Part shown: positions 1-64,000 of the stretch, in pieces
Position numbering within the stretch: position 1 is the first letter of the stretch
How the letters are laid out: each line of letters starts with the position of its first letter
Source: a virus
Length of the DNA: 64,000 bases
IMG/VR virus record: IMGVR_UViG_3300044632_001319
Reading direction: 5' to 3' (one strand)
The notes under the pieces: generated by a model
Database searches by the model: none
Told to the model about the DNA's origin: nothing
Seen by the model: only the letters and a program-made list of their open reading frames with translations
Position numbers and translations under genes: made by a program

Positions 1-1
1 T

Positions 2-349
2 GATGATGTTATTGGATTTTTAAATTCTTGTTTGGTAAAACAACCAAATATGATTTTAAATGTTTGTACTGGTAAAACAATAACAGTTCGAGATATAGTT
101 GATATTGTTAGAAAGACTTTAAATGTAAAAATCGAACCAATATACAGAGATGCAACAATGTTGTGGGATTCATATCCAGAATTATTTTCTGGCAATTATT
201 CTCTGTCGAAAGATGTGGTATTCAGTGAAACTAATAAAGTATGTAGAGGATCAAATCTTCTAGCACAACAAATACTCGGATGGAAACCTAGTATTGAGAT
301 CGATGAATCCATACAACAAACAGTCTTAAAAATTAAGGATAATATATGA
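2..349 (+). CDS. NAD-dependent epimerase/dehydratase, C-terminal part (5' truncated by window)
   Basis: Frame is open from position 2 (DDVIGFLNSC...NVCTGKTITVRDIV...LGWKPSIEIDESI), typical of an extended-SDR C-terminus. Confidence 0.7.
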   Translation, partial: DDVIGFLNSCLVKQPNMILNVCTGKTITVRDIVDIVRKTLNVKIEPIYRDATMLWDSYPELFSGNYSLSKDVVFSETNKVCRGSNLLAQQILGWKPSIEIDESIQQTVLKIKDNI

Positions 350-412
350 ACATTGATACTGTTGTATGGTTGATTATTCATCAAATTCTAGTCCAAATGC
401 TGATGTTGTCTT

Positions 413-420
413 TATAAATA
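413..420 (+). promoter_or_regulatory. T4-type late promoter TATAAATA
   Basis: Exact consensus, 20 nt upstream of the ORF at 441. Confidence 0.7.
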
Positions 421-440
421 CAAGAAAGGAATTATAGAAT

Positions 441-1073
441 ATGAATTTTAACCGTGATCATGGAACAGCGATTCCAAAAAATGATTTCAATCAAAATATT
501 GATTGTGAAAGCATAAAGAATGTTAATACTAGAATTTTGGGTGGCGGTGCTTCTCAAAATTTTGTTGCATTTAAACTTCTAGAAAACTACATTGCATATG
601 AAAAACCAGAATATGTAGTTGAAATTGGTTCACAAAAAGGTGGTCTATCCGTATATCTTGGAACTATTGCATGTGTAGCTGAACAATTTTTATTTCACAC
701 ATTTGATATCACCAAATCAGATTGGAATAATAGAGCTCATGAAGGTGCTGGACATTGGTTTGAAAAAATGGAATCAATCTGTCCATTTTGTAAATCATTC
801 GAATCTGATATATTCTCAGAATATTCTTATAATTTGATCTTTGAGAATATTAAAAAATATAAAACTTTAATTATATGTGATGGGGGAAATAAAGCTAAAG
901 AAGTTTATATGTATTCTTCTTTACTTAAGAGTGGTGATATGATTATGGCGCATGATTTTGGACATGAAATTTTTGACCAAAATATCAATTATAACATATT
1001 ACAACCACATGAACCATTTAATCAAAGATTTATTGATAATAAGACTTTATTTAAAACATTTGTGAGAATATAA
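441..1073 (+). CDS. Class I SAM-dependent methyltransferase (CmcI/Methyltransf_24-like)
   Basis: VVEIGSQKGG motif I, ICDG, LKSGDMIMAHD. Confidence 0.65.
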   Translation: MNFNRDHGTAIPKNDFNQNIDCESIKNVNTRILGGGASQNFVAFKLLENYIAYEKPEYVVEIGSQKGGLSVYLGTIACVAEQFLFHTFDITKSDWNNRAHEGAGHWFEKMESICPFCKSFESDIFSEYSYNLIFENIKKYKTLIICDGGNKAKEVYMYSSLLKSGDMIMAHDFGHEIFDQNINYNILQPHEPFNQRFIDNKTLFKTFVRI

Positions 1074-1660
1074 TGAATATTGATTTTGAACTAAAAACCC
1101 ATTGGTTGTGGGAACATATTTGGGGAAATACAAATCGACCAGATTGGAAAATGCCAAACATATTTTGTCATATTTTATTTAAATATGCTAATGATATTGG
1201 AAGATTGTCTAACATAAATCATGCAATTGAAACTGGAACTTATGAGGGAAATAGTTCTATTTGTTTTTCTTATTTATTCGAAACGGTTGACACCATAGAA
1301 AAATATCCAGATCATAATCCGTATAAACACAAATCATTAATTTCCATTCACAATGATATTAAAAATACAAATCCAAATATTAATTTTCATTATGGAAATA
1401 GTCCAGATCATATGAGAGAAATTTTTATTAAAAATCCAGATACTGATTATTTTATCCTATTAGATGCTCATACTGGCAGGGAATCTCCTGTCATGGAAGA
1501 GTTAAAATGTATAAAGGATTATAGTAATAGTAATAATCATGTAATAATGATTGATGATTGTAATACAATTTCTGTAGATTATGATAAAGTTCTTGAAATA
1601 AATCCAAAATACAATATCATACATACTGGTATTGGAAGTGACATAGTTTTAATTTATTGA
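1073..1660 (+). CDS. Class I SAM-dependent methyltransferase-like protein
   Basis: IETGTYEGNS, ILLDAH and VIMIDD motifs. Confidence 0.6.
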   Translation: MNIDFELKTHWLWEHIWGNTNRPDWKMPNIFCHILFKYANDIGRLSNINHAIETGTYEGNSSICFSYLFETVDTIEKYPDHNPYKHKSLISIHNDIKNTNPNINFHYGNSPDHMREIFIKNPDTDYFILLDAHTGRESPVMEELKCIKDYSNSNNHVIMIDDCNTISVDYDKVLEINPKYNIIHTGIGSDIVLIY

Positions 1661-1670
1661 GGCAAATATT

Positions 1671-2690
1671 ATGAAAAAGATTCTTGTACTTGGCGGTGGT
1701 GGTTTTATCGGTTCTCATCTTGTAAAACGATTCAAGAGAGAAGGTCATTGGGTAAGAGTTGTTGATCTTAAATATCCAGAATTTTCAAAATCTCCAGCAG
1801 ATGATTTTATCATAGGAGATTTGAGACTACAACAAATTTGTGATAAGGCATTTGATATTCAGTTTGATGAAGTTTATCAACTAGCAGCAGATATGGGTGG
1901 TGCTGGTTATATTTTCACAGGAGAGCACGATGCTGATATCATGCATAATTCTGCTCTTATTAATTTAAATGTCGTAGAGCGATGCCATAAGACTAAAGTG
2001 GGAAAGGTTTTCTACTCGTCTTCGGCATGTATGTATCCAGCATACAATCAAGAAGATCCTGACAACCCCAAATGCTCGGAGGAGTCTGCATATCCAGCAG
2101 CACCAGATAGCGAGTATGGTTGGGAAAAACTATTCAGCGAAAGACTATATCTCGCATATGCTCGCAATCACGGAATGAGGGTTAGAATTGCTCGTTATCA
2201 CAACATCTTTGGACCAGAAGGAACATGGCAGGGTGGAAAAGAAAAAGCACCAGCAGCAATGTGTAGAAAGGTAGCAGAAGCAAATAATAGTTCAATGATT
2301 GAGGTATGGGGAGATGGACAACAAACACGATCATTCTTATACATCGATGACTGTATTGATGCTACAATTCGACTTATGAATTCAGATTGTACAGTTCCAG
2401 TTAATATTGGTTCTGAGGAAATGATCAAGATTAATGATCTGGCAGAAATGGCAATTGAAATATCTGGAAAAAATATTGATATTAAAAATGTAAAGGGACC
2501 AGTTGGGGTTCGTGGAAGAAATTCAGATAATAAATTATTTAATAGAATGGTTGGATCTCCAAATTATCGTTCACTTCGTGTTGGTATGGAAACAACCTAT
2601 GATTGGATAGAAACACAAGTTTTAAATCGAAATAAAAAAGAATATTGTAGTTCTGCTCAAATGGATGTAGAAGACCGTTTTCGTAGATGA
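1671..2690 (+). CDS. GDP-mannose 3,5-epimerase-like NAD-dependent epimerase
   Basis: GGGGFIG Rossmann motif, QLAADMGGAGYI, YGWEK (YxxxK), GGKEKAPAA, GPVGVRGRNSDN. Confidence 0.85.
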   Translation: MKKILVLGGGGFIGSHLVKRFKREGHWVRVVDLKYPEFSKSPADDFIIGDLRLQQICDKAFDIQFDEVYQLAADMGGAGYIFTGEHDADIMHNSALINLNVVERCHKTKVGKVFYSSSACMYPAYNQEDPDNPKCSEESAYPAAPDSEYGWEKLFSERLYLAYARNHGMRVRIARYHNIFGPEGTWQGGKEKAPAAMCRKVAEANNSSMIEVWGDGQQTRSFLYIDDCIDATIRLMNSDCTVPVNIGSEEMIKINDLAEMAIEISGKNIDIKNVKGPVGVRGRNSDNKLFNRMVGSPNYRSLRVGMETTYDWIETQVLNRNKKEYCSSAQMDVEDRFRR

Positions 2691-2860
2691 AAAAGAATAA
2701 TAAAATTTACTACTTGATTGGATATCTTGACGGGTATCCAATTATTTCTATACCAACCTATAAGAAACAATTCAATAGAAATAAATTAATAAAAAATTAT
2801 TCTCTAGATAAAAATGTTAAATTTAAAATACAAACTAAAGATGTTTTTATTGGTTGGTAA
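2687..2860 (+). CDS. Small hypothetical protein, 57 aa (MKKNNKIYYLIGYLDGYP...)
   Basis: ATGA overlap with the upstream stop; fills the gap; below the ORF-track cutoff. Confidence 0.45.
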   Translation: MKKNNKIYYLIGYLDGYPIISIPTYKKQFNRNKLIKNYSLDKNVKFKIQTKDVFIGW

Positions 2861-2878
2861 ACTTATAAGGACTATAAT

Positions 2879-3484
2879 ATGACTTGGAAAAATTCACAAG
2901 GCGGATACTCACAATATGGAGAAGATTTAATCTTAAAAGAAATATTATCAGAAAATGGATATTTTTTAGAAATAGGTTCTTTTTGTCCATTTATATTTTC
3001 AAATACAAGATTTTTAGTGGATCGTGGATGGGGTGGATGCTATGTAGATGGATGTTCATTTGCTATTGGACGTTTTATTCAAGAATATAAAGATAATGAC
3101 AAAATTAAAATTGTACAGGCACTCATAGGAGATGCTGACAGATTTATCAAATTTTATAATAGTATTACTGATGCAATTTCGTCTACAGATATAAATCATG
3201 CTGATAAATGGAAAAAAAGTGGTTCTCAATTCAGAGAAGTCTATACTGTTATGATTAGTATGAATACATTACAAACTATTTTACCACCTGTTATTGATTT
3301 TATCAACATTGATGTTGAAGGACAAAGTGCTTATCTTTCTACATTGATAAATTATGATCAATTACAAACTAAAGTTGTTTGTATAGAACATGATAATTCA
3401 ATTGATATGATTAATTCTTATATGAGTAAATTTAATTTTACAGTTCATTATACAAATGCTACAAATATAATCTATAAGAGATAA
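2879..3484 (+). CDS. FkbM-family methyltransferase
   Basis: YSQYGED, FLEIG, SNT..L...GWGG, IDFINIDVEG, VVCIEH. Confidence 0.8.
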   Translation: MTWKNSQGGYSQYGEDLILKEILSENGYFLEIGSFCPFIFSNTRFLVDRGWGGCYVDGCSFAIGRFIQEYKDNDKIKIVQALIGDADRFIKFYNSITDAISSTDINHADKWKKSGSQFREVYTVMISMNTLQTILPPVIDFINIDVEGQSAYLSTLINYDQLQTKVVCIEHDNSIDMINSYMSKFNFTVHYTNATNIIYKR

Positions 3485-3528
3485 AACTATTTTATAAATT
3501 AACCTAAATACAATAAAGGATTTATACA

Positions 3529-4740
3529 ATGAAACCAAAACTAACACTCTGCATGATCGTCAAGAATGAATCTCATATTATTCATGAGTGTCTTGAATCT
3601 ATTTACAAGTATATTGATTATTGGGTAGTATCAGATACTGGTTCTACAGACGGAACACAAGACATCATAAGAAAGTTTTTTGAGTCAAAGGGAATTCCTG
3701 GCGAAATTCACCAAGACGAATGGAAAAACTTTGGACATAATCGCACGTTAGCATTAAATCATTGCCAAGGCAAAGCAGAATATGCGTGGATGATCGACGC
3801 AGATGATAAGGTAGAAGGAAATTTTAAGTTTCCAGAAAATCCAGATGGTGATGCATATGTTGTAAGAATGGGAAGAGAAGACTTTTCTTGGTGGAGAACC
3901 CAGATATTCAAGGTAGATTCTAAGTGGGAATATCGTGGTGTTCTTCATGAATATCCATCATGCACGACAAACGATAAACCAGTATTGGTTAAAATCGAAG
4001 GAAAGTACAACATCAATGCGAGAACGCTTGGTGCAAGAAATGTTGGTATTACTGTCATTGAGAAGTACAAGAAAGATGCTGAACTCCTAGAGAAAGCATT
4101 GATTGATGAACCTACAAATACCAGATATCAGTTTTATCTTGCACAATCGTATTTTGATTCTCAGCAATGGGAAAAGGCAATTGAAGCATATATGAGAAGA
4201 GCACAATCTGGTGGATGGCCTGAGGAAGTTTATTATTCATTGTATAGAATTGCAATTTGCCGTGCAATGTTAGATAGACCATGGTCGGAGATTCAAGCAT
4301 CGTTTCTTGATGCATACAACTATCGACCAATTCGTGCAGAACCACTAATTCATATCGCACAAGCACTGAGAACAAAATTTGATCAACCAGCAGCAGCATT
4401 TGTTTTTGCTAGAATCGCAGCAGAAATACCATTCCCAACAACTGAGATCTTGTTTGTTCCTGATCTGTTATATCGATTTACTGCTCTTGATGAATTGGGT
4501 GCTGTTGCTCATGCTGCTGGAAGACCAGAACTTGGATATCTTGCATGTAAAAAACTGCTAGAAGATGGTCGTGTTCCAGAGGAACACCTGACAAGAGTTC
4601 AAAATAATTACAAACATTACCAAACAATCATGCAGAAACTAGCAGAAGAGAAAATGAAGTTAGAAGCAGCAAGTACAAAAGTAGTCGATGTTATCAAAAA
4701 ACCTAAAAAGTTTAAAGATAAAAAGAAATTAAAAAACTAA
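3529..4740 (+). CDS. GT2 glycosyltransferase with TPR repeats
   Basis: LTLCMIVKNE, DTGSTDGT, IDADD, GVLHE, then TPR-like RYQFYLAQSY helices. Confidence 0.85.
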   Translation: MKPKLTLCMIVKNESHIIHECLESIYKYIDYWVVSDTGSTDGTQDIIRKFFESKGIPGEIHQDEWKNFGHNRTLALNHCQGKAEYAWMIDADDKVEGNFKFPENPDGDAYVVRMGREDFSWWRTQIFKVDSKWEYRGVLHEYPSCTTNDKPVLVKIEGKYNINARTLGARNVGITVIEKYKKDAELLEKALIDEPTNTRYQFYLAQSYFDSQQWEKAIEAYMRRAQSGGWPEEVYYSLYRIAICRAMLDRPWSEIQASFLDAYNYRPIRAEPLIHIAQALRTKFDQPAAAFVFARIAAEIPFPTTEILFVPDLLYRFTALDELGAVAHAAGRPELGYLACKKLLEDGRVPEEHLTRVQNNYKHYQTIMQKLAEEKMKLEAASTKVVDVIKKPKKFKDKKKLKN

Positions 4741-4748
4741 TATAAATA
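4741..4748 (+). promoter_or_regulatory. T4-type late promoter TATAAATA
   Basis: Exact consensus directly upstream of the structural gene cluster. Confidence 0.75.
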
Positions 4749-4764
4749 ATGCTATAGAGAAACT

Positions 4765-6093
4765 ATGGCATTTCCAATAGATCCAGTTCAAGGCGCCACA
4801 CACGACAACAATGGTCGTGTGTGGTTATTTAATGGGTATGGGTGGGAAAGATATGATCCTGCTGATGCAACCTCAGCTGAGGTTTATTCTATAAATGGAA
4901 TTACTGGTGCTATCGGTTTGTCTGCTGGTCAAGATGTTTCTATATCGATAACAGGAAAAACATTCACCATTTCATCAGAAACGCTTTATGGTGTTTCTGG
5001 AAGTATTTACGCATCTAATCTGGCAACTGGTCTTTTGCACGGTGGAATCATAAGCATTAATGCTGGAAATACTGCAACATTCAACATAACTGCTGGTAGA
5101 GGACAAATACATGCTTCAGGGTCATCTTATACTTTAGATCCAGTACCAACATTAAATTATGTGTCATGGCCTGGACAAACAGGTGTTGCGGTTACAAACT
5201 TAGCAACATCTGACACAACTTGGTTATATATTGATGGTTCTGGTACATTACAACAAAGAACAGAATATTATACAGATCAGCAGGTAGAAGAAACCATTAT
5301 AATTGGTCAGTTGGTGCATCCATCTAGAACCTTTATAAATTTAGCAAGAACCAATCCAAATGTTGCTTATGCCACCGACAAGCAGTACGAGCAATTTATA
5401 CGAGCATTCGGTCCAATTAAGATATCTGGTCATACCATAAGCGCAAATGGTGCAAATTTAAAATTAAACAGATCTTCTGGTAAGGCATTTAGTCTTGGAA
5501 GAAATTGGATCAATGATAGTGACGATCCGAGTGTAGTTTCAGATAATGCTTATACCGATTGTATATTTTTTAGATATTATAGAGGTGCTACTGCTGGTAC
5601 GTTCGTAACTGTCCCAAACCAAACAGTAATAGATCCAACACATTATGATAATGGTTCTGGTACATTACAATCAGTTCCTGGTGGTAAATACACCATTCAA
5701 AGAATATTTTATTATCCAAACACACCAACGTTACTTGGTGTTTATTATGGAAGAACTACTTATATCAGTATTGCAGAAGCAGCAGCAAATATCAATCTAG
5801 AAGAATTTAGCGAGATTGAAAACACAAAAACAAATGCTGTATTTGCTGCATATTTAATAGTTAAAGGCAATGCAACAAGTCTTCTGAATACATCAGATGC
5901 TCTTATAATACAAGCGGGAAGTTTTAGAAGCACTTCTAGTGGTGGTGGTTCGGTATCTCTAACATTAGATGATTTGACAGATGTTATTATAACTGGAGCA
6001 TGTGGTAATGATGTTTTATATTATGATTCAACTGCTAATTCGTGGATAAATAAATCAGTAAATGCATTAACCATCGATGGTGGATTATACTAG
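4765..6093 (+). CDS. Virion structural/fibre-like protein
   Basis: MAFP...W.F.G..W N-terminal module, VYSINGITG repeat, LDDLTDV motif, C-terminal IDGGLY; G/T/S-rich. Confidence 0.6.
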   Translation: MAFPIDPVQGATHDNNGRVWLFNGYGWERYDPADATSAEVYSINGITGAIGLSAGQDVSISITGKTFTISSETLYGVSGSIYASNLATGLLHGGIISINAGNTATFNITAGRGQIHASGSSYTLDPVPTLNYVSWPGQTGVAVTNLATSDTTWLYIDGSGTLQQRTEYYTDQQVEETIIIGQLVHPSRTFINLARTNPNVAYATDKQYEQFIRAFGPIKISGHTISANGANLKLNRSSGKAFSLGRNWINDSDDPSVVSDNAYTDCIFFRYYRGATAGTFVTVPNQTVIDPTHYDNGSGTLQSVPGGKYTIQRIFYYPNTPTLLGVYYGRTTYISIAEAAANINLEEFSEIENTKTNAVFAAYLIVKGNATSLLNTSDALIIQAGSFRSTSSGGGSVSLTLDDLTDVIITGACGNDVLYYDSTANSWINKSVNALTIDGGLY

Positions 6094-6102
6094 GAGATTT
6101 CA

Positions 6103-6531
6103 ATGTCAGCAGCAAGATACGACATATATGCAGAACAAGGAACCACGTTTAAGTTATACTTCAATTGGAAGTTAAATGGTGTACCAGTTAATCTATCTGG
6201 TTATAGTGGCGATTTTCAAGTTAGAAGATCTTTAAAAGATGAAAAAGCATTATTATATGTCACCACAAATGGTGTAACTGGTGGCGGAATTACTGGAGAC
6301 TTTACTCCTGGAGTAAATGGAGTTCTTGGTGTTGGTGGAATAAGTTTCAATACTTCTATTAATGGAACTGGTGAAACTGGTGGTATATTGTTTAAAATTG
6401 ATGATGCCACAATGACTAGAGTAATTCCAGGTAAGCATTTTTATGATTTTAAAATCAAAAACACATCAGGCGATGTTAAGAGACTCATAGAAGGCACATT
6501 TGACATTTCAAAACAAATAACAAGAATTTAA
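6103..6531 (+). CDS. Small beta-sandwich virion/baseplate-associated protein
   Basis: [11 protein letters not shown]...PVNLSGY...YDFKI...RLIEGTF pattern, seen in phage fibre-adaptor proteins. Confidence 0.55.
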
Positions 6532-6532
6532 A

Positions 6533-8661
<2,129 letters not shown>

Positions 8662-8662
<1 letters not shown>

Positions 8663-9807
8663 TGGCATTAACAAACGGATTCCAATTACCATTCGGTATA
8701 CAACCAGTAAACCCACTGCCAGTAGACAGTTGGTCTGGTCCGTATACTGGTGGCACTATTGCCGAAGCACTTACAGCAGCAAATACTTCTATTCCAAGTG
8801 CAATTCGTTTTCAATCAATGGAAGTTCGTATTATTGTTGGTGGTGAGTCATACAAGTATTGGTATCGCGATGGAATTACCGACTCTAATCTTGTAGAGTT
8901 TGCTTCCACTTCTTCTGGAATTTCTGGACCTTATGTTTCAAAAATAAATGGATTTACTGGTGGTATTACATTTGCTGGTGGAACTGGAATAGGATTAACT
9001 TATTTAAACAATATTTTTACCTATTCAAATACTGGTGTGCTTTCTGTTACTGGAACTGGTGGATTAACTGCAAGTCCAACCACTGGTGTAGGAAATGTCA
9101 GTGTATCTCTCGAACCAGGTTACAAATTATTAAGATCATACCCTGATGTTACTGCTTTAAACAATTCACCAAACCCACAGGATGGTGATCTAGCATGGGT
9201 CGTTAATGATGGAAATGGTTTTGGTGGATATTATTATTATACTACTGCATTAAGTCCAAATGCATGGGTTAAGATGTCTTTATTATCTAATGCCTTTCTA
9301 GGAGATGTAAATCTAGATGGAACAGTTGATGGTGTTGACTTAGCAGTTATTTTGAACAGTTGGGGAATTCTTGGAACAAATCCGAGTTTAAATTTTGGTG
9401 TTAGTGATGGTATAGCTGGAGCATTTAAAGTTTATGCTTATGGTGCGACACTAGGCAAAAAGGCAGATATATTAAGAATTGCTACAGATAGTGCTCTTTC
9501 GACCGTAAGTATAAATTCAGAAACATTGACAATTGATGCGTATACTTCCATATATGGGGATGGAACTACTTCACTAGAACTTATAAACGGTGGATTAAAA
9601 TTTTCTGATGGAACTACCCAAGGAACAGCACCCCAACTAAAAACTATAAATGGATGTACTGGTAATATTGGAATAACTGGAACCCCAAACGAGGTTGAAA
9701 TTACCACAAGTTGCCCATCTATTCAAATAGGACTGCCCAATGATGTCGTAATATCGGGTTCTTTAAGGGTAAACGGAAGCATATATATAGATGGCGGAAC
9801 TTTTTAA
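8662..9807 (+). CDS. Virion fibre-like protein with a dockerin/EF-hand-like motif
   Basis: VSKINGFTG and KTINGCTG repeats, GDVNLDGTVDGVDLAVILNSWG (9301-9366), C-terminal IDGGTF. Confidence 0.6.
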
Positions 9808-9829
9808 AGGAATTATAAAGGAATTATAA

Positions 9830-11497
9830 ATGTCAACTATTAAAATTAAAAGAACAAGTGGGTCTACCACTCCAACAGGACTTACCTTTGGTGAACTTGC
9901 GTATGTCCAAGGTATCAAATCAATCTATATCGGTCAGACTGCGGGTGATCCTGCACTTCGAATAGGTGCTGAAGTTGACACATCTACCGCACTGGGAACC
10001 AGTGATAATAAAATTCCATCACAGAATGCAGTAAAAACATATGTGGATTCTATTGTAACTGGCGGTGCTGGTCTTGTAACTGACATAAATGGTGTTACTG
10101 GTGCTGTACAACTAGTTGCTGGAACTGGTATTTTTATAGCATCTGCTGCTGGTAAAAACATCAATATTAGTAACAGTGGTGTACAGAGTCTCACTGGAAC
10201 TTCCAATCAAATTTCTGTAAGTGGATCTACTGGTGCTGTCACTCTTTCTCTTCCATCCACTGTAACTGTTCCTGGTTCATTGAATGTCACCACAGACCTT
10301 ACAGTCACTGGTAATCTTACGGTAAATGGTACATCAACCACAGTCAATAGCAATACTATGACTGTTGACGATCCAATTATAGTTCTTGGTACATCTGGTG
10401 GTGTTCCAATTTCAGCATCTGATGGTGGTAAATCAAGAGGTGTGGCATTTACTTATTATGATGATGGAAACACAATAGGTAAAACTGGATTTTTTGGATT
10501 CAGAATTCCTGGTCAAGGTGCGGTTTTTGGAGCATACGAACGTGTAAATATTTTAAATGATGCAACACAGGCTGGATCTACTCTTGCCATGATTGAAACT
10601 TATGGATTAAGCGTAAGAGCTAATCAAAATGTTAACACTCTTGGGAATCATGTATTTTCATCACTTTCAACTACAAATAATAAACAAGTTATCTTCGAAG
10701 ATCATACTGGTTATGTTCTAATTCCAAATACACTAGGAACTTCTGGTTATATTATTAAGTCGAATGGTGGAACATCACAACCAACATGGATTGACGCAAG
10801 TGCAGCTGGATTTACTGCATATGCCGCGACTCGTCTGACACCTGGAGCTACGATTGCTCTTTCTGGTGATGTTACCGCAACTGGAGTTACCTTTGACGGT
10901 AGTGGAAATATAACACTTACCACAACCATAGCTGCAAACTCGGTTGCACTTGGCACTGATACAACTGGTGATTACGTTGCCGCAGTTGCTGTATCTGGAA
11001 TAGGACTTTCAGTTGCTGGTTCTGGAGAGAATGCAACTTATACAGTTACGTCTGGAGCAACATCAAACAACGTTGTCTCTCAAATAGTTGCAAGAGATGC
11101 ATCTGGTAATTTCTCTGCTGGAACAATTACCGCAGCACTTACTGGAAATGCTTCAACAGCATCAACCCTACAGACAGCAAGATCAATTGGACTTACTGGA
11201 GATGTAAGTGGATCTGCATCATTCAACGGATCTGCTGACATTAATATCACCGCGACCATAGCAGCAAATTCTGTTGCTCTTGGAACTGATACGACTGGAA
11301 ATTATGTTGCAACTCTATCTACCTCCAGCACTGGTCTTACAGTAGCAAATTCTGGAGCAGAGTCTGCCGCTGTCACTGTAAACTTTGCCACTATAACTAG
11401 CGGTCTAAATATGGGAACATTTAGTTTTGCTTCTGGAGAATTCACTAATAGTAGTGGTACTATATCTCTTGGAACGGTTGATGGTGGATCTTATTAA
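9830..11497 (+). CDS. Tail fibre protein with Mtd-N-like N-terminus
   Basis: IKIKR...P..L..GELAY N-terminus; repeated LSGDV.G...F.GS.NI...TIAANSVALGTDTTG(D/N)YVA; C-terminal VDGGSY. Confidence 0.7.
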   Translation: MSTIKIKRTSGSTTPTGLTFGELAYVQGIKSIYIGQTAGDPALRIGAEVDTSTALGTSDNKIPSQNAVKTYVDSIVTGGAGLVTDINGVTGAVQLVAGTGIFIASAAGKNINISNSGVQSLTGTSNQISVSGSTGAVTLSLPSTVTVPGSLNVTTDLTVTGNLTVNGTSTTVNSNTMTVDDPIIVLGTSGGVPISASDGGKSRGVAFTYYDDGNTIGKTGFFGFRIPGQGAVFGAYERVNILNDATQAGSTLAMIETYGLSVRANQNVNTLGNHVFSSLSTTNNKQVIFEDHTGYVLIPNTLGTSGYIIKSNGGTSQPTWIDASAAGFTAYAATRLTPGATIALSGDVTATGVTFDGSGNITLTTTIAANSVALGTDTTGDYVAAVAVSGIGLSVAGSGENATYTVTSGATSNNVVSQIVARDASGNFSAGTITAALTGNASTASTLQTARSIGLTGDVSGSASFNGSADINITATIAANSVALGTDTTGNYVATLSTSSTGLTVANSGAESAAVTVNFATITSGLNMGTFSFASGEFTNSSGTISLGTVDGGSY

Positions 11498-11515
11498 TTA
11501 ATATAAAGGTAAATT

Positions 11516-11941
11516 ATGAATACTGTGAATTATCAAGAAACGATTGTTATTCCAACACTTCAAAAGAAACTTCAAGAATTGCAGATAAACAATCTGTTTC
11601 TGGAAGTTTCTTTATTGGTTGAACAGGCAAAAACAAAAGACATTGAAAATTATTACAAAAATCAAATTGGTCATGTTGATTCCATAAAAAATGAACTAGA
11701 TCAAAAAAATAATAGAATAACTGAATTAAAGACTCAAATCAGTTTAATTAATTCTGAAAACACCAGTAAAGATGCATTGATTCAAAAGTTAGAAAATGAT
11801 TTGAAACGAGAAACGAGTGTTCGTGAAAGTATTCATACTGAATATAACACTTTAAAGGGAAAGCACGATGTATTGGCAGCACAAGTCGAAGCATATCAAA
11901 CTTCTATAAATAATAAGAAGACTAAAGATAAGCAAGCATAA
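11516..11941 (+). CDS. Coiled-coil protein (possible fibre chaperone)
   Basis: Heptad-rich, Q/E/K-rich sequence between fibre genes. Confidence 0.5.
   Translation: MNTVNYQETIVIPTLQKKLQELQINNLFLEVSLLVEQAKTKDIENYYKNQIGHVDSIKNELDQKNNRITELKTQISLINSENTSKDALIQKLENDLKRETSVRESIHTEYNTLKGKHDVLAAQVEAYQTSINNKKTKDKQA
11905..11912 (+). promoter_or_regulatory. T4-type late promoter TATAAATA
   Basis: Exact consensus upstream of the ORF at 11944. Confidence 0.6.
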
Positions 11942-11943
11942 TC

Positions 11944-12888
11944 ATGGCAAAAATTAAGATCAAGAACTCAGTAACAGCAGGATCTGCTCCATCTGGATTA
12001 TCCTTTGGTGAAATGGCTGTTAACATTACTGATAAAAAGATCTTTATTGGAAATGCTGTAGAGGGTGTAGTTACTTTACACGATCAGAATAATGTAGTTA
12101 CTAGTATAGATGGTTCTACTGGTGCTATTCTAGGTGTTGCATATACACAAGCAGCAAATGTCTTTACATCGCTTCAAAGTTTTAATAATGGAATTTCAGC
12201 ATCTGCTGGTTCTTCATTCAATAGTGCCACTGTTTTTATCTCAAATCTGACAGCAAATGTTGATCCATTACATGTCCAGCATTCTTCTACTGGTGCTTTG
12301 AAAGTATCAACATCTGGTCAGGCAAGAGCTGGTGCTATTAAACTTGGAAATTCAACAACTTCAACATTTAATACATTTATCAATAATAGTGATGGTACTC
12401 TAACCTTCTACAACGGAATCAGTTCTACTGGTTCCAACATGATAAACTTCAATACCACCACAATGAATATATCACCCACAATCGCGGGTGCAACATTCAG
12501 TGCATTGATAACATCTACTTCTGGTATTTCTGCATCTGGTGGTATTACAACTGCTTCATATCTTTATGCTGAAAATGGATTTAGAGTTGGTTCTGGAGCA
12601 ATCAATTCACGAACTGGAACAACATACACTTTGCTCTCGACAGACAATGGTGAGATTATAGTTTGGAATACAAGTTCAGCAGGAACCTTGACCATTCCAT
12701 CTGGTCTTCCTGTTGGATTCAATGCCACTTTGATTCAAACAGGAACTGCTGCAATTGGCATCACTGGGTCTGGAACAACACTCAATAGTTTTGAAAACAA
12801 ACTAAATACAGCAGGACAACATGCTGCGGTAAGTATCATTTCCTACAGCAGCAATGTATTCAATGTTGCTGGAGGACTAACAGGATGA
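11944..12888 (+). CDS. Tail fibre-like protein with Mtd-N-like N-terminus
   Basis: KIKIKNS...PSGLSFGEMAVN, VTSIDGSTG, C-terminal TYTL..TDNG...LTIPSGLPVGF module. Confidence 0.65.
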   Translation: MAKIKIKNSVTAGSAPSGLSFGEMAVNITDKKIFIGNAVEGVVTLHDQNNVVTSIDGSTGAILGVAYTQAANVFTSLQSFNNGISASAGSSFNSATVFISNLTANVDPLHVQHSSTGALKVSTSGQARAGAIKLGNSTTSTFNTFINNSDGTLTFYNGISSTGSNMINFNTTTMNISPTIAGATFSALITSTSGISASGGITTASYLYAENGFRVGSGAINSRTGTTYTLLSTDNGEIIVWNTSSAGTLTIPSGLPVGFNATLIQTGTAAIGITGSGTTLNSFENKLNTAGQHAAVSIISYSSNVFNVAGGLTG

Positions 12889-15800
12889 TAATTCCAAGCT
12901 TCAAGGCTGGTATCTTAACTTTCATCAGGAAAATTGTTGCTGCTATTCCAACAAATGGAAAATTGTTTATTTGGGGAAACAATAATGCTGGTCAAGTGGG
13001 AAATTCTACAACTGGGGTTGTGCCTGCTCAAAATGTTTCTTCTCCTGTCCAAGTTGGAACTGCCACAGATTGGAATGTGGTTTCTTTTGGTAACGGTCAT
13101 ATTTTAGCAACAAAAACAGGAGGTAGTCTCTGGTCTTGGGGTTATGGAGGCTTCGGTCAATTGGGTTCTGGTACTACTACCAGCCTTTCATCTCCTGTCC
13201 AAGTTGGATCAGGTACGGATTGGGCAAGCGTTTCTGCTGGTGGAAGAGCATCATTTGCAATAAAAACCAATGGAACTCTTTGGGCGTGGGGTAGAAATAC
13301 CTATGGTCAATTGGGTCTTGGCAATACTACCAGCCGTTCATCTCCTGTCCAAGTTGGAACAGGTACGGATTGGGCAAGCGTTTTTGTTGGAGAATATCAT
13401 ACAATTGCTTTAAAAACTACTGGAACTCTTTGGGGATGGGGTAGAAATAATGCTGGTCAATTGGGTCTTGGTGATACCACCAACCGATCATCTCCTGTCC
13501 AAGTTGGAACAGATACGAATTGGAGTAAAGTTTCATCTGGAAGACAACATACACTTGCTGTAAAATCAAATGGAACTCTTTGGGCATGGGGAAATAATGG
13601 TTATGGTCGTCTTGGACTCCGTGATACTAACAACCGATCATCTCCTGTCCAAGTTGGAACAGATACGAATTGGTCGATTGTAGATGCAGGATACACTCAC
13701 AGCCACGCAATAAGAACCACTGGAACTCTTTGGAGTTTTGGTGCTAATGTGCTAAGAGGTGAACTTGGAGTTGGAGATCAAGTAAATAGATCATCTCCTG
13801 TTCAAGTGGGAGCGAACACCGATTGGATAAATGTTGGTGCTGGAAGGAATGCATCAATAGCAAGAAGATCAAATAAAACTCTTTGGGCATGGGGTTCAAG
13901 TGCATATGGTCTGTTGGTGTTTGAAAATGGAAGAGCATACAATTTACGCATAAGCAAACCAACACTAATATCAAATGATACATGGTCTTCTTTTACAGCA
14001 AAACGAGATCATACTTTTGGAATTAAGACTACAGGAACTCTTTGGGCATGGGGAAAGAACTTTAGTGGGGTATTGGGAACTGGAAATGAAGTAAATCAGT
14101 CTTCTCCTGTCCAAATAGGCTCTGGTACGGATTGGTCTTCTATTGGTTCTGCTGCAACAACAGACAGATTCACTGTTGCAATAAAAACTAATGGTTCTCT
14201 TTGGACTTGGGGATTAGGTACATATGGAAGACTTGGTTCAGGTAACAATAATAGTAGATCATCTCCTGTTCAAGTGGGAACAGATACGAATTGGGCAAGC
14301 ACTTCTTCTAGTCCATATCATACACTTGCTGTAAAAACAAATGGAACTCTATGGGCATGGGGAAGAGGTGCACATGGACAATTAGGGAATGATAGTTTTG
14401 TTACAAGGTCATCACCAGTACAGATAGGAAGTGATAGCAATTGGGCAAGCGTTTCTGCTGGTGGTCTAGCAACTAATGATGCTCAATCATTTGCAGTAAA
14501 AACCACTGGAACTCTTTGGGCATGGGGGAATAATAATTATGGAAAACTTGGTTTAGGAACGCTTGCCCGTGATCGTACTAGTTCTCCTGTCCAAGTGGGA
14601 ACAGATACGAATTGGTCTTTGGTAGGAGGAAATGCGGGATTTGGAGGCTCAACAATAGCAGTGAAAACTACTGGAACACTTTGGGTTTGGGGAAGAAATA
14701 ATAGTTATCATTTAGGTCTTATCTATAGTTATGTATCACGGTTCTCTCCTACTCAACAGGGAACAGACAGTAATTGGGCTACGGCTTCAATGGGATATCT
14801 TGTTGCATCTGCAATAAGAACCACTGGAACTCTTTGGACATGGGGTAGTGGATCATATGGTTCTTTGGGAAATGGCACTGCTGTCACAGTATCATCTCCT
14901 GTTCAAGTGGGAACACAAACCGATTGGTCGAAAGTATCTGCTGCAAACAGAAATTGTGCGGCAATAAAAACCACTGGAACTCTTTGGACATGGGGTAGAA
15001 ATACCTATGGTCAATTGGGTCTTGGCAATACTACCAGCCGTTCATCTCCTGTCCAAGTTGGAACAGGTACTGATTGGGCTAGTGTATCTTGCGGCATTAG
15101 TAGTCATGTTTGTGCAGTTAAGACTGGAGGAACCCTGTGGGCATGGGGTAGAAATAATTTTGGTCAATTGGGTCTTGGTGATACCACCAACCGATCATCT
15201 CCTGTTCAAGTGGGAACAGGTACGGATTGGGCTAGTGTTAACTGTAACTATGCCAGTACATTGGCAATAAAAACCAATGGAACTCTTTGGGCATGGGGAC
15301 TAAATGCTCAATACCAATTGGGTCTTGGTAATACCACCAACCGATCATCTCCTGTTCAAGTGGGAACAGATACTAATTGGAGTAAAGTTTCCTCTGCAAG
15401 ATTCCATACAATTGGGTTAAAAACCACAGGAACCCTGTGGGCATGGGGAAGAAATACTGGCGGTGAATTGGGTCTTGGTAATGTTAGTAACCGATCTGCA
15501 CCAACGCAAATTGGATCTAAAACAGACTGGAGCAATATTGGTGTTGGAACTAGTGCATCTTTTGGAATAAACACTTCAGGAAAACTTTATGCTTTTGGTT
15601 TGAATTCTGGTTACGGAAGATTAGGAATACAAACTTTTAATTATTACAATTCACCCAAACAAGTAGGAACTGCTACAGATTGGTCAAGTGTATCAACTGC
15701 TGGAAATTCCACGATGGCTAGGAAAACCACTGGAACCCTGTGGGGGTGGGGTAGGAATAATAATGGTCAATTGGGTCTTGGTGATGCCACCACTCGATCA

Positions 15801-16190
15801 TCTCCTGTTCAAGTGGGAACAGGTACTGATTGGAGTAAAGTTTCAATCGGAAGATATGACACAAAAGCAATTAAAACTGGTGGAACTCTTTGGGCATGGG
15901 GATTTAATTCATACGGTGGATTGGGTACTAGTGATACCACCAACCGATCATCTCCTGTTCAAGTGGGAAGTGCTACGAATTGGAACGACATAAGTAGTGC
16001 GTATAATCACAACATGGCAAAAAATACATCTAATTTGTTGTATGGTATGGGAAGAAACGGATTTTCCGAAATTATTAGATTTACAAACCATGTATCTTCT
16101 CCTGTCCAAGTTGGCACATCTTCAAATTGGAGCACCGTGGTTATTTCTAGAGGTGCGGGAGATAATTGTGCTGCAATAGAAACTACATAG
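12885..16190 (+). CDS. RCC1/BLIP-II repeat beta-propeller protein (21 repeats)
   Basis: 21 copies of GTLWxWGxNxxGQLGLGxxxxRSSPVQVG..TDW..VS.G..H. Confidence 0.9.
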   Translation: MIIPSFKAGILTFIRKIVAAIPTNGKLFIWGNNNAGQVGNSTTGVVPAQNVSSPVQVGTATDWNVVSFGNGHILATKTGGSLWSWGYGGFGQLGSGTTTSLSSPVQVGSGTDWASVSAGGRASFAIKTNGTLWAWGRNTYGQLGLGNTTSRSSPVQVGTGTDWASVFVGEYHTIALKTTGTLWGWGRNNAGQLGLGDTTNRSSPVQVGTDTNWSKVSSGRQHTLAVKSNGTLWAWGNNGYGRLGLRDTNNRSSPVQVGTDTNWSIVDAGYTHSHAIRTTGTLWSFGANVLRGELGVGDQVNRSSPVQVGANTDWINVGAGRNASIARRSNKTLWAWGSSAYGLLVFENGRAYNLRISKPTLISNDTWSSFTAKRDHTFGIKTTGTLWAWGKNFSGVLGTGNEVNQSSPVQIGSGTDWSSIGSAATTDRFTVAIKTNGSLWTWGLGTYGRLGSGNNNSRSSPVQVGTDTNWASTSSSPYHTLAVKTNGTLWAWGRGAHGQLGNDSFVTRSSPVQIGSDSNWASVSAGGLATNDAQSFAVKTTGTLWAWGNNNYGKLGLGTLARDRTSSPVQVGTDTNWSLVGGNAGFGGSTIAVKTTGTLWVWGRNNSYHLGLIYSYVSRFSPTQQGTDSNWATASMGYLVASAIRTTGTLWTWGSGSYGSLGNGTAVTVSSPVQVGTQTDWSKVSAANRNCAAIKTTGTLWTWGRNTYGQLGLGNTTSRSSPVQVGTGTDWASVSCGISSHVCAVKTGGTLWAWGRNNFGQLGLGDTTNRSSPVQVGTGTDWASVNCNYASTLAIKTNGTLWAWGLNAQYQLGLGNTTNRSSPVQVGTDTNWSKVSSARFHTIGLKTTGTLWAWGRNTGGELGLGNVSNRSAPTQIGSKTDWSNIGVGTSASFGINTSGKLYAFGLNSGYGRLGIQTFNYYNSPKQVGTATDWSSVSTAGNSTMARKTTGTLWGWGRNNNGQLGLGDATTRSSPVQVGTGTDWSKVSIGRYDTKAIKTGGTLWAWGFNSYGGLGTSDTTNRSSPVQVGSATNWNDISSAYNHNMAKNTSNLLYGMGRNGFSEIIRFTNHVSSPVQVGTSSNWSTVVISRGAGDNCAAIETT
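13287..13366 (+). repeat. 80-bp exact direct repeat (second copy 14991-15070) within the RCC1 gene
   Basis: TGGGGTAGAAATACCTATGG...GTTGGAACAGGTAC is identical at both positions. Confidence 0.85.
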
Positions 16191-16214
16191 TTATATGACA
16201 AGGAGTTTTATATT

Positions 16215-18005
16215 ATGATTTATTTTCTCAGTGGTCTTCCCCGTAGTGGTTCAACCGTTCTCTCTTCCCTTCTTAATCAGCACCCTCAAGTCCATTCAAC
16301 ACCAACAAGCGGTCTTATAGACATTCTTGGCTCTGTATGCACAACATGGGAAAGTTCACCAACCACTGTTGCACAGGGTGGAGAGAAGGAAGAAGCCTAT
16401 CGTATGCTTCGATCCGTCATTGATGCAAAGTATAAGGATGTGAAGAAATCAGTAATCATTGACAAGAGCAGGGGATGGGTGAATCCACAGATAATGGAAA
16501 CAATGACAAAGGTTCTTGGTCATCATCCAAAGATTATAGCAACCGTTCGATCTACTGCCGACTGTGCTGCATCATTTGTAAGAGTTGCAAAACCAAACGA
16601 TGTTTCAGAGTTTCTTCGCTCTTCGCAATTGATTCAACATCTCAAATCATCATATGCTGAACTGAAAAATGGATATGACTCTGCGCCAAATAATATATTA
16701 TTCATTGACTATGATGATCTTATTCAGTCTCCACAGGAACAACTGAATCTAATTCATAAGTTTCTTGGACTTGATCCATTTGAATATGATTTTGGAAATA
16801 TCGACACAAAGGTTGTGGCAGAAAAAGATGATGCAGCATGGGGAATTCCAAATCTTCATACGATATCACCACGATTAGGATATCAACATAATCAAGATTC
16901 AAGAAAAATTCTAGCACAGCACTTCGACAGTTACGACCAACCAAAATTCTGGAAGGGAGAGGTTCGTGACTATAAGAAAAAAAAGATCGACCACTCCGTT
17001 GCACTTTCGATGAAAGGTGAGTTTGGGGAGTCATATAAACTTCTTTGTGAAGCACAGAAGGAGAATCCTCTATGTAACAAGATTGCCTTCAACATGGGTT
17101 GGTATGCCTTGCGTCAGGGAAGATTACAAGAGGGAATGGAGGGTTTGGCTAGGGGTCGATATGAGAACTGTTTTGGCAATCCAAGACCACCAGTACCAAC
17201 ACCAATGTGGGATGGGAAGAGTATGGGAACAATCCTATATTACCTTGAAGGTGGAATAGGAGATCAGATTCATGCTTTAAAATACATCAAAGACATGAAT
17301 AGACGAGGATGTGATATTATTGTTGCTTGTTCTGCTGAATTGTTTCCGATTGTTAAATGCTGCATAGGTGTAAAGATGATTATAGAACACTCCGCTGCTG
17401 GTGGTGTATACCATGATTTTTGGGTTCCAGCCATGTCAGTTCTCATACCGTTGGGTTATGAATATAAAGATATTAATGGTTCTCCTTATATTCCAAAAAC
17501 AAATAGCCCAAAGAACAAGCGACCCGTGATAGGAGTTCGTTGGCAGGGAAATCCAAAGTTCGAACATGAGCAAAATCGTAGATTTCCACTGAAGTCTTTC
17601 TTTGATGCTCTAAAGAATATTGATGCTGATTTTATTTGTTTACAAAGAGATGCTGGAGAGGAAGATTGTCCAGAATTCATCAAGAAAGTTCCCCTAAATA
17701 ATTGGGAACAAACACGAGATGCTATATCTGGCTGCGATCTTGTGATATCATCATGCACCAGTGTTGCACATCTTGCAGGAGCAATGGGAGTTCCAACATG
17801 GATAATTGTTCCTGTCTTGAACTATTACATATGGTCTGTGCCTGGTGACAAATCACCTTACTATGATTCAGTAAAGTTGTTCAGGCAAAAAAAGTTTGGA
17901 TGTTGGAAGCATCCTATATCGGAGTTGAAGAAAAATTTAGAGGGTCAGTTTGGAATTGTAAAGAAATCAAAATGGAGTAAACTATGCCAAAGCATATTAG
18001 GGTAG
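16215..18005 (+). CDS. Sulfotransferase + TPR + GT9-like fusion protein
   Basis: SGLPRSGST PAPS-binding loop, IIDKSRGW; later EGGIGDQI, IGVRWQGN, DLVISSCTSVAHLAGAMGVP. Confidence 0.8.
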   Translation: MIYFLSGLPRSGSTVLSSLLNQHPQVHSTPTSGLIDILGSVCTTWESSPTTVAQGGEKEEAYRMLRSVIDAKYKDVKKSVIIDKSRGWVNPQIMETMTKVLGHHPKIIATVRSTADCAASFVRVAKPNDVSEFLRSSQLIQHLKSSYAELKNGYDSAPNNILFIDYDDLIQSPQEQLNLIHKFLGLDPFEYDFGNIDTKVVAEKDDAAWGIPNLHTISPRLGYQHNQDSRKILAQHFDSYDQPKFWKGEVRDYKKKKIDHSVALSMKGEFGESYKLLCEAQKENPLCNKIAFNMGWYALRQGRLQEGMEGLARGRYENCFGNPRPPVPTPMWDGKSMGTILYYLEGGIGDQIHALKYIKDMNRRGCDIIVACSAELFPIVKCCIGVKMIIEHSAAGGVYHDFWVPAMSVLIPLGYEYKDINGSPYIPKTNSPKNKRPVIGVRWQGNPKFEHEQNRRFPLKSFFDALKNIDADFICLQRDAGEEDCPEFIKKVPLNNWEQTRDAISGCDLVISSCTSVAHLAGAMGVPTWIIVPVLNYYIWSVPGDKSPYYDSVKLFRQKKFGCWKHPISELKKNLEGQFGIVKKSKWSKLCQSILG

Positions 18006-18391
18006 AAAACGATGAAGTAGTGGAATGTCTTGATTATCTTCCAGAGAATGCAACTGGTGATTGGAGAGATGCTATAGAAATTGAGCCTACTCTTATTGCT
18101 GGAAGGCAAATAACAGGAGCACATTCCTTTGATCTTACAAAAACTCCTGTTGAAATTGTATGGTCTGTTATAGATTTGACAATTGAAGATCGCAAATCTA
18201 TGTTGCTACAACAATTGAATTCAGACTCCTATGAAATAGTACATGATGAATTAATAAAGGAGTTTCAAGGTGAGAGTTCTGACTTCGCTCTTGTGCAGGG
18301 AGCAATCTCGGCATATAGAAGCAAAAGAACAGAAATTGAAAATCTCACAACTCACGAAGAGATAGATGCTTTTATTTCAACAAACGGATAA
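17984..18391 (+). CDS. Hypothetical protein (fibre-assembly-like)
   Basis: Acidic 135-aa ORF with RBS GGAG; context only. Confidence 0.45.
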   Translation: MPKHIRVENDEVVECLDYLPENATGDWRDAIEIEPTLIAGRQITGAHSFDLTKTPVEIVWSVIDLTIEDRKSMLLQQLNSDSYEIVHDELIKEFQGESSDFALVQGAISAYRSKRTEIENLTTHEEIDAFISTNG

Positions 18392-18394
18392 AAT

Positions 18395-19774
18395 ATGAGA
18401 ATCGTGTTTTCAATTATTCATAATGGACTTCATCATCTTCATCACAACACACAATACGAAAATATACTTAAATCATGCGACAAATGGATAGTTGTCGAAG
18501 GTGCATCACGCTCAAACGGCAGTACCAAATGGTGTAACGAGTTTCCAGATGATCTTCACCTCAATGGAGGAAGTATTGATGGAACACGGGAGTTTCTTCA
18601 ATTTCTATCCAAAGAAACGGATAAGTTGATCTATATTCCTTCGAATGGATTTTGGCAATCTAAAGATCATCAAGTCAACAGAGCCATAGAAGAAGTTAAG
18701 AAAATCACAAATCGTTGCTGGCTATGGGAAATCGATATAGACGAGCAATGGGAATTAGAACAAATGGACGCTGCTGAAAAAGAGTTGTTTGACAGCGGTT
18801 CGAAGGCAGGATGTTTCCGCGCTCAATGCTTTATTGGAAGGAATCTTCGTGCGATAGGAGATTGGGGGGAGGCATATACCAGTGGGTATATTCGTTTATG
18901 GAAGTGGGAAGGTGAGAAGTTTATCTGCCACGAACCACCGATCATAGAGGGGCAGATGGGCATAGAGCCAAGGATGCTCTCTCAGGTATTCCGACACTAC
19001 AATTACTACTTTGATAAAGATGTAATATTCAAGGATAAGTGGTATGGTGGTCACGAAAAAATTTACGAAAGATGGAAACTTATCAATTCACTTGATAAAA
19101 GATTCTTTCCAATGCACATATCAAATCTGATATCTGGTCCGTGGGGAAGATCTAATAGTTCCATCATTTATGTTGAACCACCACATCCTAAAAAACTAGT
19201 ACAAATTGGAGCAAACAAGGGTTATGATCATGTTTTTGAAAAAGTAAAGAATCGAAAATATGAATGCTTGTTAGTGGAACCAAATCCATATTCGCTCGAA
19301 CATCTGCGGGAATGCTACGCTGATTTTGATAACTGTCATTTTGACGAATGTGCAATAACCACATACGATGGTAAAATAGAAATGCATTTTAACGATATCG
19401 ACTCTGGGGATTCATCACATAGCTCAATTTTGCTAGATCATGTTGTTAAGCATAATAACAAACTATCCAATATAACAAGTCAGAATGTTTCGTGCATGAA
19501 GCTAGAGACGTTGCTGGAAAAGTATGGATGGCACACCAGCGAGATTGATTGGCTGTATATTGACGCAGAAGGTCATGATTGTGATATAATACTTTCAGTT
19601 GATTTCAGTAAGTTAAATATAAAGAACATATTCTTTGAGACGGTTCATTCTGACGGTGTTTTTACTCAGGGTAATAAACTTCAGAAGACAATCAAATACC
19701 TAAACTCATTTAATTATCTAATGAACTTTAAGCATATTACAGACAATTCGAATCTTGCTTTTACTAGACTATGA
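18395..19774 (+). CDS. Glycosyltransferase-like + FkbM methyltransferase fusion
   Basis: IVVEGA...SIDGT...WEIDIDE GT-A-like region; VQIGANKG, LVEPNP, IDWLYIDAEGHD FkbM region. Confidence 0.7.
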   Translation: MRIVFSIIHNGLHHLHHNTQYENILKSCDKWIVVEGASRSNGSTKWCNEFPDDLHLNGGSIDGTREFLQFLSKETDKLIYIPSNGFWQSKDHQVNRAIEEVKKITNRCWLWEIDIDEQWELEQMDAAEKELFDSGSKAGCFRAQCFIGRNLRAIGDWGEAYTSGYIRLWKWEGEKFICHEPPIIEGQMGIEPRMLSQVFRHYNYYFDKDVIFKDKWYGGHEKIYERWKLINSLDKRFFPMHISNLISGPWGRSNSSIIYVEPPHPKKLVQIGANKGYDHVFEKVKNRKYECLLVEPNPYSLEHLRECYADFDNCHFDECAITTYDGKIEMHFNDIDSGDSSHSSILLDHVVKHNNKLSNITSQNVSCMKLETLLEKYGWHTSEIDWLYIDAEGHDCDIILSVDFSKLNIKNIFFETVHSDGVFTQGNKLQKTIKYLNSFNYLMNFKHITDNSNLAFTRL

Positions 19775-20505
19775 AAGACATTCTTGTTATTGGTGATGCT
19801 TGTCGTGATATATTCGTATATTGCGACTCAAACAGATTGTGTCCAGATGTACCCGTTCCAGTATTGAATGTCCTGGACTCAACGGAAAATCCTGGTATGG
19901 CAAAAAATGTGCAGAGGAATATTATTTCTCTAGGATATTCGTGTGATGCTATTGTGAATAAGAATTGGTACAATGTCACCAAGACAAGATACGTTCACAA
20001 GAAAAGCAATCATACTTTTTTTCGAGTTGATTCGGTGGAAGGCAAAGAGTCCATTAACATAAAGGAATTATCATACTCCTATAAAATCATCGTGATATCT
20101 GATTATGACAAGGGATTCATCTCTGAATATGATATTGAAACCATCTGTGCAAATCACGATACGGTGTTTTTAGATACCAAGAAAAAACTTGGATCCTGGG
20201 CAAATAATGCAAAGTATATAAAGATCAACGACACGGAGTTTAGAAATTCATATGATGCAATCACACCTACCATGAAGAATAAGATAATTCATACTTTGGG
20301 TAGCAATGGATGTGAATATAGAGATAAACATTATCCAGTGAATAAAGTAGATGTCCAGGATGTTTCTGGTGCTGGTGATACTTTTTTAGCAGGATTAGTT
20401 GTTGAATATTTCAAAACAAGTGATATAGTATCATCCATTGAATTTGCAAACAAGTGTGCATCCAATGTTGTCAAGTATCGTGGAGTATCGGTCCCACAAT
20501 TATGA
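19771..20505 (+). CDS. hldA: D-glycero-D-manno-heptose-7-phosphate kinase (RfaE domain I, PfkB family)
   Basis: ILVIGD...RLCPDVPVPV, ISDYDKG, DVSGAGDTF. Confidence 0.85.
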   Translation: MKDILVIGDACRDIFVYCDSNRLCPDVPVPVLNVLDSTENPGMAKNVQRNIISLGYSCDAIVNKNWYNVTKTRYVHKKSNHTFFRVDSVEGKESINIKELSYSYKIIVISDYDKGFISEYDIETICANHDTVFLDTKKKLGSWANNAKYIKINDTEFRNSYDAITPTMKNKIIHTLGSNGCEYRDKHYPVNKVDVQDVSGAGDTFLAGLVVEYFKTSDIVSSIEFANKCASNVVKYRGVSVPQL

Positions 20506-20900
20506 AGACTGTTTTCACTAATGGTGTTTTTGATATAATTCATAGGGGTCATGTGGAACTTCTTGAGTTTTGCAAGACACAAGGAGACTATCTTATCGTT
20601 GCTATAGATTCCGATGAAAGAGTCAAGAAGACAAAAGGAATGAGTAGACCAATCAACACTGTCGAGGATAGGAAGAAGATACTACAATCCATAAGATTTG
20701 TAGACGAAGTGGTAGTATTCAACACACACGAAGAATTGAAAGAGTTTCATGCTTTATTGAAACCCGATGTTGTGGTGAAAGGTTCAGATTGGAATTTAGA
20801 TTTCATACGTCAGACTGATGCAATATGTGATAATTCTAAATTAATTTTATTTAATAGACTTGAAAACTATTCATCTACTAGTATAATAGAAAGATTATGA
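20502..20900 (+). CDS. hldC: Heptose-1-phosphate adenylyltransferase (RfaE domain II)
   Basis: VFTNGVFDIIHRGH, KG..RPIN, VVKGSDW, SSTSII; ATG at 20502 overlaps the upstream stop. Confidence 0.85.
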   Translation: MKTVFTNGVFDIIHRGHVELLEFCKTQGDYLIVAIDSDERVKKTKGMSRPINTVEDRKKILQSIRFVDEVVVFNTHEELKEFHALLKPDVVVKGSDWNLDFIRQTDAICDNSKLILFNRLENYSSTSIIERL

Positions 20901-21763
20901 TATTAGTAACTGGTTCTTCTGGGTTTATAGGAAGCAGAATGCTTCTTTATCTCAATTCTATTGGAATTGAAGATATTATCCTATGTGATTTTCAAGAAAA
21001 TTCTTATCGTTACAACAATAAAGCAAAATATTTCAAGTCTTATGATGTGCTTGATGATGACTTGTTCAATCAGGAAATCACATCAGTTTTTCATTTTGGA
21101 GCAATATCAGATACGCTAGAAACCAACATCGATGTAATACAAAAATATAATATCGATTTTACCAAAAAGTTATCTAATTTTTGCCGAACAAAGAAACTTC
21201 CATTGTTTTTTGCATCTACTGCTGCAATATATGGAAATGGATCTGGTCCATTGAATCTCTATGCCATGTCCAAGTTAGTGTCAGAAAAAGACATCTCCGA
21301 TCATGGTGTTTGTTTTCGGTTGTTCAATGTCTATGGTCCGAATGAATATCATAAAAGAGATATGGCATCTGTGATGTTCAAATGGTTCAACCAATTGAAG
21401 GATGGTGAAAGACTCCATATCTTCGCGAACTCTCACACATACAATAGAGATTTTATCTACGTCGATGATGTTTGTCGAGTATTTTTCAATGCATATAAGA
21501 ATCCAATTCCTGGGGTGTATGACTTGGGATCTGGAATTCAATCGTCGTTTGATGACGTAGCAGATAAATGCATTGCTGCATTTGGTGCAGGGTCCAAGAT
21601 TGAAATTGCAATGCCAGAAAAGTTGAAGAAGCAATATCAGACAAATACAATTGCTGATATCGGCAAGGCAATGGATAATGGATGGATAGATACTACTGAG
21701 ACATTGGTTAGTGGAATAAATATTTATTATGAGAAACTAAAAAATGAAACCAAAAATAGTTGA
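20897..21763 (+). CDS. hldD: ADP-L-glycero-D-manno-heptose 6-epimerase
   Basis: ILVTGSSGFIG, PLNLYAMSK, FNVYGPNEYHK.DMAS, RDFIYVDD, YQ.NT.AD. Confidence 0.85.
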   Translation: MILVTGSSGFIGSRMLLYLNSIGIEDIILCDFQENSYRYNNKAKYFKSYDVLDDDLFNQEITSVFHFGAISDTLETNIDVIQKYNIDFTKKLSNFCRTKKLPLFFASTAAIYGNGSGPLNLYAMSKLVSEKDISDHGVCFRLFNVYGPNEYHKRDMASVMFKWFNQLKDGERLHIFANSHTYNRDFIYVDDVCRVFFNAYKNPIPGVYDLGSGIQSSFDDVADKCIAAFGAGSKIEIAMPEKLKKQYQTNTIADIGKAMDNGWIDTTETLVSGINIYYEKLKNETKNS

Positions 21764-22091
21764 AAAGACATGGGGTCGTGAAATTGTATTCGCAAATAAC
21801 CCAAAGTATTGTGGTAAATTGCTGGTGTTTGATTGTGGGAAACATTCGAGTCTTCATTATCATCTGATGAAAGATGAAAGCTGGTATATCCAAAGTGGCA
21901 AAATCGAATTGCATTGGATTGAACCAGTAAACGCAACTAAACACATTGAGGTGCTTGGTGCTGGAGAAGTGATTCATCTCGCTCCAGGATATCCACACCA
22001 AGTACATGCTCTAGAGGATACGATAATTTTTGAAGTTTCTACGCAACATTTTGATGCAGACACATATAGAATAGAACCATCATCCAAATGA
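21744..22091 (+). CDS. Cupin (sugar-phosphate isomerase-like)
   Basis: VEKTWGRE, YCGKLL, SLHYH..KDESWY, EVST.HFD.DTYR. Confidence 0.75.
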   Translation: MKPKIVEKTWGREIVFANNPKYCGKLLVFDCGKHSSLHYHLMKDESWYIQSGKIELHWIEPVNATKHIEVLGAGEVIHLAPGYPHQVHALEDTIIFEVSTQHFDADTYRIEPSSK

Positions 22092-22897
22092 GATATGCAA
22101 TAGATATAGATAATACGCTTGTAAAAACCAACGGATCTGATTACAGTAACTCAGTTCCGATTCAAAGTATGATCGATCGTGTAAATAGATTATATGATGA
22201 TGGAAACACAGTTTATCTTTTTACTGCGCGCGGATCTGCTTCTGGTAAAGATCATTCGCAACTTACACATGATCAGATGAAAAGATTCGGAGTAAAGTAC
22301 GATAAGATAATATTTGGAAAACCAGATGTCGATCTTTTTATAGACGATAAGGCATTATCAGTAAAGGAATGGAATCGTAAAATGATTTTAAAAATATACA
22401 AAATTTATCCAGATGTGCCAGATGTAAAATACGGAACAAAGAATTCCGCGTGTTTCGACATCGCAGCACATTTTCATTATCAGCATTCGTTCAAGACATT
22501 TTCCAAAGATAATAAAGAAATAATAGTTCTTGGTTCTCAAGACGAAAATGGTCGAGGATATATTGACGTACCATCTGAGTGGAGAATACTTGTTCCGACT
22601 GGAATAATTCTCGACATTCCAGAACAGCATTGTGTAAAGATCTATCCTCGCTCTGGTCTTTCCACAAAGAAAGGATTGAATCTCATTAATTGTGTTGGTA
22701 TAATCGACTCAGATTATGTCGAACAACTGATGATTCCAGTCTATAATAATTCTCAAGAACGTCTACGAATTTATTCTGGTGATCGCATAGCACAAGGTGA
22801 ATTGGTTTACCAACCCCAGGCAGATCTTTCATACATAAATGAAAGACCATCTCGTAAAAGTGATCGTGATGGCGGGTTTGGATCTACAGGTGTATAA
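22088..22897 (+). CDS. dut: HAD phosphatase fused to trimeric dUTPase
   Basis: N-terminal IDIDNT, FTARG, GKP..D.FIDDK; C-terminal SACFDI, LVPTG, PRSGL, GIIDSDY, GDRIAQ, RDGGFGSTG. Confidence 0.85.
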   Translation: MRYAIDIDNTLVKTNGSDYSNSVPIQSMIDRVNRLYDDGNTVYLFTARGSASGKDHSQLTHDQMKRFGVKYDKIIFGKPDVDLFIDDKALSVKEWNRKMILKIYKIYPDVPDVKYGTKNSACFDIAAHFHYQHSFKTFSKDNKEIIVLGSQDENGRGYIDVPSEWRILVPTGIILDIPEQHCVKIYPRSGLSTKKGLNLINCVGIIDSDYVEQLMIPVYNNSQERLRIYSGDRIAQGELVYQPQADLSYINERPSRKSDRDGGFGSTGV

Positions 22898-24234
22898 TGA
22901 ACAAAACAAAAATTGATGATGTGGTAGACTTCCTCAAGAAGTTTGCTGGTGATGACGGTATTCCAGTTATTAATGGAACCGATTGGGAAGAGATGAATAA
23001 TCTCTTTAAGAAAGAAGAAATTAAAGAGGGAATGGCAGAATATGTTTTAAAGTATTCTGTTTTATTTCCTTTTAGACATATTCCAATCGAAGATGTAGAA
23101 AAGAAATTTAAAGAACTTCGTGCTGCTCCACATATGGAGTTCATTATGCGTGATGCTGGAACTGTTACTGAAAAATACACTGATTACAAATATCCATACT
23201 CAACACATGGTAAGTTTGTAATCTCTTATGGTCATTATTTTAATGACATCAGTAATTATTATCAGCAACGAAATCGCTATGACTGTGGTTCACATGGATT
23301 TGTTTCTCCAAATGAATACTGGTATTCTCCAGATCTGCTTAAGAAGATGAACTGGACTTTCTGGAGAATGGAAGACCGTGGAATCAATCATGGAAAGATT
23401 CGCGGATCCTTCAGACTTGGGGCATATGTTGCTACACAATTCAAACCACAGGTAGCAAAGACCATCTTTGATTTTGTACAATCAAAGGTTAAGACCAGAA
23501 AGTTTTCTATTCTTGACTTCAGCATGGGGTGGGGTGATCGTCTTGCTGGATTCTATGCGTCAAGAGCAACGCACTATCTTGGAACAGATCCAAATCCAAG
23601 TGTGTTCCGAGTATACAAGGACCAATGTATCGCGTATGAGAAGATAATCTCTGGCAGAGATCCAATTATTACAGACTTTCAAAAGGAAGTAAACGGTCAC
23701 ATCTATGATGCGTTTAGATGCATTGGAGCATCAGGCAAAGAAATAATTGTATACAATGCTCCTGCTGAAGATATACTGGATGTTATCAAAGCAAACAAAT
23801 ATGATTGTATCTTTACATCACCACCATACTTCTCAACAGAATTGTATGATGAGGGTGGAGATGACTGGAAGCAATCATGGTTCCGTTATTCGGAGTATGA
23901 TAAGTGGTGGAATAAGTTTTACTCACCAGTTATGAAAGCATGTTTCGAATCATTGGAAGATCACGGATCGATGATGATCAATATCATGGATCCTCATGTG
24001 TATGGTAAACGATACAATACATGTGATCAGATGGTAGATTACATCAAGGGTCTTGGTGGAGTGTTCGACGGGCAGATTGGTATGAGAATCAAGCAACGAC
24101 CAAAGAACATTGATTCTGCTGAACTTAAGAAATATCTTGTCACAACTTTTATTGAAAACATTTGGTGTTTTTCAAAGAATGGATTTGACTTATCTCCAGG
24201 ATTTGCTACACTAGAGGGACTGTTCGGAGACTAA
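22897..24234 (+). CDS. Amino-type (m6A/m4C) DNA methyltransferase-like protein
   Basis: ILDFSMGWGDRL SAM motif, GTDPN, FTSPPYF catalytic motif. Confidence 0.75.
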   Translation: MNKTKIDDVVDFLKKFAGDDGIPVINGTDWEEMNNLFKKEEIKEGMAEYVLKYSVLFPFRHIPIEDVEKKFKELRAAPHMEFIMRDAGTVTEKYTDYKYPYSTHGKFVISYGHYFNDISNYYQQRNRYDCGSHGFVSPNEYWYSPDLLKKMNWTFWRMEDRGINHGKIRGSFRLGAYVATQFKPQVAKTIFDFVQSKVKTRKFSILDFSMGWGDRLAGFYASRATHYLGTDPNPSVFRVYKDQCIAYEKIISGRDPIITDFQKEVNGHIYDAFRCIGASGKEIIVYNAPAEDILDVIKANKYDCIFTSPPYFSTELYDEGGDDWKQSWFRYSEYDKWWNKFYSPVMKACFESLEDHGSMMINIMDPHVYGKRYNTCDQMVDYIKGLGGVFDGQIGMRIKQRPKNIDSAELKKYLVTTFIENIWCFSKNGFDLSPGFATLEGLFGD

Positions 24235-24235
24235 T

Positions 24236-24550
24236 ATGACCAAGGATGAACTTTTTAAATTACACGAAGAAATGTCTGCCGCTGCGCTTCTTCTCATGAA
24301 GAAAAAGAATGCAGATTATGCTGGTGGGGTGTCTGATCCCTTTGCTAATTTTCGACGCGCTGAAGCGTTAGGTGTTTGTTCTACTGAGCAAGCATTTCTT
24401 GTCAGGATGACTGATAAGATGTCTCGTCTTTCTTCCTTTGCAAAGAAAGGCACATTAGCAGTAGAAGATGAATCTGTACACGATACACTTCTTGATCTGA
24501 TCAACTATTCGGTTCTTCTTTCCGCCTACATCAAGTCAAACGTAAAATGA
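24236..24550 (+). CDS. Nucleotide-modification-associated helical protein (DUF1599/Nmad1-like)
   Basis: KKNADYAG..DPFANF, R..DK.SRL, ESV.DTL.DL.NY. Confidence 0.7.
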   Translation: MTKDELFKLHEEMSAAALLLMKKKNADYAGGVSDPFANFRRAEALGVCSTEQAFLVRMTDKMSRLSSFAKKGTLAVEDESVHDTLLDLINYSVLLSAYIKSNVK

Positions 24551-26025
24551 ATTTTTACACAAACGTTTTTTATAATTTTGATTCCATTCTTTATGCTGAG
24601 AAAGAGAATGGTGTAACAAAATACAGAAGTCAAAAATATGTTCCAAAGGTTTATCTCCCATCTAAAAAGAAAACTGATATTGTTTCGATTCATGGTGAAT
24701 CTCTGGCAGAAATGACATTTGATTCATATCAATCCTACAAGGAATTCAATGACAAGTATTCTGATGTTCCTGGGTTTGAAATTCATGGTGACATCCAAAC
24801 AGAATATCAATTTATTAATTCCAAGTATGGTACTGATGTACAATACGATTTTTCTAAAATCGATGTAATGTACATAGATATCGAAACGACCTCGGAAAAT
24901 GGTTGGCCTTCGATTGAGGATCCCCGTGAAAAAATCAATGTGATTACTCTGCTGTCAACGAGAACAGGAAGAGCGACTTTCTGTCTTGGAAAAGTAAAGT
25001 TGGCAGATATGTCTCGTATATACGAATACGATGACGAAGAAGAAATGCTCACGGCATTTCTTGATTATTTTGCAGCAAATTATCCTGATGTTGTTTCGGG
25101 ATGGAATATACGATTCTTCGATTTCCCATATCTCATCAGAAGAATCAAGCATTTGATGGGATTCAAAGCAGCAAAGAAACTTTCTCCATGGGGAATCGTC
25201 AAGGAGAAGTTTATTACTAGGAATGGAAACGAAGAACTGATGTATGACATAATCGGCATTTCTATGCTTGATTATTATGAAGTCTACAAGACATTCACAT
25301 ACACGAATCAGGAATCATATTCATTGAATCATATTTCTTATGTAGAACTGGGTGAGAAAAAACTTGGTTATGAAGAGTATGAAAGTTTGACTGAATTCTA
25401 TCGCAAGGACTTTTCTAAGTTTGTTCAGTATAACATTCGAGATGTTGAACTTGTTCAGAAGTTGGAAGAGAAACTAAAATTAATTGAACTGGCAATTGCT
25501 CTGGCATATTCAGCAGGAGTAAATTATCAGGATGTCTTCTCCCAAGTTCGTACATGGGATGTAATCATTTACAACACACTTAGCAACAAAGGAATTGCAA
25601 TTCCACCAAAGAAAAAGGGAAGAAAAGACGAGCAATATGCTGGTGGTTATGTAAAAGAACCACAAGTAGGTATGCACAAGTGGGTAGTATCCTTTGACTT
25701 GAATTCACTGTATCCGCATCTCATCATGCAGTACAATATCTCACCAGAAACAATCACAAAGGAAAGTGTTCGTGGTGTGGTATCACCCGAAGGCGTACTA
25801 AAAAGAGGTTCAGTGACAATGGGTGTTCTTGAAGATAACAAGAAGAGAAATGTATCAACTGCTGCTAATGGAACTACCTATAGAAAAGATGTGCGTGGAT
25901 TCTTGCCAGAACTTATGGATCAAATGTATAAAGATCGTAAAATGTTCAAGAACAAAATGATTGATGCCAAAAAGAATCTGGAAGATATCAACGCAGAAAT
26001 GAAGCGAAGGGGCTTGACAAAGTAA
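24547..26025 (+). CDS. gp43: B-family DNA polymerase, N-terminal subunit (gp43A: exonuclease, palm motif A, first finger helix)
   Basis: YIDIET, VVSGWNIRFFD, YNIRDV, SFDLNSLYPHLIMQYNISPET; ends ...EMKRRGLTK. Confidence 0.95.
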   Translation: MNFYTNVFYNFDSILYAEKENGVTKYRSQKYVPKVYLPSKKKTDIVSIHGESLAEMTFDSYQSYKEFNDKYSDVPGFEIHGDIQTEYQFINSKYGTDVQYDFSKIDVMYIDIETTSENGWPSIEDPREKINVITLLSTRTGRATFCLGKVKLADMSRIYEYDDEEEMLTAFLDYFAANYPDVVSGWNIRFFDFPYLIRRIKHLMGFKAAKKLSPWGIVKEKFITRNGNEELMYDIIGISMLDYYEVYKTFTYTNQESYSLNHISYVELGEKKLGYEEYESLTEFYRKDFSKFVQYNIRDVELVQKLEEKLKLIELAIALAYSAGVNYQDVFSQVRTWDVIIYNTLSNKGIAIPPKKKGRKDEQYAGGYVKEPQVGMHKWVVSFDLNSLYPHLIMQYNISPETITKESVRGVVSPEGVLKRGSVTMGVLEDNKKRNVSTAANGTTYRKDVRGFLPELMDQMYKDRKMFKNKMIDAKKNLEDINAEMKRRGLTK

Positions 26026-26041
26026 AGTTTAATGGTATACT
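26014..26041 (+). promoter_or_regulatory. sigma70-type promoter TTGACA-N16-TATACT with extended -10 (leaderless)
   Basis: TTGACA 26014-19, TG.TATACT 26033-41, ATG 6 nt downstream. Confidence 0.75.
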
Positions 26042-26047
26042 ATACCT

Positions 26048-26587
26048 ATGGAAACGAGGAACGTGATTGACCACTACCATTATTGGAAGCATGAAGCGAT
26101 CATCGCAGACCTTGATGCAAAGCGGAATAATTTTACCGTTGTTTGTAGCAATCTTTATAATGACTTCAATATTGCTACAGTTATTCGTAACGCGAATGCG
26201 TTTCTTTCTAAGCAAGTAATCCTTTATGGAGCAAAGCAGTATGATCGCCGTGGCACTGTAGGCACACATCATTACACACATTTCAAGCACGCCAAGACCT
26301 TTGTTGAACTGGAAGATCAGATCAAGATAATTCGTGGATCTTACGGAACAGTCAAAGTAATTGGCATAGATAATGTGCCAGGTGCTACGGCAATTGACGA
26401 GTTTGTATGGGACTCAAATACACATTATGTTCTAGCGTTTGGTCAGGAACAAGTTGGTCTACCCGCAGAAATCCTTGACATCTGCGACCAAGTATTGTAC
26501 ATTAAACAGTATGGAAGTGTCAGGAGTCTGAATGTAGGAACCGCGAGTGGTATCGCAATGTACGCACTCGCAAGTAATGTGTTTTAA
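26048..26587 (+). CDS. SPOUT (SpoU/TrmH/TrmL family) RNA 2'-O-methyltransferase
   Basis: N.ATVIRNANAF motif 1, LAFGQEQVGL motif 2, IKQYGSVRSLNVGTASGIAMY motif 3. Confidence 0.9.
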   Translation: METRNVIDHYHYWKHEAIIADLDAKRNNFTVVCSNLYNDFNIATVIRNANAFLSKQVILYGAKQYDRRGTVGTHHYTHFKHAKTFVELEDQIKIIRGSYGTVKVIGIDNVPGATAIDEFVWDSNTHYVLAFGQEQVGLPAEILDICDQVLYIKQYGSVRSLNVGTASGIAMYALASNVF

Positions 26588-26658
26588 TATCCCGTGGTGA
26601 AACGGTATCACAGGAGACTTTGGTTCTCTTTTTCCTAGTTCGAATCTAGGCGGGGTAG
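26588..26658 (+). tRNA. tRNA-Gln(UUG)
   Basis: Acceptor TATCCCG/CGGGGTA, anticodon arm GGAGA-CT TTG GT-TCTCT, T-loop GTTCGAAT; no encoded CCA. Confidence 0.9.
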
Positions 26659-26661
26659 TTC

Positions 26662-26745
26662 GGGATTGTGGCGGAACAGGCAGACGCAACAGACTTAAAA
26701 TCTGTCGATCAATTGATCGTGTGGGTTCGATTCCCACCATTCCCA
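26662..26745 (+). tRNA. tRNA-Leu(UAA)
   Basis: GGCGGAACAGGCAGACGC D-arm, ACAGA-CT TAA AA-TCTGT, long variable arm, GGTTCGATTCCC, A73. Confidence 0.92.
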
Positions 26746-26749
26746 TTAC

Positions 26750-26831
26750 ACCAATGTGGCGGAACTGGCAGACGCGGTGGATTCAAAATCCATTGCCTTA
26801 TGGCATGTGGGTTCGATTCCCACCTTTGGTA
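26750..26831 (+). tRNA. tRNA-Leu(CAA)
   Basis: ACCAATG/CTTTGGT acceptor, GTGGA-TT CAA AA-TCCAT, variable arm TGCC TTAT GGCA, GGTTCGATTCCC, A73. Confidence 0.92.
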
Positions 26832-26851
26832 TTATGAAACTAGAAGACACA

Positions 26852-27484
26852 ATGAAGACACTAATCGCAACAGCATTTATCGCAACGGCAGCACACGCAA
26901 ATCTCACACTCACATTTGAGGATCTGCCTGAGCCTACAGTACCTTCCTCAAACGTTGAGTTCGTGGTTGCAAGTCCTATCGGAGATTACCAAGGATTTCA
27001 GTTCTTGAGCAATCTCGTCGTTCCTGCATCGAATCCCGAATGGCAACCATTCTCAGGACGATGGGCATACTACGACATCAAGGATGTGGACTTCGGCGGC
27101 TACGACGATGGGCTCGTCGGTGACCGTGCGCTATTCACCCCCTATGGGTCGGACGCTGCCAATGGGTTTAGAATCAGTCGAGACGAACTTTGGAGGTTTG
27201 TCGGTGCGGACATCACCGCTGCATGGATTGACCTTGACTTGACTCTCACAGGATATCGGGATGGTTCGGTTGTATGGAGCCGCACTCTGTCGATCCCTTC
27301 TATGGTGAGAACAAGGCTAGAGTTCGATGAAGTAGCCATTGATACCTTGAAGATCTCAGGGTTTTCTCCTAACTCGCCCATCAACCATTTCATCCTCGAC
27401 AATTTCTCTTACGAGATCGTTCCCACACCATCGGCACTTGCTCTGCTTGCGGTTGCTGGTGTGATCCGAAGGCGGCGACGATAA
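26852..27484 (+). CDS. Secreted PEP-CTERM (PTP variant) sorting-domain protein
   Basis: Signal peptide MKTLIATAFIATAAHA, LTFEDL start, C-terminal ILDNF...VPTPSALALLAVAGVIRRRRR; the listed start at 26756 lies inside the tRNA, so was moved. Confidence 0.85.
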   Translation: MKTLIATAFIATAAHANLTLTFEDLPEPTVPSSNVEFVVASPIGDYQGFQFLSNLVVPASNPEWQPFSGRWAYYDIKDVDFGGYDDGLVGDRALFTPYGSDAANGFRISRDELWRFVGADITAAWIDLDLTLTGYRDGSVVWSRTLSIPSMVRTRLEFDEVAIDTLKISGFSPNSPINHFILDNFSYEIVPTPSALALLAVAGVIRRRRR

Positions 27485-27729
27485 TGTACGGAATCATTAC
27501 TGAAACAAACCAATTTGTGTCAGATAACCTAGTAGACTCTTCGGGAGAACCCCGCAAGGGTCTTCTTGTTTTTAAGAAGAAATCAAATGCGGTAACGGAA
27601 GCAGAAAGTCTAAACGAAATTCGCAAGAGAATGAAAATATCTCACTGCTATTCTGTCCAAAAGGCAACACCCGAGGATGTTCCAGAGTGTGGTATTATTT
27701 TAGATGGGTCATGGAAACAAAACTTATAA
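27484..27729 (+). CDS. Hypothetical protein
   Basis: 81-aa ORF coupled by TAATG overlap. Confidence 0.55.
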   Translation: MYGIITETNQFVSDNLVDSSGEPRKGLLVFKKKSNAVTEAESLNEIRKRMKISHCYSVQKATPEDVPECGIILDGSWKQNL

Positions 27730-27732
27730 ATA
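27725..27732 (+). promoter_or_regulatory. T4-type late promoter TATAAATA
   Basis: Exact consensus upstream of the ORF at 27751. Confidence 0.7.
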
Positions 27733-27750
27733 AACCAGAGGGACAAACTT

Positions 27751-28110
27751 ATGGAATGTATTACTAAATTATTAACGCTTCAGAATCAACTTCGTATTCA
27801 TCATTGGCAAACCCCATCCTATGCCGAGCACAAGGCATTAGGTAAAGCCTACGAGGGATTAGACGATCTTATCGATACCTTTGTCGAAACATACATGGGA
27901 AAGTATGGAAAAGATACTGAGCAACACAGAGGCATTGAACTTAAGGGATACGAAACTGCACATCCAATGCCAGTTATAAAATATTTTGAAGATTATTTGA
28001 CCAACGAACTTCCATCCGATTTGTCAGAAGAGGATACAGATCTTTTGAATATTCGAGATGAAATGCTAGGTTTACTCAATCAGACAAAGTATCTGTTGAC
28101 ACTTCATTGA
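27751..28110 (+). CDS. Ferritin/Dps-like four-helix protein (DUF5856-like)
   Basis: HHWQT.SYAEHKALG..Y..LDDLID.FVE..MG, DLLNIRDEM....NQTKYLLTL. Confidence 0.75.
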   Translation: MECITKLLTLQNQLRIHHWQTPSYAEHKALGKAYEGLDDLIDTFVETYMGKYGKDTEQHRGIELKGYETAHPMPVIKYFEDYLTNELPSDLSEEDTDLLNIRDEMLGLLNQTKYLLTLH

Positions 28111-28123
28111 TTTGTGATATACT
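28096..28123 (+). promoter_or_regulatory. sigma70-type promoter TTGACA-N16-TATACT (leaderless, for gp43B)
   Basis: TTGACA 28096-101, TG.TATACT 28115-23, ATG 6 nt downstream at 28130. Confidence 0.75.
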
Positions 28124-28129
28124 TTTATT

Positions 28130-29275
28130 ATGGATTTGAAATCTCTTTCTAATGATGAATTGTTGAAACTTAAAAGACAAGCAGAACTTGATATTTCCAA
28201 ATATCATAACTTTCAGTTGGTTCGTAAGATTCAATTGAACTCTGCTTACGGTGCAATAGGCAACCAATATTTCAGATATTATTCAACTGAACTCGCAGAG
28301 GCAATCACTCTGTCGGGTCAGTTGTCTATTCAATGGATTGGTCAGGAATTGAATAAGTATCTGAATAAAGTAGTAAAGACAGAAGATGTTGATTATGTAA
28401 TTTCCTCAGATACAGATTCGGTCTATCTTCGATTGGATGTGTTGGTGGAGAAAGCATTCCCAAACAAGGGAATGGTTGATGGCAAACCTGTCCCTCCTCC
28501 CGATACCAAGAATGTAGTGAACTTTCTTGATAAGTCAGCAGAAGAATTGCTTCTTCCGTTCATCGACAAGAAGTTTAAGGAACTTGCCGATCTTACAAAT
28601 GCCTATGAAAATAAAATGCAGATGGGTCGAGAGGTTATTGCTGACAAGGGAATTTGGACTGCGAAGAAAAGATACATGTTGAATGTGTGGGATTCTGAAG
28701 GTGTACGATATGCAGAACCCAAACTCAAGATCATGGGCATTGAAACAACTCGCTCATCGACTCCCGAATTTGTTCGCAAGCATTTGAAGACTGCGATCAA
28801 TATTACAATGAATGGGACCGAAAGCGATATGGTTGACTTTGTTGAGAAATGTCGTCAGGAATTTTATTCCTTGCCCCCAGAGGATATTGCATTTCCCCGA
28901 AGCGTCAATGGCATGGACAAATATGCGGATCGGGAATCGATTTATAAAAAATCAACACCAATCGCTGTCAAAGGTGCTTTGATCTATAATCATTATCTCA
29001 ATCAATTTAAGATCAGCAAGAAATATCGCAATATCCGAGAAGGTGACAAAATTAAATTTCTTATGCTCAAGAAACCAAATCCTCTTGGTGGATCAATAGG
29101 AGAAGATCAAGTAATTTCATTTCCTAATGTTCTTCCAAAGGAATTTAAACTTGAAGGATATATTGATTTTAAAACTCAGTTTGAGAAATCATTTATTGAT
29201 CCATTGACTGCCATCCTAGATACTATTGGTTGGTCAACAGAGAAGAAAAATACACTAGAAAATTTATTCGGTTGA
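28130..29275 (+). CDS. gp43: B-family DNA polymerase, C-terminal subunit (gp43B: second finger helix, motifs B/C, thumb, clamp-binding tail)
   Basis: [40 protein letters not shown]-terminal TLENLFG. Confidence 0.95.
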
Positions 29276-29285
29276 AAGGAATATT

Positions 29286-30335
29286 ATGAGTGACTTTTTA
29301 TCATCGATGGTTAAATCATCAGGAAACAAATATGCATCATTGGTTAGTGACGGTCTTGAAGGATCAGATGTCAGTGGATTTGTAGACACTGGAACTTATC
29401 TTCTCAACGGATTGCTGAGTGGAAGTATCTATTCTGGAATGCCTGGTAACAAAATCCTTGCACTTGCTGGGGAATCTTCTACAGGTAAAACTTACTTTAC
29501 TCTATCTATTGTATCCAAGTTTCTAAGAGACAATCCAGAAGCAGTTGTTCTGTACTTTGATTCAGAGCAAGCAGTCACTTCTGAGATGTTCAAGAATCGT
29601 GGCATCGATCCAAAGCGAATTGCAGTATTTCCTGTATCGACTGTAGAAGAGTTTCGTCATCAGGCAATCACGATTGTTGATAAGTATCTTGAACTTCCAA
29701 AGGATGATCGTAAACCAACTATGATTGTTCTTGATTCTCTTGGTATGTTGTCAACATCCAAAGAGATGAACGATACTGCCGAAGGCAAGGAAACGCGAGA
29801 TATGACTCGCGCACAAATTGTGAAGTCAACTTTCCGTGTACTTACAGTCAAACTTGGCATCGCAAAGATTCCAATGATCATGACGAATCATACTTATCAA
29901 GTCGTTGGTGCTTATGTCCCAATGTCTGAGATGGGTGGTGGTACAGGTCTTAAGTATGCAGCATCAACTATTGTTTATCTTTCGAAGAAGAAAGATAAGA
30001 ATTCCGATGGTGAAGTTGTTGGTAACATTGTTCATTGTAAACTTTACAAGGGTAGGTTTACCAAGGAAAATAAACAAATCGATGTTCGTCTAAATTATGA
30101 CACTGGTCTTGATCCATATTATGGTCTTGTAGAAATTGCTGTAAATGCTGGTATATTTAAGAAAAATTCAACACGAATTGAATTGCCAGATGGAAGTAAA
30201 GTATTTGAAAAGACCATCTATGATAATCCTGAAAAGTATTTTACCAAGGATGTTCTTGATCTGATCGACAAGGCAGTGTATACTGAGTTTAGTTACGGCG
30301 CAGACTCTGTAACTAACGAGGATGAAAATGACTGA
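29286..30335 (+). CDS. uvsX: UvsX/RecA-like recombinase
   Basis: AGESSTGKT Walker [25 protein letters not shown]. Confidence 0.92.
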
Positions 30336-31713
30336 TGTTGAAAAACTAATTCTTCACAATCTACTTAAAAACGAAACGTATTCTAGAAAAGTCACTCCCT
30401 TTATCAAAAGGGAGTATTTTCATGATCGTAGTGTTCGTTTTGTATATGAAACTATTAATGACTTTATAATCAAATACAACAATCTTCCCACAAAGGAAGC
30501 GTTGTATATTCTTCTGGATAAAAACAAAAGCATAACTCAAGAGGAGATGAAGCGTGTCGTTGGTATCGTTGAGCAAATCTCGAACAATCAAGAATTATGT
30601 GATGCGGAATGGTTGCTCAACGAGACAGAAAATTTCTGTAAAGACAAAGCGGTTTACAATGCCATTATGGAGTCGATTCAGATTATCGATGGCAAGACCC
30701 AGCAGTCTCAAGGATCTATTCCAGATATTTTGTCAAAGGCACTAGCAGTCTCCTTCGACGTTCATATCGGTCATGACTATATCGAAGACTACAATGAGCG
30801 ATATGATTTCTATCATGCAAAGGAAAAGCGAATCGCATTTGATCTTGACTTCTTCAATCAAATCACGAATGGTGGAACACCAACAAAAACATTGAACATT
30901 GTCATGGCAGGGACTGGAGTTGGTAAATCTTTGTTCCTATGTCACCATGCAGCAAATTGTTTGAAGCAAAATCAAAATGTTCTTTACATAACATGTGAAA
31001 TGGCAGAGGAAAGAATTGCTGAGAGAATAGATGCAAATCTATTGGATGTGAGTCTAGATAATCTTCGTGAACTTCCTAAGAGTGTATATGAAAGCAAGAT
31101 GAAGACTCTAGGTTCGGGTGTTCGTGGTAAGTTAATTATCAAGGAATATCCAACAGCAACTGCAAATGTCAATCATTTTAGATTTCTTCTTGATGAATTG
31201 AATCTCAAGAGAAAATTCAAACCAGATGTGATCTTTGTGGATTATTTGAACATTTGTGCTTCTGCTAGACTTAAGAGTGGCAATAATGTAAATTCATACA
31301 CATATGTAAAGTCCATAGCAGAAGAACTAAGAGGTCTTGCAGTCGAGTATGGTGTTCCTTTGTTCAGTGCAACACAGACTACACGATCTGGATATTCCAG
31401 CACCGATGTTGGTCTTGAAGATACATCTGAGTCATTCGGTCTTCCTGCAACTGCTGACTTTATGATTGCTTTGATTTCTACTGAAGAACTAGCAGAAGCA
31501 AATCAAATCATGGTAAAGCAATTGAAGAATCGCTATAATGACACTGCAACAAATCGTAAATTTATTCTAGGAATCAATCGTTCCAAGATGAAAGTTTTCG
31601 ATATCAAGAAAGAAGATGCATCTATTATTCCTGCTTCAAACAAGCAGATTCAGATGACTGCTTCTAGCAAATCATTCACAAAGGCAAATGATATAGATAC
31701 CTGGAAATTCTAA
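30328..31713 (+). CDS. gp41: Replicative DNA helicase (gp41, DnaB-like)
   Basis: [66 protein letters not shown]. Confidence 0.95.
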
Positions 31714-32708
31714 TGTCGCTTTATATCGATAAGAAATATGTAAATCTAGTATCTACTTCCCTTGAGAAGTTTAAATGGAAGAAGGTAAATCTTGCTAACT
31801 GCCGTTGTCCGTTGTGTGGGGATTCCGAAACAAATAAAAACAAAGCGAGAGGTTATTTTTTCAGCAATAATGATAACTATTTTTATAAGTGTCATAATTG
31901 TGGGATTTCATATAACATTTATAAGTTTCTTGAAATAATTTCTCCTTCCTTGTTCAAGCAATATTGTTTGGAAACATTTACAGACAAGGATATCAAATTT
32001 GTAAATGAAGAAGAACCAATTGCACATAGCAAACCAAGACCAGATACACTCATATCTTCATATAAAATAATAGATTCTTTATCGAATGATCATAAGGCAA
32101 TTCAATTTCTAGAATCTAGAAAGATACCAAAGAATCAGTGGGGTAAATTTGCATATACAGAACATTTTAGTAAATTTGCCAAAGAGATAAGTGCTGATTA
32201 TGATCTAATTGATGATGAAAGAATGTTGATACTCATACACGATGAGCACAATAAACTCATTGGTGTTCAAGGTAGATCATTTGGAAATGTAAAACCAAAG
32301 TACATCACCCTCAAGACTGATGAAAAGATTAAGTTGGTTTATGGATTGAATCGAATCGATAAAAGCAAACCAATTTTTGTTGTAGAAGGGCCTATAGATA
32401 GCATGTTCTTGAACAATTCAATTGCTTGTCTTGGGATAGGAAACTTCATAGAAGTCAGAAAAATGTTTCCAAATGAAGATCTAATTTTTATAGTAGATAA
32501 TGAACCTAGAAGTAGAACAGTTGCATTGACCATGAAAACACTAATTGAGAATAATGAAAAAATTTGTATTTTTCCAAGCAGTGTAAAAGAAAAAGATATA
32601 AATGATATGGTGTTGCAAGGAATTGATGTACATGGTATGATTAGTGAAAGCGTGTATCGGGGACCATCTGCTATGATGGCATATAATGCTTGGAGGAAAT
32701 GCACATGA
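31713..32708 (+). CDS. gp61: DNA primase (gp61)
   Basis: RCPLCGDS...YKCHNCG zinc finger, VVEGPIDSMF, DNEPR, KDINDM TOPRIM. Confidence 0.93.
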   Translation: MSLYIDKKYVNLVSTSLEKFKWKKVNLANCRCPLCGDSETNKNKARGYFFSNNDNYFYKCHNCGISYNIYKFLEIISPSLFKQYCLETFTDKDIKFVNEEEPIAHSKPRPDTLISSYKIIDSLSNDHKAIQFLESRKIPKNQWGKFAYTEHFSKFAKEISADYDLIDDERMLILIHDEHNKLIGVQGRSFGNVKPKYITLKTDEKIKLVYGLNRIDKSKPIFVVEGPIDSMFLNNSIACLGIGNFIEVRKMFPNEDLIFIVDNEPRSRTVALTMKTLIENNEKICIFPSSVKEKDINDMVLQGIDVHGMISESVYRGPSAMMAYNAWRKCT

Positions 32709-33229
32709 ACATATCTAAAGATGACTTTTTGTTACTTACTGGACTTGCAGAATTTCATTTTAAATTCAGTGAGTATGTCCGCGAGAATAATGAAGAAATG
32801 TTTTTTCGCGCAATCGATTATGCACAAACATTTACAAATGTGCAAGGAATAAAATTCGATTACTGGCACGAAGATAATAAGAGATTCCTTCAAGAACTTT
32901 ACGATATCATTCGTAAGCGTCAAACTAATTTTGATAAACTCGCAAGTAAACTTGGCAAGGAAGAAGCAACAAAGGTTTGGATATCTAAAAAGAAAACAAC
33001 CAATGAAGATCCTCTTGGCATGAAGAATTATTTTTCTAATTTTGTAAGACATGCTAGGGAATTGGATTATGATGCTTTTGATATGCAAGATTGGATCAAC
33101 TTTGTAAAAATAGCAAAGAATATAAAAAATGATCCAAAGTTCATAGAGTTTAGCATCGGTCAGATCAAAAGAGTATTGGGTGAAGATTCTGAACTAATTA
33201 AGGAATTTGATGATGAAACAAAAAATTAA
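32705..33229 (+). CDS. Hypothetical protein
   Basis: ATGA-coupled ORF within the replication operon. Confidence 0.6.
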   Translation: MNISKDDFLLLTGLAEFHFKFSEYVRENNEEMFFRAIDYAQTFTNVQGIKFDYWHEDNKRFLQELYDIIRKRQTNFDKLASKLGKEEATKVWISKKKTTNEDPLGMKNYFSNFVRHARELDYDAFDMQDWINFVKIAKNIKNDPKFIEFSIGQIKRVLGEDSELIKEFDDETKN

Positions 33230-33917
33230 TGTACTTGATGCTGGATTTGTTGAACTCGTAGAGTGCATGGGTTCGGATCTGACTGTGGTCAATGCTGCAA
33301 GAGTTTCTTTCAACAAAGAAGCAACTTGGCAAACTGATCAAAAAGGAAACAAGATTCTTTCTGATAAGGATTTCAAACTCATTCGTTATCTTGCTGATCA
33401 TGAGCATTGGACTCCCTTTGCTCATCCACAAATTACATTGAGAATCAAAGCACCCATTTCTATTCGTACACAACTTTTCAAACATAAAGTTGGATTTGTC
33501 GAGAATGAAATTTCTCGTCGTTATGTTTCTTATGAACCAGATCTTTATTTCCCGTACTTTCGCGGCAAACCTACAACTGGTGCAAAGCAAGGTTCTGAAG
33601 ACTTCATTACGGATATCAGACTGAAAGAAGAGATTGATCGGAAGTATCGTGAAGCAGCAGAAAAGTGTGTTGAAATTTATGATGAACTATTGGCATCAGG
33701 AGTAGCACCAGAACAAGCACGATTTGTTCTACCACAAGGTGTATATACAGAGTGGTGGTGGACTGGTTCATTGTCTGCATATGCGCGAGTATATACACAA
33801 AGAATTAACCCACACGCGCAGTGGGAAGTGCGTGAATATGCCAAAGCAATTGGTGAGATCATTGAACCTCTTTTCCCAGAATCTTGGTTAGCACTCACTC
33901 GTAATACGAATACATAA
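33207..33917 (+). CDS. thyX: Flavin-dependent thymidylate synthase
   Basis: VVNAARVSF, HEHWTPF, RTQLFKHK, NEISRRY, APEQARFVLPQ, HAQWEVR. Confidence 0.93.
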   Translation: MMMKQKINVLDAGFVELVECMGSDLTVVNAARVSFNKEATWQTDQKGNKILSDKDFKLIRYLADHEHWTPFAHPQITLRIKAPISIRTQLFKHKVGFVENEISRRYVSYEPDLYFPYFRGKPTTGAKQGSEDFITDIRLKEEIDRKYREAAEKCVEIYDELLASGVAPEQARFVLPQGVYTEWWWTGSLSAYARVYTQRINPHAQWEVREYAKAIGEIIEPLFPESWLALTRNTNT

Positions 33918-33945
33918 GAATGCCCTTTTGGGAACAGGAGTTACT

Positions 33946-35865
33946 ATGAAAGAATTACCATCGGATTATCAAAAATTTATTCACACATCACGATACGCTC
34001 GTTGGATTGAAAAAGAAAAACGACGAGAGACATGGGGTGAGACAGTAAAGCGTTATTTTGATTTCTTTGAGACACACCTCAAGGAACACAACAATTATAC
34101 GATTCCACAAGAACTAAGAGCAGAACTTGAGAATGCTGTTCTCAATCTTGAAATCATGCCAAGCATGAGAGCATTGATGACTGCTGGAGAGGCACTTCGT
34201 CGTGACAACACAGCAGGATATAATTGCTCGTATGTAGCAATCAATCGTGTTCGTGCTTTCGATGAAATACTATATATTTTGATGTGTGGTACAGGTGTTG
34301 GTTTCTCGGTGGAGAGACAATATGTTGAAAAACTTCCTACAATTGCTGAAAACTTCTCTGCTAGTGATACCACTATCATTGTGGAAGATAGCAAGGCTGG
34401 TTGGGCTAAGGCTTACAAAGAACTTGTCTCCTTACTCATTGGAGGTCAAATACCAAAATGGGATATATCAAAAATTCGTCCTGCTGGGGCTCGTCTCAAA
34501 ACTTTCGGTGGCAGAGCAAGCGGACCAAGACCTCTGGAAGACCTGTTTAAGTTCACCGTTGATACTTTTAAGAGAGCATCGGGGAGAAAACTCACAAGTA
34601 TCGAATGCCATGATATCGTCTGTAAAATTGCAGAAATTGTGGTGGTGGGAGGAGTCCGTAGATCTGCTCTTATTAGCCTATCCAATCTTACAGACGAAAG
34701 AATGCGAGATGCCAAATCTGGTGCATGGTGGAATGAAAATCCGCAAAGAGCACTCGCAAACAATTCCGTTGCGTACAAGGAAAAACCAGAAATAGGAGTG
34801 TTCATGGATGAGTGGGTTTCGCTATATAAATCAAAAAGTGGAGAACGTGGTATTTTTAATCGCGATGCTTGTAGGAAGACTGTCGCTAAACTTGGAGATC
34901 GCCGTGACTCGTCTTATGAGTTTGGTACAAATCCTTGCTCTGAGATTATTCTACGCGACCGTGAATTTTGCAACCTTACTGAAGTTGTAGTTCGTCCAGG
35001 TGATGGTCTAGCATCTCTTCGTCGTAAGGTTCGTCTTGCTGCTATTCTTGGAACTTGGCAAGCATCACTAACTCACTTCCCATATCTTTCTTCTGAATGG
35101 AAGAAGAACTGTGAAGAGGAAGCATTGCTAGGACTCTCACTCACTGGTATTCTAGACAACCAAATGATGCGTTCGGTTGGCGATCTTCCAAACACCTTGG
35201 AGGTTCTGAAGCAAGAAGCAATTACAACCAATGAAGTTTGGGCAAAAACTATTGGTATTAATCCAGCAGCAGCAATCACTTGCATCAAACCATCGGGTAC
35301 AGTCTCACAACTAACTGATGCAGCATCTGGTATTCATGCTCGTCACAATAATTATTACATCCGCACGGTTCGTGCTGATCGTAAGGATCCTCTGTGCCAA
35401 ATGATGATTGATATGGGATTCCCTGCGGAACCTTGTGTAATGAAACCAGACCACACAATGGTCTTCTCATTCCCAATGAAAGCAGAGGGATCAATTACTC
35501 GTAACGACATGACTGCAATTGAGCATCTAGAGTTATGGTTAACATATCAGAGACACTGGTGTGAACACAAACCATCAATCACTGTCACCGTCAAGGAACA
35601 CGAATGGATGGAGGTCGGAGCATTTGTTTACAAGCACTTTGATGAAATCAGTGGCATCTCATTCCTTCCCCACAGCGATCACTCATATCGTCAAGCACCT
35701 TACCAAGACTGCACTAAAGAAGAATATGAAGCAGCATATATACAGATGCCAAAGAATGTAGACTGGACTCTACTTTCTAAATATGAGAAAGAAGATAAGA
35801 CTGTAGGAGCACAAACCTTTGCCTGTAGTGGCGATAAATGTGAACTTGTAGATCTTACTACATAA
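33946..35865 (+). CDS. nrdJ: Class II (adenosylcobalamin-dependent) ribonucleotide reductase
   Basis: PSMRAL, YNCSY, GTGVGFS, GGVRRSA, GTNPCSEI, TCIKPSGT, C-terminal CSGDKC; no beta-subunit gene adjacent. Confidence 0.88.
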   Translation: MKELPSDYQKFIHTSRYARWIEKEKRRETWGETVKRYFDFFETHLKEHNNYTIPQELRAELENAVLNLEIMPSMRALMTAGEALRRDNTAGYNCSYVAINRVRAFDEILYILMCGTGVGFSVERQYVEKLPTIAENFSASDTTIIVEDSKAGWAKAYKELVSLLIGGQIPKWDISKIRPAGARLKTFGGRASGPRPLEDLFKFTVDTFKRASGRKLTSIECHDIVCKIAEIVVVGGVRRSALISLSNLTDERMRDAKSGAWWNENPQRALANNSVAYKEKPEIGVFMDEWVSLYKSKSGERGIFNRDACRKTVAKLGDRRDSSYEFGTNPCSEIILRDREFCNLTEVVVRPGDGLASLRRKVRLAAILGTWQASLTHFPYLSSEWKKNCEEEALLGLSLTGILDNQMMRSVGDLPNTLEVLKQEAITTNEVWAKTIGINPAAAITCIKPSGTVSQLTDAASGIHARHNNYYIRTVRADRKDPLCQMMIDMGFPAEPCVMKPDHTMVFSFPMKAEGSITRNDMTAIEHLELWLTYQRHWCEHKPSITVTVKEHEWMEVGAFVYKHFDEISGISFLPHSDHSYRQAPYQDCTKEEYEAAYIQMPKNVDWTLLSKYEKEDKTVGAQTFACSGDKCELVDLTT

Positions 35866-35901
35866 TAAGTACCCCACTTGAGATAGCATCTCAGGTCCGA
35901 C

Positions 35902-35940
35902 AACCCCCCTACCCCCCGTCTATGGGGGGTTGTTTCTTTT
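35902..35940 (+). terminator. Rho-independent terminator after nrdJ
   Basis: CCCCCC-loop-GGGGGG stem followed by TTGTTTCTTTT. Confidence 0.65.
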
Positions 35941-35947
35941 ATAAATA
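35940..35947 (+). promoter_or_regulatory. T4-type late promoter TATAAATA
   Basis: Exact consensus, followed by RBS AGGAG and ATG 35965. Confidence 0.75.
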
Positions 35948-35964
35948 CTGGTAGGAGACATCAT

Positions 35965-36735
35965 ATGAAAAGTATTATAGCAACGGCAGCATCTTTTTTA
36001 TTGATGGTTAGTTCAAGTTTTGGTCAGACTAATCCTGATGCAAAGATTAATCTGATTCTAGAATCACCAGAAACAACAGTTTCTGTTGGAGAAACATTTG
36101 AAGTTCCAATTTTAATGGCAGCAGCAACAGAACCACAAAGATATATTGTATCTGATATAATCTTTGGTTGGGATCAAACAAAACTTGAGTTTCTTGGTAT
36201 AAGTCACGTTGGTTCGCATCCAAATATTTGGGTTCCCCCAAGTGGTATGCCATGCCCCGCTGGTTATCAAAATTGTGCTGGTATTGGTACTGACTACACA
36301 CAGATCAATGAAGCAATTCCACCCGCAGATGGTAATGGACTCTACTACGGATATGGTGCTCTTGGATATGTGTTTATAGTGAATCAACAACCCATTCAAA
36401 TTGTTCGTTTACAATTTAAAGTTTTAGAATCATTTGTTCAAACCGAAGTTAAGGTTCTTCCAGAATACAATACTGTTATCGAAAACAAAACAGTAATCTA
36501 TGGAAGCAATATTCCAGGATTATCTGTTCTTGGTACAATAACCGATGCAGTCATCTTTGGAACTCCCGCACCCGCTGGAGATTTTAACGGAGATGGTGTA
36601 GTTGGATCTGAAGATATGGCAGCATTACTGGGAAATTGGGGAGCATTATCCTTCAAGAATAATCCATATGATTTAGATGGAGATGGTGTGGTGGGTGCTG
36701 GAGATCTAGCAATACTTGTGTCAAACTGGAGTTAA
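35965..36735 (+). CDS. Secreted cohesin-like + dockerin domain protein
   Basis: Signal peptide; TVSVGETFEVPI...GWDQTKLEF...IVRLQFKVL cohesin-like pattern; two Ca-binding repeats GDFNGDGVVGSEDMAALLGNWG and DLDGDGVVGAGDLAILVSNW. Confidence 0.75.
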   Translation: MKSIIATAASFLLMVSSSFGQTNPDAKINLILESPETTVSVGETFEVPILMAAATEPQRYIVSDIIFGWDQTKLEFLGISHVGSHPNIWVPPSGMPCPAGYQNCAGIGTDYTQINEAIPPADGNGLYYGYGALGYVFIVNQQPIQIVRLQFKVLESFVQTEVKVLPEYNTVIENKTVIYGSNIPGLSVLGTITDAVIFGTPAPAGDFNGDGVVGSEDMAALLGNWGALSFKNNPYDLDGDGVVGAGDLAILVSNWS

Positions 36736-36736
36736 G

Positions 36737-36763
36737 AAAAACCCCCCGAAAGGGGGGTTTTTT
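36737..36763. terminator. Bidirectional rho-independent terminator at the strand switch
   Basis: AAAAACCCCCC GAAA GGGGGGTTTTTT between convergent genes. Confidence 0.9.
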
Positions 36764-38195
36764 ATTTACCTTGTCTCATTTGTTTTCCAAAATTTCTAGC
36801 AAAGTTTCTTCTCCACGCCGCATCTTTTTGCATTTGTGCTTGGAATGATTTTCCAAATCTAGTTCTACGATTTGCATCACTTTGCATTTGTGTTTGGAAT
36901 GCTTTAGCATCTTCACCACGCTTAATGGTTTCTTGTCCCGCTTGTAGTGCAAATTTTTCCCCTGCTGACAAATCAAGTGGTTGGTTTGCAACAATAACTG
37001 GTTTTGGTTTTGTTACCTCTGCCTTTGGAGTTGTTTGTGTTGCGAAGTTAGAAGATGCCATTGTCTCTGCTGTTGTTTTTGCGCCTAACTCTGTTGAGAT
37101 CTTTCTAAGTTCTCTTTGTAGATTTGCTTTGACTGGCGATTCTTCTTGCTTTGGTGCTTTATCTTCTTCTTGCCATTTTTGCCAAACTCTTTCTGCTTCT
37201 CTTCTTCTCTGAGCACCAACAGCACCACCAGGACTTCTTGCGTCAGCTCCGTATGCTGCAAAGTCTGCACTAGTTTCTTTGCGAACGGGGACTATAGTAT
37301 TAGAATATCCACCACCGCTTCTTCTTGGTCTTGTTTGTTTTGGTTGTTGTCTATTTCGGTTTGGGATTTCTAGATCACTAGCAGATACAGTTTTAGTTGC
37401 TCCAGATTCATTAGGCACATTGATTTGTGGAGAATCTGGTTTAATTAATTCATTATATGCATATACTCCACCTGCTACACCCGCTGCAACTCCAGCAGTT
37501 CTAACTACTGGTTTTACTCCAGGTATATTTTTAACAAAATCATATCCTTGTTTTATTCTTTGTCCTATACCTTCGTTCAGTCTTTGTTTATAAAATTCTA
37601 CTTCTTCTCTCATTGGATTTTGACCTCTTAGTTTTCTTTTTTCTGCCCATTTTCTATCTAGTTCTGCTATTTTATCTTGAGCACGTTTGACATTATCTGA
37701 TCGAATTTGATTGAATCCTTGTTCACCATATCTTGCAACTAATTTTTGTTTTGCTTCATCTGCCATTCTTTGTCTCATTTTTCTACCAAGGTCAAGTGAC
37801 ATTTGTGATTGAGCGGTTAAAGCATCACCTTTATCTCCCATAATGTCTTGCGGAGTAAGAAGAGATTGACTTGTTCTTGGACCACGAAGATCTTGTATTT
37901 CCATGCGTTCTGGTTCTCCTGGTTTTCTTCCAAGTTCACCTTGTCGCACTGTTATAAATCTACGATTTTGTACATATTCTCTTGCTTCGGGTGGCAGATT
38001 TTCCCATTTTCTCTCTTCGAATGGTTTTTTTAATTCTTCTTGACCAACAGCAACATCTCTTGCAAGAGAGGAGAATTGTTGTGCGCTTCTTTCTACTTCT
38101 CTTATTTTTTCTGCTTTTCTTTCTTCTTGCTTCTTTTTCTCTTGATCAAAAATATTAAGAATATCAAGACCTGCTCTGATCCCTTGTAGTGGCAT
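36762..38195 (-). CDS. Hypothetical late protein with internal RLNE site and a Gly/Ala hydrophobic segment
   Basis: 477-aa ORF behind a late promoter; TAGVAAGVAGGVYAY segment. Confidence 0.6.
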   Translation of the reverse strand: MPLQGIRAGLDILNIFDQEKKKQEERKAEKIREVERSAQQFSSLARDVAVGQEELKKPFEERKWENLPPEAREYVQNRRFITVRQGELGRKPGEPERMEIQDLRGPRTSQSLLTPQDIMGDKGDALTAQSQMSLDLGRKMRQRMADEAKQKLVARYGEQGFNQIRSDNVKRAQDKIAELDRKWAEKRKLRGQNPMREEVEFYKQRLNEGIGQRIKQGYDFVKNIPGVKPVVRTAGVAAGVAGGVYAYNELIKPDSPQINVPNESGATKTVSASDLEIPNRNRQQPKQTRPRRSGGGYSNTIVPVRKETSADFAAYGADARSPGGAVGAQRRREAERVWQKWQEEDKAPKQEESPVKANLQRELRKISTELGAKTTAETMASSNFATQTTPKAEVTKPKPVIVANQPLDLSAGEKFALQAGQETIKRGEDAKAFQTQMQSDANRRTRFGKSFQAQMQKDAAWRRNFARNFGKQMRQGK

Positions 38196-38210
38196 AAAAT
38201 TCTCCTAATG

Positions 38211-38218
38211 TATTTATA
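38211..38218 (-). promoter_or_regulatory. T4-type late promoter (TATAAATA on - strand)
   Basis: TATTTATA on +, then AGGAG RBS on - before the ORF start at 38195. Confidence 0.7.
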
Positions 38219-38220
38219 AA

Positions 38221-38242
38221 CAACCCCCATTTCTGGGGGTTG
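38221..38242 (-). terminator. Hairpin terminator
   Basis: CAACCCCCA TTTC TGGGGGTTG perfect stem. Confidence 0.65.
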
Positions 38243-38248
38243 GTATTA

Positions 38249-39070
38249 TCAGTATCCTCTCATTGGAGGCATTGGGGGTCTTCCCATGCCACCCATAGGT
38301 GGTCTTCTTCTCTGGGGCATAGGAGGTCTTCCCATGCCACCCATTTGTGGTCCACCCATTTGTGGTCCACCCATTGGAGGTCTTCCCATACCACCCATAG
38401 GAGGCATACCACCACCCATTGGTCCACCCATTCCACCACCCATTGGTCCACCCATTCCACCACCCATTGGTCCACCCATTGGGGGCATACCACCACCCAT
38501 CATATCCATATCCTCTTCGCCTTCCATTGGAGGCATACCACCACCCATTGGTCCACCCATTCCACCACCCATTGGTCCACCTTGTTGTTGACCTTGTTGT
38601 TGCATCATTGCACTTTGTGCAAGTGCTTGATTTCTTGCATCGTCTGCGGGATCAGAGAGATCACCAAACATTGTTGGTGTTGATTTTTTCTTTTGTTGGT
38701 TTGGATTAAATCTGAAGTTTTGACCCATTGCTGCTGGGGGTTCTTGTTGTTGTGGGGGCATTCCACCACCCATTCCACCACCCATTGGAGGCATTCCACC
38801 ACCCATTCCACCGCCCATTGGAGGCATTTCTCCCATACCACCCATCATACCCATTTCGTCTTGACCCATTTCTCCACCCATTGGAGGCATTGGTGGTTGA
38901 CCCATCATACCCATTTGGGATCTTCTTCTTTGTGGCATCTGTGGTCTTCTACCACCCATTTGTGGTCCACCCATGCCGCCCATGGGAGGCATACCGCCAC
39001 CCATACCAAAGTTCTCATTCATTAATACTTTGGTAATTGAATCGTAAATTCTTTTATCTGAGTCTTTCAT
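38249..39070 (-). CDS. Met/Gly/Pro-rich low-complexity protein
   Basis: Repeats MGG, MPPMGG, GPMGGGM after N-terminal ...VLMNE; RBS AAGGA. Confidence 0.75.
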   Translation of the reverse strand: MKDSDKRIYDSITKVLMNENFGMGGGMPPMGGMGGPQMGGRRPQMPQRRRSQMGMMGQPPMPPMGGEMGQDEMGMMGGMGEMPPMGGGMGGGMPPMGGGMGGGMPPQQQEPPAAMGQNFRFNPNQQKKKSTPTMFGDLSDPADDARNQALAQSAMMQQQGQQQGGPMGGGMGGPMGGGMPPMEGEEDMDMMGGGMPPMGGPMGGGMGGPMGGGMGGPMGGGMPPMGGMGRPPMGGPQMGGPQMGGMGRPPMPQRRRPPMGGMGRPPMPPMRGY

Positions 39071-39088
39071 TGTTGTTTCCTTTTTAGT

Positions 39089-39919
39089 TTAAAAATCTTG
39101 TCTACCCATGCGATATCCGCCTGGTTTAATATCTGGACTGATCATTTGTGCTGTAGATCTGGGTCTTACGGGTCTTACTCTATCGATTCCTCGTCTTTTT
39201 AGTTCAAGGTTTCTTTGCTTTATTGCTTCAAGTCTTTGAATTTGTTTTTGTAATTCACTTTCTGCTTGTGGTACTACACTATCAACTTTTGCGGATGCGC
39301 CAGGTGCTGCAAACTGACCAACTTGTGGTTTTCTTATATCACTTGTACTAAATTCCAATGGAATATCATACTTATTTTCACCGTGTGCTTTTGCGCGATC
39401 TACTGCAAGATTTTCTGCATTTTTTAATCTTCTTAGTCTTTCGGTTTCTGATATGCCAAAATCAACATTAAATGGATCTTTTGTCTTGCTTGTATCTACA
39501 TTTTTAGATCCGACTGCTGGACCCAGTGGTACTTTTGGTGTTTCAGCAGATGGCATTGCTCCTGCTGGTGCTTTTGGTTCATCTGGTACGTCCTCATACC
39601 TAGAAACCGTGACTAGTGGTTGACCACTAACATCAACACCGTAAAGATCACCGCCTGGTCCAGTTCGTGGAACACCAGCAATCATTCCAGCAACCTTTAA
39701 AGCACCAGTTTCTGGATCTCTCTCTGCTTTTTCTGCTGCTGCTTGGGTTTGTCTGAGTAGACTTTGTTGTTCTGGTGACAATTTATCAATATCAGCCATG
39801 CGATAAGTTGTAGAACCAACGTATTTTCTCTTTTGCTCATTTAGAAATACATTATTAGTTGCTTCTGAAAGCGATCTTAATAATTTATTGTTGTAGTAAT
39901 TTGAATTGAATTTGTACAT
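39089..39919 (-). CDS. Hypothetical late protein
   Basis: N-terminal ...RSLSE...FLNE; late promoter at 39941-48 on -; RBS GGAG. Confidence 0.65.
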   Translation of the reverse strand: MYKFNSNYYNNKLLRSLSEATNNVFLNEQKRKYVGSTTYRMADIDKLSPEQQSLLRQTQAAAEKAERDPETGALKVAGMIAGVPRTGPGGDLYGVDVSGQPLVTVSRYEDVPDEPKAPAGAMPSAETPKVPLGPAVGSKNVDTSKTKDPFNVDFGISETERLRRLKNAENLAVDRAKAHGENKYDIPLEFSTSDIRKPQVGQFAAPGASAKVDSVVPQAESELQKQIQRLEAIKQRNLELKRRGIDRVRPVRPRSTAQMISPDIKPGGYRMGRQDF

Positions 39920-39940
39920 TGCTTCTCCAACTTTACTAAA

Positions 39941-39948
39941 TATTTATA
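39941..39948 (-). promoter_or_regulatory. T4-type late promoter (- strand), overlapping a CTAAATA variant on + (39936-39942)
   Basis: TATTTATA between divergent ORFs. Confidence 0.6.
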
Positions 39949-39951
39949 TCA

Positions 39952-40503
39952 ATGATTATTTCTGCCATAGATTATTCCTTAAACGGACCAGCGGTTTGTG
40001 TATTTGACACCAAAAAAGAGTTCAATTTTAAGAATTGTAACTTTTATTTTTTGACAGACACAAAGAAATACGCAAATACATTCATGAATAACATACACGG
40101 GGAGATGTTCTTGACGTATGACCAAGATTGTGAAAGATATGATTCCATATCAGATTGGGTTGTTCGTGTCACAATTGGATCAGAAAGAATAGGTTTAGAG
40201 GGATATGCGTACAATGCCACGGGTCGTGTCTTTCATATTGCAGAAAACACAGGAATATTAAAATATAAACTTTACCAGTTAGGCATACCTGTAGATATCA
40301 TTGAACCAACAAAAGTTAAAAAACTGTTCACTACCAAAGGAAATGCTGATAAAGAGTTAATGTATAAAAGTTTTGTTCAGGAAACTGGATTCGAGTTGCA
40401 AGAAATAATCACACCAAACAAAACACTTCTCGGAAGTCCAGTCACTGACATCATAGATGCATATGCTATTTGCAAAGCACTTTATGAATCTTTACAACCC
40501 TGA
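39952..40503 (+). CDS. RuvC/RNase H-fold nuclease (Holliday junction resolvase-like)
   Basis: AIDYSLNGPAV, IGLEGYAY, IAENTGILK, PT.VKK..T.KGNADK, DI.DAY. Confidence 0.7.
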   Translation: MIISAIDYSLNGPAVCVFDTKKEFNFKNCNFYFLTDTKKYANTFMNNIHGEMFLTYDQDCERYDSISDWVVRVTIGSERIGLEGYAYNATGRVFHIAENTGILKYKLYQLGIPVDIIEPTKVKKLFTTKGNADKELMYKSFVQETGFELQEIITPNKTLLGSPVTDIIDAYAICKALYESLQP

Positions 40504-40697
40504 TCTTTTCTATACCCCTGTAGAACAATATAATGGGTGGGTACATCTTCTGGGTTTTTTTCTGCTCTTTTCGTTGCTGCATCAAATTCCTTTTTAGTCA
40601 AAAGGAGTTCATACCTATACCCAGCAGTATCGACATGAGTGCAGAAATAATATTCTTCTGCTTCTTTATTTGTTTTTCTTTTATGGTTTTTTGCCAT
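40482..40697 (-). CDS. Small hypothetical protein
   Basis: Coupled to the upstream gene (TAATG); LLLT..E...A.KRAEKNPED. Confidence 0.55.
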   Translation of the reverse strand: MAKNHKRKTNKEAEEYYFCTHVDTAGYRYELLLTKKEFDAATKRAEKNPEDVPTHYIVLQGYRKDQGCKDS

Positions 40698-42070
40698 TAG
40701 TATGATTCCCTACCAACATTCATTTTACTGAGAATGCTCATCGCTAATCTTCTGCGTCTGGGATTTGAATTCACTGGTTGCTTACCATATAGTGGTTCAA
40801 ACCCTCCCATGTTAGCAGCGGTGTAATTTGCTTGTGCTGCTCTAGAAACAGCAACCTCTGATGAATCTGGTTTTCCAGATGGGTTAACACCTATTCCTGC
40901 AATTGCACCACCACCAGCTGCCATCTCTTCTTTGATTTCTTTTGCTGCCTTTTTGAATTTTTCTTTCTGTGCAACATTTGCAGCAGTGAATGATTGTGGT
41001 ATAAATTTAACTTGACCATGACCTGGTAATTCAGAAACAAATCCTTCACCATTTGAATGACCACCTTCGGGAGTCATTGGTAGACTTTTATTTCTGTGTA
41101 GAATGTCTACGATGATGTTTCTTGCAGCATCAGCATGATCGTGTGCTTTGAGTAGATTATGAAGTGCTGCTGGGTCTTTATCTACGAATTCTAGATGTCC
41201 CATGATTCTTTGTTTATCTGCGCTGCTCTTTGCCTTATCTGCTTTGGATTTTAACCAATCCTTTAGAGAACCAATAGATCTTTCTGTCACTTCTCCTCTT
41301 TGAACTGCATTGGTGTATTGCTTGAAGATGAGATGTCTATGACCTGTTTTGTTTGTTGGATCGACGTGTTCTGCTATAGATTTTGCAATTTGTTTTACTT
41401 TTTTATCATTCAGAAGAGTATTTGCATTTGATATATGCGTATTGAGTTTTTGCATCTCTTCTGGAGTTGTATCGAATGACTGATTGTTGAGGGAGAGATG
41501 TGGAAAGTGTGCCTCTTTCGACTCAAGGAATGTCACATCTGGATTTGATCCAGTTTTCTCACCAGTATCAGTATTCAGTTGTGTGTGTACCGCAACTGCA
41601 TACTTCTTTGATTTCGCTGGTTTCATGTATGATATTAGATTTCCCTTGAATGTCGTTGGTGATGATTCTAGAGCAATATCTGCTTGATAACCAGTATTTG
41701 ATCCAATTGAAGGGTGTTTTGCTGACTTCAATCCAACCATGAATGGTTGTGTAAGATATGGTTTTTCTTTTGTCTCTTGTTCTATTTCTTGTTCCGAATA
41801 GAGATGTGGAGATCCTTCACCCTTATATTTCACGAATGGTCTTCCACCATTTCTACCAAATACAATTGATACACTTCCATCTACCTTATATGATAAATTG
41901 TGTCCAGGTTGTGGTCTTCCTGCTAGAAAGTTAGCAGTTGCTTTCAAATGCTCTATTGCTGCATTTGGGTTACCAGTGTATAGTTTTTCACCATGATGCT
42001 CAAGGTGCTTGATTACCTGTATAGATTCGTTTAAATTTATTCTACTGAAAAGTTCTGTTACTGTAATCAT
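40697..42070 (-). CDS. Conserved T4-like-phage protein with ligase-like KxDG motif (DUF6267-like)
   Basis: KHLEH, YKVDGS.SIVFG, YQAD, GEGFV, VKF....F..AN. Confidence 0.6.
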   Translation of the reverse strand: MITVTELFSRINLNESIQVIKHLEHHGEKLYTGNPNAAIEHLKATANFLAGRPQPGHNLSYKVDGSVSIVFGRNGGRPFVKYKGEGSPHLYSEQEIEQETKEKPYLTQPFMVGLKSAKHPSIGSNTGYQADIALESSPTTFKGNLISYMKPAKSKKYAVAVHTQLNTDTGEKTGSNPDVTFLESKEAHFPHLSLNNQSFDTTPEEMQKLNTHISNANTLLNDKKVKQIAKSIAEHVDPTNKTGHRHLIFKQYTNAVQRGEVTERSIGSLKDWLKSKADKAKSSADKQRIMGHLEFVDKDPAALHNLLKAHDHADAARNIIVDILHRNKSLPMTPEGGHSNGEGFVSELPGHGQVKFIPQSFTAANVAQKEKFKKAAKEIKEEMAAGGGAIAGIGVNPSGKPDSSEVAVSRAAQANYTAANMGGFEPLYGKQPVNSNPRRRRLAMSILSKMNVGRESY

Positions 42071-42444
42071 TTTACTCTCTGTAATATTTTTTCTATTCTG
42101 TGGTCACAATTTATAGATTCTAGATCGACTTCTGGTATTGACTTTGGAAGATACTGTAGATATTGCAGAAAGGTTTTTAGATAAGAATGCAACTCTTTCG
42201 GTAGTTTATAAAATAAGATTCTCGTACATGCCTCTGCACCAAACAAATTTTGTAAAATAATAAGGTGATTTAAAACTAATCTTTCTTTTAAATCACCATA
42301 TTTTTTATATTTAAGAAGAAGTCTTTTGACGTATTTTACTCTACAGATATCTTCTTTAAATTCGTCAATCCCAGAACATAATGGATTGCTATACATTTTC
42401 ATAGCATACATTACAAAATTATTTGGACAGAGTTTGTCTTTCAT
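42067..42444 (-). CDS. Conserved hypothetical T4-like phage protein
   Basis: NF.MYAMK.Y.NP.C....EF.ED..R.KY.KRLL, ERL.LNH.I.L.N.FG. Confidence 0.7.
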   Translation of the reverse strand: MKDKLCPNNFVMYAMKMYSNPLCSGIDEFKEDICRVKYVKRLLLKYKKYGDLKERLVLNHLIILQNLFGAEACTRILFYKLPKELHSYLKTFLQYLQYLPKSIPEVDLESINCDHRIEKILQRVK

Positions 42445-42460
42445 GATATAAAGGGTTTGT

Positions 42461-43108
42461 TTATCTTACTCTCTTTAACTGTCTATCTTCTCTTTTACGA
42501 CTTTTAATCGTTTCTGACTCTTTTGCACCTGTTATATCAGTACCAATATGTGCTTGACGAATTTCTTCCTGTTCACTTATTGGTGAAACCATTTCCTTAA
42601 TAGTTTTGATTCTCTTGTTTCTCTTAATCTTCTTCATCATTGACTCAGTTACCTCTCCCTTTGGAGTCATTACTGCATCAATTTTATATCCATCACTTGT
42701 TTTGTTGACCTTAAAGTTTAAATTGAACTTTGGTAGATCATTACCAGTATAGAAACCAGTTGAAAGGTCGTGAGTTGGAGTTGTTCCAAACACTTGACCT
42801 CTAGACACCTCAACGTTGAAGTCTGATTCCTTTGCGGCATCTGGAGCAACATCAAAATCATAGTTTAAGTGATTTAAACGAACCTTTAGTTGGTGTAAAT
42901 CGTGTTGTGGATTTAAAGATGTTCTTCTGAAGAAATGCTTAAGGAATGCATTTAATCTGTGAAGACCCTCTGGATCTAGTGGGTTTAGGCGATTTTGCCC
43001 TTGTACCTTTTCAGCATCGAATGGTGAAAATACACCAGGATATTCCTGCGATTGACTATTTCCGATGCTAGTTGGGTAAGATGAACTGTATTCGTTTAGA
43101 TTTTTCAT
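42461..43108 (-). CDS. Hypothetical protein (MKNLNE N-terminus)
   Basis: RBS AGGAG; 215 aa. Confidence 0.65.
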   Translation of the reverse strand: MKNLNEYSSSYPTSIGNSQSQEYPGVFSPFDAEKVQGQNRLNPLDPEGLHRLNAFLKHFFRRTSLNPQHDLHQLKVRLNHLNYDFDVAPDAAKESDFNVEVSRGQVFGTTPTHDLSTGFYTGNDLPKFNLNFKVNKTSDGYKIDAVMTPKGEVTESMMKKIKRNKRIKTIKEMVSPISEQEEIRQAHIGTDITGAKESETIKSRKREDRQLKRVR

Positions 43109-43125
43109 ATTTTCTCCTAACCTAT

Positions 43126-44334
43126 TTATTTCTTTTTCTTTTTGCCTTTTCCAGACCTCTCGCCTTTTTCTTTCTTACGATTTCTTAAGACGATAAATGT
43201 TGCATATCTGAACTTCGCATTCTTCTCAGAATCGTTGCCTTTTATTGCTTTAATATTCTTTAGTTTCTTGGCAAGACGATCTCTTTTTGCAAGTTCTGCA
43301 TCAGTCATGGAACCAGCATTTTTAATGTTTACAACTTCCTCTACTATGCTCATTCTCTCATGACGATCGATGGATTCATTAGTTGATCTCCATCCACCAC
43401 CACGCTTCTTGTACCATTTTGATGCCCATGCATTTGCATACGCTGAAGGATATACATCAAATTTCTTACGAGCAAGTGCCTTTGCTCTTGACCACAATTT
43501 AGAATTTGTTGGTTTATTTGCTTCACTTATTAAAGATTCATTTACTGGTACACAGTTTGGGACCATTTTACCATTTTTATTCTTCATGCCCTCTTGCTTA
43601 TATCCTTCCCAGCAAGAACCTCTCTTTTCCATCATTACATTTGTTTGTGGTTCATATGACTCATTGGTCCCACAACGACAACCCCAAACACGAAGTGCTG
43701 CATTAATCTTGCTCTTTGGATCTCTAGCAGTCTTGGAACTAGTTCTGCGTTTCTTCATTCCACACATGCGAGCACAGAATGACTTTCTACGCTTTTGTGT
43801 TTTGCTAGAAAGTTTATTGAACCCACCCTTGCGCTTTGCTTCATCTTTGGTTTCGATACCAGCATGAATTCCTTGTCTTCTTGCTTCTGCGCGAGAAAGA
43901 CCACCCTCTGGGTGATTCTTACCCTTCTTGAATCCTTTATAGGGTTTTTTGCTTTTTTTCGCTTCACTTAATTGCATAAGTGTGTCTGAATATTTTTCCA
44001 TGATGTTTCGACTGATGAGTATTTGTTTGATGTATTCTTTCATTTCATTCATTTTTTTCTTCCCTGGTCTATATTTATTCTTAGAACCGTCCCATGTCTT
44101 TCCAGATTTGTGTGAACTAAACTGTTTACCTTCTCTGTGTGCTTTTTGCTTAAGTCTCACTGCTTTTTTCTTTTGTTCTGGAGACATTTCACTCCAGGTT
44201 TGTGGACTTTTATCAGATACTCTTTTAGATGGTCTACATTTAACTCTGCCTCGACCTTTATAGTCTCCACATTTAGATCCATCTTGTGCGGTCCATTTCT
44301 CCTTGAACCATCGTCGTAAATCTTCATTAAGCAT
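43126..44334 (-). CDS. Basic multi-module protein (putative head-packaged polyprotein)
   Basis: Modules LRRWFKEKW, RRKSFCARM, CWEGYKQ...VPNCVP and KFDVYPSAYAN, separated by xNE/IxE sites. Confidence 0.7.
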   Translation of the reverse strand: MLNEDLRRWFKEKWTAQDGSKCGDYKGRGRVKCRPSKRVSDKSPQTWSEMSPEQKKKAVRLKQKAHREGKQFSSHKSGKTWDGSKNKYRPGKKKMNEMKEYIKQILISRNIMEKYSDTLMQLSEAKKSKKPYKGFKKGKNHPEGGLSRAEARRQGIHAGIETKDEAKRKGGFNKLSSKTQKRRKSFCARMCGMKKRRTSSKTARDPKSKINAALRVWGCRCGTNESYEPQTNVMMEKRGSCWEGYKQEGMKNKNGKMVPNCVPVNESLISEANKPTNSKLWSRAKALARKKFDVYPSAYANAWASKWYKKRGGGWRSTNESIDRHERMSIVEEVVNIKNAGSMTDAELAKRDRLAKKLKNIKAIKGNDSEKNAKFRYATFIVLRNRKKEKGERSGKGKKKKK

Positions 44335-47300
44335 TGTCTGCCCTATTCTCAGATTTTGGTCTGACTCTTAGATTATGCTTTCCATTGTTTTGTGGATTTC
44401 CATCCTTGTGATCTACATCTTTACCATCACCCTTGCGAACCTTTCCCAATTTCATCATGAGTCTACGAGCAAGGACTCTCTTACTTCTATTTGCTCTTTG
44501 CTTTGGTTTTGAATGGTAATTATCATATTCCTTACGATAATTTCTCTTCGACTCTGATATTGGTGATTGCAGTGTACCATCTTGGGCATAGTCATATGGT
44601 TCTTCCACGGGTATTCTAAATTCTTTACCATTCACGAAAACAATATTGGTTATTCCACTGCTGCTCTCTGCGTATTCGTTGAAATCTAGTAGAATTGGTG
44701 GAACTGTTACGTCAAATGCGTCTTCGAAAAACTGTTGCATTTTGATTGCATCGTCACCGATATAATCAACTGCATCTTTCATATACTCAATTGCCTCTGC
44801 TGGTGTTGTTGGATCCTTTGGAACTACTTGTTCTAGCATGGATTGATTTTCTATTAACACTTTCAATAATCTAGAACCAGATAATCTGTTTAAATTTTCT
44901 GATAAGAATACACGAAGAACCGATCTGAATGCATAAGGTCTAAAATCCTCAAGCATCGTTATCTTTTCTCCTGCTTTCTTCTTTGCTTGTTCGAACTCTT
45001 TCCACTTCTTACCAAGATCACCACTTTCAACTGCACTTGACTTGATTGTTGCTTGGAATTTTATCTTACCACCATCAGAAATCTTTCTAGCATAGTCCAG
45101 TGAAATTGGTGTAACCTTTGCATCAGTTCCATCTCTATTTGCACTAAAGACATGGGTGGCAATACCAATACCTGGTTCAAACTTTCCAGCACCAGTTAGT
45201 GAAGCGTATACAAAGTATGCTCTTAAATCTGAGTTCGTATTCATCAGATCGTTGAATTTATCTGTTACTTTTCTGTGTAGGTTTTCTCTTCTCGTTACCT
45301 CTTCGTCTTCTCCTTCTTTAGCACCACCTGGGAGATAAAGACTAGTTGGTCCTATTTTTGTTCTTGGGTTTCCTCTCATCTCATTCTCAATAATATCAAT
45401 CATATCATTAAGTGATTTGACTTCTTTATTAGATAACTTATTTTCTAGTTGATCTCTGGACCATTTTAGATTTGTTAAAACTTCTGATGGTCCACCAGAT
45501 CCAAGTTGTGTGTCTTTGCCTATTTTTTGTGAAAGACCCGCTACCATTTGTTTAGATGCTGCATCAACTAGTGCAAGATCTGGTTTTGGTGTGGTATCTG
45601 TCATTTTATTATCTTTGGCAAGATCAGTTAGTTTTACTTCTTTCTTCAATCTTCCAGTATGTTTGACATAGCACCCAGGAAATTGTTTCATTAGAACTTG
45701 TGCTGCACGAACGCATGATGGTGAAAATGATTCATGTTGATTTGACATCACCGACTTAAGTGTTTCTCCATCAATGAATTCATTCTTTACCATCTGCTCT
45801 GGTGTGACCCCAAGAGCAAGGTTTACTTGATATGCAATACCCGCTTCCATAGAACCAGCATCATGCGATGTGCTAAAGGTATCTCTGTTTGTTGCTTTCT
45901 TCAGAGAGGGAATCATTGGTGCTGGCATTGCTGCTGCGGTGGGTTCACTTTTTTTGCTCTTGGAAGACTTTTGTTTTGGTTCACTCACTTGTTTTTTACC
46001 TTTTTTATCGCTTTTACCATCACCCATTCCTTCTTTGTAACCAAAGAGTCTTTCAGATGTAACAGTATTTGTAAATGCTTTATTGGTGAGGTATTTTTGT
46101 ATATTTGAAACTGATGCATCTTCTGCTTTTACCAGCACACTGTGCACATTTGGGTTGTATGATTCCTTGTCGATGATTTCAATATCACCACTCTTGGATT
46201 TGACAACCATGACAGAACCTCTTGTATTGCCTACTGCTCTTTTATTTTCGTCTCTATTTCTTTGAGATCTTTTGTTTACTCTATTTTTTGCTCTACGACG
46301 AACTTTACGCTCGGTGTCAAGTGGTTCTCTATTTGGTTTCTTTCTTACCATCTTCTCTATTAGGAAATTCGAAATGAAGTTATCTACTACTGGGTCGAAA
46401 GATGAATTTAGATTACGCAATCTCTTTGATTCTCCTTGAATTACAGTTGGCATGATTCTCTTGATCATAGAATCAATCATTGGTTTTCTTTTATTGATCA
46501 TGCGATCAATTGATGCTCTCTGTGAATATGATAATTTTTTCCAATTGCCTTTGAATACTTTTCTTCTCAGTTGTGACTTAATTTCATTCTTTGCTCGAAC
46601 TTTGAGTTGTGGTATATTTTTTCTTCTGCGAGATCTGATCTTTCGAATCATTGCTCTTCGTTTTGCAGTTCGTCTTGCCACCTTTGCTAATTTCATTCTG
46701 GTGGTAGCACTAACTTCTTCCTTAAGTTTTTTCTTCGACTTTTTCTTTGCTTCCTTTTCTGCTCTTACTGAATCTATACCACTCTTGACATCACTCATCA
46801 TTTCTTTTGCATGTGCTGCTTTGACATGTGATGGAAGCATTGATTTGAATGTGTCGAAATCTCCCTCGTCTGCTGCTTTTCTCATTTTGGTCCCAGAAAC
46901 ACTTTTCATATCGGTTGGATCGGGATCAGAGTCAGGATCTCTTTCACCAGCAGATACTACATCGAAATCATCTGGATGGATGTTTGATAAGTCTAAAGCA
47001 TCTGTCTTTTTTCCAAAGTATTGCTTAAACTTCTTGTATCCCTCAACTCTGTCAGCACCAGCGATTAGGGTTATTTTGCGATACCCCTTTGCGTGTACAT
47101 CCTGTAGTACCTGAGCTATGCCCTTGATGTCCTTGTCAACTACTATTTTATCTGTGTTGAGTACCCTTTCCATGTGGGTTCTTTTACTCTCAGTCGATAA
47201 TGGATTATCCTCAGATCCCTCACTATGACTTCCGTAAATAATATGATCACCACCAACATTCTTTGCCATATCTGCTGCTTTTTGTGCAACCATATGGTGA

Positions 47301-47356
47301 GCAATTGTTGGTGGTTGGAATCTACCGTATACTATAACTGCATGTTCTCTAGGCAT
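44327..47356 (-). CDS. Cytidylyltransferase-like NTase + putative nuclease-like region + C-terminal HNH domain
   Basis: YGRFQPPTIAH (HxGH-like), NPLS, AGADRV, VVSAGERDPD, SGTKMR; central TPKPDL...LSQK; C-terminal DVDHKDGNPQNNGKHNLRV. Confidence 0.75.
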   Translation of the reverse strand: MPREHAVIVYGRFQPPTIAHHMVAQKAADMAKNVGGDHIIYGSHSEGSEDNPLSTESKRTHMERVLNTDKIVVDKDIKGIAQVLQDVHAKGYRKITLIAGADRVEGYKKFKQYFGKKTDALDLSNIHPDDFDVVSAGERDPDSDPDPTDMKSVSGTKMRKAADEGDFDTFKSMLPSHVKAAHAKEMMSDVKSGIDSVRAEKEAKKKSKKKLKEEVSATTRMKLAKVARRTAKRRAMIRKIRSRRRKNIPQLKVRAKNEIKSQLRRKVFKGNWKKLSYSQRASIDRMINKRKPMIDSMIKRIMPTVIQGESKRLRNLNSSFDPVVDNFISNFLIEKMVRKKPNREPLDTERKVRRRAKNRVNKRSQRNRDENKRAVGNTRGSVMVVKSKSGDIEIIDKESYNPNVHSVLVKAEDASVSNIQKYLTNKAFTNTVTSERLFGYKEGMGDGKSDKKGKKQVSEPKQKSSKSKKSEPTAAAMPAPMIPSLKKATNRDTFSTSHDAGSMEAGIAYQVNLALGVTPEQMVKNEFIDGETLKSVMSNQHESFSPSCVRAAQVLMKQFPGCYVKHTGRLKKEVKLTDLAKDNKMTDTTPKPDLALVDAASKQMVAGLSQKIGKDTQLGSGGPSEVLTNLKWSRDQLENKLSNKEVKSLNDMIDIIENEMRGNPRTKIGPTSLYLPGGAKEGEDEEVTRRENLHRKVTDKFNDLMNTNSDLRAYFVYASLTGAGKFEPGIGIATHVFSANRDGTDAKVTPISLDYARKISDGGKIKFQATIKSSAVESGDLGKKWKEFEQAKKKAGEKITMLEDFRPYAFRSVLRVFLSENLNRLSGSRLLKVLIENQSMLEQVVPKDPTTPAEAIEYMKDAVDYIGDDAIKMQQFFEDAFDVTVPPILLDFNEYAESSSGITNIVFVNGKEFRIPVEEPYDYAQDGTLQSPISESKRNYRKEYDNYHSKPKQRANRSKRVLARRLMMKLGKVRKGDGKDVDHKDGNPQNNGKHNLRVRPKSENRADNA

Positions 47357-47361
47357 ACATT

Positions 47362-47369
47362 TATTTATA
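47362..47369 (-). promoter_or_regulatory. T4-type late promoter (- strand)
   Basis: TATTTATA on +, a few nt from the ATG at 47356. Confidence 0.65.
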
Positions 47370-47373
47370 CAAT

Positions 47374-47398
47374 AAAAAACCCCCCGAGGAGGGGGGTT
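47374..47398 (-). terminator. Rho-independent terminator
   Basis: AAAAAACCCCCC GAGGA GGGGGGTT. Confidence 0.8.
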
Positions 47399-47400
47399 CT

Positions 47401-47778
47401 TTAGTTTAGGATTTCCACAAACGTGTATCCTTTATGTGCTGGTCTTTTTCCTGATATTATTTCATACACACTAGATCTGGTCAAATCGTATCTTTTGCAA
47501 AACTCCAGTATGTTCTGGGTTTTAATTTCAACCCCATCTGGGTTTTTGAATACCCAAGTTTTGGCATTTTCGTCTAATTTTTCCTCTGCTGAGAAGGGAT
47601 CTATGAAAATTAGTTGACTGTTGCTTGGATTCCATTCCCAATATTTGCCTACAATTTTAAATTCACCACCATGCTTTTGGATGAACATTGATCTAAAAAG
47701 AGAAGATTTAGCATCATCGTTGCATTTCACCCAAGTAAAGGAACCTTTTCTATTCACATCATTAAACGATAATCCCAT
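47401..47778 (-). CDS. Hypothetical protein with NUMOD1-like DNA-binding C-terminus
   Basis: FKNPDG.EI...NI.EFCK.Y.L....V..I.SGKR..HKGY. Confidence 0.55.
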   Translation of the reverse strand: MGLSFNDVNRKGSFTWVKCNDDAKSSLFRSMFIQKHGGEFKIVGKYWEWNPSNSQLIFIDPFSAEEKLDENAKTWVFKNPDGVEIKTQNILEFCKRYDLTRSSVYEIISGKRPAHKGYTFVEILN

Positions 47779-48421
47779 TGAAGTTTACCTCTTTTTTGTA
47801 TGTATCGATAAAATACTTTAATCTATCTATGTGGTTTATGGTCTTCTCTTTGTATACTTGGCAAAATCCCTGTTCGTTTGCAATCAAGATTACAATGTTG
47901 GGTACGGATTCACCAGTTCGCTCTTGCCAGAGAAGAGAATATGCTGCTGCTTGGCAGAAGTAATTATCGATATCTGTTTTCTTTTTGGGAAAGGTGCTTG
48001 CCTTGAAGTCGATAATTGAAAGTTCTTTCTTGTATTCTGCAATACAATCCACTCTGCCAGCAAGACCAGTTATTTTGCCCCAGAGTGGTTGCTCAACAGC
48101 ACGAATATTATTGATATGGTCTACTTCCTTTTTGATGAGAACAAAAAGATTATCATCTTGTTGTATTTCTACATCCTCATTGAGAAGATACGATTCGATC
48201 TTAGAGTGTAGGTTAGTACCTCTATCGCATACGCGCTTTGATTCCTTTTCGTTCTTTTTTCTCCACTCAGCAAAATGTTTTTGTTTTTCCCATCCTACGA
48301 CGGTACTTACTGATGGAAATATACCATCTGGTGTAGAGTATACCCTGATGCCATTTTTCTCTATCTGTTCTAATTGATCTTTTGGGAGTTCGTAGAAATT
48401 GTGTGTAAAATTGCCAATCAC
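47762..48421 (-). CDS. PD-(D/E)xK (Cas4/RecB-like) exonuclease
   Basis: FPSVSTVVG, RGTNLH..IE, LAGRVDCIAEY, IIDFKAS, YF.QAAAY; probable GTG start at 48421. Confidence 0.85.
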   Translation of the reverse strand: MIGNFTHNFYELPKDQLEQIEKNGIRVYSTPDGIFPSVSTVVGWEKQKHFAEWRKKNEKESKRVCDRGTNLHSKIESYLLNEDVEIQQDDNLFVLIKKEVDHINNIRAVEQPLWGKITGLAGRVDCIAEYKKELSIIDFKASTFPKKKTDIDNYFCQAAAYSLLWQERTGESVPNIVILIANEQGFCQVYKEKTINHIDRLKYFIDTYKKEVNFNGIIV

Positions 48422-48427
48422 AAACAT

Positions 48428-48455
48428 ATTATACCACAACTTTAGTTAAATGCAA
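48428..48455 (-). promoter_or_regulatory. sigma70-type promoter TTGCAT-N16-TATAAT with extended -10 (leaderless)
   Basis: On the - strand: TTGCAT ttaactaaagttgTGg TATAAT, in-frame GTG 6 nt downstream. Confidence 0.65.
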
Positions 48456-49377
48456 TGGTCTTTCGAACAGTTTCTAAATGATCACTGAGTTTTTTGCCTT
48501 GCTTTGAACTTAAATAATTATTCAAGGATTGTTTTATTTTATTTTTAATCATCATATCTGCTTCCATTGACTCTGGAAGTGCTTTGCTTTGTGCATGATA
48601 TGATCTTCTTCTGTTAAGTTCGGTATTCAGTGGTGCTGTAAAATATGGATGATATCCTGCATGAAGATCATCTTGCATTTTTCTAGAAGATACAGACTTT
48701 GTATAACCAGATGCTTCTGCTGGTTCAAATGCACTCAGTTTTCGAATGTCAATTCCTATATCTTTTTGTGGTTCTAGGATTTGTTTTTCTTTTTTCTTGG
48801 ATTCAGTTTCAGGGTCTAGGTATTCTTGTGCTGCTCTTTTAATAGCAGCAGGAATTGCAGCACCAACAACAGCACCACCAGCAGCAGCGGTAGCGGTAGA
48901 TACTAATCTACCTCCTGATGTTTGTGTTGCGACAAGTTCTGATGTCTTCTGTGTTGTTTTAGTTGTATTTTTTGATAATCTATCTGCTACTAATTTTCTA
49001 GCATCATCCGCAGAAAGTCTTGGTTTTCTTATTGCTGGTGTAAGAACTTCTGCTGCTTTCATTGCACCCTTTGTTGCTCTTCCTGCTTTAAGTGTGTCGC
49101 CAACATATGGAATCACACCAGCGAGAGAGATGGCAGCACCCTTCAAATCTCCCTTAGCAGCATATCTTCCTGCATTTACAATATCAACAACACCTGTTGG
49201 GTCTACGGTTCCAGCAACATCCCATGCTAAATCAGCACCAGTATAAGCAGCAAGTTCACTGGGTGGTTCTTTTGGAGTTTCCACCTTGTTTTTTCTATTT
49301 CCTCTGTACTTGCTTCTAGTACCTTCTTCGATTTTGGTTTTGTTTAGTAGTAATTGTTGCTCGTAGATTTTATTCAT
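48442..49377 (-). CDS. Protein with pre-toxin TG-like helical module
   Basis: DVAGTVDPTGVVDIVNAGRYAAKGDLKGAAISLAGVIPYVGD; second hydrophobic stretch AAAGGAVVGAAIPA. Confidence 0.6.
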   Translation of the reverse strand: MNKIYEQQLLLNKTKIEEGTRSKYRGNRKNKVETPKEPPSELAAYTGADLAWDVAGTVDPTGVVDIVNAGRYAAKGDLKGAAISLAGVIPYVGDTLKAGRATKGAMKAAEVLTPAIRKPRLSADDARKLVADRLSKNTTKTTQKTSELVATQTSGGRLVSTATAAAGGAVVGAAIPAAIKRAAQEYLDPETESKKKEKQILEPQKDIGIDIRKLSAFEPAEASGYTKSVSSRKMQDDLHAGYHPYFTAPLNTELNRRRSYHAQSKALPESMEADMMIKNKIKQSLNNYLSSKQGKKLSDHLETVRKTIAFN

Positions 49378-49676
49378 TATCCCGCCCAATACCTTCCTGT
49401 GTTTGCCGATGCCTGATCTAAGTTTTTATGATGGCGTTTTGCCAAACCTTTTTTCATTCTGTTCATCATTTCGTTCCATTGACCACCTGTTGCTTTGTTT
49501 GGTGTCAATGTTGTATCTGATCCAACAGTCTGAGTAAACCCATCATATGATCTTCTTACACTTTTTTTCTTGCAACTTGGGCAAGGAAGACCAATTGGTT
49601 TCTCTCTTTCACTAATGCTTAATAGTTCATCGAACGTGTGCTCACATTTATCACAAATAAATCCATATACTGGCAT
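49377..49676 (-). CDS. FmdB-family zinc-ribbon protein
   Basis: MPVYGFICDKCEHTFD...PCPSC. Confidence 0.8.
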   Translation of the reverse strand: MPVYGFICDKCEHTFDELLSISEREKPIGLPCPSCKKKSVRRSYDGFTQTVGSDTTLTPNKATGGQWNEMMNRMKKGLAKRHHKNLDQASANTGRYWAG

Positions 49677-49681
49677 AATAA

Positions 49682-49960
49682 TTATCCTTGTTGATCTATC
49701 ATTTGCTTTCTTTGTAAAAATCCACTAATTGATTTTTGATTTGCGTCTGCTTGTTTCTCTCTAAAGTTTCCTTTAAATGCTTGACCACTGCGAATATATT
49801 CTCTTTGTGAGTTTCTAGACGCATTATATCTTGCGGATGGTGATCTTTCTGGATCAATTCTACCCCAATTACCAGTACGAACTTCTTGCATTCGTTGTGC
49901 TGATCTTTCTCTAGAGTTTACTATTCCAGAACCATAGATGTTTTGACCTGTGAATGGCAT
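49682..49960 (-). CDS. Hypothetical protein
   Basis: 92-aa ORF with RBS AGGAG, in operon. Confidence 0.55.
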   Translation of the reverse strand: MPFTGQNIYGSGIVNSRERSAQRMQEVRTGNWGRIDPERSPSARYNASRNSQREYIRSGQAFKGNFREKQADANQKSISGFLQRKQMIDQQG

Positions 49961-49961
49961 A

Positions 49962-50519
49962 TCATTTCTCCTTATCTTTATTTAGTTTCTTTTTAATATG
50001 AGAAATGACACGCTTCATCTTCGGGTCAATATTCTTTTTAGCAGTAAACTTATCTTTTGACTTGCTTGTTAGATATGGGGAGTTTAATCTGCGAACAACA
50101 TCATCTGCATATCGAATGCCTTTTCCAAATGTAATTACATCTGGATCGTGTGATTTCACATGATGTTTGACAATTGGTATCACCATTCTATGTAAATCAA
50201 TTGGTTCGAGTTTTTCTTCTCCCATGTTCTCGTAGTTTACATGACTTTTTGTTTCAACACCAGACATATCTGGAGAATACTTGTGAACTATTTCAACAAC
50301 ACCACTGATCTTGCCATTCTTAAAATGATATGCGTGTATTCCAGAATTTGCATTTCCTTTTTCATCAGGAATAAAATTATAACGAATGGGATATTCAGCA
50401 TTCTTTAGATAACCACGATGGATTACATCCTTCTCATTAGAAGTATTAGAGATGAAATCCTCTGGATTATTTCTCTTCTTTATCGATTCATTCAATGAGT
50501 TGAATATATCACGAATCAT
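49962..50519 (-). CDS. Hypothetical protein (MIRDIFNSLNE N-terminus)
   Basis: In operon; LNE site at residue 11. Confidence 0.6.
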   Translation of the reverse strand: MIRDIFNSLNESIKKRNNPEDFISNTSNEKDVIHRGYLKNAEYPIRYNFIPDEKGNANSGIHAYHFKNGKISGVVEIVHKYSPDMSGVETKSHVNYENMGEEKLEPIDLHRMVIPIVKHHVKSHDPDVITFGKGIRYADDVVRRLNSPYLTSKSKDKFTAKKNIDPKMKRVISHIKKKLNKDKEK

Positions 50520-50521
50520 TT

Positions 50522-50908
50522 TTATTGTCCGCGTCTTGTTCTAACTTGAGTTCCTGGTCTGAGTTTGTTTGGATCTTTAATTCCTTTATTGATTTCAAGG
50601 AATTCTCTTTCTGAAAGACCATGTTTCATTGCAATGCTTCTTACAGAATCATTCTCACCGACTTTGTAGAGTGGACTTGGTAATTGCTTTTGATGAGGTT
50701 GTCTAGTAGGCACATTTACTACTTCAGTGGGTTTTACAGAAGAATTTGTCTGTTGACCCCCAACTGAAATTTCATTTCCTTTCATCACTATTACTTTTGA
50801 TTTTGGTTTTTCAAGTACAGGTTTATCTTCTGGACTTGATGTTTTTTTCTTTTGTAAAAAGGATGGTAGATTATTTTGTTCTTGGATGTATGCTTTTAGA
50901 CTTTTCAT
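50522..50908 (-). CDS. LysM-domain protein
   Basis: YKVGENDSVRSIAMKHGLS...EIN..IKDPNKLRPGTQV; N-terminus MKSLKAYIQE. Confidence 0.8.
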   Translation of the reverse strand: MKSLKAYIQEQNNLPSFLQKKKTSSPEDKPVLEKPKSKVIVMKGNEISVGGQQTNSSVKPTEVVNVPTRQPHQKQLPSPLYKVGENDSVRSIAMKHGLSEREFLEINKGIKDPNKLRPGTQVRTRRGQ

Positions 50909-50915
50909 TTGTTAC

Positions 50916-51746
50916 TCACTTTACCTTTACTTTTTGACCTATTGAGATTTTATCTGGATTTGCTTTGAGGTGTGGATTCTTTGCCAAAATATCTTCTAAC
51001 GATGTATTATATCGTTTTGCTATCTTGGATAAACTGTCACCTTTCGCAACAACGTGATGCGATCCAGGTGATGTTGGTGCTGATTGTTGAATTGGTTTGG
51101 GTTGTACTTGTTGTGGTTGTGCAGTTTGTGTTGGTTGTGTAGATCCTAAACCACCACTCCACATTTTACCTTCTTCTGCTCTTCTTTTCACAAGTCCAGG
51201 AAGAACAACTTTCTTCCCAGTGTTTCTGTCTACGCCTTTGTTGTATAAATTTAGACTAGTTGGAACATTATCCCAGTTTTTATTTAATAGATCTTGACTA
51301 ATCGAATAGAATCTTTCATTTGATTTTGCTTTTGGTCTGTAGAATCCTGGACCATAATTATATGCAAAACTCATGAGTGCTGCTTGTTGACCAGAGTGCA
51401 TCTCATCCCATCCTGGTATCTTTTCAAGATGTGGTGTCATATTATTGAAATAATGACGAACATGTTGTTCTGCTTCTTGTTTTGTTACTGTGTCACCAAT
51501 TTGTATTTTCTTTCCAGTGTGTGGATAATTGTGGGTGATACCGTATCCAATGACCGTTGGGTTTCCCTCTGCATCCTTATCTGGTTCTGCAACGGGTCTA
51601 AATCCTTCTTTTTGTTTGATAAAGTCAACCATTCTCTCCACCGCTTCTGGTTTTGGTGGAGCAGCACTTGCTGCACTAGCAATACCAAGTGCAGCAAGTC
51701 CAGTCATGAGTCTTCTTTCTTCCAGATATGTTTTAAATGTTTTCAT
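50916..51746 (-). CDS. GH24 lysozyme with C-terminal LysM
   Basis: IKQKEGFR...D..G.PTVIGYG.T, ALMSFAYNYG, LPGLVKRRAEE; HVVAKGDSLSKIAKRY LysM; N-terminus MKTFKTYLEE. Confidence 0.9.
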   Translation of the reverse strand: MKTFKTYLEERRLMTGLAALGIASAASAAPPKPEAVERMVDFIKQKEGFRPVAEPDKDAEGNPTVIGYGITHNYPHTGKKIQIGDTVTKQEAEQHVRHYFNNMTPHLEKIPGWDEMHSGQQAALMSFAYNYGPGFYRPKAKSNERFYSISQDLLNKNWDNVPTSLNLYNKGVDRNTGKKVVLPGLVKRRAEEGKMWSGGLGSTQPTQTAQPQQVQPKPIQQSAPTSPGSHHVVAKGDSLSKIAKRYNTSLEDILAKNPHLKANPDKISIGQKVKVK

Positions 51747-52305
51747 CATTGTCTCTTTCAAAATCTTCTACTTTTTTATTCTCATTATCCTTAAATTTTT
51801 TCATAGCAGCATCAACTGAAACAAGTGGCACATGAATAATCAATTTTTTATTGGCAAGATCATTGTGAATTTTGTGTATTGGTACAGTGCTTCCTAATCT
51901 GCTGGTGATCAAATCTTGTAATTCAAGTTGTGAACTTGGTTGTTTTCTTGGATTTTCTCCCGTCCATTTATGTATTTTAGTTGCATCCTCATGTTTCATA
52001 TCATGTTTGTCTAGATCGCTGTGATATAGGGATGCATCAAGATGTATTGCTATGACATCATCTGATGGTTGGTGTACCTTTGTTATTGGCAGAGACACTG
52101 TTTTCTTTGGTTCAAATTGTGATTTTGTGCCATAAGACCAATCTAGACTAGAAAATAAGTGATACCTAGCAAATCGTGTAGCGGGTTGATCCAATTCTCT
52201 TTTACTTGAAACATCTCTTTCGGCAGATCCAAAGGTGGAATGTATATAATCATTCCATTCCTGACCTTGCTTTATTTCCAATAATATGGTTTTGAAATTC
52301 TTCAT
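51733..52305 (-). CDS. Hypothetical protein (MKNFKTILLE N-terminus)
   Basis: In operon; internal-protein-like N-terminus. Confidence 0.6.
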   Translation of the reverse strand: MKNFKTILLEIKQGQEWNDYIHSTFGSAERDVSSKRELDQPATRFARYHLFSSLDWSYGTKSQFEPKKTVSLPITKVHQPSDDVIAIHLDASLYHSDLDKHDMKHEDATKIHKWTGENPRKQPSSQLELQDLITSRLGSTVPIHKIHNDLANKKLIIHVPLVSVDAAMKKFKDNENKKVEDFERDNDENI

Positions 52306-52470
52306 TCAGTAATTCCTGTGTCTTTTAAACCACTCAATCTGCTTTAGTCTTTTCAGTGCTGCCTGTTTGCTACCATATTTGCCAAGTTTTTTACCTTTTT
52401 TGCTAAGTATGGTATACTCATCACCGTCTTTTCTAATTGTTTCAGATAAGAGATGCTTAAATTTCTTCAT
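52306..52470 (-). CDS. Small basic protein (MKKFKHLLSE N-terminus)
   Basis: IRK.G.EY.ILSKKGKKLG.Y.SK..A.KRL.QIEWFK; ATG at 52470. Confidence 0.6.
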   Translation of the reverse strand: MKKFKHLLSETIRKDGDEYTILSKKGKKLGKYGSKQAALKRLKQIEWFKRHRNY

Positions 52471-52489
52471 ACATTTATGTATAAAAATT

Positions 52490-52512
52490 GGGGGAACCAA
52501 TTTGGTTCCCCC
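52490..52512 (-). terminator. Hairpin terminator
   Basis: GGGGGAACCA ATT TGGTTCCCCC with an adjacent A-run on + (T-run on -). Confidence 0.7.
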
Positions 52513-52544
52513 CTAGTCCCTTAAGGTAGCGAAGCCCTGCGGCA

Positions 52545-52739
52545 CTAGTGTTTTTTTCTATGAATATGTTTCATGAACTTCTTATTTTCTGTAAAAAATA
52601 AGGTAGGATCTAAATTTCTCTTTCTTGATTCGGTTTTTAGATATTGCAAGAATGCTGGAGTACGAATCAATTCCTGAGAATCTTTTGACCTCATCACTTC
52701 TTTGAGATTATGAGCAAAGGATTTATCCTTCTTCATCAC
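52545..52739 (-). CDS. Small hypothetical protein
   Basis: 64-aa basic ORF. Confidence 0.45.
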   Translation of the reverse strand: MMKKDKSFAHNLKEVMRSKDSQELIRTPAFLQYLKTESRKRNLDPTLFFTENKKFMKHIHRKKH

Positions 52740-52768
52740 TTATATATATACAAGTAAAGGAGATTTTT

Positions 52769-52969
52769 ATGAACAATAAAAATACAACCATAGCAGGTAT
52801 CGGAGCAATATTAATAGCAGTGGGTGCAGTTTTAAGCGCAATGTTTGATGGCGATCCAACAACCAACGCAGATTTTGCAGCAGCAATCGCAGCAGTAATT
52901 GCTGGTGTTGGTCTTATCCTGGCAAAGGACGCAGCAAATAAGGACGGTGGTAACACCCCAGCAAAATGA
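52769..52969 (+). CDS. Putative holin (two TM helices)
   Basis: TTIAGIGAILIAVGAVL and AAAIAAVIAGVGLILAKD; RBS AAGGAG. Confidence 0.6.
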   Translation: MNNKNTTIAGIGAILIAVGAVLSAMFDGDPTTNADFAAAIAAVIAGVGLILAKDAANKDGGNTPAK

Positions 52970-52979
52970 TTGAGGTAAA

Positions 52980-53234
52980 ATGCTTGAAAAACTTGTCGCA
53001 CAATTCGCACTCGCACTCTTCAACTGGTTGGATAAAAGAATCCAGTTGGGTTCGACTGCGGTTGATGCTGATTTGGATCGCGATAAGTTGCACCGTGCTG
53101 GTCGTAGGATCGATGAGTGGTTGCGGGAACAGGACCGTATTCATTCCCGAGGACTCACCCATTCGTCTGGGACCAAAAGCGAAGGTGAGAGTATACACAC
53201 TCCAAAAGGGGGAGTGGACTCTAAGCAACAATGA
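52980..53234 (+). CDS. Putative i-spanin-like protein
   Basis: RBS GAGG, hydrophobic N-terminus, overlapped by a lipoprotein ORF in another frame. Confidence 0.4.
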   Translation: MLEKLVAQFALALFNWLDKRIQLGSTAVDADLDRDKLHRAGRRIDEWLREQDRIHSRGLTHSSGTKSEGESIHTPKGGVDSKQQ

Positions 53235-53310
53235 GGTTCATTTACCAGAAGGATGGTATTGCGTCCCCCCATCCTTTGTAAAAGAAAACGATCCATTACC
53301 AAACAGATGA
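53065..53310 (+). CDS. Putative lipoprotein (o-spanin-like)
   Basis: Hydrophobic LIWIAISCTVLVVG + lipobox-like MSGC, Pro-rich mature part; start uncertain (52966-53065). Confidence 0.5.
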   Translation: MLIWIAISCTVLVVGSMSGCGNRTVFIPEDSPIRLGPKAKVRVYTLQKGEWTLSNNEVHLPEGWYCVPPSFVKENDPLPNR

Positions 53311-53332
53311 TGAAAAAATTGAGAGAGGGAGG

Positions 53333-53358
53333 GGTGGGGGAGAAATCCCCCACCTTTT
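53333..53358 (+). terminator. Rho-independent terminator
   Basis: GGTGGGGGA GAAA TCCCCCACC TTTT. Confidence 0.8.
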
Positions 53359-53376
53359 CATTTAATAAATAATAGT

Positions 53377-54039
53377 ATGAAAAATTTTAAATTTTATCTA
53401 AAAGAAGATCTAGTTGATGTCAAATATGGTAAATTGACACAAGAGGATGAGCAGAAGATAGACGAATCAGATAAAATTATTTCTCAATTCAATAAGAATG
53501 GCATTTTACAGAAGTACAAAAACATGAAAATGCCATCTCCGAACGAGACTGCTGAAGAGATTAAAGAACTCAAACAAATAATGGCAAATGCAACAGACGA
53601 TGATCTGTTCTTCGCAATCAGTGCAGAAGTCGATGAGAATAAGATGTATTTTGATTTTGCAAAGTCACACGGATTGCATCTTCCACCCGATTTCATAAGA
53701 AATATATTCGATCAAACAGATCCAATACTTTTCTATCTTAAGAAATATTATAACAGAGCAAGACCAGAACAATTCGCAGCAGCGAATAATATTCCATTTC
53801 AGGTAGAGATAGCGAACAATGCATTACATCCAGCATGTCCATCTGGTCATGCTCTTGATTCTTTTTTAATGGATCATTTTCTAAGCAAAATGATTAAAAA
53901 TAAAAGAAAAGAAATAAGTGATTTTTGCGAAAAGATGAGAATGAGTAGAGTGCATGTTGGATTACACTACCTATCAGACAATGAAATGTCTAGAATTCTA
54001 GCAAAAGATTTAATAGAAAGCAAACTAATAGAGATTTAA
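53377..54039 (+). CDS. PAP2/haloperoxidase-superfamily phosphatase
   Basis: K..Y.RARP (C1), PSGH (C2), SR...GLHY.SD (C3); N-terminus MKNFKFYLKE. Confidence 0.85.
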   Translation: MKNFKFYLKEDLVDVKYGKLTQEDEQKIDESDKIISQFNKNGILQKYKNMKMPSPNETAEEIKELKQIMANATDDDLFFAISAEVDENKMYFDFAKSHGLHLPPDFIRNIFDQTDPILFYLKKYYNRARPEQFAAANNIPFQVEIANNALHPACPSGHALDSFLMDHFLSKMIKNKRKEISDFCEKMRMSRVHVGLHYLSDNEMSRILAKDLIESKLIEI

Positions 54040-54040
54040 A

Positions 54041-54784
54041 ATGTATAACTTTTTAGATTACATAACAGAAGTATTTGATTTTTCTAGAGAGAATATGGAA
54101 CTGAGTCCAGAAACCAATCTCATTCATTACCATAAGAATGGAATAGAAACAGTATTTGGTCATGACGATATCATGAGAAGAATTCCATTTAAGGAATTTG
54201 TTTTTCATACTCCACTCAGAGATATGCCAAAAGACAAAAGCAATCTTTGGGTTCATGTCATGCACTATCCAGGTGGATATGCCACACAAGGATTAAAGAA
54301 ACCACATCTTCAAGTTCACTTTGATGTAAGTCATGTTACAGATCATGATTACTTAGATACTATGAGAGAACAAAAGAATGCAGAACGCAAGACTGAAGGA
54401 TACGATGATCCTGGTGTAATATATGCAAACACATTTGCAAAACAAAAAGGATTATCATTTAGTCAAGCAGCAGGAGGTAATGCATATAGTGGACTTAGAC
54501 GAGATGCATCACCTGGATTGTCTTTTGCTTTTAGAAAAATTGCACCACATATCGTAAGATCTGCATGGCATGTGTCTAAATTCTATCCAAAAATGCCAAT
54601 AGCATTTAGTGCTGGATCGGATGTTCCTGGTCATGAGAAAAGAAAAATGGCAATGTACAATACAATTGCAGATTCTCTGAAGGATGCTGGATTAGTACAC
54701 GATGATTCCCAATATGTGTATAATCCATATTCTAGTAAAGGTCAAATGCCAATGTTTCATGTGATTCAACCTATTCACAAATAG
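54041..54784 (+). CDS. Hypothetical protein (MYNFLDYITE N-terminus)
   Basis: 247-aa ORF; internal-protein-like N-terminus. Confidence 0.6.
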   Translation: MYNFLDYITEVFDFSRENMELSPETNLIHYHKNGIETVFGHDDIMRRIPFKEFVFHTPLRDMPKDKSNLWVHVMHYPGGYATQGLKKPHLQVHFDVSHVTDHDYLDTMREQKNAERKTEGYDDPGVIYANTFAKQKGLSFSQAAGGNAYSGLRRDASPGLSFAFRKIAPHIVRSAWHVSKFYPKMPIAFSAGSDVPGHEKRKMAMYNTIADSLKDAGLVHDDSQYVYNPYSSKGQMPMFHVIQPIHK

Positions 54785-54974
54785 GGGGGGTACTATCAAC
54801 TTTTGGCACTAGTGGTCGTGATAATGTTCTGATTTAGCAGGGCATACTATCAACTTATCGGACCATCGAAAAAACCTTCCAAATATTTTGATTTTTAAAA
54901 TCATATAATAAAAAAAACGAGATCGTTTTTCAACGATCTCGCATAAGAGAAATTGGGATTCCTTTGTGCGGGAA

Positions 54975-57386
54975 TCAACGCTTGACGGGTTGAGCAATCA
55001 CATCCGCGAATCGGTTGATGAATCCGCGCGAGTTAGCGCGCTGACTGACTGCCTTGAAGAAGGTGTTGCGAACGCGAGTGAAGGTAGCGTTGTCGGGAAG
55101 AAGTTCCAGCGCATCATCCACCTCATCGGTGTCCAACACATTCCCATTCGCGGGAAGAACGAACAGACGATCATACCCGTGATTGATGGCATCGGCAGAC
55201 TCCTCGTAGATTCCCTTGTCGTAATTGTACACCTTTTGCTTGCAAACCTTCGATGCTTCGATGTAACCCTTCTCCATCATGCGCTTGTACTCTTCCTTGC
55301 GGTCAGCAGTGGGATCGGTGTAACGACAATGCCCATGCTTGCCACAGAGGAAGAACCCGATGGTGTTGCTTCCCGTCACATCAGCAAAGATGTGAAGAAG
55401 AGCATCGGTGCTCGTCGGGAAATCAGTCACTTCGTACTGCTTCTTGTTGAACGGGCAGTTCACATAGATCTTCTCCTTGTTGTAACTGCGAGTGTGAATC
55501 ACACTGTGACCAGTATCACCATCGGTGAGGAAGATCGTGTTCACGATCTGAACCTTGTGCTTTGCTTGGAACTTGGGAACAATGTCCATCATCGCAACCA
55601 CGGTGGAATCAAGGGGAGTGTTTCCCTGATTGAATCCAACGGGAACATACAGGGAATCGTGCAGGAAATCCGTATATCCGTTCTTGTCCTTCGCACTACG
55701 AATATCACTGGGACGAGTCACGAACTGACCAAGAGTGAAGACATTCTTGAGTGCCTGAGTGAACTCAAGACTCTTCATCTCTGATGACAGAACATGAATC
55801 AGAGCAAACGCCTCTGACGAACGCTCGTAGTCACCGCCGCTCTTGTGCTTGCTGTACGCAGTCATGGAACCCTGCGAGTCCCACTGATTAGGAATCGCAT
55901 CCATTTGCGAATCGTATGACCCCTTCTCGACAATCTTGAGAACCGAATACTGACTGGTGAACAGGTAGACATCGAACGGAATGCCCATTCGCTTGCAGAA
56001 CTGAGACAGCATCACGACTTGCGTGAGAACATCCTCAGTCACCATCGACATCGAACTCGACCAGTCAATCACCATGACCATGCCATGATTCTTGCCGCTG
56101 GCAATCGTCGCGTAGTTCATGAAGATATCGTCGGTGATCTTGTGCAGACACAGACGATCCGTGTCAAGACGACCACTGCGAGAAACAGTAGTACGCTTCT
56201 GCTCGTCGGCAGCCTTCTTCATCTCAAACTGCTGAACGAGTTGACCGATCAGAGGACGAGTCGTGCCGATGAGTCGCGAATACTTCTCATCAATGTTCGC
56301 CATGATCTTCTTCGCATCACGCGCACTGCTATAGCGAGTCGTGTAGTTCGCGAAGTAGTTCGTCAGGTACGAGTTCACCTTCGTGTAGGGAACGATGATG
56401 TTCTTCGTGATCGGAACAGGCAGTTCGTAGTAGTTCGTGGAACCAACGCGCTTGTTCACCATTCGCTGACTGTTGGAGTCAAAGTTCTTCTGCGTCGAGA
56501 GGTCACCGAAAGTTTGACCAGTTCCCGCACCGTAGGGAGCAGAACCATTGCTGTCATTGTTGCGAGGGTTCTTGGGATCATTGCCACTCGACTGACCCTG
56601 GCCAGGAGTTCCCTGATTTCCGCTGCTAGTGGCAGAGGCAGTACCGTTTCCGTCCTGCTTCTGATTACCCTGCTGCGAAACACCCTGACCCTGCGACGAA
56701 TCCTGACCCTGCTTGCCATTCATTCCCGCGCCAGCACCATCCTGCTTCTGCTTCGGCATGGGAATGTGCTGACGAGTACCACCGATGAACGAGAAGACAT
56801 CGCGAGTCAGATTGCAAGTGTCATCGAACGAATCACACTTCTCAACGCGATCAACGATCTCCTGCTCCTCTGCGGTGAAAGGAATAGCAAGGTGAACACC
56901 AACCTTGAAGTGGAGATTGAGACGATCACCGAAAGACATCTTGGAAACATCCTTGTCCTTCGTACCGAAGAAGTCATTGTCGAACATCTCACGATATCCG
57001 ATGGAGAAGTCGCGACGAAGACCAGGGTACTTCTCCTTGACCTTGCGCTCGATGCGAACATCTTCGATGATGTTCATGAGTCCCTGCACATAGGGAGCGT
57101 GAACATTGCCACCAATGTCTTGGGCAACAGAAGTCCACGGGCCATCGGTGCAGTCTGCTGCCTTACCCGCATCAATGTCAGGAGTGAACAGCGCGTGACC
57201 AACTTCGTGACCGACGAGAAGATCGTAGACCTCCGACGAAACATTCTCCCACACGGGAAGCATGAGTGTGCGGTTGACCACATCAAACATTGCGGTATCA
57301 AGCGCAGGATTGTGAATCACCTTGATGTTCTCCTGCGCGAGAGCCTTGGCGAGAATGGACTTGCTGTTCTTGGTAGAGTGAGTCAT
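54975..57386 (-). CDS. HExxH metallopeptidase-like + VWA (CobT-like) protein
   Basis: LVGHEVGHALFT, NIIEDVRIE, low-complexity linker, MVIDWSSSM MIDAS, NTPL, IFLTDGD. Confidence 0.85.
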   Translation of the reverse strand: MTHSTKNSKSILAKALAQENIKVIHNPALDTAMFDVVNRTLMLPVWENVSSEVYDLLVGHEVGHALFTPDIDAGKAADCTDGPWTSVAQDIGGNVHAPYVQGLMNIIEDVRIERKVKEKYPGLRRDFSIGYREMFDNDFFGTKDKDVSKMSFGDRLNLHFKVGVHLAIPFTAEEQEIVDRVEKCDSFDDTCNLTRDVFSFIGGTRQHIPMPKQKQDGAGAGMNGKQGQDSSQGQGVSQQGNQKQDGNGTASATSSGNQGTPGQGQSSGNDPKNPRNNDSNGSAPYGAGTGQTFGDLSTQKNFDSNSQRMVNKRVGSTNYYELPVPITKNIIVPYTKVNSYLTNYFANYTTRYSSARDAKKIMANIDEKYSRLIGTTRPLIGQLVQQFEMKKAADEQKRTTVSRSGRLDTDRLCLHKITDDIFMNYATIASGKNHGMVMVIDWSSSMSMVTEDVLTQVVMLSQFCKRMGIPFDVYLFTSQYSVLKIVEKGSYDSQMDAIPNQWDSQGSMTAYSKHKSGGDYERSSEAFALIHVLSSEMKSLEFTQALKNVFTLGQFVTRPSDIRSAKDKNGYTDFLHDSLYVPVGFNQGNTPLDSTVVAMMDIVPKFQAKHKVQIVNTIFLTDGDTGHSVIHTRSYNKEKIYVNCPFNKKQYEVTDFPTSTDALLHIFADVTGSNTIGFFLCGKHGHCRYTDPTADRKEEYKRMMEKGYIEASKVCKQKVYNYDKGIYEESADAINHGYDRLFVLPANGNVLDTDEVDDALELLPDNATFTRVRNTFFKAVSQRANSRGFINRFADVIAQPVKR

Positions 57387-57393
57387 AATAAGT

Positions 57394-57421
57394 AATATAC
57401 CACAAATCCATCACTTGTCAA
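57394..57421 (-). promoter_or_regulatory. sigma70-type promoter TTGACA-N16-TATATT (near-leaderless)
   Basis: On the - strand: TTGACA agtgatggatttgTGg TATATT, ATG 7 nt downstream. Confidence 0.75.
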
Positions 57422-57521
57422 GCATAAAATGCCGATTTTTGTGGTGTGATAACCAGGGTCCGATAAATACTATCAACCGCGTCCGATAACAACAAAATGG
57501 TACGATTATTGTTCAAAGATA

Positions 57522-57549
57522 TTGACTCGTAGGCATTTTGTGGTATATT
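57522..57549 (+). promoter_or_regulatory. sigma70-type promoter TTGACT-N16-TATATT (near-leaderless)
   Basis: TTGACT cgtaggcattttgTGg TATATT, ATG 9 nt downstream, no SD. Confidence 0.7.
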
Positions 57550-57558
57550 ATATGAACT

Positions 57559-58755
57559 ATGCCGAAGATCGCCAACAAGCAGCAGTTCCTCACCGCAGTC
57601 AAGTCTCTCGCAAACGGTTCCAATGTTGTGACTCGCGCTCAATGCGTCGAGGCAGCGAATAGCATTGGACTCAAGTACCCTCCCGCCTGGTTCGTTCAGG
57701 ACAAGTCACGCAGTGCTGGTCGTGGAATGTTCCACATCGACATTGCTATCGCAAAGCAGAACAAGAACATGAGCAATACCAATCGCACTACTGTTTCCAC
57801 TCCCGCACCTGATCGTGTCGCAGCATACGCACTCGCGTCGTCTGATGGCACTCGTACTTCTCTCATTCCCGATGTGAACCCTGACTATGTTCCGTTCGGT
57901 CACTTCGAGGATGTGAAGAAGATCATTGAGAGCGGTGTGTTCGCACCCATCGTTCTCACTGGCAATACTGGTACGGGTAAGACTGAGATGATTGAGCAGA
58001 TTTGCGCGAAGTTGAAGCGCGAGTGTCTGCGCGTCAACTTCACTGAGATGACCGACGAGGATTCGCTCATCGGTACTTGGCGACTCGTCAACCGTGACGG
58101 CAACTCCACGATGGAGTGGCAGGATGGTCCTGTGATCGTCGCACTCAAGCGTGGTGCTGTTCTTCTCCTTGACGAGATGGACTGCGGTACTGCCAAGACG
58201 ATGTGCCTTCAGTCTCCGCTCGAAGGCAAGGGCAAGTTCATCGACCGCATCATTGAGAAGATTCCCAACTCTCTGCGCTTCAACATCGTTGCGACTTGCA
58301 ACACGAAGGGCAAGGGTTCGGATGATGGTCGCTTCGTCGGTACTCGCGTGATGAACGAGGCAATGCTCGACCGCTTCGACTTTTGGTTCGAGGTTGACTA
58401 CGCGCCGAAGGCAGTCGAGAAGCGCATTCTGCTCAAGCGAATGAAGTCCTTCGGCAAGGTGGACGAGAACTTCGCTGACTGCCTTGCGAAGTGGGCAGAC
58501 GCCATTCGCATCGGGTTCAACGATGGATCGTTCAGCGATGTCATCACGACTCGTCGCCTCATCAACATCTGCAAGGCGTATGCGATCTTCGGTTGCAAGC
58601 AGAAGGCGTTGAGCATGACTCTCGCTCGCTTCGACAAGGATACGCAGACCGCGTTCATCTCGTTCTACAACAAGATCGACGCAGAGGCGCTGCCTCCTGC
58701 TGCGACTGCTGAAGTCAAGAAGGAGGATCCGCAGAACGACGAAGTTCCGTTTTGA
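57559..58755 (+). CDS. MoxR/CobS-like AAA+ ATPase
   Basis: TGNTGTGKT Walker A, LLLDEMD Walker B, ATCNTKGKGSDDGRF.GT...NEA.LDRF, ITTRRL. Confidence 0.9.
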   Translation: MPKIANKQQFLTAVKSLANGSNVVTRAQCVEAANSIGLKYPPAWFVQDKSRSAGRGMFHIDIAIAKQNKNMSNTNRTTVSTPAPDRVAAYALASSDGTRTSLIPDVNPDYVPFGHFEDVKKIIESGVFAPIVLTGNTGTGKTEMIEQICAKLKRECLRVNFTEMTDEDSLIGTWRLVNRDGNSTMEWQDGPVIVALKRGAVLLLDEMDCGTAKTMCLQSPLEGKGKFIDRIIEKIPNSLRFNIVATCNTKGKGSDDGRFVGTRVMNEAMLDRFDFWFEVDYAPKAVEKRILLKRMKSFGKVDENFADCLAKWADAIRIGFNDGSFSDVITTRRLINICKAYAIFGCKQKALSMTLARFDKDTQTAFISFYNKIDAEALPPAATAEVKKEDPQNDEVPF

Positions 58756-58859
58756 GTCCTACATCTCGACAAACAACATCTACAGCAATCCAATCACAGT
58801 CAACCTCGCTAACCAGTTCTTAAACAAAATCATCACCAAGTTCAAGAAAGAAACCAAAG

Positions 58860-59075
58860 ATGACTACCACTATGCTCTCGACTGCTAACTCGTCCAAGAT
58901 CGACTTCAACGCTCTCGTTGCTCGTTCCAAGAATGGTGAGCGCCTCACCGTCAAGCATCTGTCGAAGGAGTTCAAGATGAAGTCCATCGACCTCCGCAAG
59001 ATGCTCGTTGCTCACTTCGGTGCGAACATCGTCTTCAAGCGTGGTCGCACGGGTGGTATTGCCTTTACCATCTAA
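58860..59075 (+). CDS. Small basic putative DNA-binding protein
   Basis: GC-rich codon usage like the neighbouring ATPase; IVFKRGRTGGI wing-like motif. Confidence 0.55.
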   Translation: MTTTMLSTANSSKIDFNALVARSKNGERLTVKHLSKEFKMKSIDLRKMLVAHFGANIVFKRGRTGGIAFTI

Positions 59076-59102
59076 ATACAAACAACAACCCAGTCAAACG
59101 CA

Positions 59103-59134
59103 AACCCCCCGAGTAATCGGGGGGTTGTTTTTTT
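59103..59134. terminator. Rho-independent terminator between convergent genes
   Basis: AACCCCCCGA GTAA TCGGGGGGTT GTTTTTTT. Confidence 0.85.
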
Positions 59135-59135
59135 A

Positions 59136-60524
59136 TTATCTCGCTACTCCTGATGCGATCATTTTAGATCTTGACAATATCAATTCTCTTGCTGTGTCTA
59201 GACTTGGTGTTTGCCAACTTCTAGTATTCAAATCAAACTTTCCAATAGATCTATGTAGTTGATCTACATGATGATGAAATATTTGTGATGGTGGTTGTTG
59301 AATTCCAAATTTATCTACATCTCTTCTTGCATCTTCATGCTGAGTAAATGTTGGATGTGTAGTCAGTATATGATGCGCATGACCAAACATGTCAATCAAT
59401 TCTTGTTTTTTGAATCTTGCTGCTGATATGTCTTTGAGAAGTAAATGTTGTATTTTTTTATTTTTGTCGCCACTGTGTGATGGTGGTGTAAACCAATAAC
59501 TCTTTCCCCACAATTCACGATTGGTTTTCTTAAATTCTTCTATTGCTGGATCATTACGATGTCTCAGTCCAGTCATAGGATGAGTGCCAGTTTGTGTGTG
59601 CGCTGGAACATGATAACTTCCAACATCACCGATATCAATTGATGAAGGATCAAATGCATATTTCTTCACCATTCTTATTCTCTCTTCTCCGTTCATGTGA
59701 GGAGAATAAATCATATGCCCCCGTATTGCTGCTGAAAGTTGTTGATGTATTGTGCCACGACTTTCATATGAGTCAAGAAAATTATGAAAATCGTGTCTTA
59801 CATGAGGATCTGTCAATGTGTCGGAAAACAAAGCAAGCAATGGTTTTTTATTAGATGCTGAAATAATTGGTTCTTTAAGATCAGCATTTCTACTTCCTAT
59901 ACCACCATGACTTGTGTCATTATGAGCAACCGAAAGAAGATCTCTCACATTTGTGGGAGTAAGTTCTTTTTTTGGATTTGCATCATGAAACTCAGGGTGT
60001 GACATCAATCTCTTTATTTGTTTTGATATCTGAAATTGTTCTTTTTGTGGAATTGGATTTATATGATATCTGTGTTCTTCGTCAACTGCTTGTAGATCAG
60101 ATAAAGATGGTTCAAGTCGTTTTCTATAGTCTTTGAAGGTTGAGGATAAAGCAAATAAGTGTTTATGAAGTTCCTCAAGATCAGTAATTCGATCACCGTG
60201 ATCTATTAATCTCTTTCTTAATATTTGAGTTACTGCTGGGTGAAAATTATTTCCCATTCGTAGTCCCGAAGTAATATCATCTGAAGGAGGAGCAACTTCA
60301 ATTCTTCCACTTTTTTGCGTTGCTTCATCATCTAGATTAGGACTCCATTGAACATTTGGTTTTAATGGTGCTTCCTTTGTTGTTCGTAGTATGTGATGAA
60401 TTGCAGCAAATCCGAATGGAGTAGATGGCACTAACCCACTTTTGTCGAGTTGCGTTTCGACTAATGAACGAATGTGAGGAGATGTTGTGATGTCGTAATC
60501 TTTGAAAGGAACATGATCTTTCAT
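59136..60524 (-). CDS. His-rich hypothetical protein
   Basis: 462-aa ORF coupled (ATGA) to the upstream gene. Confidence 0.65.
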   Translation of the reverse strand: MKDHVPFKDYDITTSPHIRSLVETQLDKSGLVPSTPFGFAAIHHILRTTKEAPLKPNVQWSPNLDDEATQKSGRIEVAPPSDDITSGLRMGNNFHPAVTQILRKRLIDHGDRITDLEELHKHLFALSSTFKDYRKRLEPSLSDLQAVDEEHRYHINPIPQKEQFQISKQIKRLMSHPEFHDANPKKELTPTNVRDLLSVAHNDTSHGGIGSRNADLKEPIISASNKKPLLALFSDTLTDPHVRHDFHNFLDSYESRGTIHQQLSAAIRGHMIYSPHMNGEERIRMVKKYAFDPSSIDIGDVGSYHVPAHTQTGTHPMTGLRHRNDPAIEEFKKTNRELWGKSYWFTPPSHSGDKNKKIQHLLLKDISAARFKKQELIDMFGHAHHILTTHPTFTQHEDARRDVDKFGIQQPPSQIFHHHVDQLHRSIGKFDLNTRSWQTPSLDTARELILSRSKMIASGVAR

Positions 60525-62671
60525 AGTCTTTTAACCTGCACTTTCTTTGCATCTTCTCTCATGAGTAGATTATTGAGAGCAATGATTCCTGCTTTGTCTT
60601 TTCTTTCTGAATTCATGTGGGTGTTGTGCTGATTTGATGCTAAAAATGTTCCAGTCAATGGATTGATAAGTGCGATTGATTTATCTTCTCTACCCTCTTC
60701 TTCTTCATGAAATCCATGCATGGGTTTGTTTTTAACTATATCTTCTAATACATGAGTTGGTGTATTTGGATTTGCAGCAATGTGTGCGTGAGTTATAGTA
60801 TTGTTATAATACTTTCTGTTTGTGGTGCTTGAATCCCGTGCTGGTGATTTCTTCAAATCCTCATGAACTCTCTCCAACAATTTTGTATTTGTTGTCTTTC
60901 GTAAAAAAGAATAGTGATCGGTATTTCGAGAGTTAAAAGTTATATGACCGATTTCACTCTTTTGTAGTCTGTCATATGCTAGTTCGTGTGCTTTTGGAGA
61001 ATCAGATATATCCGCTAACATCGTAATATCATTTGCACTTTGAATTCCTACATTGTGTCTGAACATGGATTCGATAGCATGTGATGGTGGAACGACTTTT
61101 CGTGCCAACATAGTTCTCAGGAACGATGTACTTTCTTGATGTGTTGCTCCTGTTGGTGGTGTATTTTTATCTCCAAAGAAATGTCTCATCATCGGATGAT
61201 TTTCAGCAACATCTACTTGCTTGTATTCACTGAGTCCAGGATTTGATTTTGGTAGAAGAGAAGTCAAGTAATCATGATGTTGATTTACTTGATCTTGGTA
61301 ATAACCAGACATCGCGCGTGGACTTCTTTGCATGTGTGGATACATTCTTACATGCTTCATTATTTTTTGAAATCCAGCATCTGTTGCTGCTTCTTTTCTT
61401 CTCTCTGCCAATGGTTTCTCTTGAAACATAACAGAATGAAGATGCTGAAGATGTGGTATCTTTAATAGTTGTGGAAACTTACCAACCAGTTCATGGTAAT
61501 CAAAAGGAGAATCCGCTTCATCCATGAGAGAATGATCTGTTGGACGATCTCCTTGTTCGTTTCCACCTATTTCTGGTTCAGAAGAACTTATATTTGTAGA
61601 ACTTCTATTTTTTCCAAAATGAAACTGAAATCTTTTATTTTTTGATGATGTTGCTCTATTGGCAAGAGCACCTTTTTTATCTGTAATCATAATCAAAGGA
61701 GATGTGCTGTTGTAACTTTCAAACATATTGCCTTCTCTACCAGCAGTACACCAACGGGTTCCTCTGCCAAGCAAGCAAGATGCGGGTTGTGTATTTATTA
61801 GATGAACTTTTACATCATCATCATCGTGAATGACATCGCTTCCTGCTGCTATTGTTTTTTTGTCTTGCTCATCTTCGGGTTCATATGTTTTATATGGTTC
61901 TACTATATCTTCTAGATGGTGTAGTGAGTTGATTTTATTGATATCTTTGTGTTCTGCTGGAAGTAGATGTTTGACTCTGTGGTATGTTTGAAGTGCTTCT
62001 CTTGCTCTTCCAAAGTCTTCGCTTCTAAACCGAAAATCTGGATGACTTGAGTGTTGCTCTCTTTCTTCTATTTGTTTTGCTTCTCTTTGTTGATTGTGTA
62101 TTCTAAGTCCTTTTTGAACATACTCTTCTTGTTTTACGGGATCATTCCAATTTGGGAGTGTGCTTCCGTATCTATTTCCTATTTCTGCTCTTATAGTATC
62201 TTCTGCTGACTTGTGTGTACTATGATAACTGTCACCATGCACACCAGTTCCTTTGGGATGATCACTTGATTTCATATACCAGTGAAGCATTCTGTCCGTG
62301 TATTCTTTTGATGGTGTGGGATCTACCTCTGCTATTTTGCTTACAAGATGTGATACTATTTGTTTGTTTGCCTCTTGTGGATCTTTAGATAAATCTCTTC
62401 GCAAAGAAGGAACAGAACCAAATCCGTCCGTCCAATTAAAATCATGCTCTGAACTTAGTTTTCGAATAAATCTTGTTGGTGGTTTTTTGCCACCGATTAT
62501 GTGGTGTGCAGCAATATTTTCGGTTGGAACTTCCTTTGTTCCGCTGTATTTGGAAATCAAAGAAGGAATACGGTCTTCGACTAGAAACCAAAGATCTTTA
62601 TTTTCAAACAAAGTTTGGTGTTTTTTGTTTATTCTGTTTAGAATTATCTGTGTTATCAGTTTATTTCTCAT
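60521..62671 (-). CDS. Large hypothetical protein with (S/A)C..G.GT.WCTA module
   Basis: DPTP.K.Y..., KDINKI, ASCLLGRGTRWCTAG...F..Y, FQFHF; late promoter and RBS GAGG upstream. Confidence 0.7.
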   Translation of the reverse strand: MRNKLITQIILNRINKKHQTLFENKDLWFLVEDRIPSLISKYSGTKEVPTENIAAHHIIGGKKPPTRFIRKLSSEHDFNWTDGFGSVPSLRRDLSKDPQEANKQIVSHLVSKIAEVDPTPSKEYTDRMLHWYMKSSDHPKGTGVHGDSYHSTHKSAEDTIRAEIGNRYGSTLPNWNDPVKQEEYVQKGLRIHNQQREAKQIEEREQHSSHPDFRFRSEDFGRAREALQTYHRVKHLLPAEHKDINKINSLHHLEDIVEPYKTYEPEDEQDKKTIAAGSDVIHDDDDVKVHLINTQPASCLLGRGTRWCTAGREGNMFESYNSTSPLIMITDKKGALANRATSSKNKRFQFHFGKNRSSTNISSSEPEIGGNEQGDRPTDHSLMDEADSPFDYHELVGKFPQLLKIPHLQHLHSVMFQEKPLAERRKEAATDAGFQKIMKHVRMYPHMQRSPRAMSGYYQDQVNQHHDYLTSLLPKSNPGLSEYKQVDVAENHPMMRHFFGDKNTPPTGATHQESTSFLRTMLARKVVPPSHAIESMFRHNVGIQSANDITMLADISDSPKAHELAYDRLQKSEIGHITFNSRNTDHYSFLRKTTNTKLLERVHEDLKKSPARDSSTTNRKYYNNTITHAHIAANPNTPTHVLEDIVKNKPMHGFHEEEEGREDKSIALINPLTGTFLASNQHNTHMNSERKDKAGIIALNNLLMREDAKKVQVKRL

Positions 62672-62689
62672 TATATCCTCTGATATTTG

Positions 62690-62701
62690 TATTTATAAAT
62701 A
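62690..62701. promoter_or_regulatory. Palindromic double late promoter TATTTATAAATA
   Basis: Contains TATAAATA on both strands, between divergent genes. Confidence 0.75.
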
Positions 62702-62733
62702 GAAGTATGAATCTATAAATTAAAGGAGATTCC

Positions 62734-64000
62734 ATGGACTACAGTCGTATTGCAAAGGAAAATTTAAATTTTTTAAACAACGGTCAAAATAAAACTCCAA
62801 AGCGCGAGTTAAATGAGATGGCAGAACCATTATGGTGGAGAGCAATTAAAAGAATGTTTGGTCCTCGATTTACTAGAAGACAAAAATTCCCAGAGTTCAT
62901 GGAACGATATGCTAACCCACCAGGCGGATGGCCAAGAAGAATTATCAGAATAAACAGAAGTGGTAGTCACCCTTGGGGAAATAATGATAATATTCGTCGT
63001 TGGTTGGAGCAACTTGATGGAAGTACAGGAATGGGTGGAACCAGAGTAAGACAGTTACTCATTAATGATGAAGGTGCATTTATTGTTTTAGGTGAGGATG
63101 GTAGATATTACTACCTGCATCCAGACAGCGCCGTGGGCCCCATGAGATTGCCTCAAGACTGGGATCCATATAGAGATTCTATACCCGAATCATTTGGTCA
63201 TCAGAATTGGGCAGATGAAGGATACAGAAGTCCCATTGACAATGATCCATTCTTTGGAATAATTCCAATTTTAGGACTGCCAGGTCTTTTAGATCCAGGC
63301 GCGAATCCAGAAGATGAATTCGTTGCTGAACCACCTCAGTCAATACCTCCACTTTTAGTAAGACCAGAAGAAAATTGGTCACCTCCTATGAGATCTATGA
63401 AATATGAATCATATCAACTAAATGAATCAGTAGAACCTAGATGGTGGAGAGTGCTGATGAGGATGCTTTATCCCCAACAAGGACACAGGTGGACTTTTCG
63501 CGAATTCATGGAAAGATATGCAAATCCGCCAGGCGCGAGTCAAAGAATTGTCATAAGACTTAATGCCAAGCCAGGATATTCGGTTAGTTCTGATGCAGAT
63601 AAATTCTATAGAAAATGGTTAAGTCAATATAGAAATCATCCTCGTTTAGATGGTTCTAGTGCTCGCGAAATAATTGTTAATGATGAAGGTGCTTGGGTTA
63701 TTCTTGCAGAAAATGGTAGATATTATTACATGCACCCAGAAGATGGATTTATGAGACTCCCAGAAGGTTGGAATCCAAATACAGATTCAATTCCTGATGT
63801 ATATGGCCATGAAAACTGGGCAGATCCAGGATACAGAAGTCCGATCGACAATATTGAATTTGGTGTTGCTCCAATTTTAGGACTGCCAGGTCTTTTAGAT
63901 CCAGGCGCGAATCCAGAAGATGAATTCGTTGCTGAACCACCTCAGTCAATACCTCCACTTTTAGTAAGACCAGAAGAAAATTGGTCACCTCCTATGAGAT
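62734..64000 (+). CDS. Tandem-domain protein (202-aa units), runs off the window end
   Basis: RBS AAGGAG, ATG 62734, frame open to 64000 (MDYSRIAKENLNF...LNEMAEPLWWR...LNESVEPRWWR...); absent from the ORF track because it has no stop. Confidence 0.85.
   Translation, partial: MDYSRIAKENLNFLNNGQNKTPKRELNEMAEPLWWRAIKRMFGPRFTRRQKFPEFMERYANPPGGWPRRIIRINRSGSHPWGNNDNIRRWLEQLDGSTGMGGTRVRQLLINDEGAFIVLGEDGRYYYLHPDSAVGPMRLPQDWDPYRDSIPESFGHQNWADEGYRSPIDNDPFFGIIPILGLPGLLDPGANPEDEFVAEPPQSIPPLLVRPEENWSPPMRSMKYESYQLNESVEPRWWRVLMRMLYPQQGHRWTFREFMERYANPPGASQRIVIRLNAKPGYSVSSDADKFYRKWLSQYRNHPRLDGSSAREIIVNDEGAWVILAENGRYYYMHPEDGFMRLPEGWNPNTDSIPDVYGHENWADPGYRSPIDNIEFGVAPILGLPGLLDPGANPEDEFVAEPPQSIPPLLVRPEENWSPPMR
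63264..64000 (+). repeat. Exact direct repeat of at least 131 bp (63264-63394 = 63870-64000), period 606 bp
   Basis: TCCAATTTTAGGACTGCC...CCTCCTATGAGAT is identical in both copies. Confidence 0.92.

Follow-up and report, generated by a model that had tools for sequence, protein, structure and literature searches.

SpoU-type SPOUT methyltransferases catalyze SAM-dependent 2'-O-methylation as homodimers (PMC9508554). In Thermus TrmH, the C-terminal extension is needed for tRNA binding and its loss abolishes activity (PMC9508554). In TrmL, three arginines (R45, R46 and R129) are required for tRNA binding and activity, in place of such extensions (PMC3763551). The s2Um wobble modification of Streptomyces and M. 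bovis is an orphan (PMC12772374). RiboMethSeq of S. albidoflavus gave no Gm18 and a protected Um34 in tRNA-Gln(UUG), Glu(UUC) and Lys(UUU); the s2Um was confirmed by LC-MS without an enzyme being assigned, and it persists after deletion of XNR_5296 (PMC12772374). In the literature that we searched, we found no description of a phage that modifies the anticodon of its own tRNA with a SPOUT enzyme.

Here we describe a phage gene that, with a probability of roughly one half, encodes a 2'-O-methyltransferase for the wobble ribose (position 34) of tRNA-Gln(UUG), perhaps also of tRNA-Glu and tRNA-Lys. The gene lies in a 64-kb window (the whole stretch of viral DNA analysed), which comes from a freshwater, T4-like phage. 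It spans 26048..26587 on the + strand and encodes 179 amino acids with the invariant motifs of an uncharacterised SPOUT/SpoU 2'-O-methyltransferase family. The ORF matches the Pfam domain SpoU_methylase (PF00588) with an E-value of 3.8e-23 (82.6 bits; gathering score 29.7). The base directly after its stop codon is the first base of tRNA-Gln(UUG) (26588..26658, +), with the loop C32-U33-U34-U35-G36-G37-U38. After gaps of 3 nt and 4 nt follow tRNA-Leu(UAA) (26662..26745, +) and tRNA-Leu(CAA) (26750..26831, +), both without an encoded CCA; in relatives the latter is often missing or displaced. ARAGORN detects no further tRNA in the window, and the D-loop GG is present in all three. The first-pass annotation had described a promoter followed by the SPOUT gene and these three tRNAs, and its coordinates agree with Pfam and ARAGORN. 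It also pointed to A36-A37-A38 and A73 in both Leu tRNAs. Those bases are there, although they are not diagnostic and would be expected in almost any tRNA-Leu(NAA), since A36 belongs to the anticodon and A73 commonly serves as the identity base of tRNA-Leu.

A sigma70-type promoter-like site (TTGACA-16-TG-TATACT; 26014..26041, +) stands in front of the methylase gene and matches the consensus at 11 of 12 positions. Promoter-like sites in this region are at chance level (11 versus 10.7 expected from shuffles), so the support for this one comes from its quality and position. Loosely matched upstream sites are found in 20 of 59 related lineages, most clearly in the close clade. Metatranscriptomes (three runs from three studies) contain contigs almost identical to the methylase ORF; these carry no information on transcription, strand or co-transcription and are a weak hint of expression.

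The block had also been regarded as a self-contained module, which the surroundings contradict. There is no real terminator 3' of the tRNAs, where the sole terminator-like match is a T-arm, and three same-strand ORFs follow. The T4-like DNA polymerase gene (gp43, 24547-29275) is split, and a variable island of 2.1 kb, which begins with the methylase and its tRNAs, separates its two halves. The N-terminal half (24547..26025, +) forms the left border of the island, its end being overlapped by the promoter-like site, and the C-terminal half (28130..29275, +) has a promoter-like site of its own at 28096. The rest of the island consists of a PEP-CTERM-like passenger gene (26852..27484, +), which has 51% GC and is variable among relatives, and of an 81-aa orphan and a DUF5856 gene (27484..28110, +). 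Relatives with at least 69% methylase identity have gp43 split at the same position. The content of the island changes even among close relatives, and sister lineages have Asp/Asn tRNAs or longer tRNA arrays in it, which argues that the block is no fixed unit. Homologues of the PEP-CTERM-like gene are mostly viral; the tail of its product presumably resembles Phycisphaerae sorting signals, a hint of a planctomycete host. Directly upstream of the polymerase (22897-24550) are a DNA methylase gene (PF01555, weak) and a DUF1599 nucleotide-modification-associated gene, which are conserved in relatives.

Which tRNA does the methylase accompany in other phages? We clustered the phage loci into lineages at 90% identity; 39 lineages have at least 4 kb of flank on each side. 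All 39 have a tRNA in the locus, in keeping with the earlier idea of a tRNA-directed 2'-O-methyltransferase kept within phage tRNA clusters, which is how the gene appears from its neighbourhood. The same idea tied the enzyme specifically to the two Leu tRNAs, and here the linkage fails: both are present in just 8 of the 39 lineages, and Gln takes their place. A Gln, Glu or Lys tRNA with U34 is present in 35 of the 39, and tRNA-Gln in 29. Of 48 lineages, 26 have tRNA-Gln(UUG) as the tRNA closest to the methylase (9.4 expected by chance) and 9 have Leu there (9.2 expected, hence no enrichment); the lineages are related, so the 26 are not independent events and these expectations make the evidence look stronger than it is. 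The adjacency of methylase and tRNA-Gln recurs in the clade of the window, in another, large clade (approximately 58% identity) and on isolated branches, and the methylase-adjacent tRNA-Gln genes differ in scaffold between lineages. In relatives the stop codon is often inside the tRNA-Gln gene (approximately 15 nt inside in L243, L266, L300 and their relatives). With a stop codon that abuts or enters the tRNA gene, RNase P cleavage would cut the 3' UTR, or even the stop codon, off the methylase message, which may act as a self-limiting control.

These neighbourhoods bear on two other readings. First, the gene might encode an rRNA methylase or be a passenger in a tRNA-bearing recombination hot spot. 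The island is indeed variable, homologues in Rhodococcus phages lie far from any tRNA, and RlmB and AviRb are among the top NCBIfam and structural scores. However, a tRNA lies within 1 kb of the methylase in 44 of 45 lineages, the stop codon often falls within the tRNA-Gln gene, and an eL30-like N-terminal RNA-binding domain is not found in the structure model of the 179-aa protein; we consider this reading the least probable of those discussed here. Second, the enzyme might be a counterpart of TrmL, specialised for tRNA-Leu(UAA/CAA), as first proposed. Leu(CAA) is directly 3' of the methylase gene in several lineages, the tested Streptomyces-like genomes have no TrmL, and the protein has equivalents of R45, R46 and R129. 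Against this stand the rarity of the Leu pair and its lack of enrichment. In addition, the TrmL model TIGR00185 gives only 26.6 bits (cut-off 190.6), and Weissella and Bifidobacterium have a family member plus a separate TrmL-like gene, a coexistence which argues against a Leu role. A TrmL identity is thus not borne out, and a dedicated Leu enzyme seems very unlikely.

The annotation had looked to HMMs and phylogeny to place the enzyme relative to TrmL, TrmH and TrmJ. It falls under the cut-offs of all three, and its family forms a separate clade in our quick tree. None of the curated models (RlmB, TrmH, TrmJ, TrmL) reaches its cut-off with the window methylase: RlmB scores 46.2 bits (cut-off 160), TrmH PRK11081, a narrow enterobacterial model, 40.9 (227), TrmJ TIGR00050 27.2 (167), with the C-terminal domain absent, and TrmL PRK10358 15.8 (282). 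A PHROGs search gave no family. The catalytic set N/R/E/S/N of the SpoU type is intact, and N41, R47, E134, R159, S160 and N162 are invariant in the family. By its membership of the SpoU-type SPOUT family, the protein would be expected to act as a homodimer in SAM-dependent 2'-O-methylation. The structure model (pLDDT 88) shows two short helices (residues 8-25) on the N-terminal side of a SPOUT domain and no C-terminal extension; the chain stops at the last SPOUT helix. In structure comparison AviRb, TARBP1 and TrmH are level at Z 19-20, with TrmL next at approximately 16, and the rmsd to AviRb and TrmH is 1.9-3.4 over 147-161 residues. The top PDB sequence match and the top Foldseek match are both Aquifex TrmH, and hhalign gives an E-value of 7e-21 to E. 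coli TrmH versus 4e-8 to TrmL. The overall sequence and fold scores thus favour TrmH, AviRb and RlmB over TrmL, which we count against position 34.

Such scores would suit a D-loop methylase of the TrmH type, one that makes Gm18 and thereby matures or stabilises many phage tRNAs, with the Gln adjacency kept by descent. The TrmH-like N-terminal helix fits this reading, as does the D-loop GG, which is kept in all Gln tRNAs examined. The details of tRNA binding point elsewhere. The family has 17-32 residues after the motif-3 Asn versus 80 in E. coli TrmH. The TrmL tRNA-binding residues R20, R45, R46 and R129 correspond to R47, R67, R68 and R159 of the methylase, while K42/R43 are loosely matched. 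R68 does not discriminate among the reference SPOUTs. R159, in contrast, is invariant in all 134 family rows and, among eight reference SPOUTs, is shared with TrmL only; the other seven have Q, S, E or D at this position. The missing C-terminal extension and the TrmL-type arginines are therefore a pointer away from G18. Together with the low TrmH score, the lack of Gm18 in S. albidoflavus and an exclusion of MnmE that a G18 methylase leaves unexplained, they lead us to find G18 a less likely target than position 34, and we regard the Gm18 reading as unlikely.

Where else does the family occur? We found approximately 2,100 homologues and confirmed 377 viral loci. Carriers include hundreds of aquatic phage contigs, actinomycetes, Weissella and a few MAGs; the cultured phages with a member are the Rhodococcus phages NiceHouse and Trina. 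A score gap clearly separates the members from other SPOUTs, and the window methylase matches an Arthrobacter member over its full length (E-value 5e-33). In a tree made by a quick method, with long reference branches, phage and cellular members form one clade (SH-aLRT 93) apart from TrmH, TrmL, TrmJ and RlmB. The family probably includes M. tuberculosis Rv0380c (O53715), which matches it in length and TrmH score. Rv0380c is listed as uncharacterised; its earlier assignment as TrmH, which would favour a Gm18 activity, comes from BLAST only. Longer, fused forms of 310-435 amino acids exist (e.g., P0151), one of them named "SpoU/uncharacterized phage-associated protein." Some Weissella-type genomes have two copies. 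A locus in a Bacteroidota MAG (L083) also resembles a phage tRNA cluster.

We set a prediction before the test: if the enzyme makes a substitute wobble mark, it is expected where MnmEG is missing. In Lactobacillaceae (n = 121), there are 5 carriers and 98 genomes with MnmE, with no overlap (nominal P 1.7e-4). In Actinomycetota (n = 201, with G006 and G023 entering as non-carriers only), there are 33 carriers and 37 genomes with MnmE, again with no overlap (nominal P 6e-4). These P values ignore kinship, and many of the genomes are MAGs, in which "not found" differs from "absent." MnmE was not found in the further carriers tested, with one apparent exception. This is on contig C90 of G004 (L084, L357), a 546-kb, 36% GC contig within a Bacteriovoracaceae MAG; because it bears a terminase, it is probably a misbinned huge phage. 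In most MnmE-less genomes the family is not found (18 of the 23 in Lactobacillaceae and 150 of the 151 in the class of G003), and it is therefore no required substitute for MnmE. G003 (labelled Lancefieldella) was considered as a contrast in an MnmE-rich class and rejected, as MnmE occurs in 0 of 61 of its class. Neither MnmA nor MnmE was found in 23 Lactobacillaceae, including Weissella (G002, G222, G259, G290, G317). A unique loss of both by carriers was rejected, as all 23 MnmE-less Lactobacillaceae are without MnmA, carriers or not. Loss of both modifications is lethal in Salmonella (PMC5400242).

The Streptomyces-like genomes (9 carriers among 31) are of special interest for the orphan Um34; the Um34 data come from strain J1074, which may or may not be a carrier and may have extra paralogues. 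Four of five such genomes have exactly four SpoU enzymes, none of them TrmL-like: RlmB, a further two-domain enzyme, an XNR_5296 orthologue and a gene in a fourth slot. This slot is fixed in position, with an HTTM-like gene on one side and paaN on the other, and in 15 loci (L351, L352, L359-L363, L369-L376) it is occupied by a member of the orphan family or by an unrelated SPOUT of the eL30 type, but never by the two together. The eL30-type SPOUT is present in 15 of the 201 genomes and is disjoint from the orphan family and from MnmE (nominal P 0.06 and 0.04). It is another candidate enzyme for the orphan Um34. It lacks R159, and we count this, like the patchy carriage in Streptomyces, against position 34. 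An identification of the slot gene with XNR_5296 was rejected, since the primers map to another paralogue. Masking as the reason for the patchy presence was also rejected, as the slot is filled by another SPOUT.

Another point against position 34 comes from two phage lineages in which the methylase neighbours Gln(CUG). Both Gln(UUG) and Gln(CUG) are compatible with a methylase for position 32, and E. coli tRNA-Gln carries Um32. The enzyme might thus be TrmJ-like, or act on another tRNA position such as the protected position 12 of Streptomyces tRNAs. Homology predicts SPOUT targets poorly, as XNR_5296 illustrates, being TrmH-family-like and yet acting at 32. In Streptomyces-like carriers, however, position 32 is already served by the XNR_5296 orthologue, the TrmJ scores are weak, and the exclusion of MnmE is left without a reason. 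We therefore look upon such a target as rather improbable.

An anticodon target for the methylase is plausible. We infer position 34, along with co-transcription and a purpose, the position being indicated by the Gln linkage, the TrmL-type arginines, the exclusion of MnmE and the Um34 without Gm18 in S. albidoflavus. A minimal SPOUT protein, acting as a SAM-dependent dimer, would methylate the position-34 ribose of tRNA-Gln(UUG), a substrate that would be made from the methylase's own transcript. Other tRNAs of the xm5s2U class (Glu, Lys), where present, would be probable further substrates, and the Leu tRNAs would ride along on the transcript or be secondary substrates at most. A 2'-O-methyl group at position 34 would favour a sugar conformation that aids the reading of A-ending codons, and it would prevent 2'-OH-dependent cleavage of the 34-35 bond; nucleases that cut elsewhere would be unaffected. 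The likelier purpose would be for the phage tRNA-Gln to read the dominant CAA codon well. The trio had been seen as serving A/U-rich codons, and Gln codon usage agrees: CAA makes up 74% of the Gln codons in the window. UUA and UUG together make up 33% of its Leu codons. A second benefit might be a block to cleavage 3' of the wobble base; an anti-nuclease role is speculation.

It is tempting to go further. The family might be the missing (s2)Um34 enzyme for Gln, Glu and Lys tRNAs, an alternative to MnmEG in actinomycetes and Weissella. Aquatic T4-like phages would have captured it and fused it to tRNA-Gln to make a host-foreign wobble mark, which would also stop anticodon nucleases that cut 3' of the wobble base; as a whole, we hold this scenario to be unlikely. 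If the position-34 reading is true, a phage modifies its own tRNA anticodon instead of relying on host enzymes. Phage gene order would then reveal what an uncharacterised enzyme family of many actinomycetes acts on, and would provide a candidate enzyme for the orphan s2Um of Streptomyces and M. bovis (PMC12772374). The main value is that an orphan modification would become directly testable.

How does the window methylase compare with its nearest known counterparts? In phages, these are the "tRNA-methyltransferases" of NiceHouse (gp33) and Trina, which are 33-34% identical. They are named by homology only and, unlike the window gene, have no tRNA within 5 kb; in NiceHouse (L081), an RNA ligase gene lies seven genes away, a possible tRNA repair context. 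In cells, the orphan SPOUTs of Arthrobacter (WP_054009725), Nocardia, Bifidobacterium and Weissella are 38-43% identical over nearly the full length. These proteins and the window methylase share the N-terminal RN..D.Y.YW, the RRG and the RS[LI]N motifs, but no cellular member adjoins tRNA genes as the phage copies do. TrmH/SpoU (tRNA Gm18; 1ZJR, 1V2X, 7EDC) is closest in overall sequence and fold, with an N-terminal helix and the N/R/E/S/N set in both. The window methylase differs from it in having no C-terminal extension and in having R159 where TrmH has Q, and its family occurs in Gram-positive groups without detected Gm18. TrmL/CspR (tRNA-Leu Um34/Cm34) is likewise a near-minimal SPOUT domain, and its R20, R45, R46, R129 and Y142 have equivalents in the window methylase. 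Unlike TrmL, which is a SPOUT domain only, the window methylase has an extra N-terminal segment of approximately 25 residues, its family coexists with TrmL-like genes in cells, and its linkage in phages is to Gln, not Leu.

Follow-up and report, generated by a model that had tools for sequence, protein, structure and literature searches.

Unrelated late proteins of an uncultured T4-like freshwater phage share an N-terminal leader resembling the T4 capsid targeting sequence

Overview

Six genes in a 64-kb stretch of viral DNA, which is the whole stretch analysed here (hereafter the window) and was assigned to a freshwater myophage of the T4 superfamily, encode proteins that start with a common 10-residue leader. 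[quoted passage not shown] The region from 48 to 56 kb gave no megablast match to GenBank phages. In the initial annotation, these genes were interpreted as an injected payload. The resemblance to the T4-type tag upholds that interpretation in part, whereas the steps of packaging, cleavage and injection are extrapolated from T4 IPII and IPIII.

The following course of events is proposed. Six late genes in two divergent operons would yield unrelated proteins sharing a T4-type N-terminal propeptide. By analogy with T4 IPII and IPIII, the leader would dock each protein on the scaffolding core of the prohead, and a gp21-type S77 protease would cleave after Glu10. The mature, mostly basic protein would remain in the head with the DNA and enter the next host together with it. 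The late block (~36.7–52.7 kb, minus strand) seems to supply the same protease: two neighbouring proteins with longer leaders ending in [LI]xE may be further substrates, and two multi-domain proteins of 402 and 1009 aa may be cut at their junctions inside the head.

The 10-residue leader

The initial annotation listed six ORFs that begin with a 10-residue pattern ending in Glu, and all six were found as described (starts at 50908, 51746, 52305 and 52470 on the minus strand, 53377 and 54041 on the plus strand). Their consensus is M-[KY]-x-[FL]-x-x-[YIL]-[IL]-x-E. A strict six-frame search of the 64 kb for this leader recovered only these six matches, each at a real ORF start and all within 50.5–54.8 kb. 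In the window plus nine related contigs (441 kb), 36 motif matches with Met at position 1 were found, compared with none for the reversed motif. Any other first residue gave 60 matches in the same 441 kb, so that about one Met1 match is expected by chance. The 41 non-identical tagged proteins of this clade fall into 24 unrelated families (BLASTP, E 1e-3). The six window proteins carry differing Pfam domains or none, and one tag is thus common to unrelated proteins.

Positions 1, 2, 4, 5, 7, 8 and 10 of the leader are invariant among the 41 clade proteins, and positions 3, 6 and 9 are variable. Position 4 is Phe or Leu and position 7 is Tyr, Ile or Leu in all six window proteins; in the clade, Phe4 is present in 39 of 41 proteins and position 7 is Tyr, Ile, Phe or Leu, in a set retrieved with an expression that admitted only F/L/Y at position 4 and F/Y/I/L/H at position 7 and made Glu10 obligatory. 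Ile or Leu at position 8 together with Glu10, which form the gp21 site [LI]xE, occur in 6/6 window and 41/41 clade proteins. Phe4 and Lys5 predominate in the clade, and P2 is often Asn, Ser or Thr. In T4, mutagenesis placed the determinants for targeting at positions 4 and 7 and those for processing at positions 8 and 10 (PMC9026906). The conserved leader positions 4, 7, 8 and 10 are thus those to which T4 genetics assigns targeting and gp21 processing. When a 30-nt degenerate pattern derived from the window motif was searched against the whole T4 genome, it matched only ipII, ipIII and gene 61.1, and the control gave 0 matches. The leader motif is retained in orthologues that have diverged to 33–55% identity. 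The peptide remains constant while the codons vary, which indicates selection on the protein rather than on the mRNA.

Tagged genes and candidate cargo

The tagged genes and other features of the region are listed in Table 1. The leader of the 54-aa protein is kept in its orthologues. The 190-aa protein has an orthologue with a leader variant in contig G014, and a search for its relatives in IMG/VR found none; the G014 homologue of the 247-aa protein has a different leader variant. In the PAP2 homologues, positions 4 and 7 are kept, but Glu10 is absent in 3–4 of 14, which counts against the cargo reading. Searches of Pfam, PHROG and PDB sequences found nothing similar to the 190-, 247- and 185-aa proteins, three late proteins at 36.7–39.9 kb and the proteins at 59–64 kb.

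Table 1. Coordinates and sequence characteristics of tagged genes, neighbouring late genes and promoter-like boxes in the window.
Feature	Coordinates	Strand	Characteristics
DUF6267 RNA-ligase-like nucleotidyltransferase	40697..42070	-	15-residue leader ending LNE
215-aa basic protein	42461..43108	-	starts MKNLNE
402-aa modular basic protein (DUF5872, DUF6321, further modules)	43126..44334	-	[LIM]xE at each module junction
1009-aa NadR-like cytidylyltransferase ... HNH protein	44327..47356	-	exact late promoter upstream
185-aa conserved basic protein	49962..50519	-	11-residue leader ending [LI]-[NH]-E, followed by S
128-aa protein	50522..50908	-	leader, then low-complexity linker, then LysM domain
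GH24 lysozyme + LysM	50916..51746	-	leader, Ala/Gly-rich hydrophobic stretch, AxA/APPKPE site
190-aa protein	51733..52305	-	10-residue leader; fold not recognised
54-aa very basic protein, pI 10.3	52306..52470	-	10-residue leader; first gene of minus-strand tagged operon
Late-promoter-like box, 7/8 of TATAAATA	52476..52483	-	5 nt before ATG, just past terminator hairpin (52490-52512)
Holin-like 66-aa protein (two hydrophobic helices) + 114-aa protein (hydrophobic stretch, lipobox-like SGC)	52769..53310	+	assigned by sequence features
Late-promoter-like box, 7/8	53364..53371	+	5 nt before ATG, past hairpin (~53331-53354)
220-aa soluble PAP2-family phosphatase	53377..54039	+	leader; first gene of plus-strand tagged operon
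247-aa protein	54041..54784	+	leader variant, Tyr at position 2

The number and extent of the proposed cargo genes have to be reduced. "Well over a dozen" loaded proteins had been suggested; about ten candidates are defensible in the window. The suggested span of 36762–64000 is too wide, taking in genes for a RuvC-like resolvase and a PD-(D/E)XK exonuclease as well as CobT- and CobS-like genes with sigma-70-like promoters. Several of the domains named for the cargo were identified, namely Phage_lysozyme with LysM, LysM, a PAP2 phosphatase and the RNA-ligase-like DUF6267, but a "toxin-associated" domain was searched for among the cargo proteins and not located.

The lysozyme and a possible lysis cassette

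The lysozyme was put forward as a leading example of cargo. It does carry the tag, but also a conserved signal peptide, and it has holin- and spanin-like neighbours, so it may be an endolysin. Its hydropathy peaks at residues 12–28, followed by an AxA site and then the GH24 domain. The Ala/Gly-rich hydrophobic stretch comprises ~17 residues with a mean hydropathy of up to 1.6, is followed by the conserved AxA/APPKPE and resembles a signal peptide or SAR domain. The architecture of leader plus hydrophobic stretch is present in 55 of ~57 lysozyme homologues. The adjoining 66-aa and 114-aa proteins, which had no match in a family search, form a candidate lysis pair.

An alternative reading of the central cluster is therefore that of a lysis cassette, in which the lysozyme is a secreted or SAR endolysin exported by Sec, assisted by these neighbours, and its first 10 residues extend the n-region. 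We regard this as a credible explanation, although one that falls somewhat short of an even chance. It competes for the lysozyme and perhaps the LysM protein, not for the other tagged genes. The hydrophobic stretch and AxA/APPKPE site behind the leader, the two-helix 66-aa protein and the 114-aa protein with its lipobox-like SGC all fit it. In two related contigs (G004 and G022), an unrelated protein of 218 or 222 aa with the same leader and hydrophobic stretch takes the place of the lysozyme; no other PF00959 lysozyme was seen in the contigs of the clade; and a late promoter would be expected for an endolysin no less than for head cargo. Against the lysis cassette, the sequence of signal-peptide n-regions is normally not conserved, whereas these 10 residues are kept in homologues down to 40% identity and equal the tag found on cytoplasmic-type proteins. 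The leader is also acidic at positions 9–10, which is unusual directly before an h-region, the hydrophobic segment is absent from the other five tagged proteins, and the holin and spanin calls are made from sequence features only.

For the reading as head-packaged cargo, export and prohead loading of the lysozyme would compete, which counts against it. The lysozyme-LysM protein is the least certain member of the cargo because a signal peptide is present too. The two addresses might act in succession, the Sec signal peptide being bared only once the head protease has removed the tag; this idea belongs to the larger injected-kit model discussed below, and we hold it only tentatively.

Promoters, timing and charge

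Several genes of the region had been placed behind TATAAATA promoters. Exact boxes precede five genes of the region (38211, 39941, 47362, 62690 and 62694), but none of these is among the six strictly tagged genes. The two operons of the six have 7/8 box variants where orthologues have the exact box: the box at 52476..52483 corresponds to an exact TATAAATA in the orthologues of G011 and G013, and that at 53364..53371 to an exact TATAAATA in the orthologue of G005. That the six have only 7/8 boxes in the window counts against the cargo reading. The order terminator, TATAAATA, 5–6 nt, ATG is found upstream of both tagged operons (with the box exact in orthologues) and of the NadR-like gene; the transcripts would apparently be leaderless. 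A search for early-type promoters at the tagged operons found none. Proteins of the late block have a median pI of 9.5, and 80% of them exceed 9 compared with 8% in 1–36.7 kb (p = 9e-8). The T4 internal proteins are likewise basic (PMC9026906).

Longer leaders in neighbouring late proteins

The initial annotation further pointed to a looser early (L/I/M)xE in many neighbouring proteins and suggested a comparison with non-late genes. The comparison bears this out statistically. [LI]xE occurs within the first 30 residues in 21 of 32 genes at 36.7–64 kb and 11 of 36 at 1–36.7 kb, with a background of 17–18% in internal 30-residue windows; without the six strict genes, 15 of 26 remain (p = 3e-6). 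N-terminal [LIMF]-N-E was found in 7/32 genes at 36.7–64 kb vs 0/36 at 1–36.7 kb (internal background ~2%, p = 9e-6).

The 185-aa protein and the DUF6267 protein have longer leaders. Glu11 and Ser12 of the former are invariant in six orthologues. The DUF6267 leaders vary in sequence and length (10–16 aa), all end in [LIV]xE right before the conserved core, and DUF6267 proteins of other phages have the canonical 10-residue tag; the leader is absent in some orthologues of the ligase-like protein, which counts against the cargo reading. The DUF6267 protein itself is predicted to belong to the ATP-dependent RNA/DNA ligase superfamily, as its modelled fold is that of a nucleotidyltransferase and it contains the motif I lysine of KxDG. 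Across 20 homologues, K62, D64 and G65 show little or no variation. The model has a pLDDT of 80, and its top structural matches are all RNA ligases (Z 8–9.2), with weak Foldseek E-values of 0.02–0.3.

MLNE and MKNLNE had also been counted as leaders. The propeptides of T4 are 10–19 residues long (PMC9026906), and both starts are too short for a T4-type tag, shorter than any known T4 propeptide. The six-residue MKNLNE of the 215-aa protein is kept in 4 of 8 orthologues and is weak evidence for a leader.

Motifs at module junctions

In the 402-aa and 1009-aa late proteins, [LI]xE is kept precisely at variable module junctions in all orthologues, an observation that is new here. The junction Glu residues of the 402-aa protein lie at six sites (4, 97, 124, 236, 271 and 332), and the NadR-like protein has five conserved-but-variable [LI]xE at its domain junctions (Glu213, 334, 820, 836 and 935). 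The late block has 10 conserved-but-variable columns of [LIM]xE, and three control motifs give 1, 1 and 3 there; the replication region has 5, and the controls give 7, 5 and 9 (late vs replication, Fisher p = 0.0035). Cleavage at these motifs would divide both proteins into separate modules within the head. Neither contains a recognisable 10-residue tag, which counts against the cargo reading.

A broader model gives the head protease a general role in maturing a large kit of injected enzymes. Polyproteins of 400–1000 residues would be cut at [LI]xE into modules (cytidylyltransferase, HNH, small basic), in addition to the tagged single proteins, and the RNA-ligase-like enzyme and phosphatases would be delivered ready-made. 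This model is speculative and, in our judgement, rather unlikely.

Related contigs, head protease and distribution

Related contigs contain up to 11 tagged genes each. In the contig with 11, G001, ten lie consecutively, and all 11 lack homology to the tagged genes of the window. Its gp41 is 79% identical to that of the window, and it encodes a portal, a gp21-type S77 protease, a scaffold and a major capsid protein. The S77 protease, scaffold and capsid genes are absent within the window and were seen only in this relative, which counts against the cargo reading. No homologue of any gene from 31.7–64 kb was found in G001, and the orthologue checks of the cargo genes cover eight shorter contigs. 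Several leaders of G001 are identical in DNA. In the cultured relatives Melnitz, HTVC008M and S-RSM4, strict matches are scarce or absent, which also speaks against the cargo reading.

The motif recurs in at least 120 IMG/VR stretches, against 74 for the reversed pattern; the first count is a lower bound, and the pair gives no usable measure of enrichment. Of the 131 matches listed, 112 are at ORF starts. Among the matches listed, S77 proteases are encoded by 9 of 16 contigs >40 kb with the motif vs 4 of 19 with the reversed control pattern (p = 0.036), and by 9 of 10 vs 3 of 10 contigs of at least 58 kb (p = 0.01). The most recurrent tagged family among the matches listed matches phrog_14802, "virion structural protein". 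Phage PA5oct has a distant homologue whose annotation as structural comes from ESI-MS/MS, which lends the cargo reading some experimental footing from another phage. PA5oct has an S77 protease and does not use the leader, and this is one distant family link only. Tagged families among the IMG/VR matches listed include ligase-like, HAD/PNK-like and cytidylyltransferase proteins, HD phosphohydrolases and kinases.

These are ordinary enzyme types, and the T4 counterparts of ligase-like, HAD/PNK-like and similar enzymes are cytoplasmic and not packaged. Both facts favour a second alternative, that the leader is a functional N-terminal module rather than a capsid address, for example an amphipathic helix for sorting, partner binding, regulated proteolysis or translation start, on proteins that act in the producing cell only. 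The presence of the motif on T4 gene 61.1, in the replication-gene region, and the dispensability of Glu10 in some PAP2 homologues point the same way. Against such a module, varied codons under a constant peptide point to selection on the protein and not on the mRNA, the conserved positions match the T4 map of targeting and processing, and the motif goes with S77-protease phages. The operons have late boxes and lack an early-type promoter, a ligase and a phosphatase made late make most sense as a supply for the next infection, and the neighbouring proteins retain [LI]xE where their modules join. We consider this alternative improbable.

A shared start by chance, or as a relic of recent tandem duplication, would suit the clustering of the tagged genes and the DNA-identical leaders of G001, but was rejected as most improbable, given 24 families of unrelated mature parts, the lack of any reversed match in 441 kb, retention at 33–55% identity and the recurrence at ORF starts across IMG/VR.

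Comparison with known systems

T4 IPII, IPIII and IPI are described as carrying a 10-residue capsid targeting sequence that is cut by the gp21 prohead protease (Mullaney and Black, 1996, as summarised in PMC9026906 and PMC3012670). The initial annotation drew the comparison with this sequence, and the likeness held throughout, in the T4 pattern match, the conserved positions, the protease of the relative, the promoters, the variable cargo and the S77 association. Compared with the T4 system as summarised there, the tagged proteins have a leader of the same length with the same key positions 4, 7, 8 and 10, (near-)identical leaders stand on unrelated, hypervariable and often basic proteins, and the genes cluster beside a lysozyme gene; the phage is itself a member of the T4 superfamily, and its relative has an S77 protease. 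The differences from those summaries are that Lys5 and Phe4 are preferred here and P2 is often Asn, Ser or Thr; that the cargo is not confined to small inhibitor-like proteins but extends to enzymes of recognisable type (PAP2 phosphatase and lysozyme here; Nudix, HAD and ligase-like in relatives); that the arrays comprise 6–11 genes per locus and are known from sequence alone; and that one member joins the tag to a signal peptide. To our knowledge, nearly all work on the capsid targeting sequence concerns a handful of small proteins from T4 and its nearest relatives.

If the broader kit model is true, sequence alone would reveal what thousands of uncultured T4-like phages inject. If one address and one protease serve varied enzyme cargo in abundant uncultured aquatic phages, injected proteins, likely first-minute counter-defence or repair tools, would be predictable from the genome, and T4-type vectors could borrow the tags and cut sites to deliver proteins. 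The junction motifs further suggest that some large phage proteins with many modules may be polyproteins processed in the head.

Giant phages phiKZ, 201phi2-1 and SPN3US have many head or ejection proteins that are cut after Glu by gp21-related proteases (PMC9026906, PMC5694885). The system proposed here would share with them many head-internal proteins with Glu cuts, several sites per protein and the loss of propeptides at head maturation. In contrast to the small P3 of the giant phages (S/A/G-x-E), the motif here is the T4-type [LI]xE; the genome is T4-like in size and gene order, and the proposed cuts would divide multi-domain proteins into whole modules. For the polyvalent proteins of phages and conjugative elements, injection along with the DNA has been proposed (Iyer et al., 2017, as summarised in PMC7824862). 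Like these, as characterised in that summary, the 402-aa and 1009-aa proteins are built from small, mostly basic modules, shuffled and strung together with enzyme domains. Unlike in that summary, the modules here are parted by a conserved head-protease motif, implying release as pieces; we know of no published description of polyvalent proteins that includes such release. Signal-peptide and SAR endolysins include P1 Lyz and phage 21 R. The lysozyme of the window resembles them in its weakly hydrophobic, Ala/Gly-rich N-terminal segment and the closeness of holin-like genes, and differs from them in the conserved 10-residue T4-type leader ahead of that segment. When the capsid protein of G001 is aligned with T4 gp23, L-F-E lies a few residues from the T4 cut site, a weakly informative observation.

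A conserved N-terminal tag of the T4 type

The initial annotation described six clustered ORFs beginning with a 10-residue pattern that ends in Glu, and their starts agree exactly with that description. When the shared pattern, M-[KY]-x-[FL]-x-x-[YIL]-[IL]-x-E, was searched for in six-frame translation of the 64-kb window, these six matches were returned and no others. Every match is the start of an ORF of 54 to 276 codons, all inside 50.5–54.8 kb. The tagged genes form two divergent operons, and the bodies of the six proteins differ from one another.

A 30-nt degenerate DNA pattern built from the window motif was run over the whole T4 genome and matched ipII, ipIII and the small gene 61.1 (control matches, 0). 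Translation of the T4 record at the matched sites gave the known IPII and IPIII leader. Among 41 non-identical tagged proteins of the clade, positions 1, 2, 4, 5, 7, 8 and 10 show almost no variation, in contrast to the variable positions 3, 6 and 9. In the T4 IPIII leader, residues 4 and 7 serve targeting and residues 8 and 10 processing; with Asp at position 10 the leader is no longer cut, yet loading proceeds. T4 propeptides are 10–19 residues long (PMC9026906).

The window tag and protease motif are real and of the T4 type, whereas packaging and injection are inferred; the initial interpretation is supported in part. About ten proteins in the window are defensible candidates, fewer than the well over a dozen first proposed. 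In a full-text literature search, the capsid targeting sequence was treated only for T4, close relatives and engineering uses, and for aquatic T4-like phages neither tag arrays nor junction motifs were found described. Cleavage after Glu has been treated for giant phages.

Coordinates and properties of selected features in the window
Feature	Position	Strand	Description
Tagged operon	52470 down to 50522	minus	four genes
Tagged operon	53377-54784	plus	two genes
Tagged protein			54 aa, basic
Tagged protein			190 aa, function unassigned
Tagged protein			GH24 lysozyme + LysM
Tagged protein			LysM protein
Tagged protein			soluble PAP2 phosphatase
Tagged protein			247 aa, function unassigned
402-aa protein	43126-44334		string of small modules
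Basic protein	36762-38195	minus	largely low-complexity
Basic protein	39089-39919	minus	largely low-complexity
Basic protein	48442-49377	minus	largely low-complexity
273-aa late protein	38249-39070	minus	almost wholly Met/Gly/Pro repeats, GGMPPMGG-type
Late unit	47356-47395		hairpin/T-run/box layout
Late unit	52470-52512		hairpin/T-run/box layout
Late unit	53331-53379		hairpin/T-run/box layout
gp43-type DNA polymerase, split	24547-26025 and 28130-29275		halves ~2.1 kb apart
CobT- and CobS-like genes	54975-58755

The tag in related contigs and IMG/VR

The closest cultured phages by gp41 (58–60% identity) are Methylophilales phage Melnitz, Pelagibacter phage HTVC008M and cyanomyophages, all Kyanoviridae. 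Related contigs are numerous in IMG/VR, mostly as fragments. G001, a 117.8-kb contig with a gp41 79% identical to that of the window, encodes 11 tagged genes, ten of them consecutive; several share leaders identical in DNA, and one product is a Nudix hydrolase. Because no G001 tagged gene is homologous to any window gene, the tagged set is hypervariable, like T-even IP loci. The mature parts of tagged clade proteins belong to 24 unrelated families. G001 head genes follow the T4 order (portal, prohead-core-like protein, S77 head protease, scaffold, major capsid protein). In 441 kb (the window and nine related contigs), the Met-first motif occurs 36 times and the reversed motif 0 times. With another first residue the motif occurs 60 times, implying about one chance match with Met.

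An exact scan of IMG/VR for the motif retrieved at least 120 stretches. Among the 131 matches listed, 122 open an ORF of ≥50 codons, 112 at the ORF start. Recurring tagged families among them are DUF6267 ligase-like proteins, HAD/PNK-like phosphatases and cytidylyltransferases, with one instance each of a tagged HD phosphohydrolase and a tagged P-loop kinase. Another recurrent tagged family, of about 190–210 aa (L163:868-1464 and about 35 other IMG/VR loci, such as L136, L137, L154, L166 and L191), weakly matches phrog_14802, 'virion structural protein'. The canonical tag always opens the protein, and a K-x-Y-x-F-K-[IV]-K-[IV]-A-G-E segment comes next; the family was found neither in the window nor in G001. 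Its distant homologue EST35_0202 of phage PA5oct (weak match) is annotated as a structural protein detected by ESI-MS/MS and has a degenerate form of the leader at its N-terminus.

Among the listed matches, the S77 (gp21-type) protease is present in 9 of 16 motif contigs >40 kb vs 4 of 19 reversed-control contigs (p = 0.036), and in 9/10 vs 3/10 contigs ≥58 kb (p = 0.01). Since S77 phages mostly have one to four strict tag matches, the window lineage lies at the high end.

In a 104-kb contig with an S77 protease (L172:2357-3739), near-identical tags stand on four consecutive small genes. One encodes a HAD/PNK-like phosphatase (phrog_415); considered alongside the tagged kinase and ligase-like proteins of other IMG/VR loci, it hints at a kit of the RNA-repair type. 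At the IMG/VR loci L147, L187, L206, L226, L237 and L238 the motif lies in frame ~160–220 codons inside a longer conserved ORF, which could reflect initiation within the ORF or an internal unit that combines cleavage site and tag. Similarly, G001 7935-8894 has a second tag in frame at residue 247. A 307-aa G001 gene between the head protease and scaffold genes (L092:5328-6251; G001 65328-66251) encodes a protein whose first 10 residues end in LSE and which has no family match. The protein may be head-internal, its gene lying within the head module.

Early and junction [LIM]xE motifs in late proteins

The early [LIM]xE enrichment claimed for late genes is statistically real and recurs in the syntenic block of relatives. 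The individual cases were sorted by comparison with orthologues. The MLNE and MKNLNE starts fall below tag length. DUF6267 orthologues have leaders of 10–16 residues that differ in sequence and all end in [LIV]xE right where the conserved core begins. The canonical 10-residue tag stands on this enzyme in other phages, whereas two relatives encode it without a leader. An 11-residue leader is conserved in a 185-aa protein, where Glu11 and Ser12 do not vary. The 311-aa protein has weak matches in related contigs, none covering the N-terminus; the 273-, 276- and 421-aa proteins have no matches in the related contigs examined. The 273-aa protein, also without a family match, begins with 19 normal residues ending in LMNE.

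The [LI]xE junction motifs in two modular proteins are a new observation. The number and order of modules in the 402-aa protein vary among orthologues, and [LIMV]xE directly precedes every alignable module start, with P3 and P2 variable. The 1009-aa NadR-like protein has [LI]xE at five places, kept in 7 or 8 of 8 orthologues and adjoining indel-rich linkers; Glu213 lies right after the cytidylyltransferase domain and Glu935 just before the HNH domain. Columns with [LIM]xE in ≥80% of orthologues and at least three different triplets number 10 in the late block vs 1, 1 and 3 for three control motifs, and 5 in the replication region vs 7, 5 and 9 (Fisher p = 0.0035).

The minus-strand late block has a median pI of 9.5, and proteins with pI >9 make up 80% there vs 8% in 1–36.7 kb (p = 9e-8). 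The three basic, low-complexity proteins contain one Gly/Ala-rich hydrophobic segment each and have no family match; exact late promoters precede two of the three. They could be head-internal or ejection proteins.

Lysozyme and ligase-like protein

The lysozyme is the weak point of the cargo reading. After its tag lies a hydrophobic stretch rich in Ala and Gly, then an AxA|APPKPE site. The simplest reading would be a secreted or SAR endolysin. Adjacent genes encode a two-helix protein of 66 aa and a lipobox-like protein of 114 aa, and searches of G001, Melnitz, HTVC008M and S-RSM4 found no other PF00959 lysozyme. An endolysin, however, leaves the strict conservation of the tag without explanation. 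Of ~57 homologues, with identities as low as 40%, 55 retain the tandem of tag and hydrophobic stretch. The lysozyme position in two related contigs (G004 and G022) is occupied by an unrelated protein that has this tag and hydrophobic stretch as well.

In an alignment of 20 DUF6267 homologues, K-x-D is invariant and G near-invariant. Also invariant are E342-G343-V345 and K355, which we take to be candidate motifs IV and V. The predicted model (pLDDT 80; leader helix detached and low-confidence) has structural matches only to RNA and DNA ligases, with Z 8–9 for Naegleria and T4 RNA ligases.

Late promoters and genome organization

Exact TATAAATA boxes number 10 in the window vs 4.2 expected, all just upstream of genes in the correct orientation. 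Both tagged operons have a 7-of-8 TATAAATA box 5 nt before the ATG, with a terminator hairpin immediately upstream of the box; at this position the box is exact in orthologues (54-aa operon in G011 and G013, PAP2 operon in G005). The NadR-like gene shows the hairpin, box and ATG layout in 8/8 genomes. CobT- and CobS-like genes have sigma-70-type promoters rather than late boxes. Three late units share a terminator hairpin, T-run, TATAAATA-type box, 5–6 nt and ATG, without a Shine-Dalgarno sequence, an arrangement that is conserved in orthologues. Provided that the distance between box and transcription start is the one usual in T4, the three mRNAs would be leaderless or nearly so.

Tail-fibre and sugar-metabolism genes lie within the first 36 kb. 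Between the gp43 halves (24547-29275) are a 179-aa gene, three tRNAs (Gln-UUG, Leu-UAA, Leu-CAA) and small ORFs; UvsX, gp41 helicase, gp61 primase, a ThyX-like gene and ribonucleotide reductase follow. The gp43 gene is likewise split in G001.
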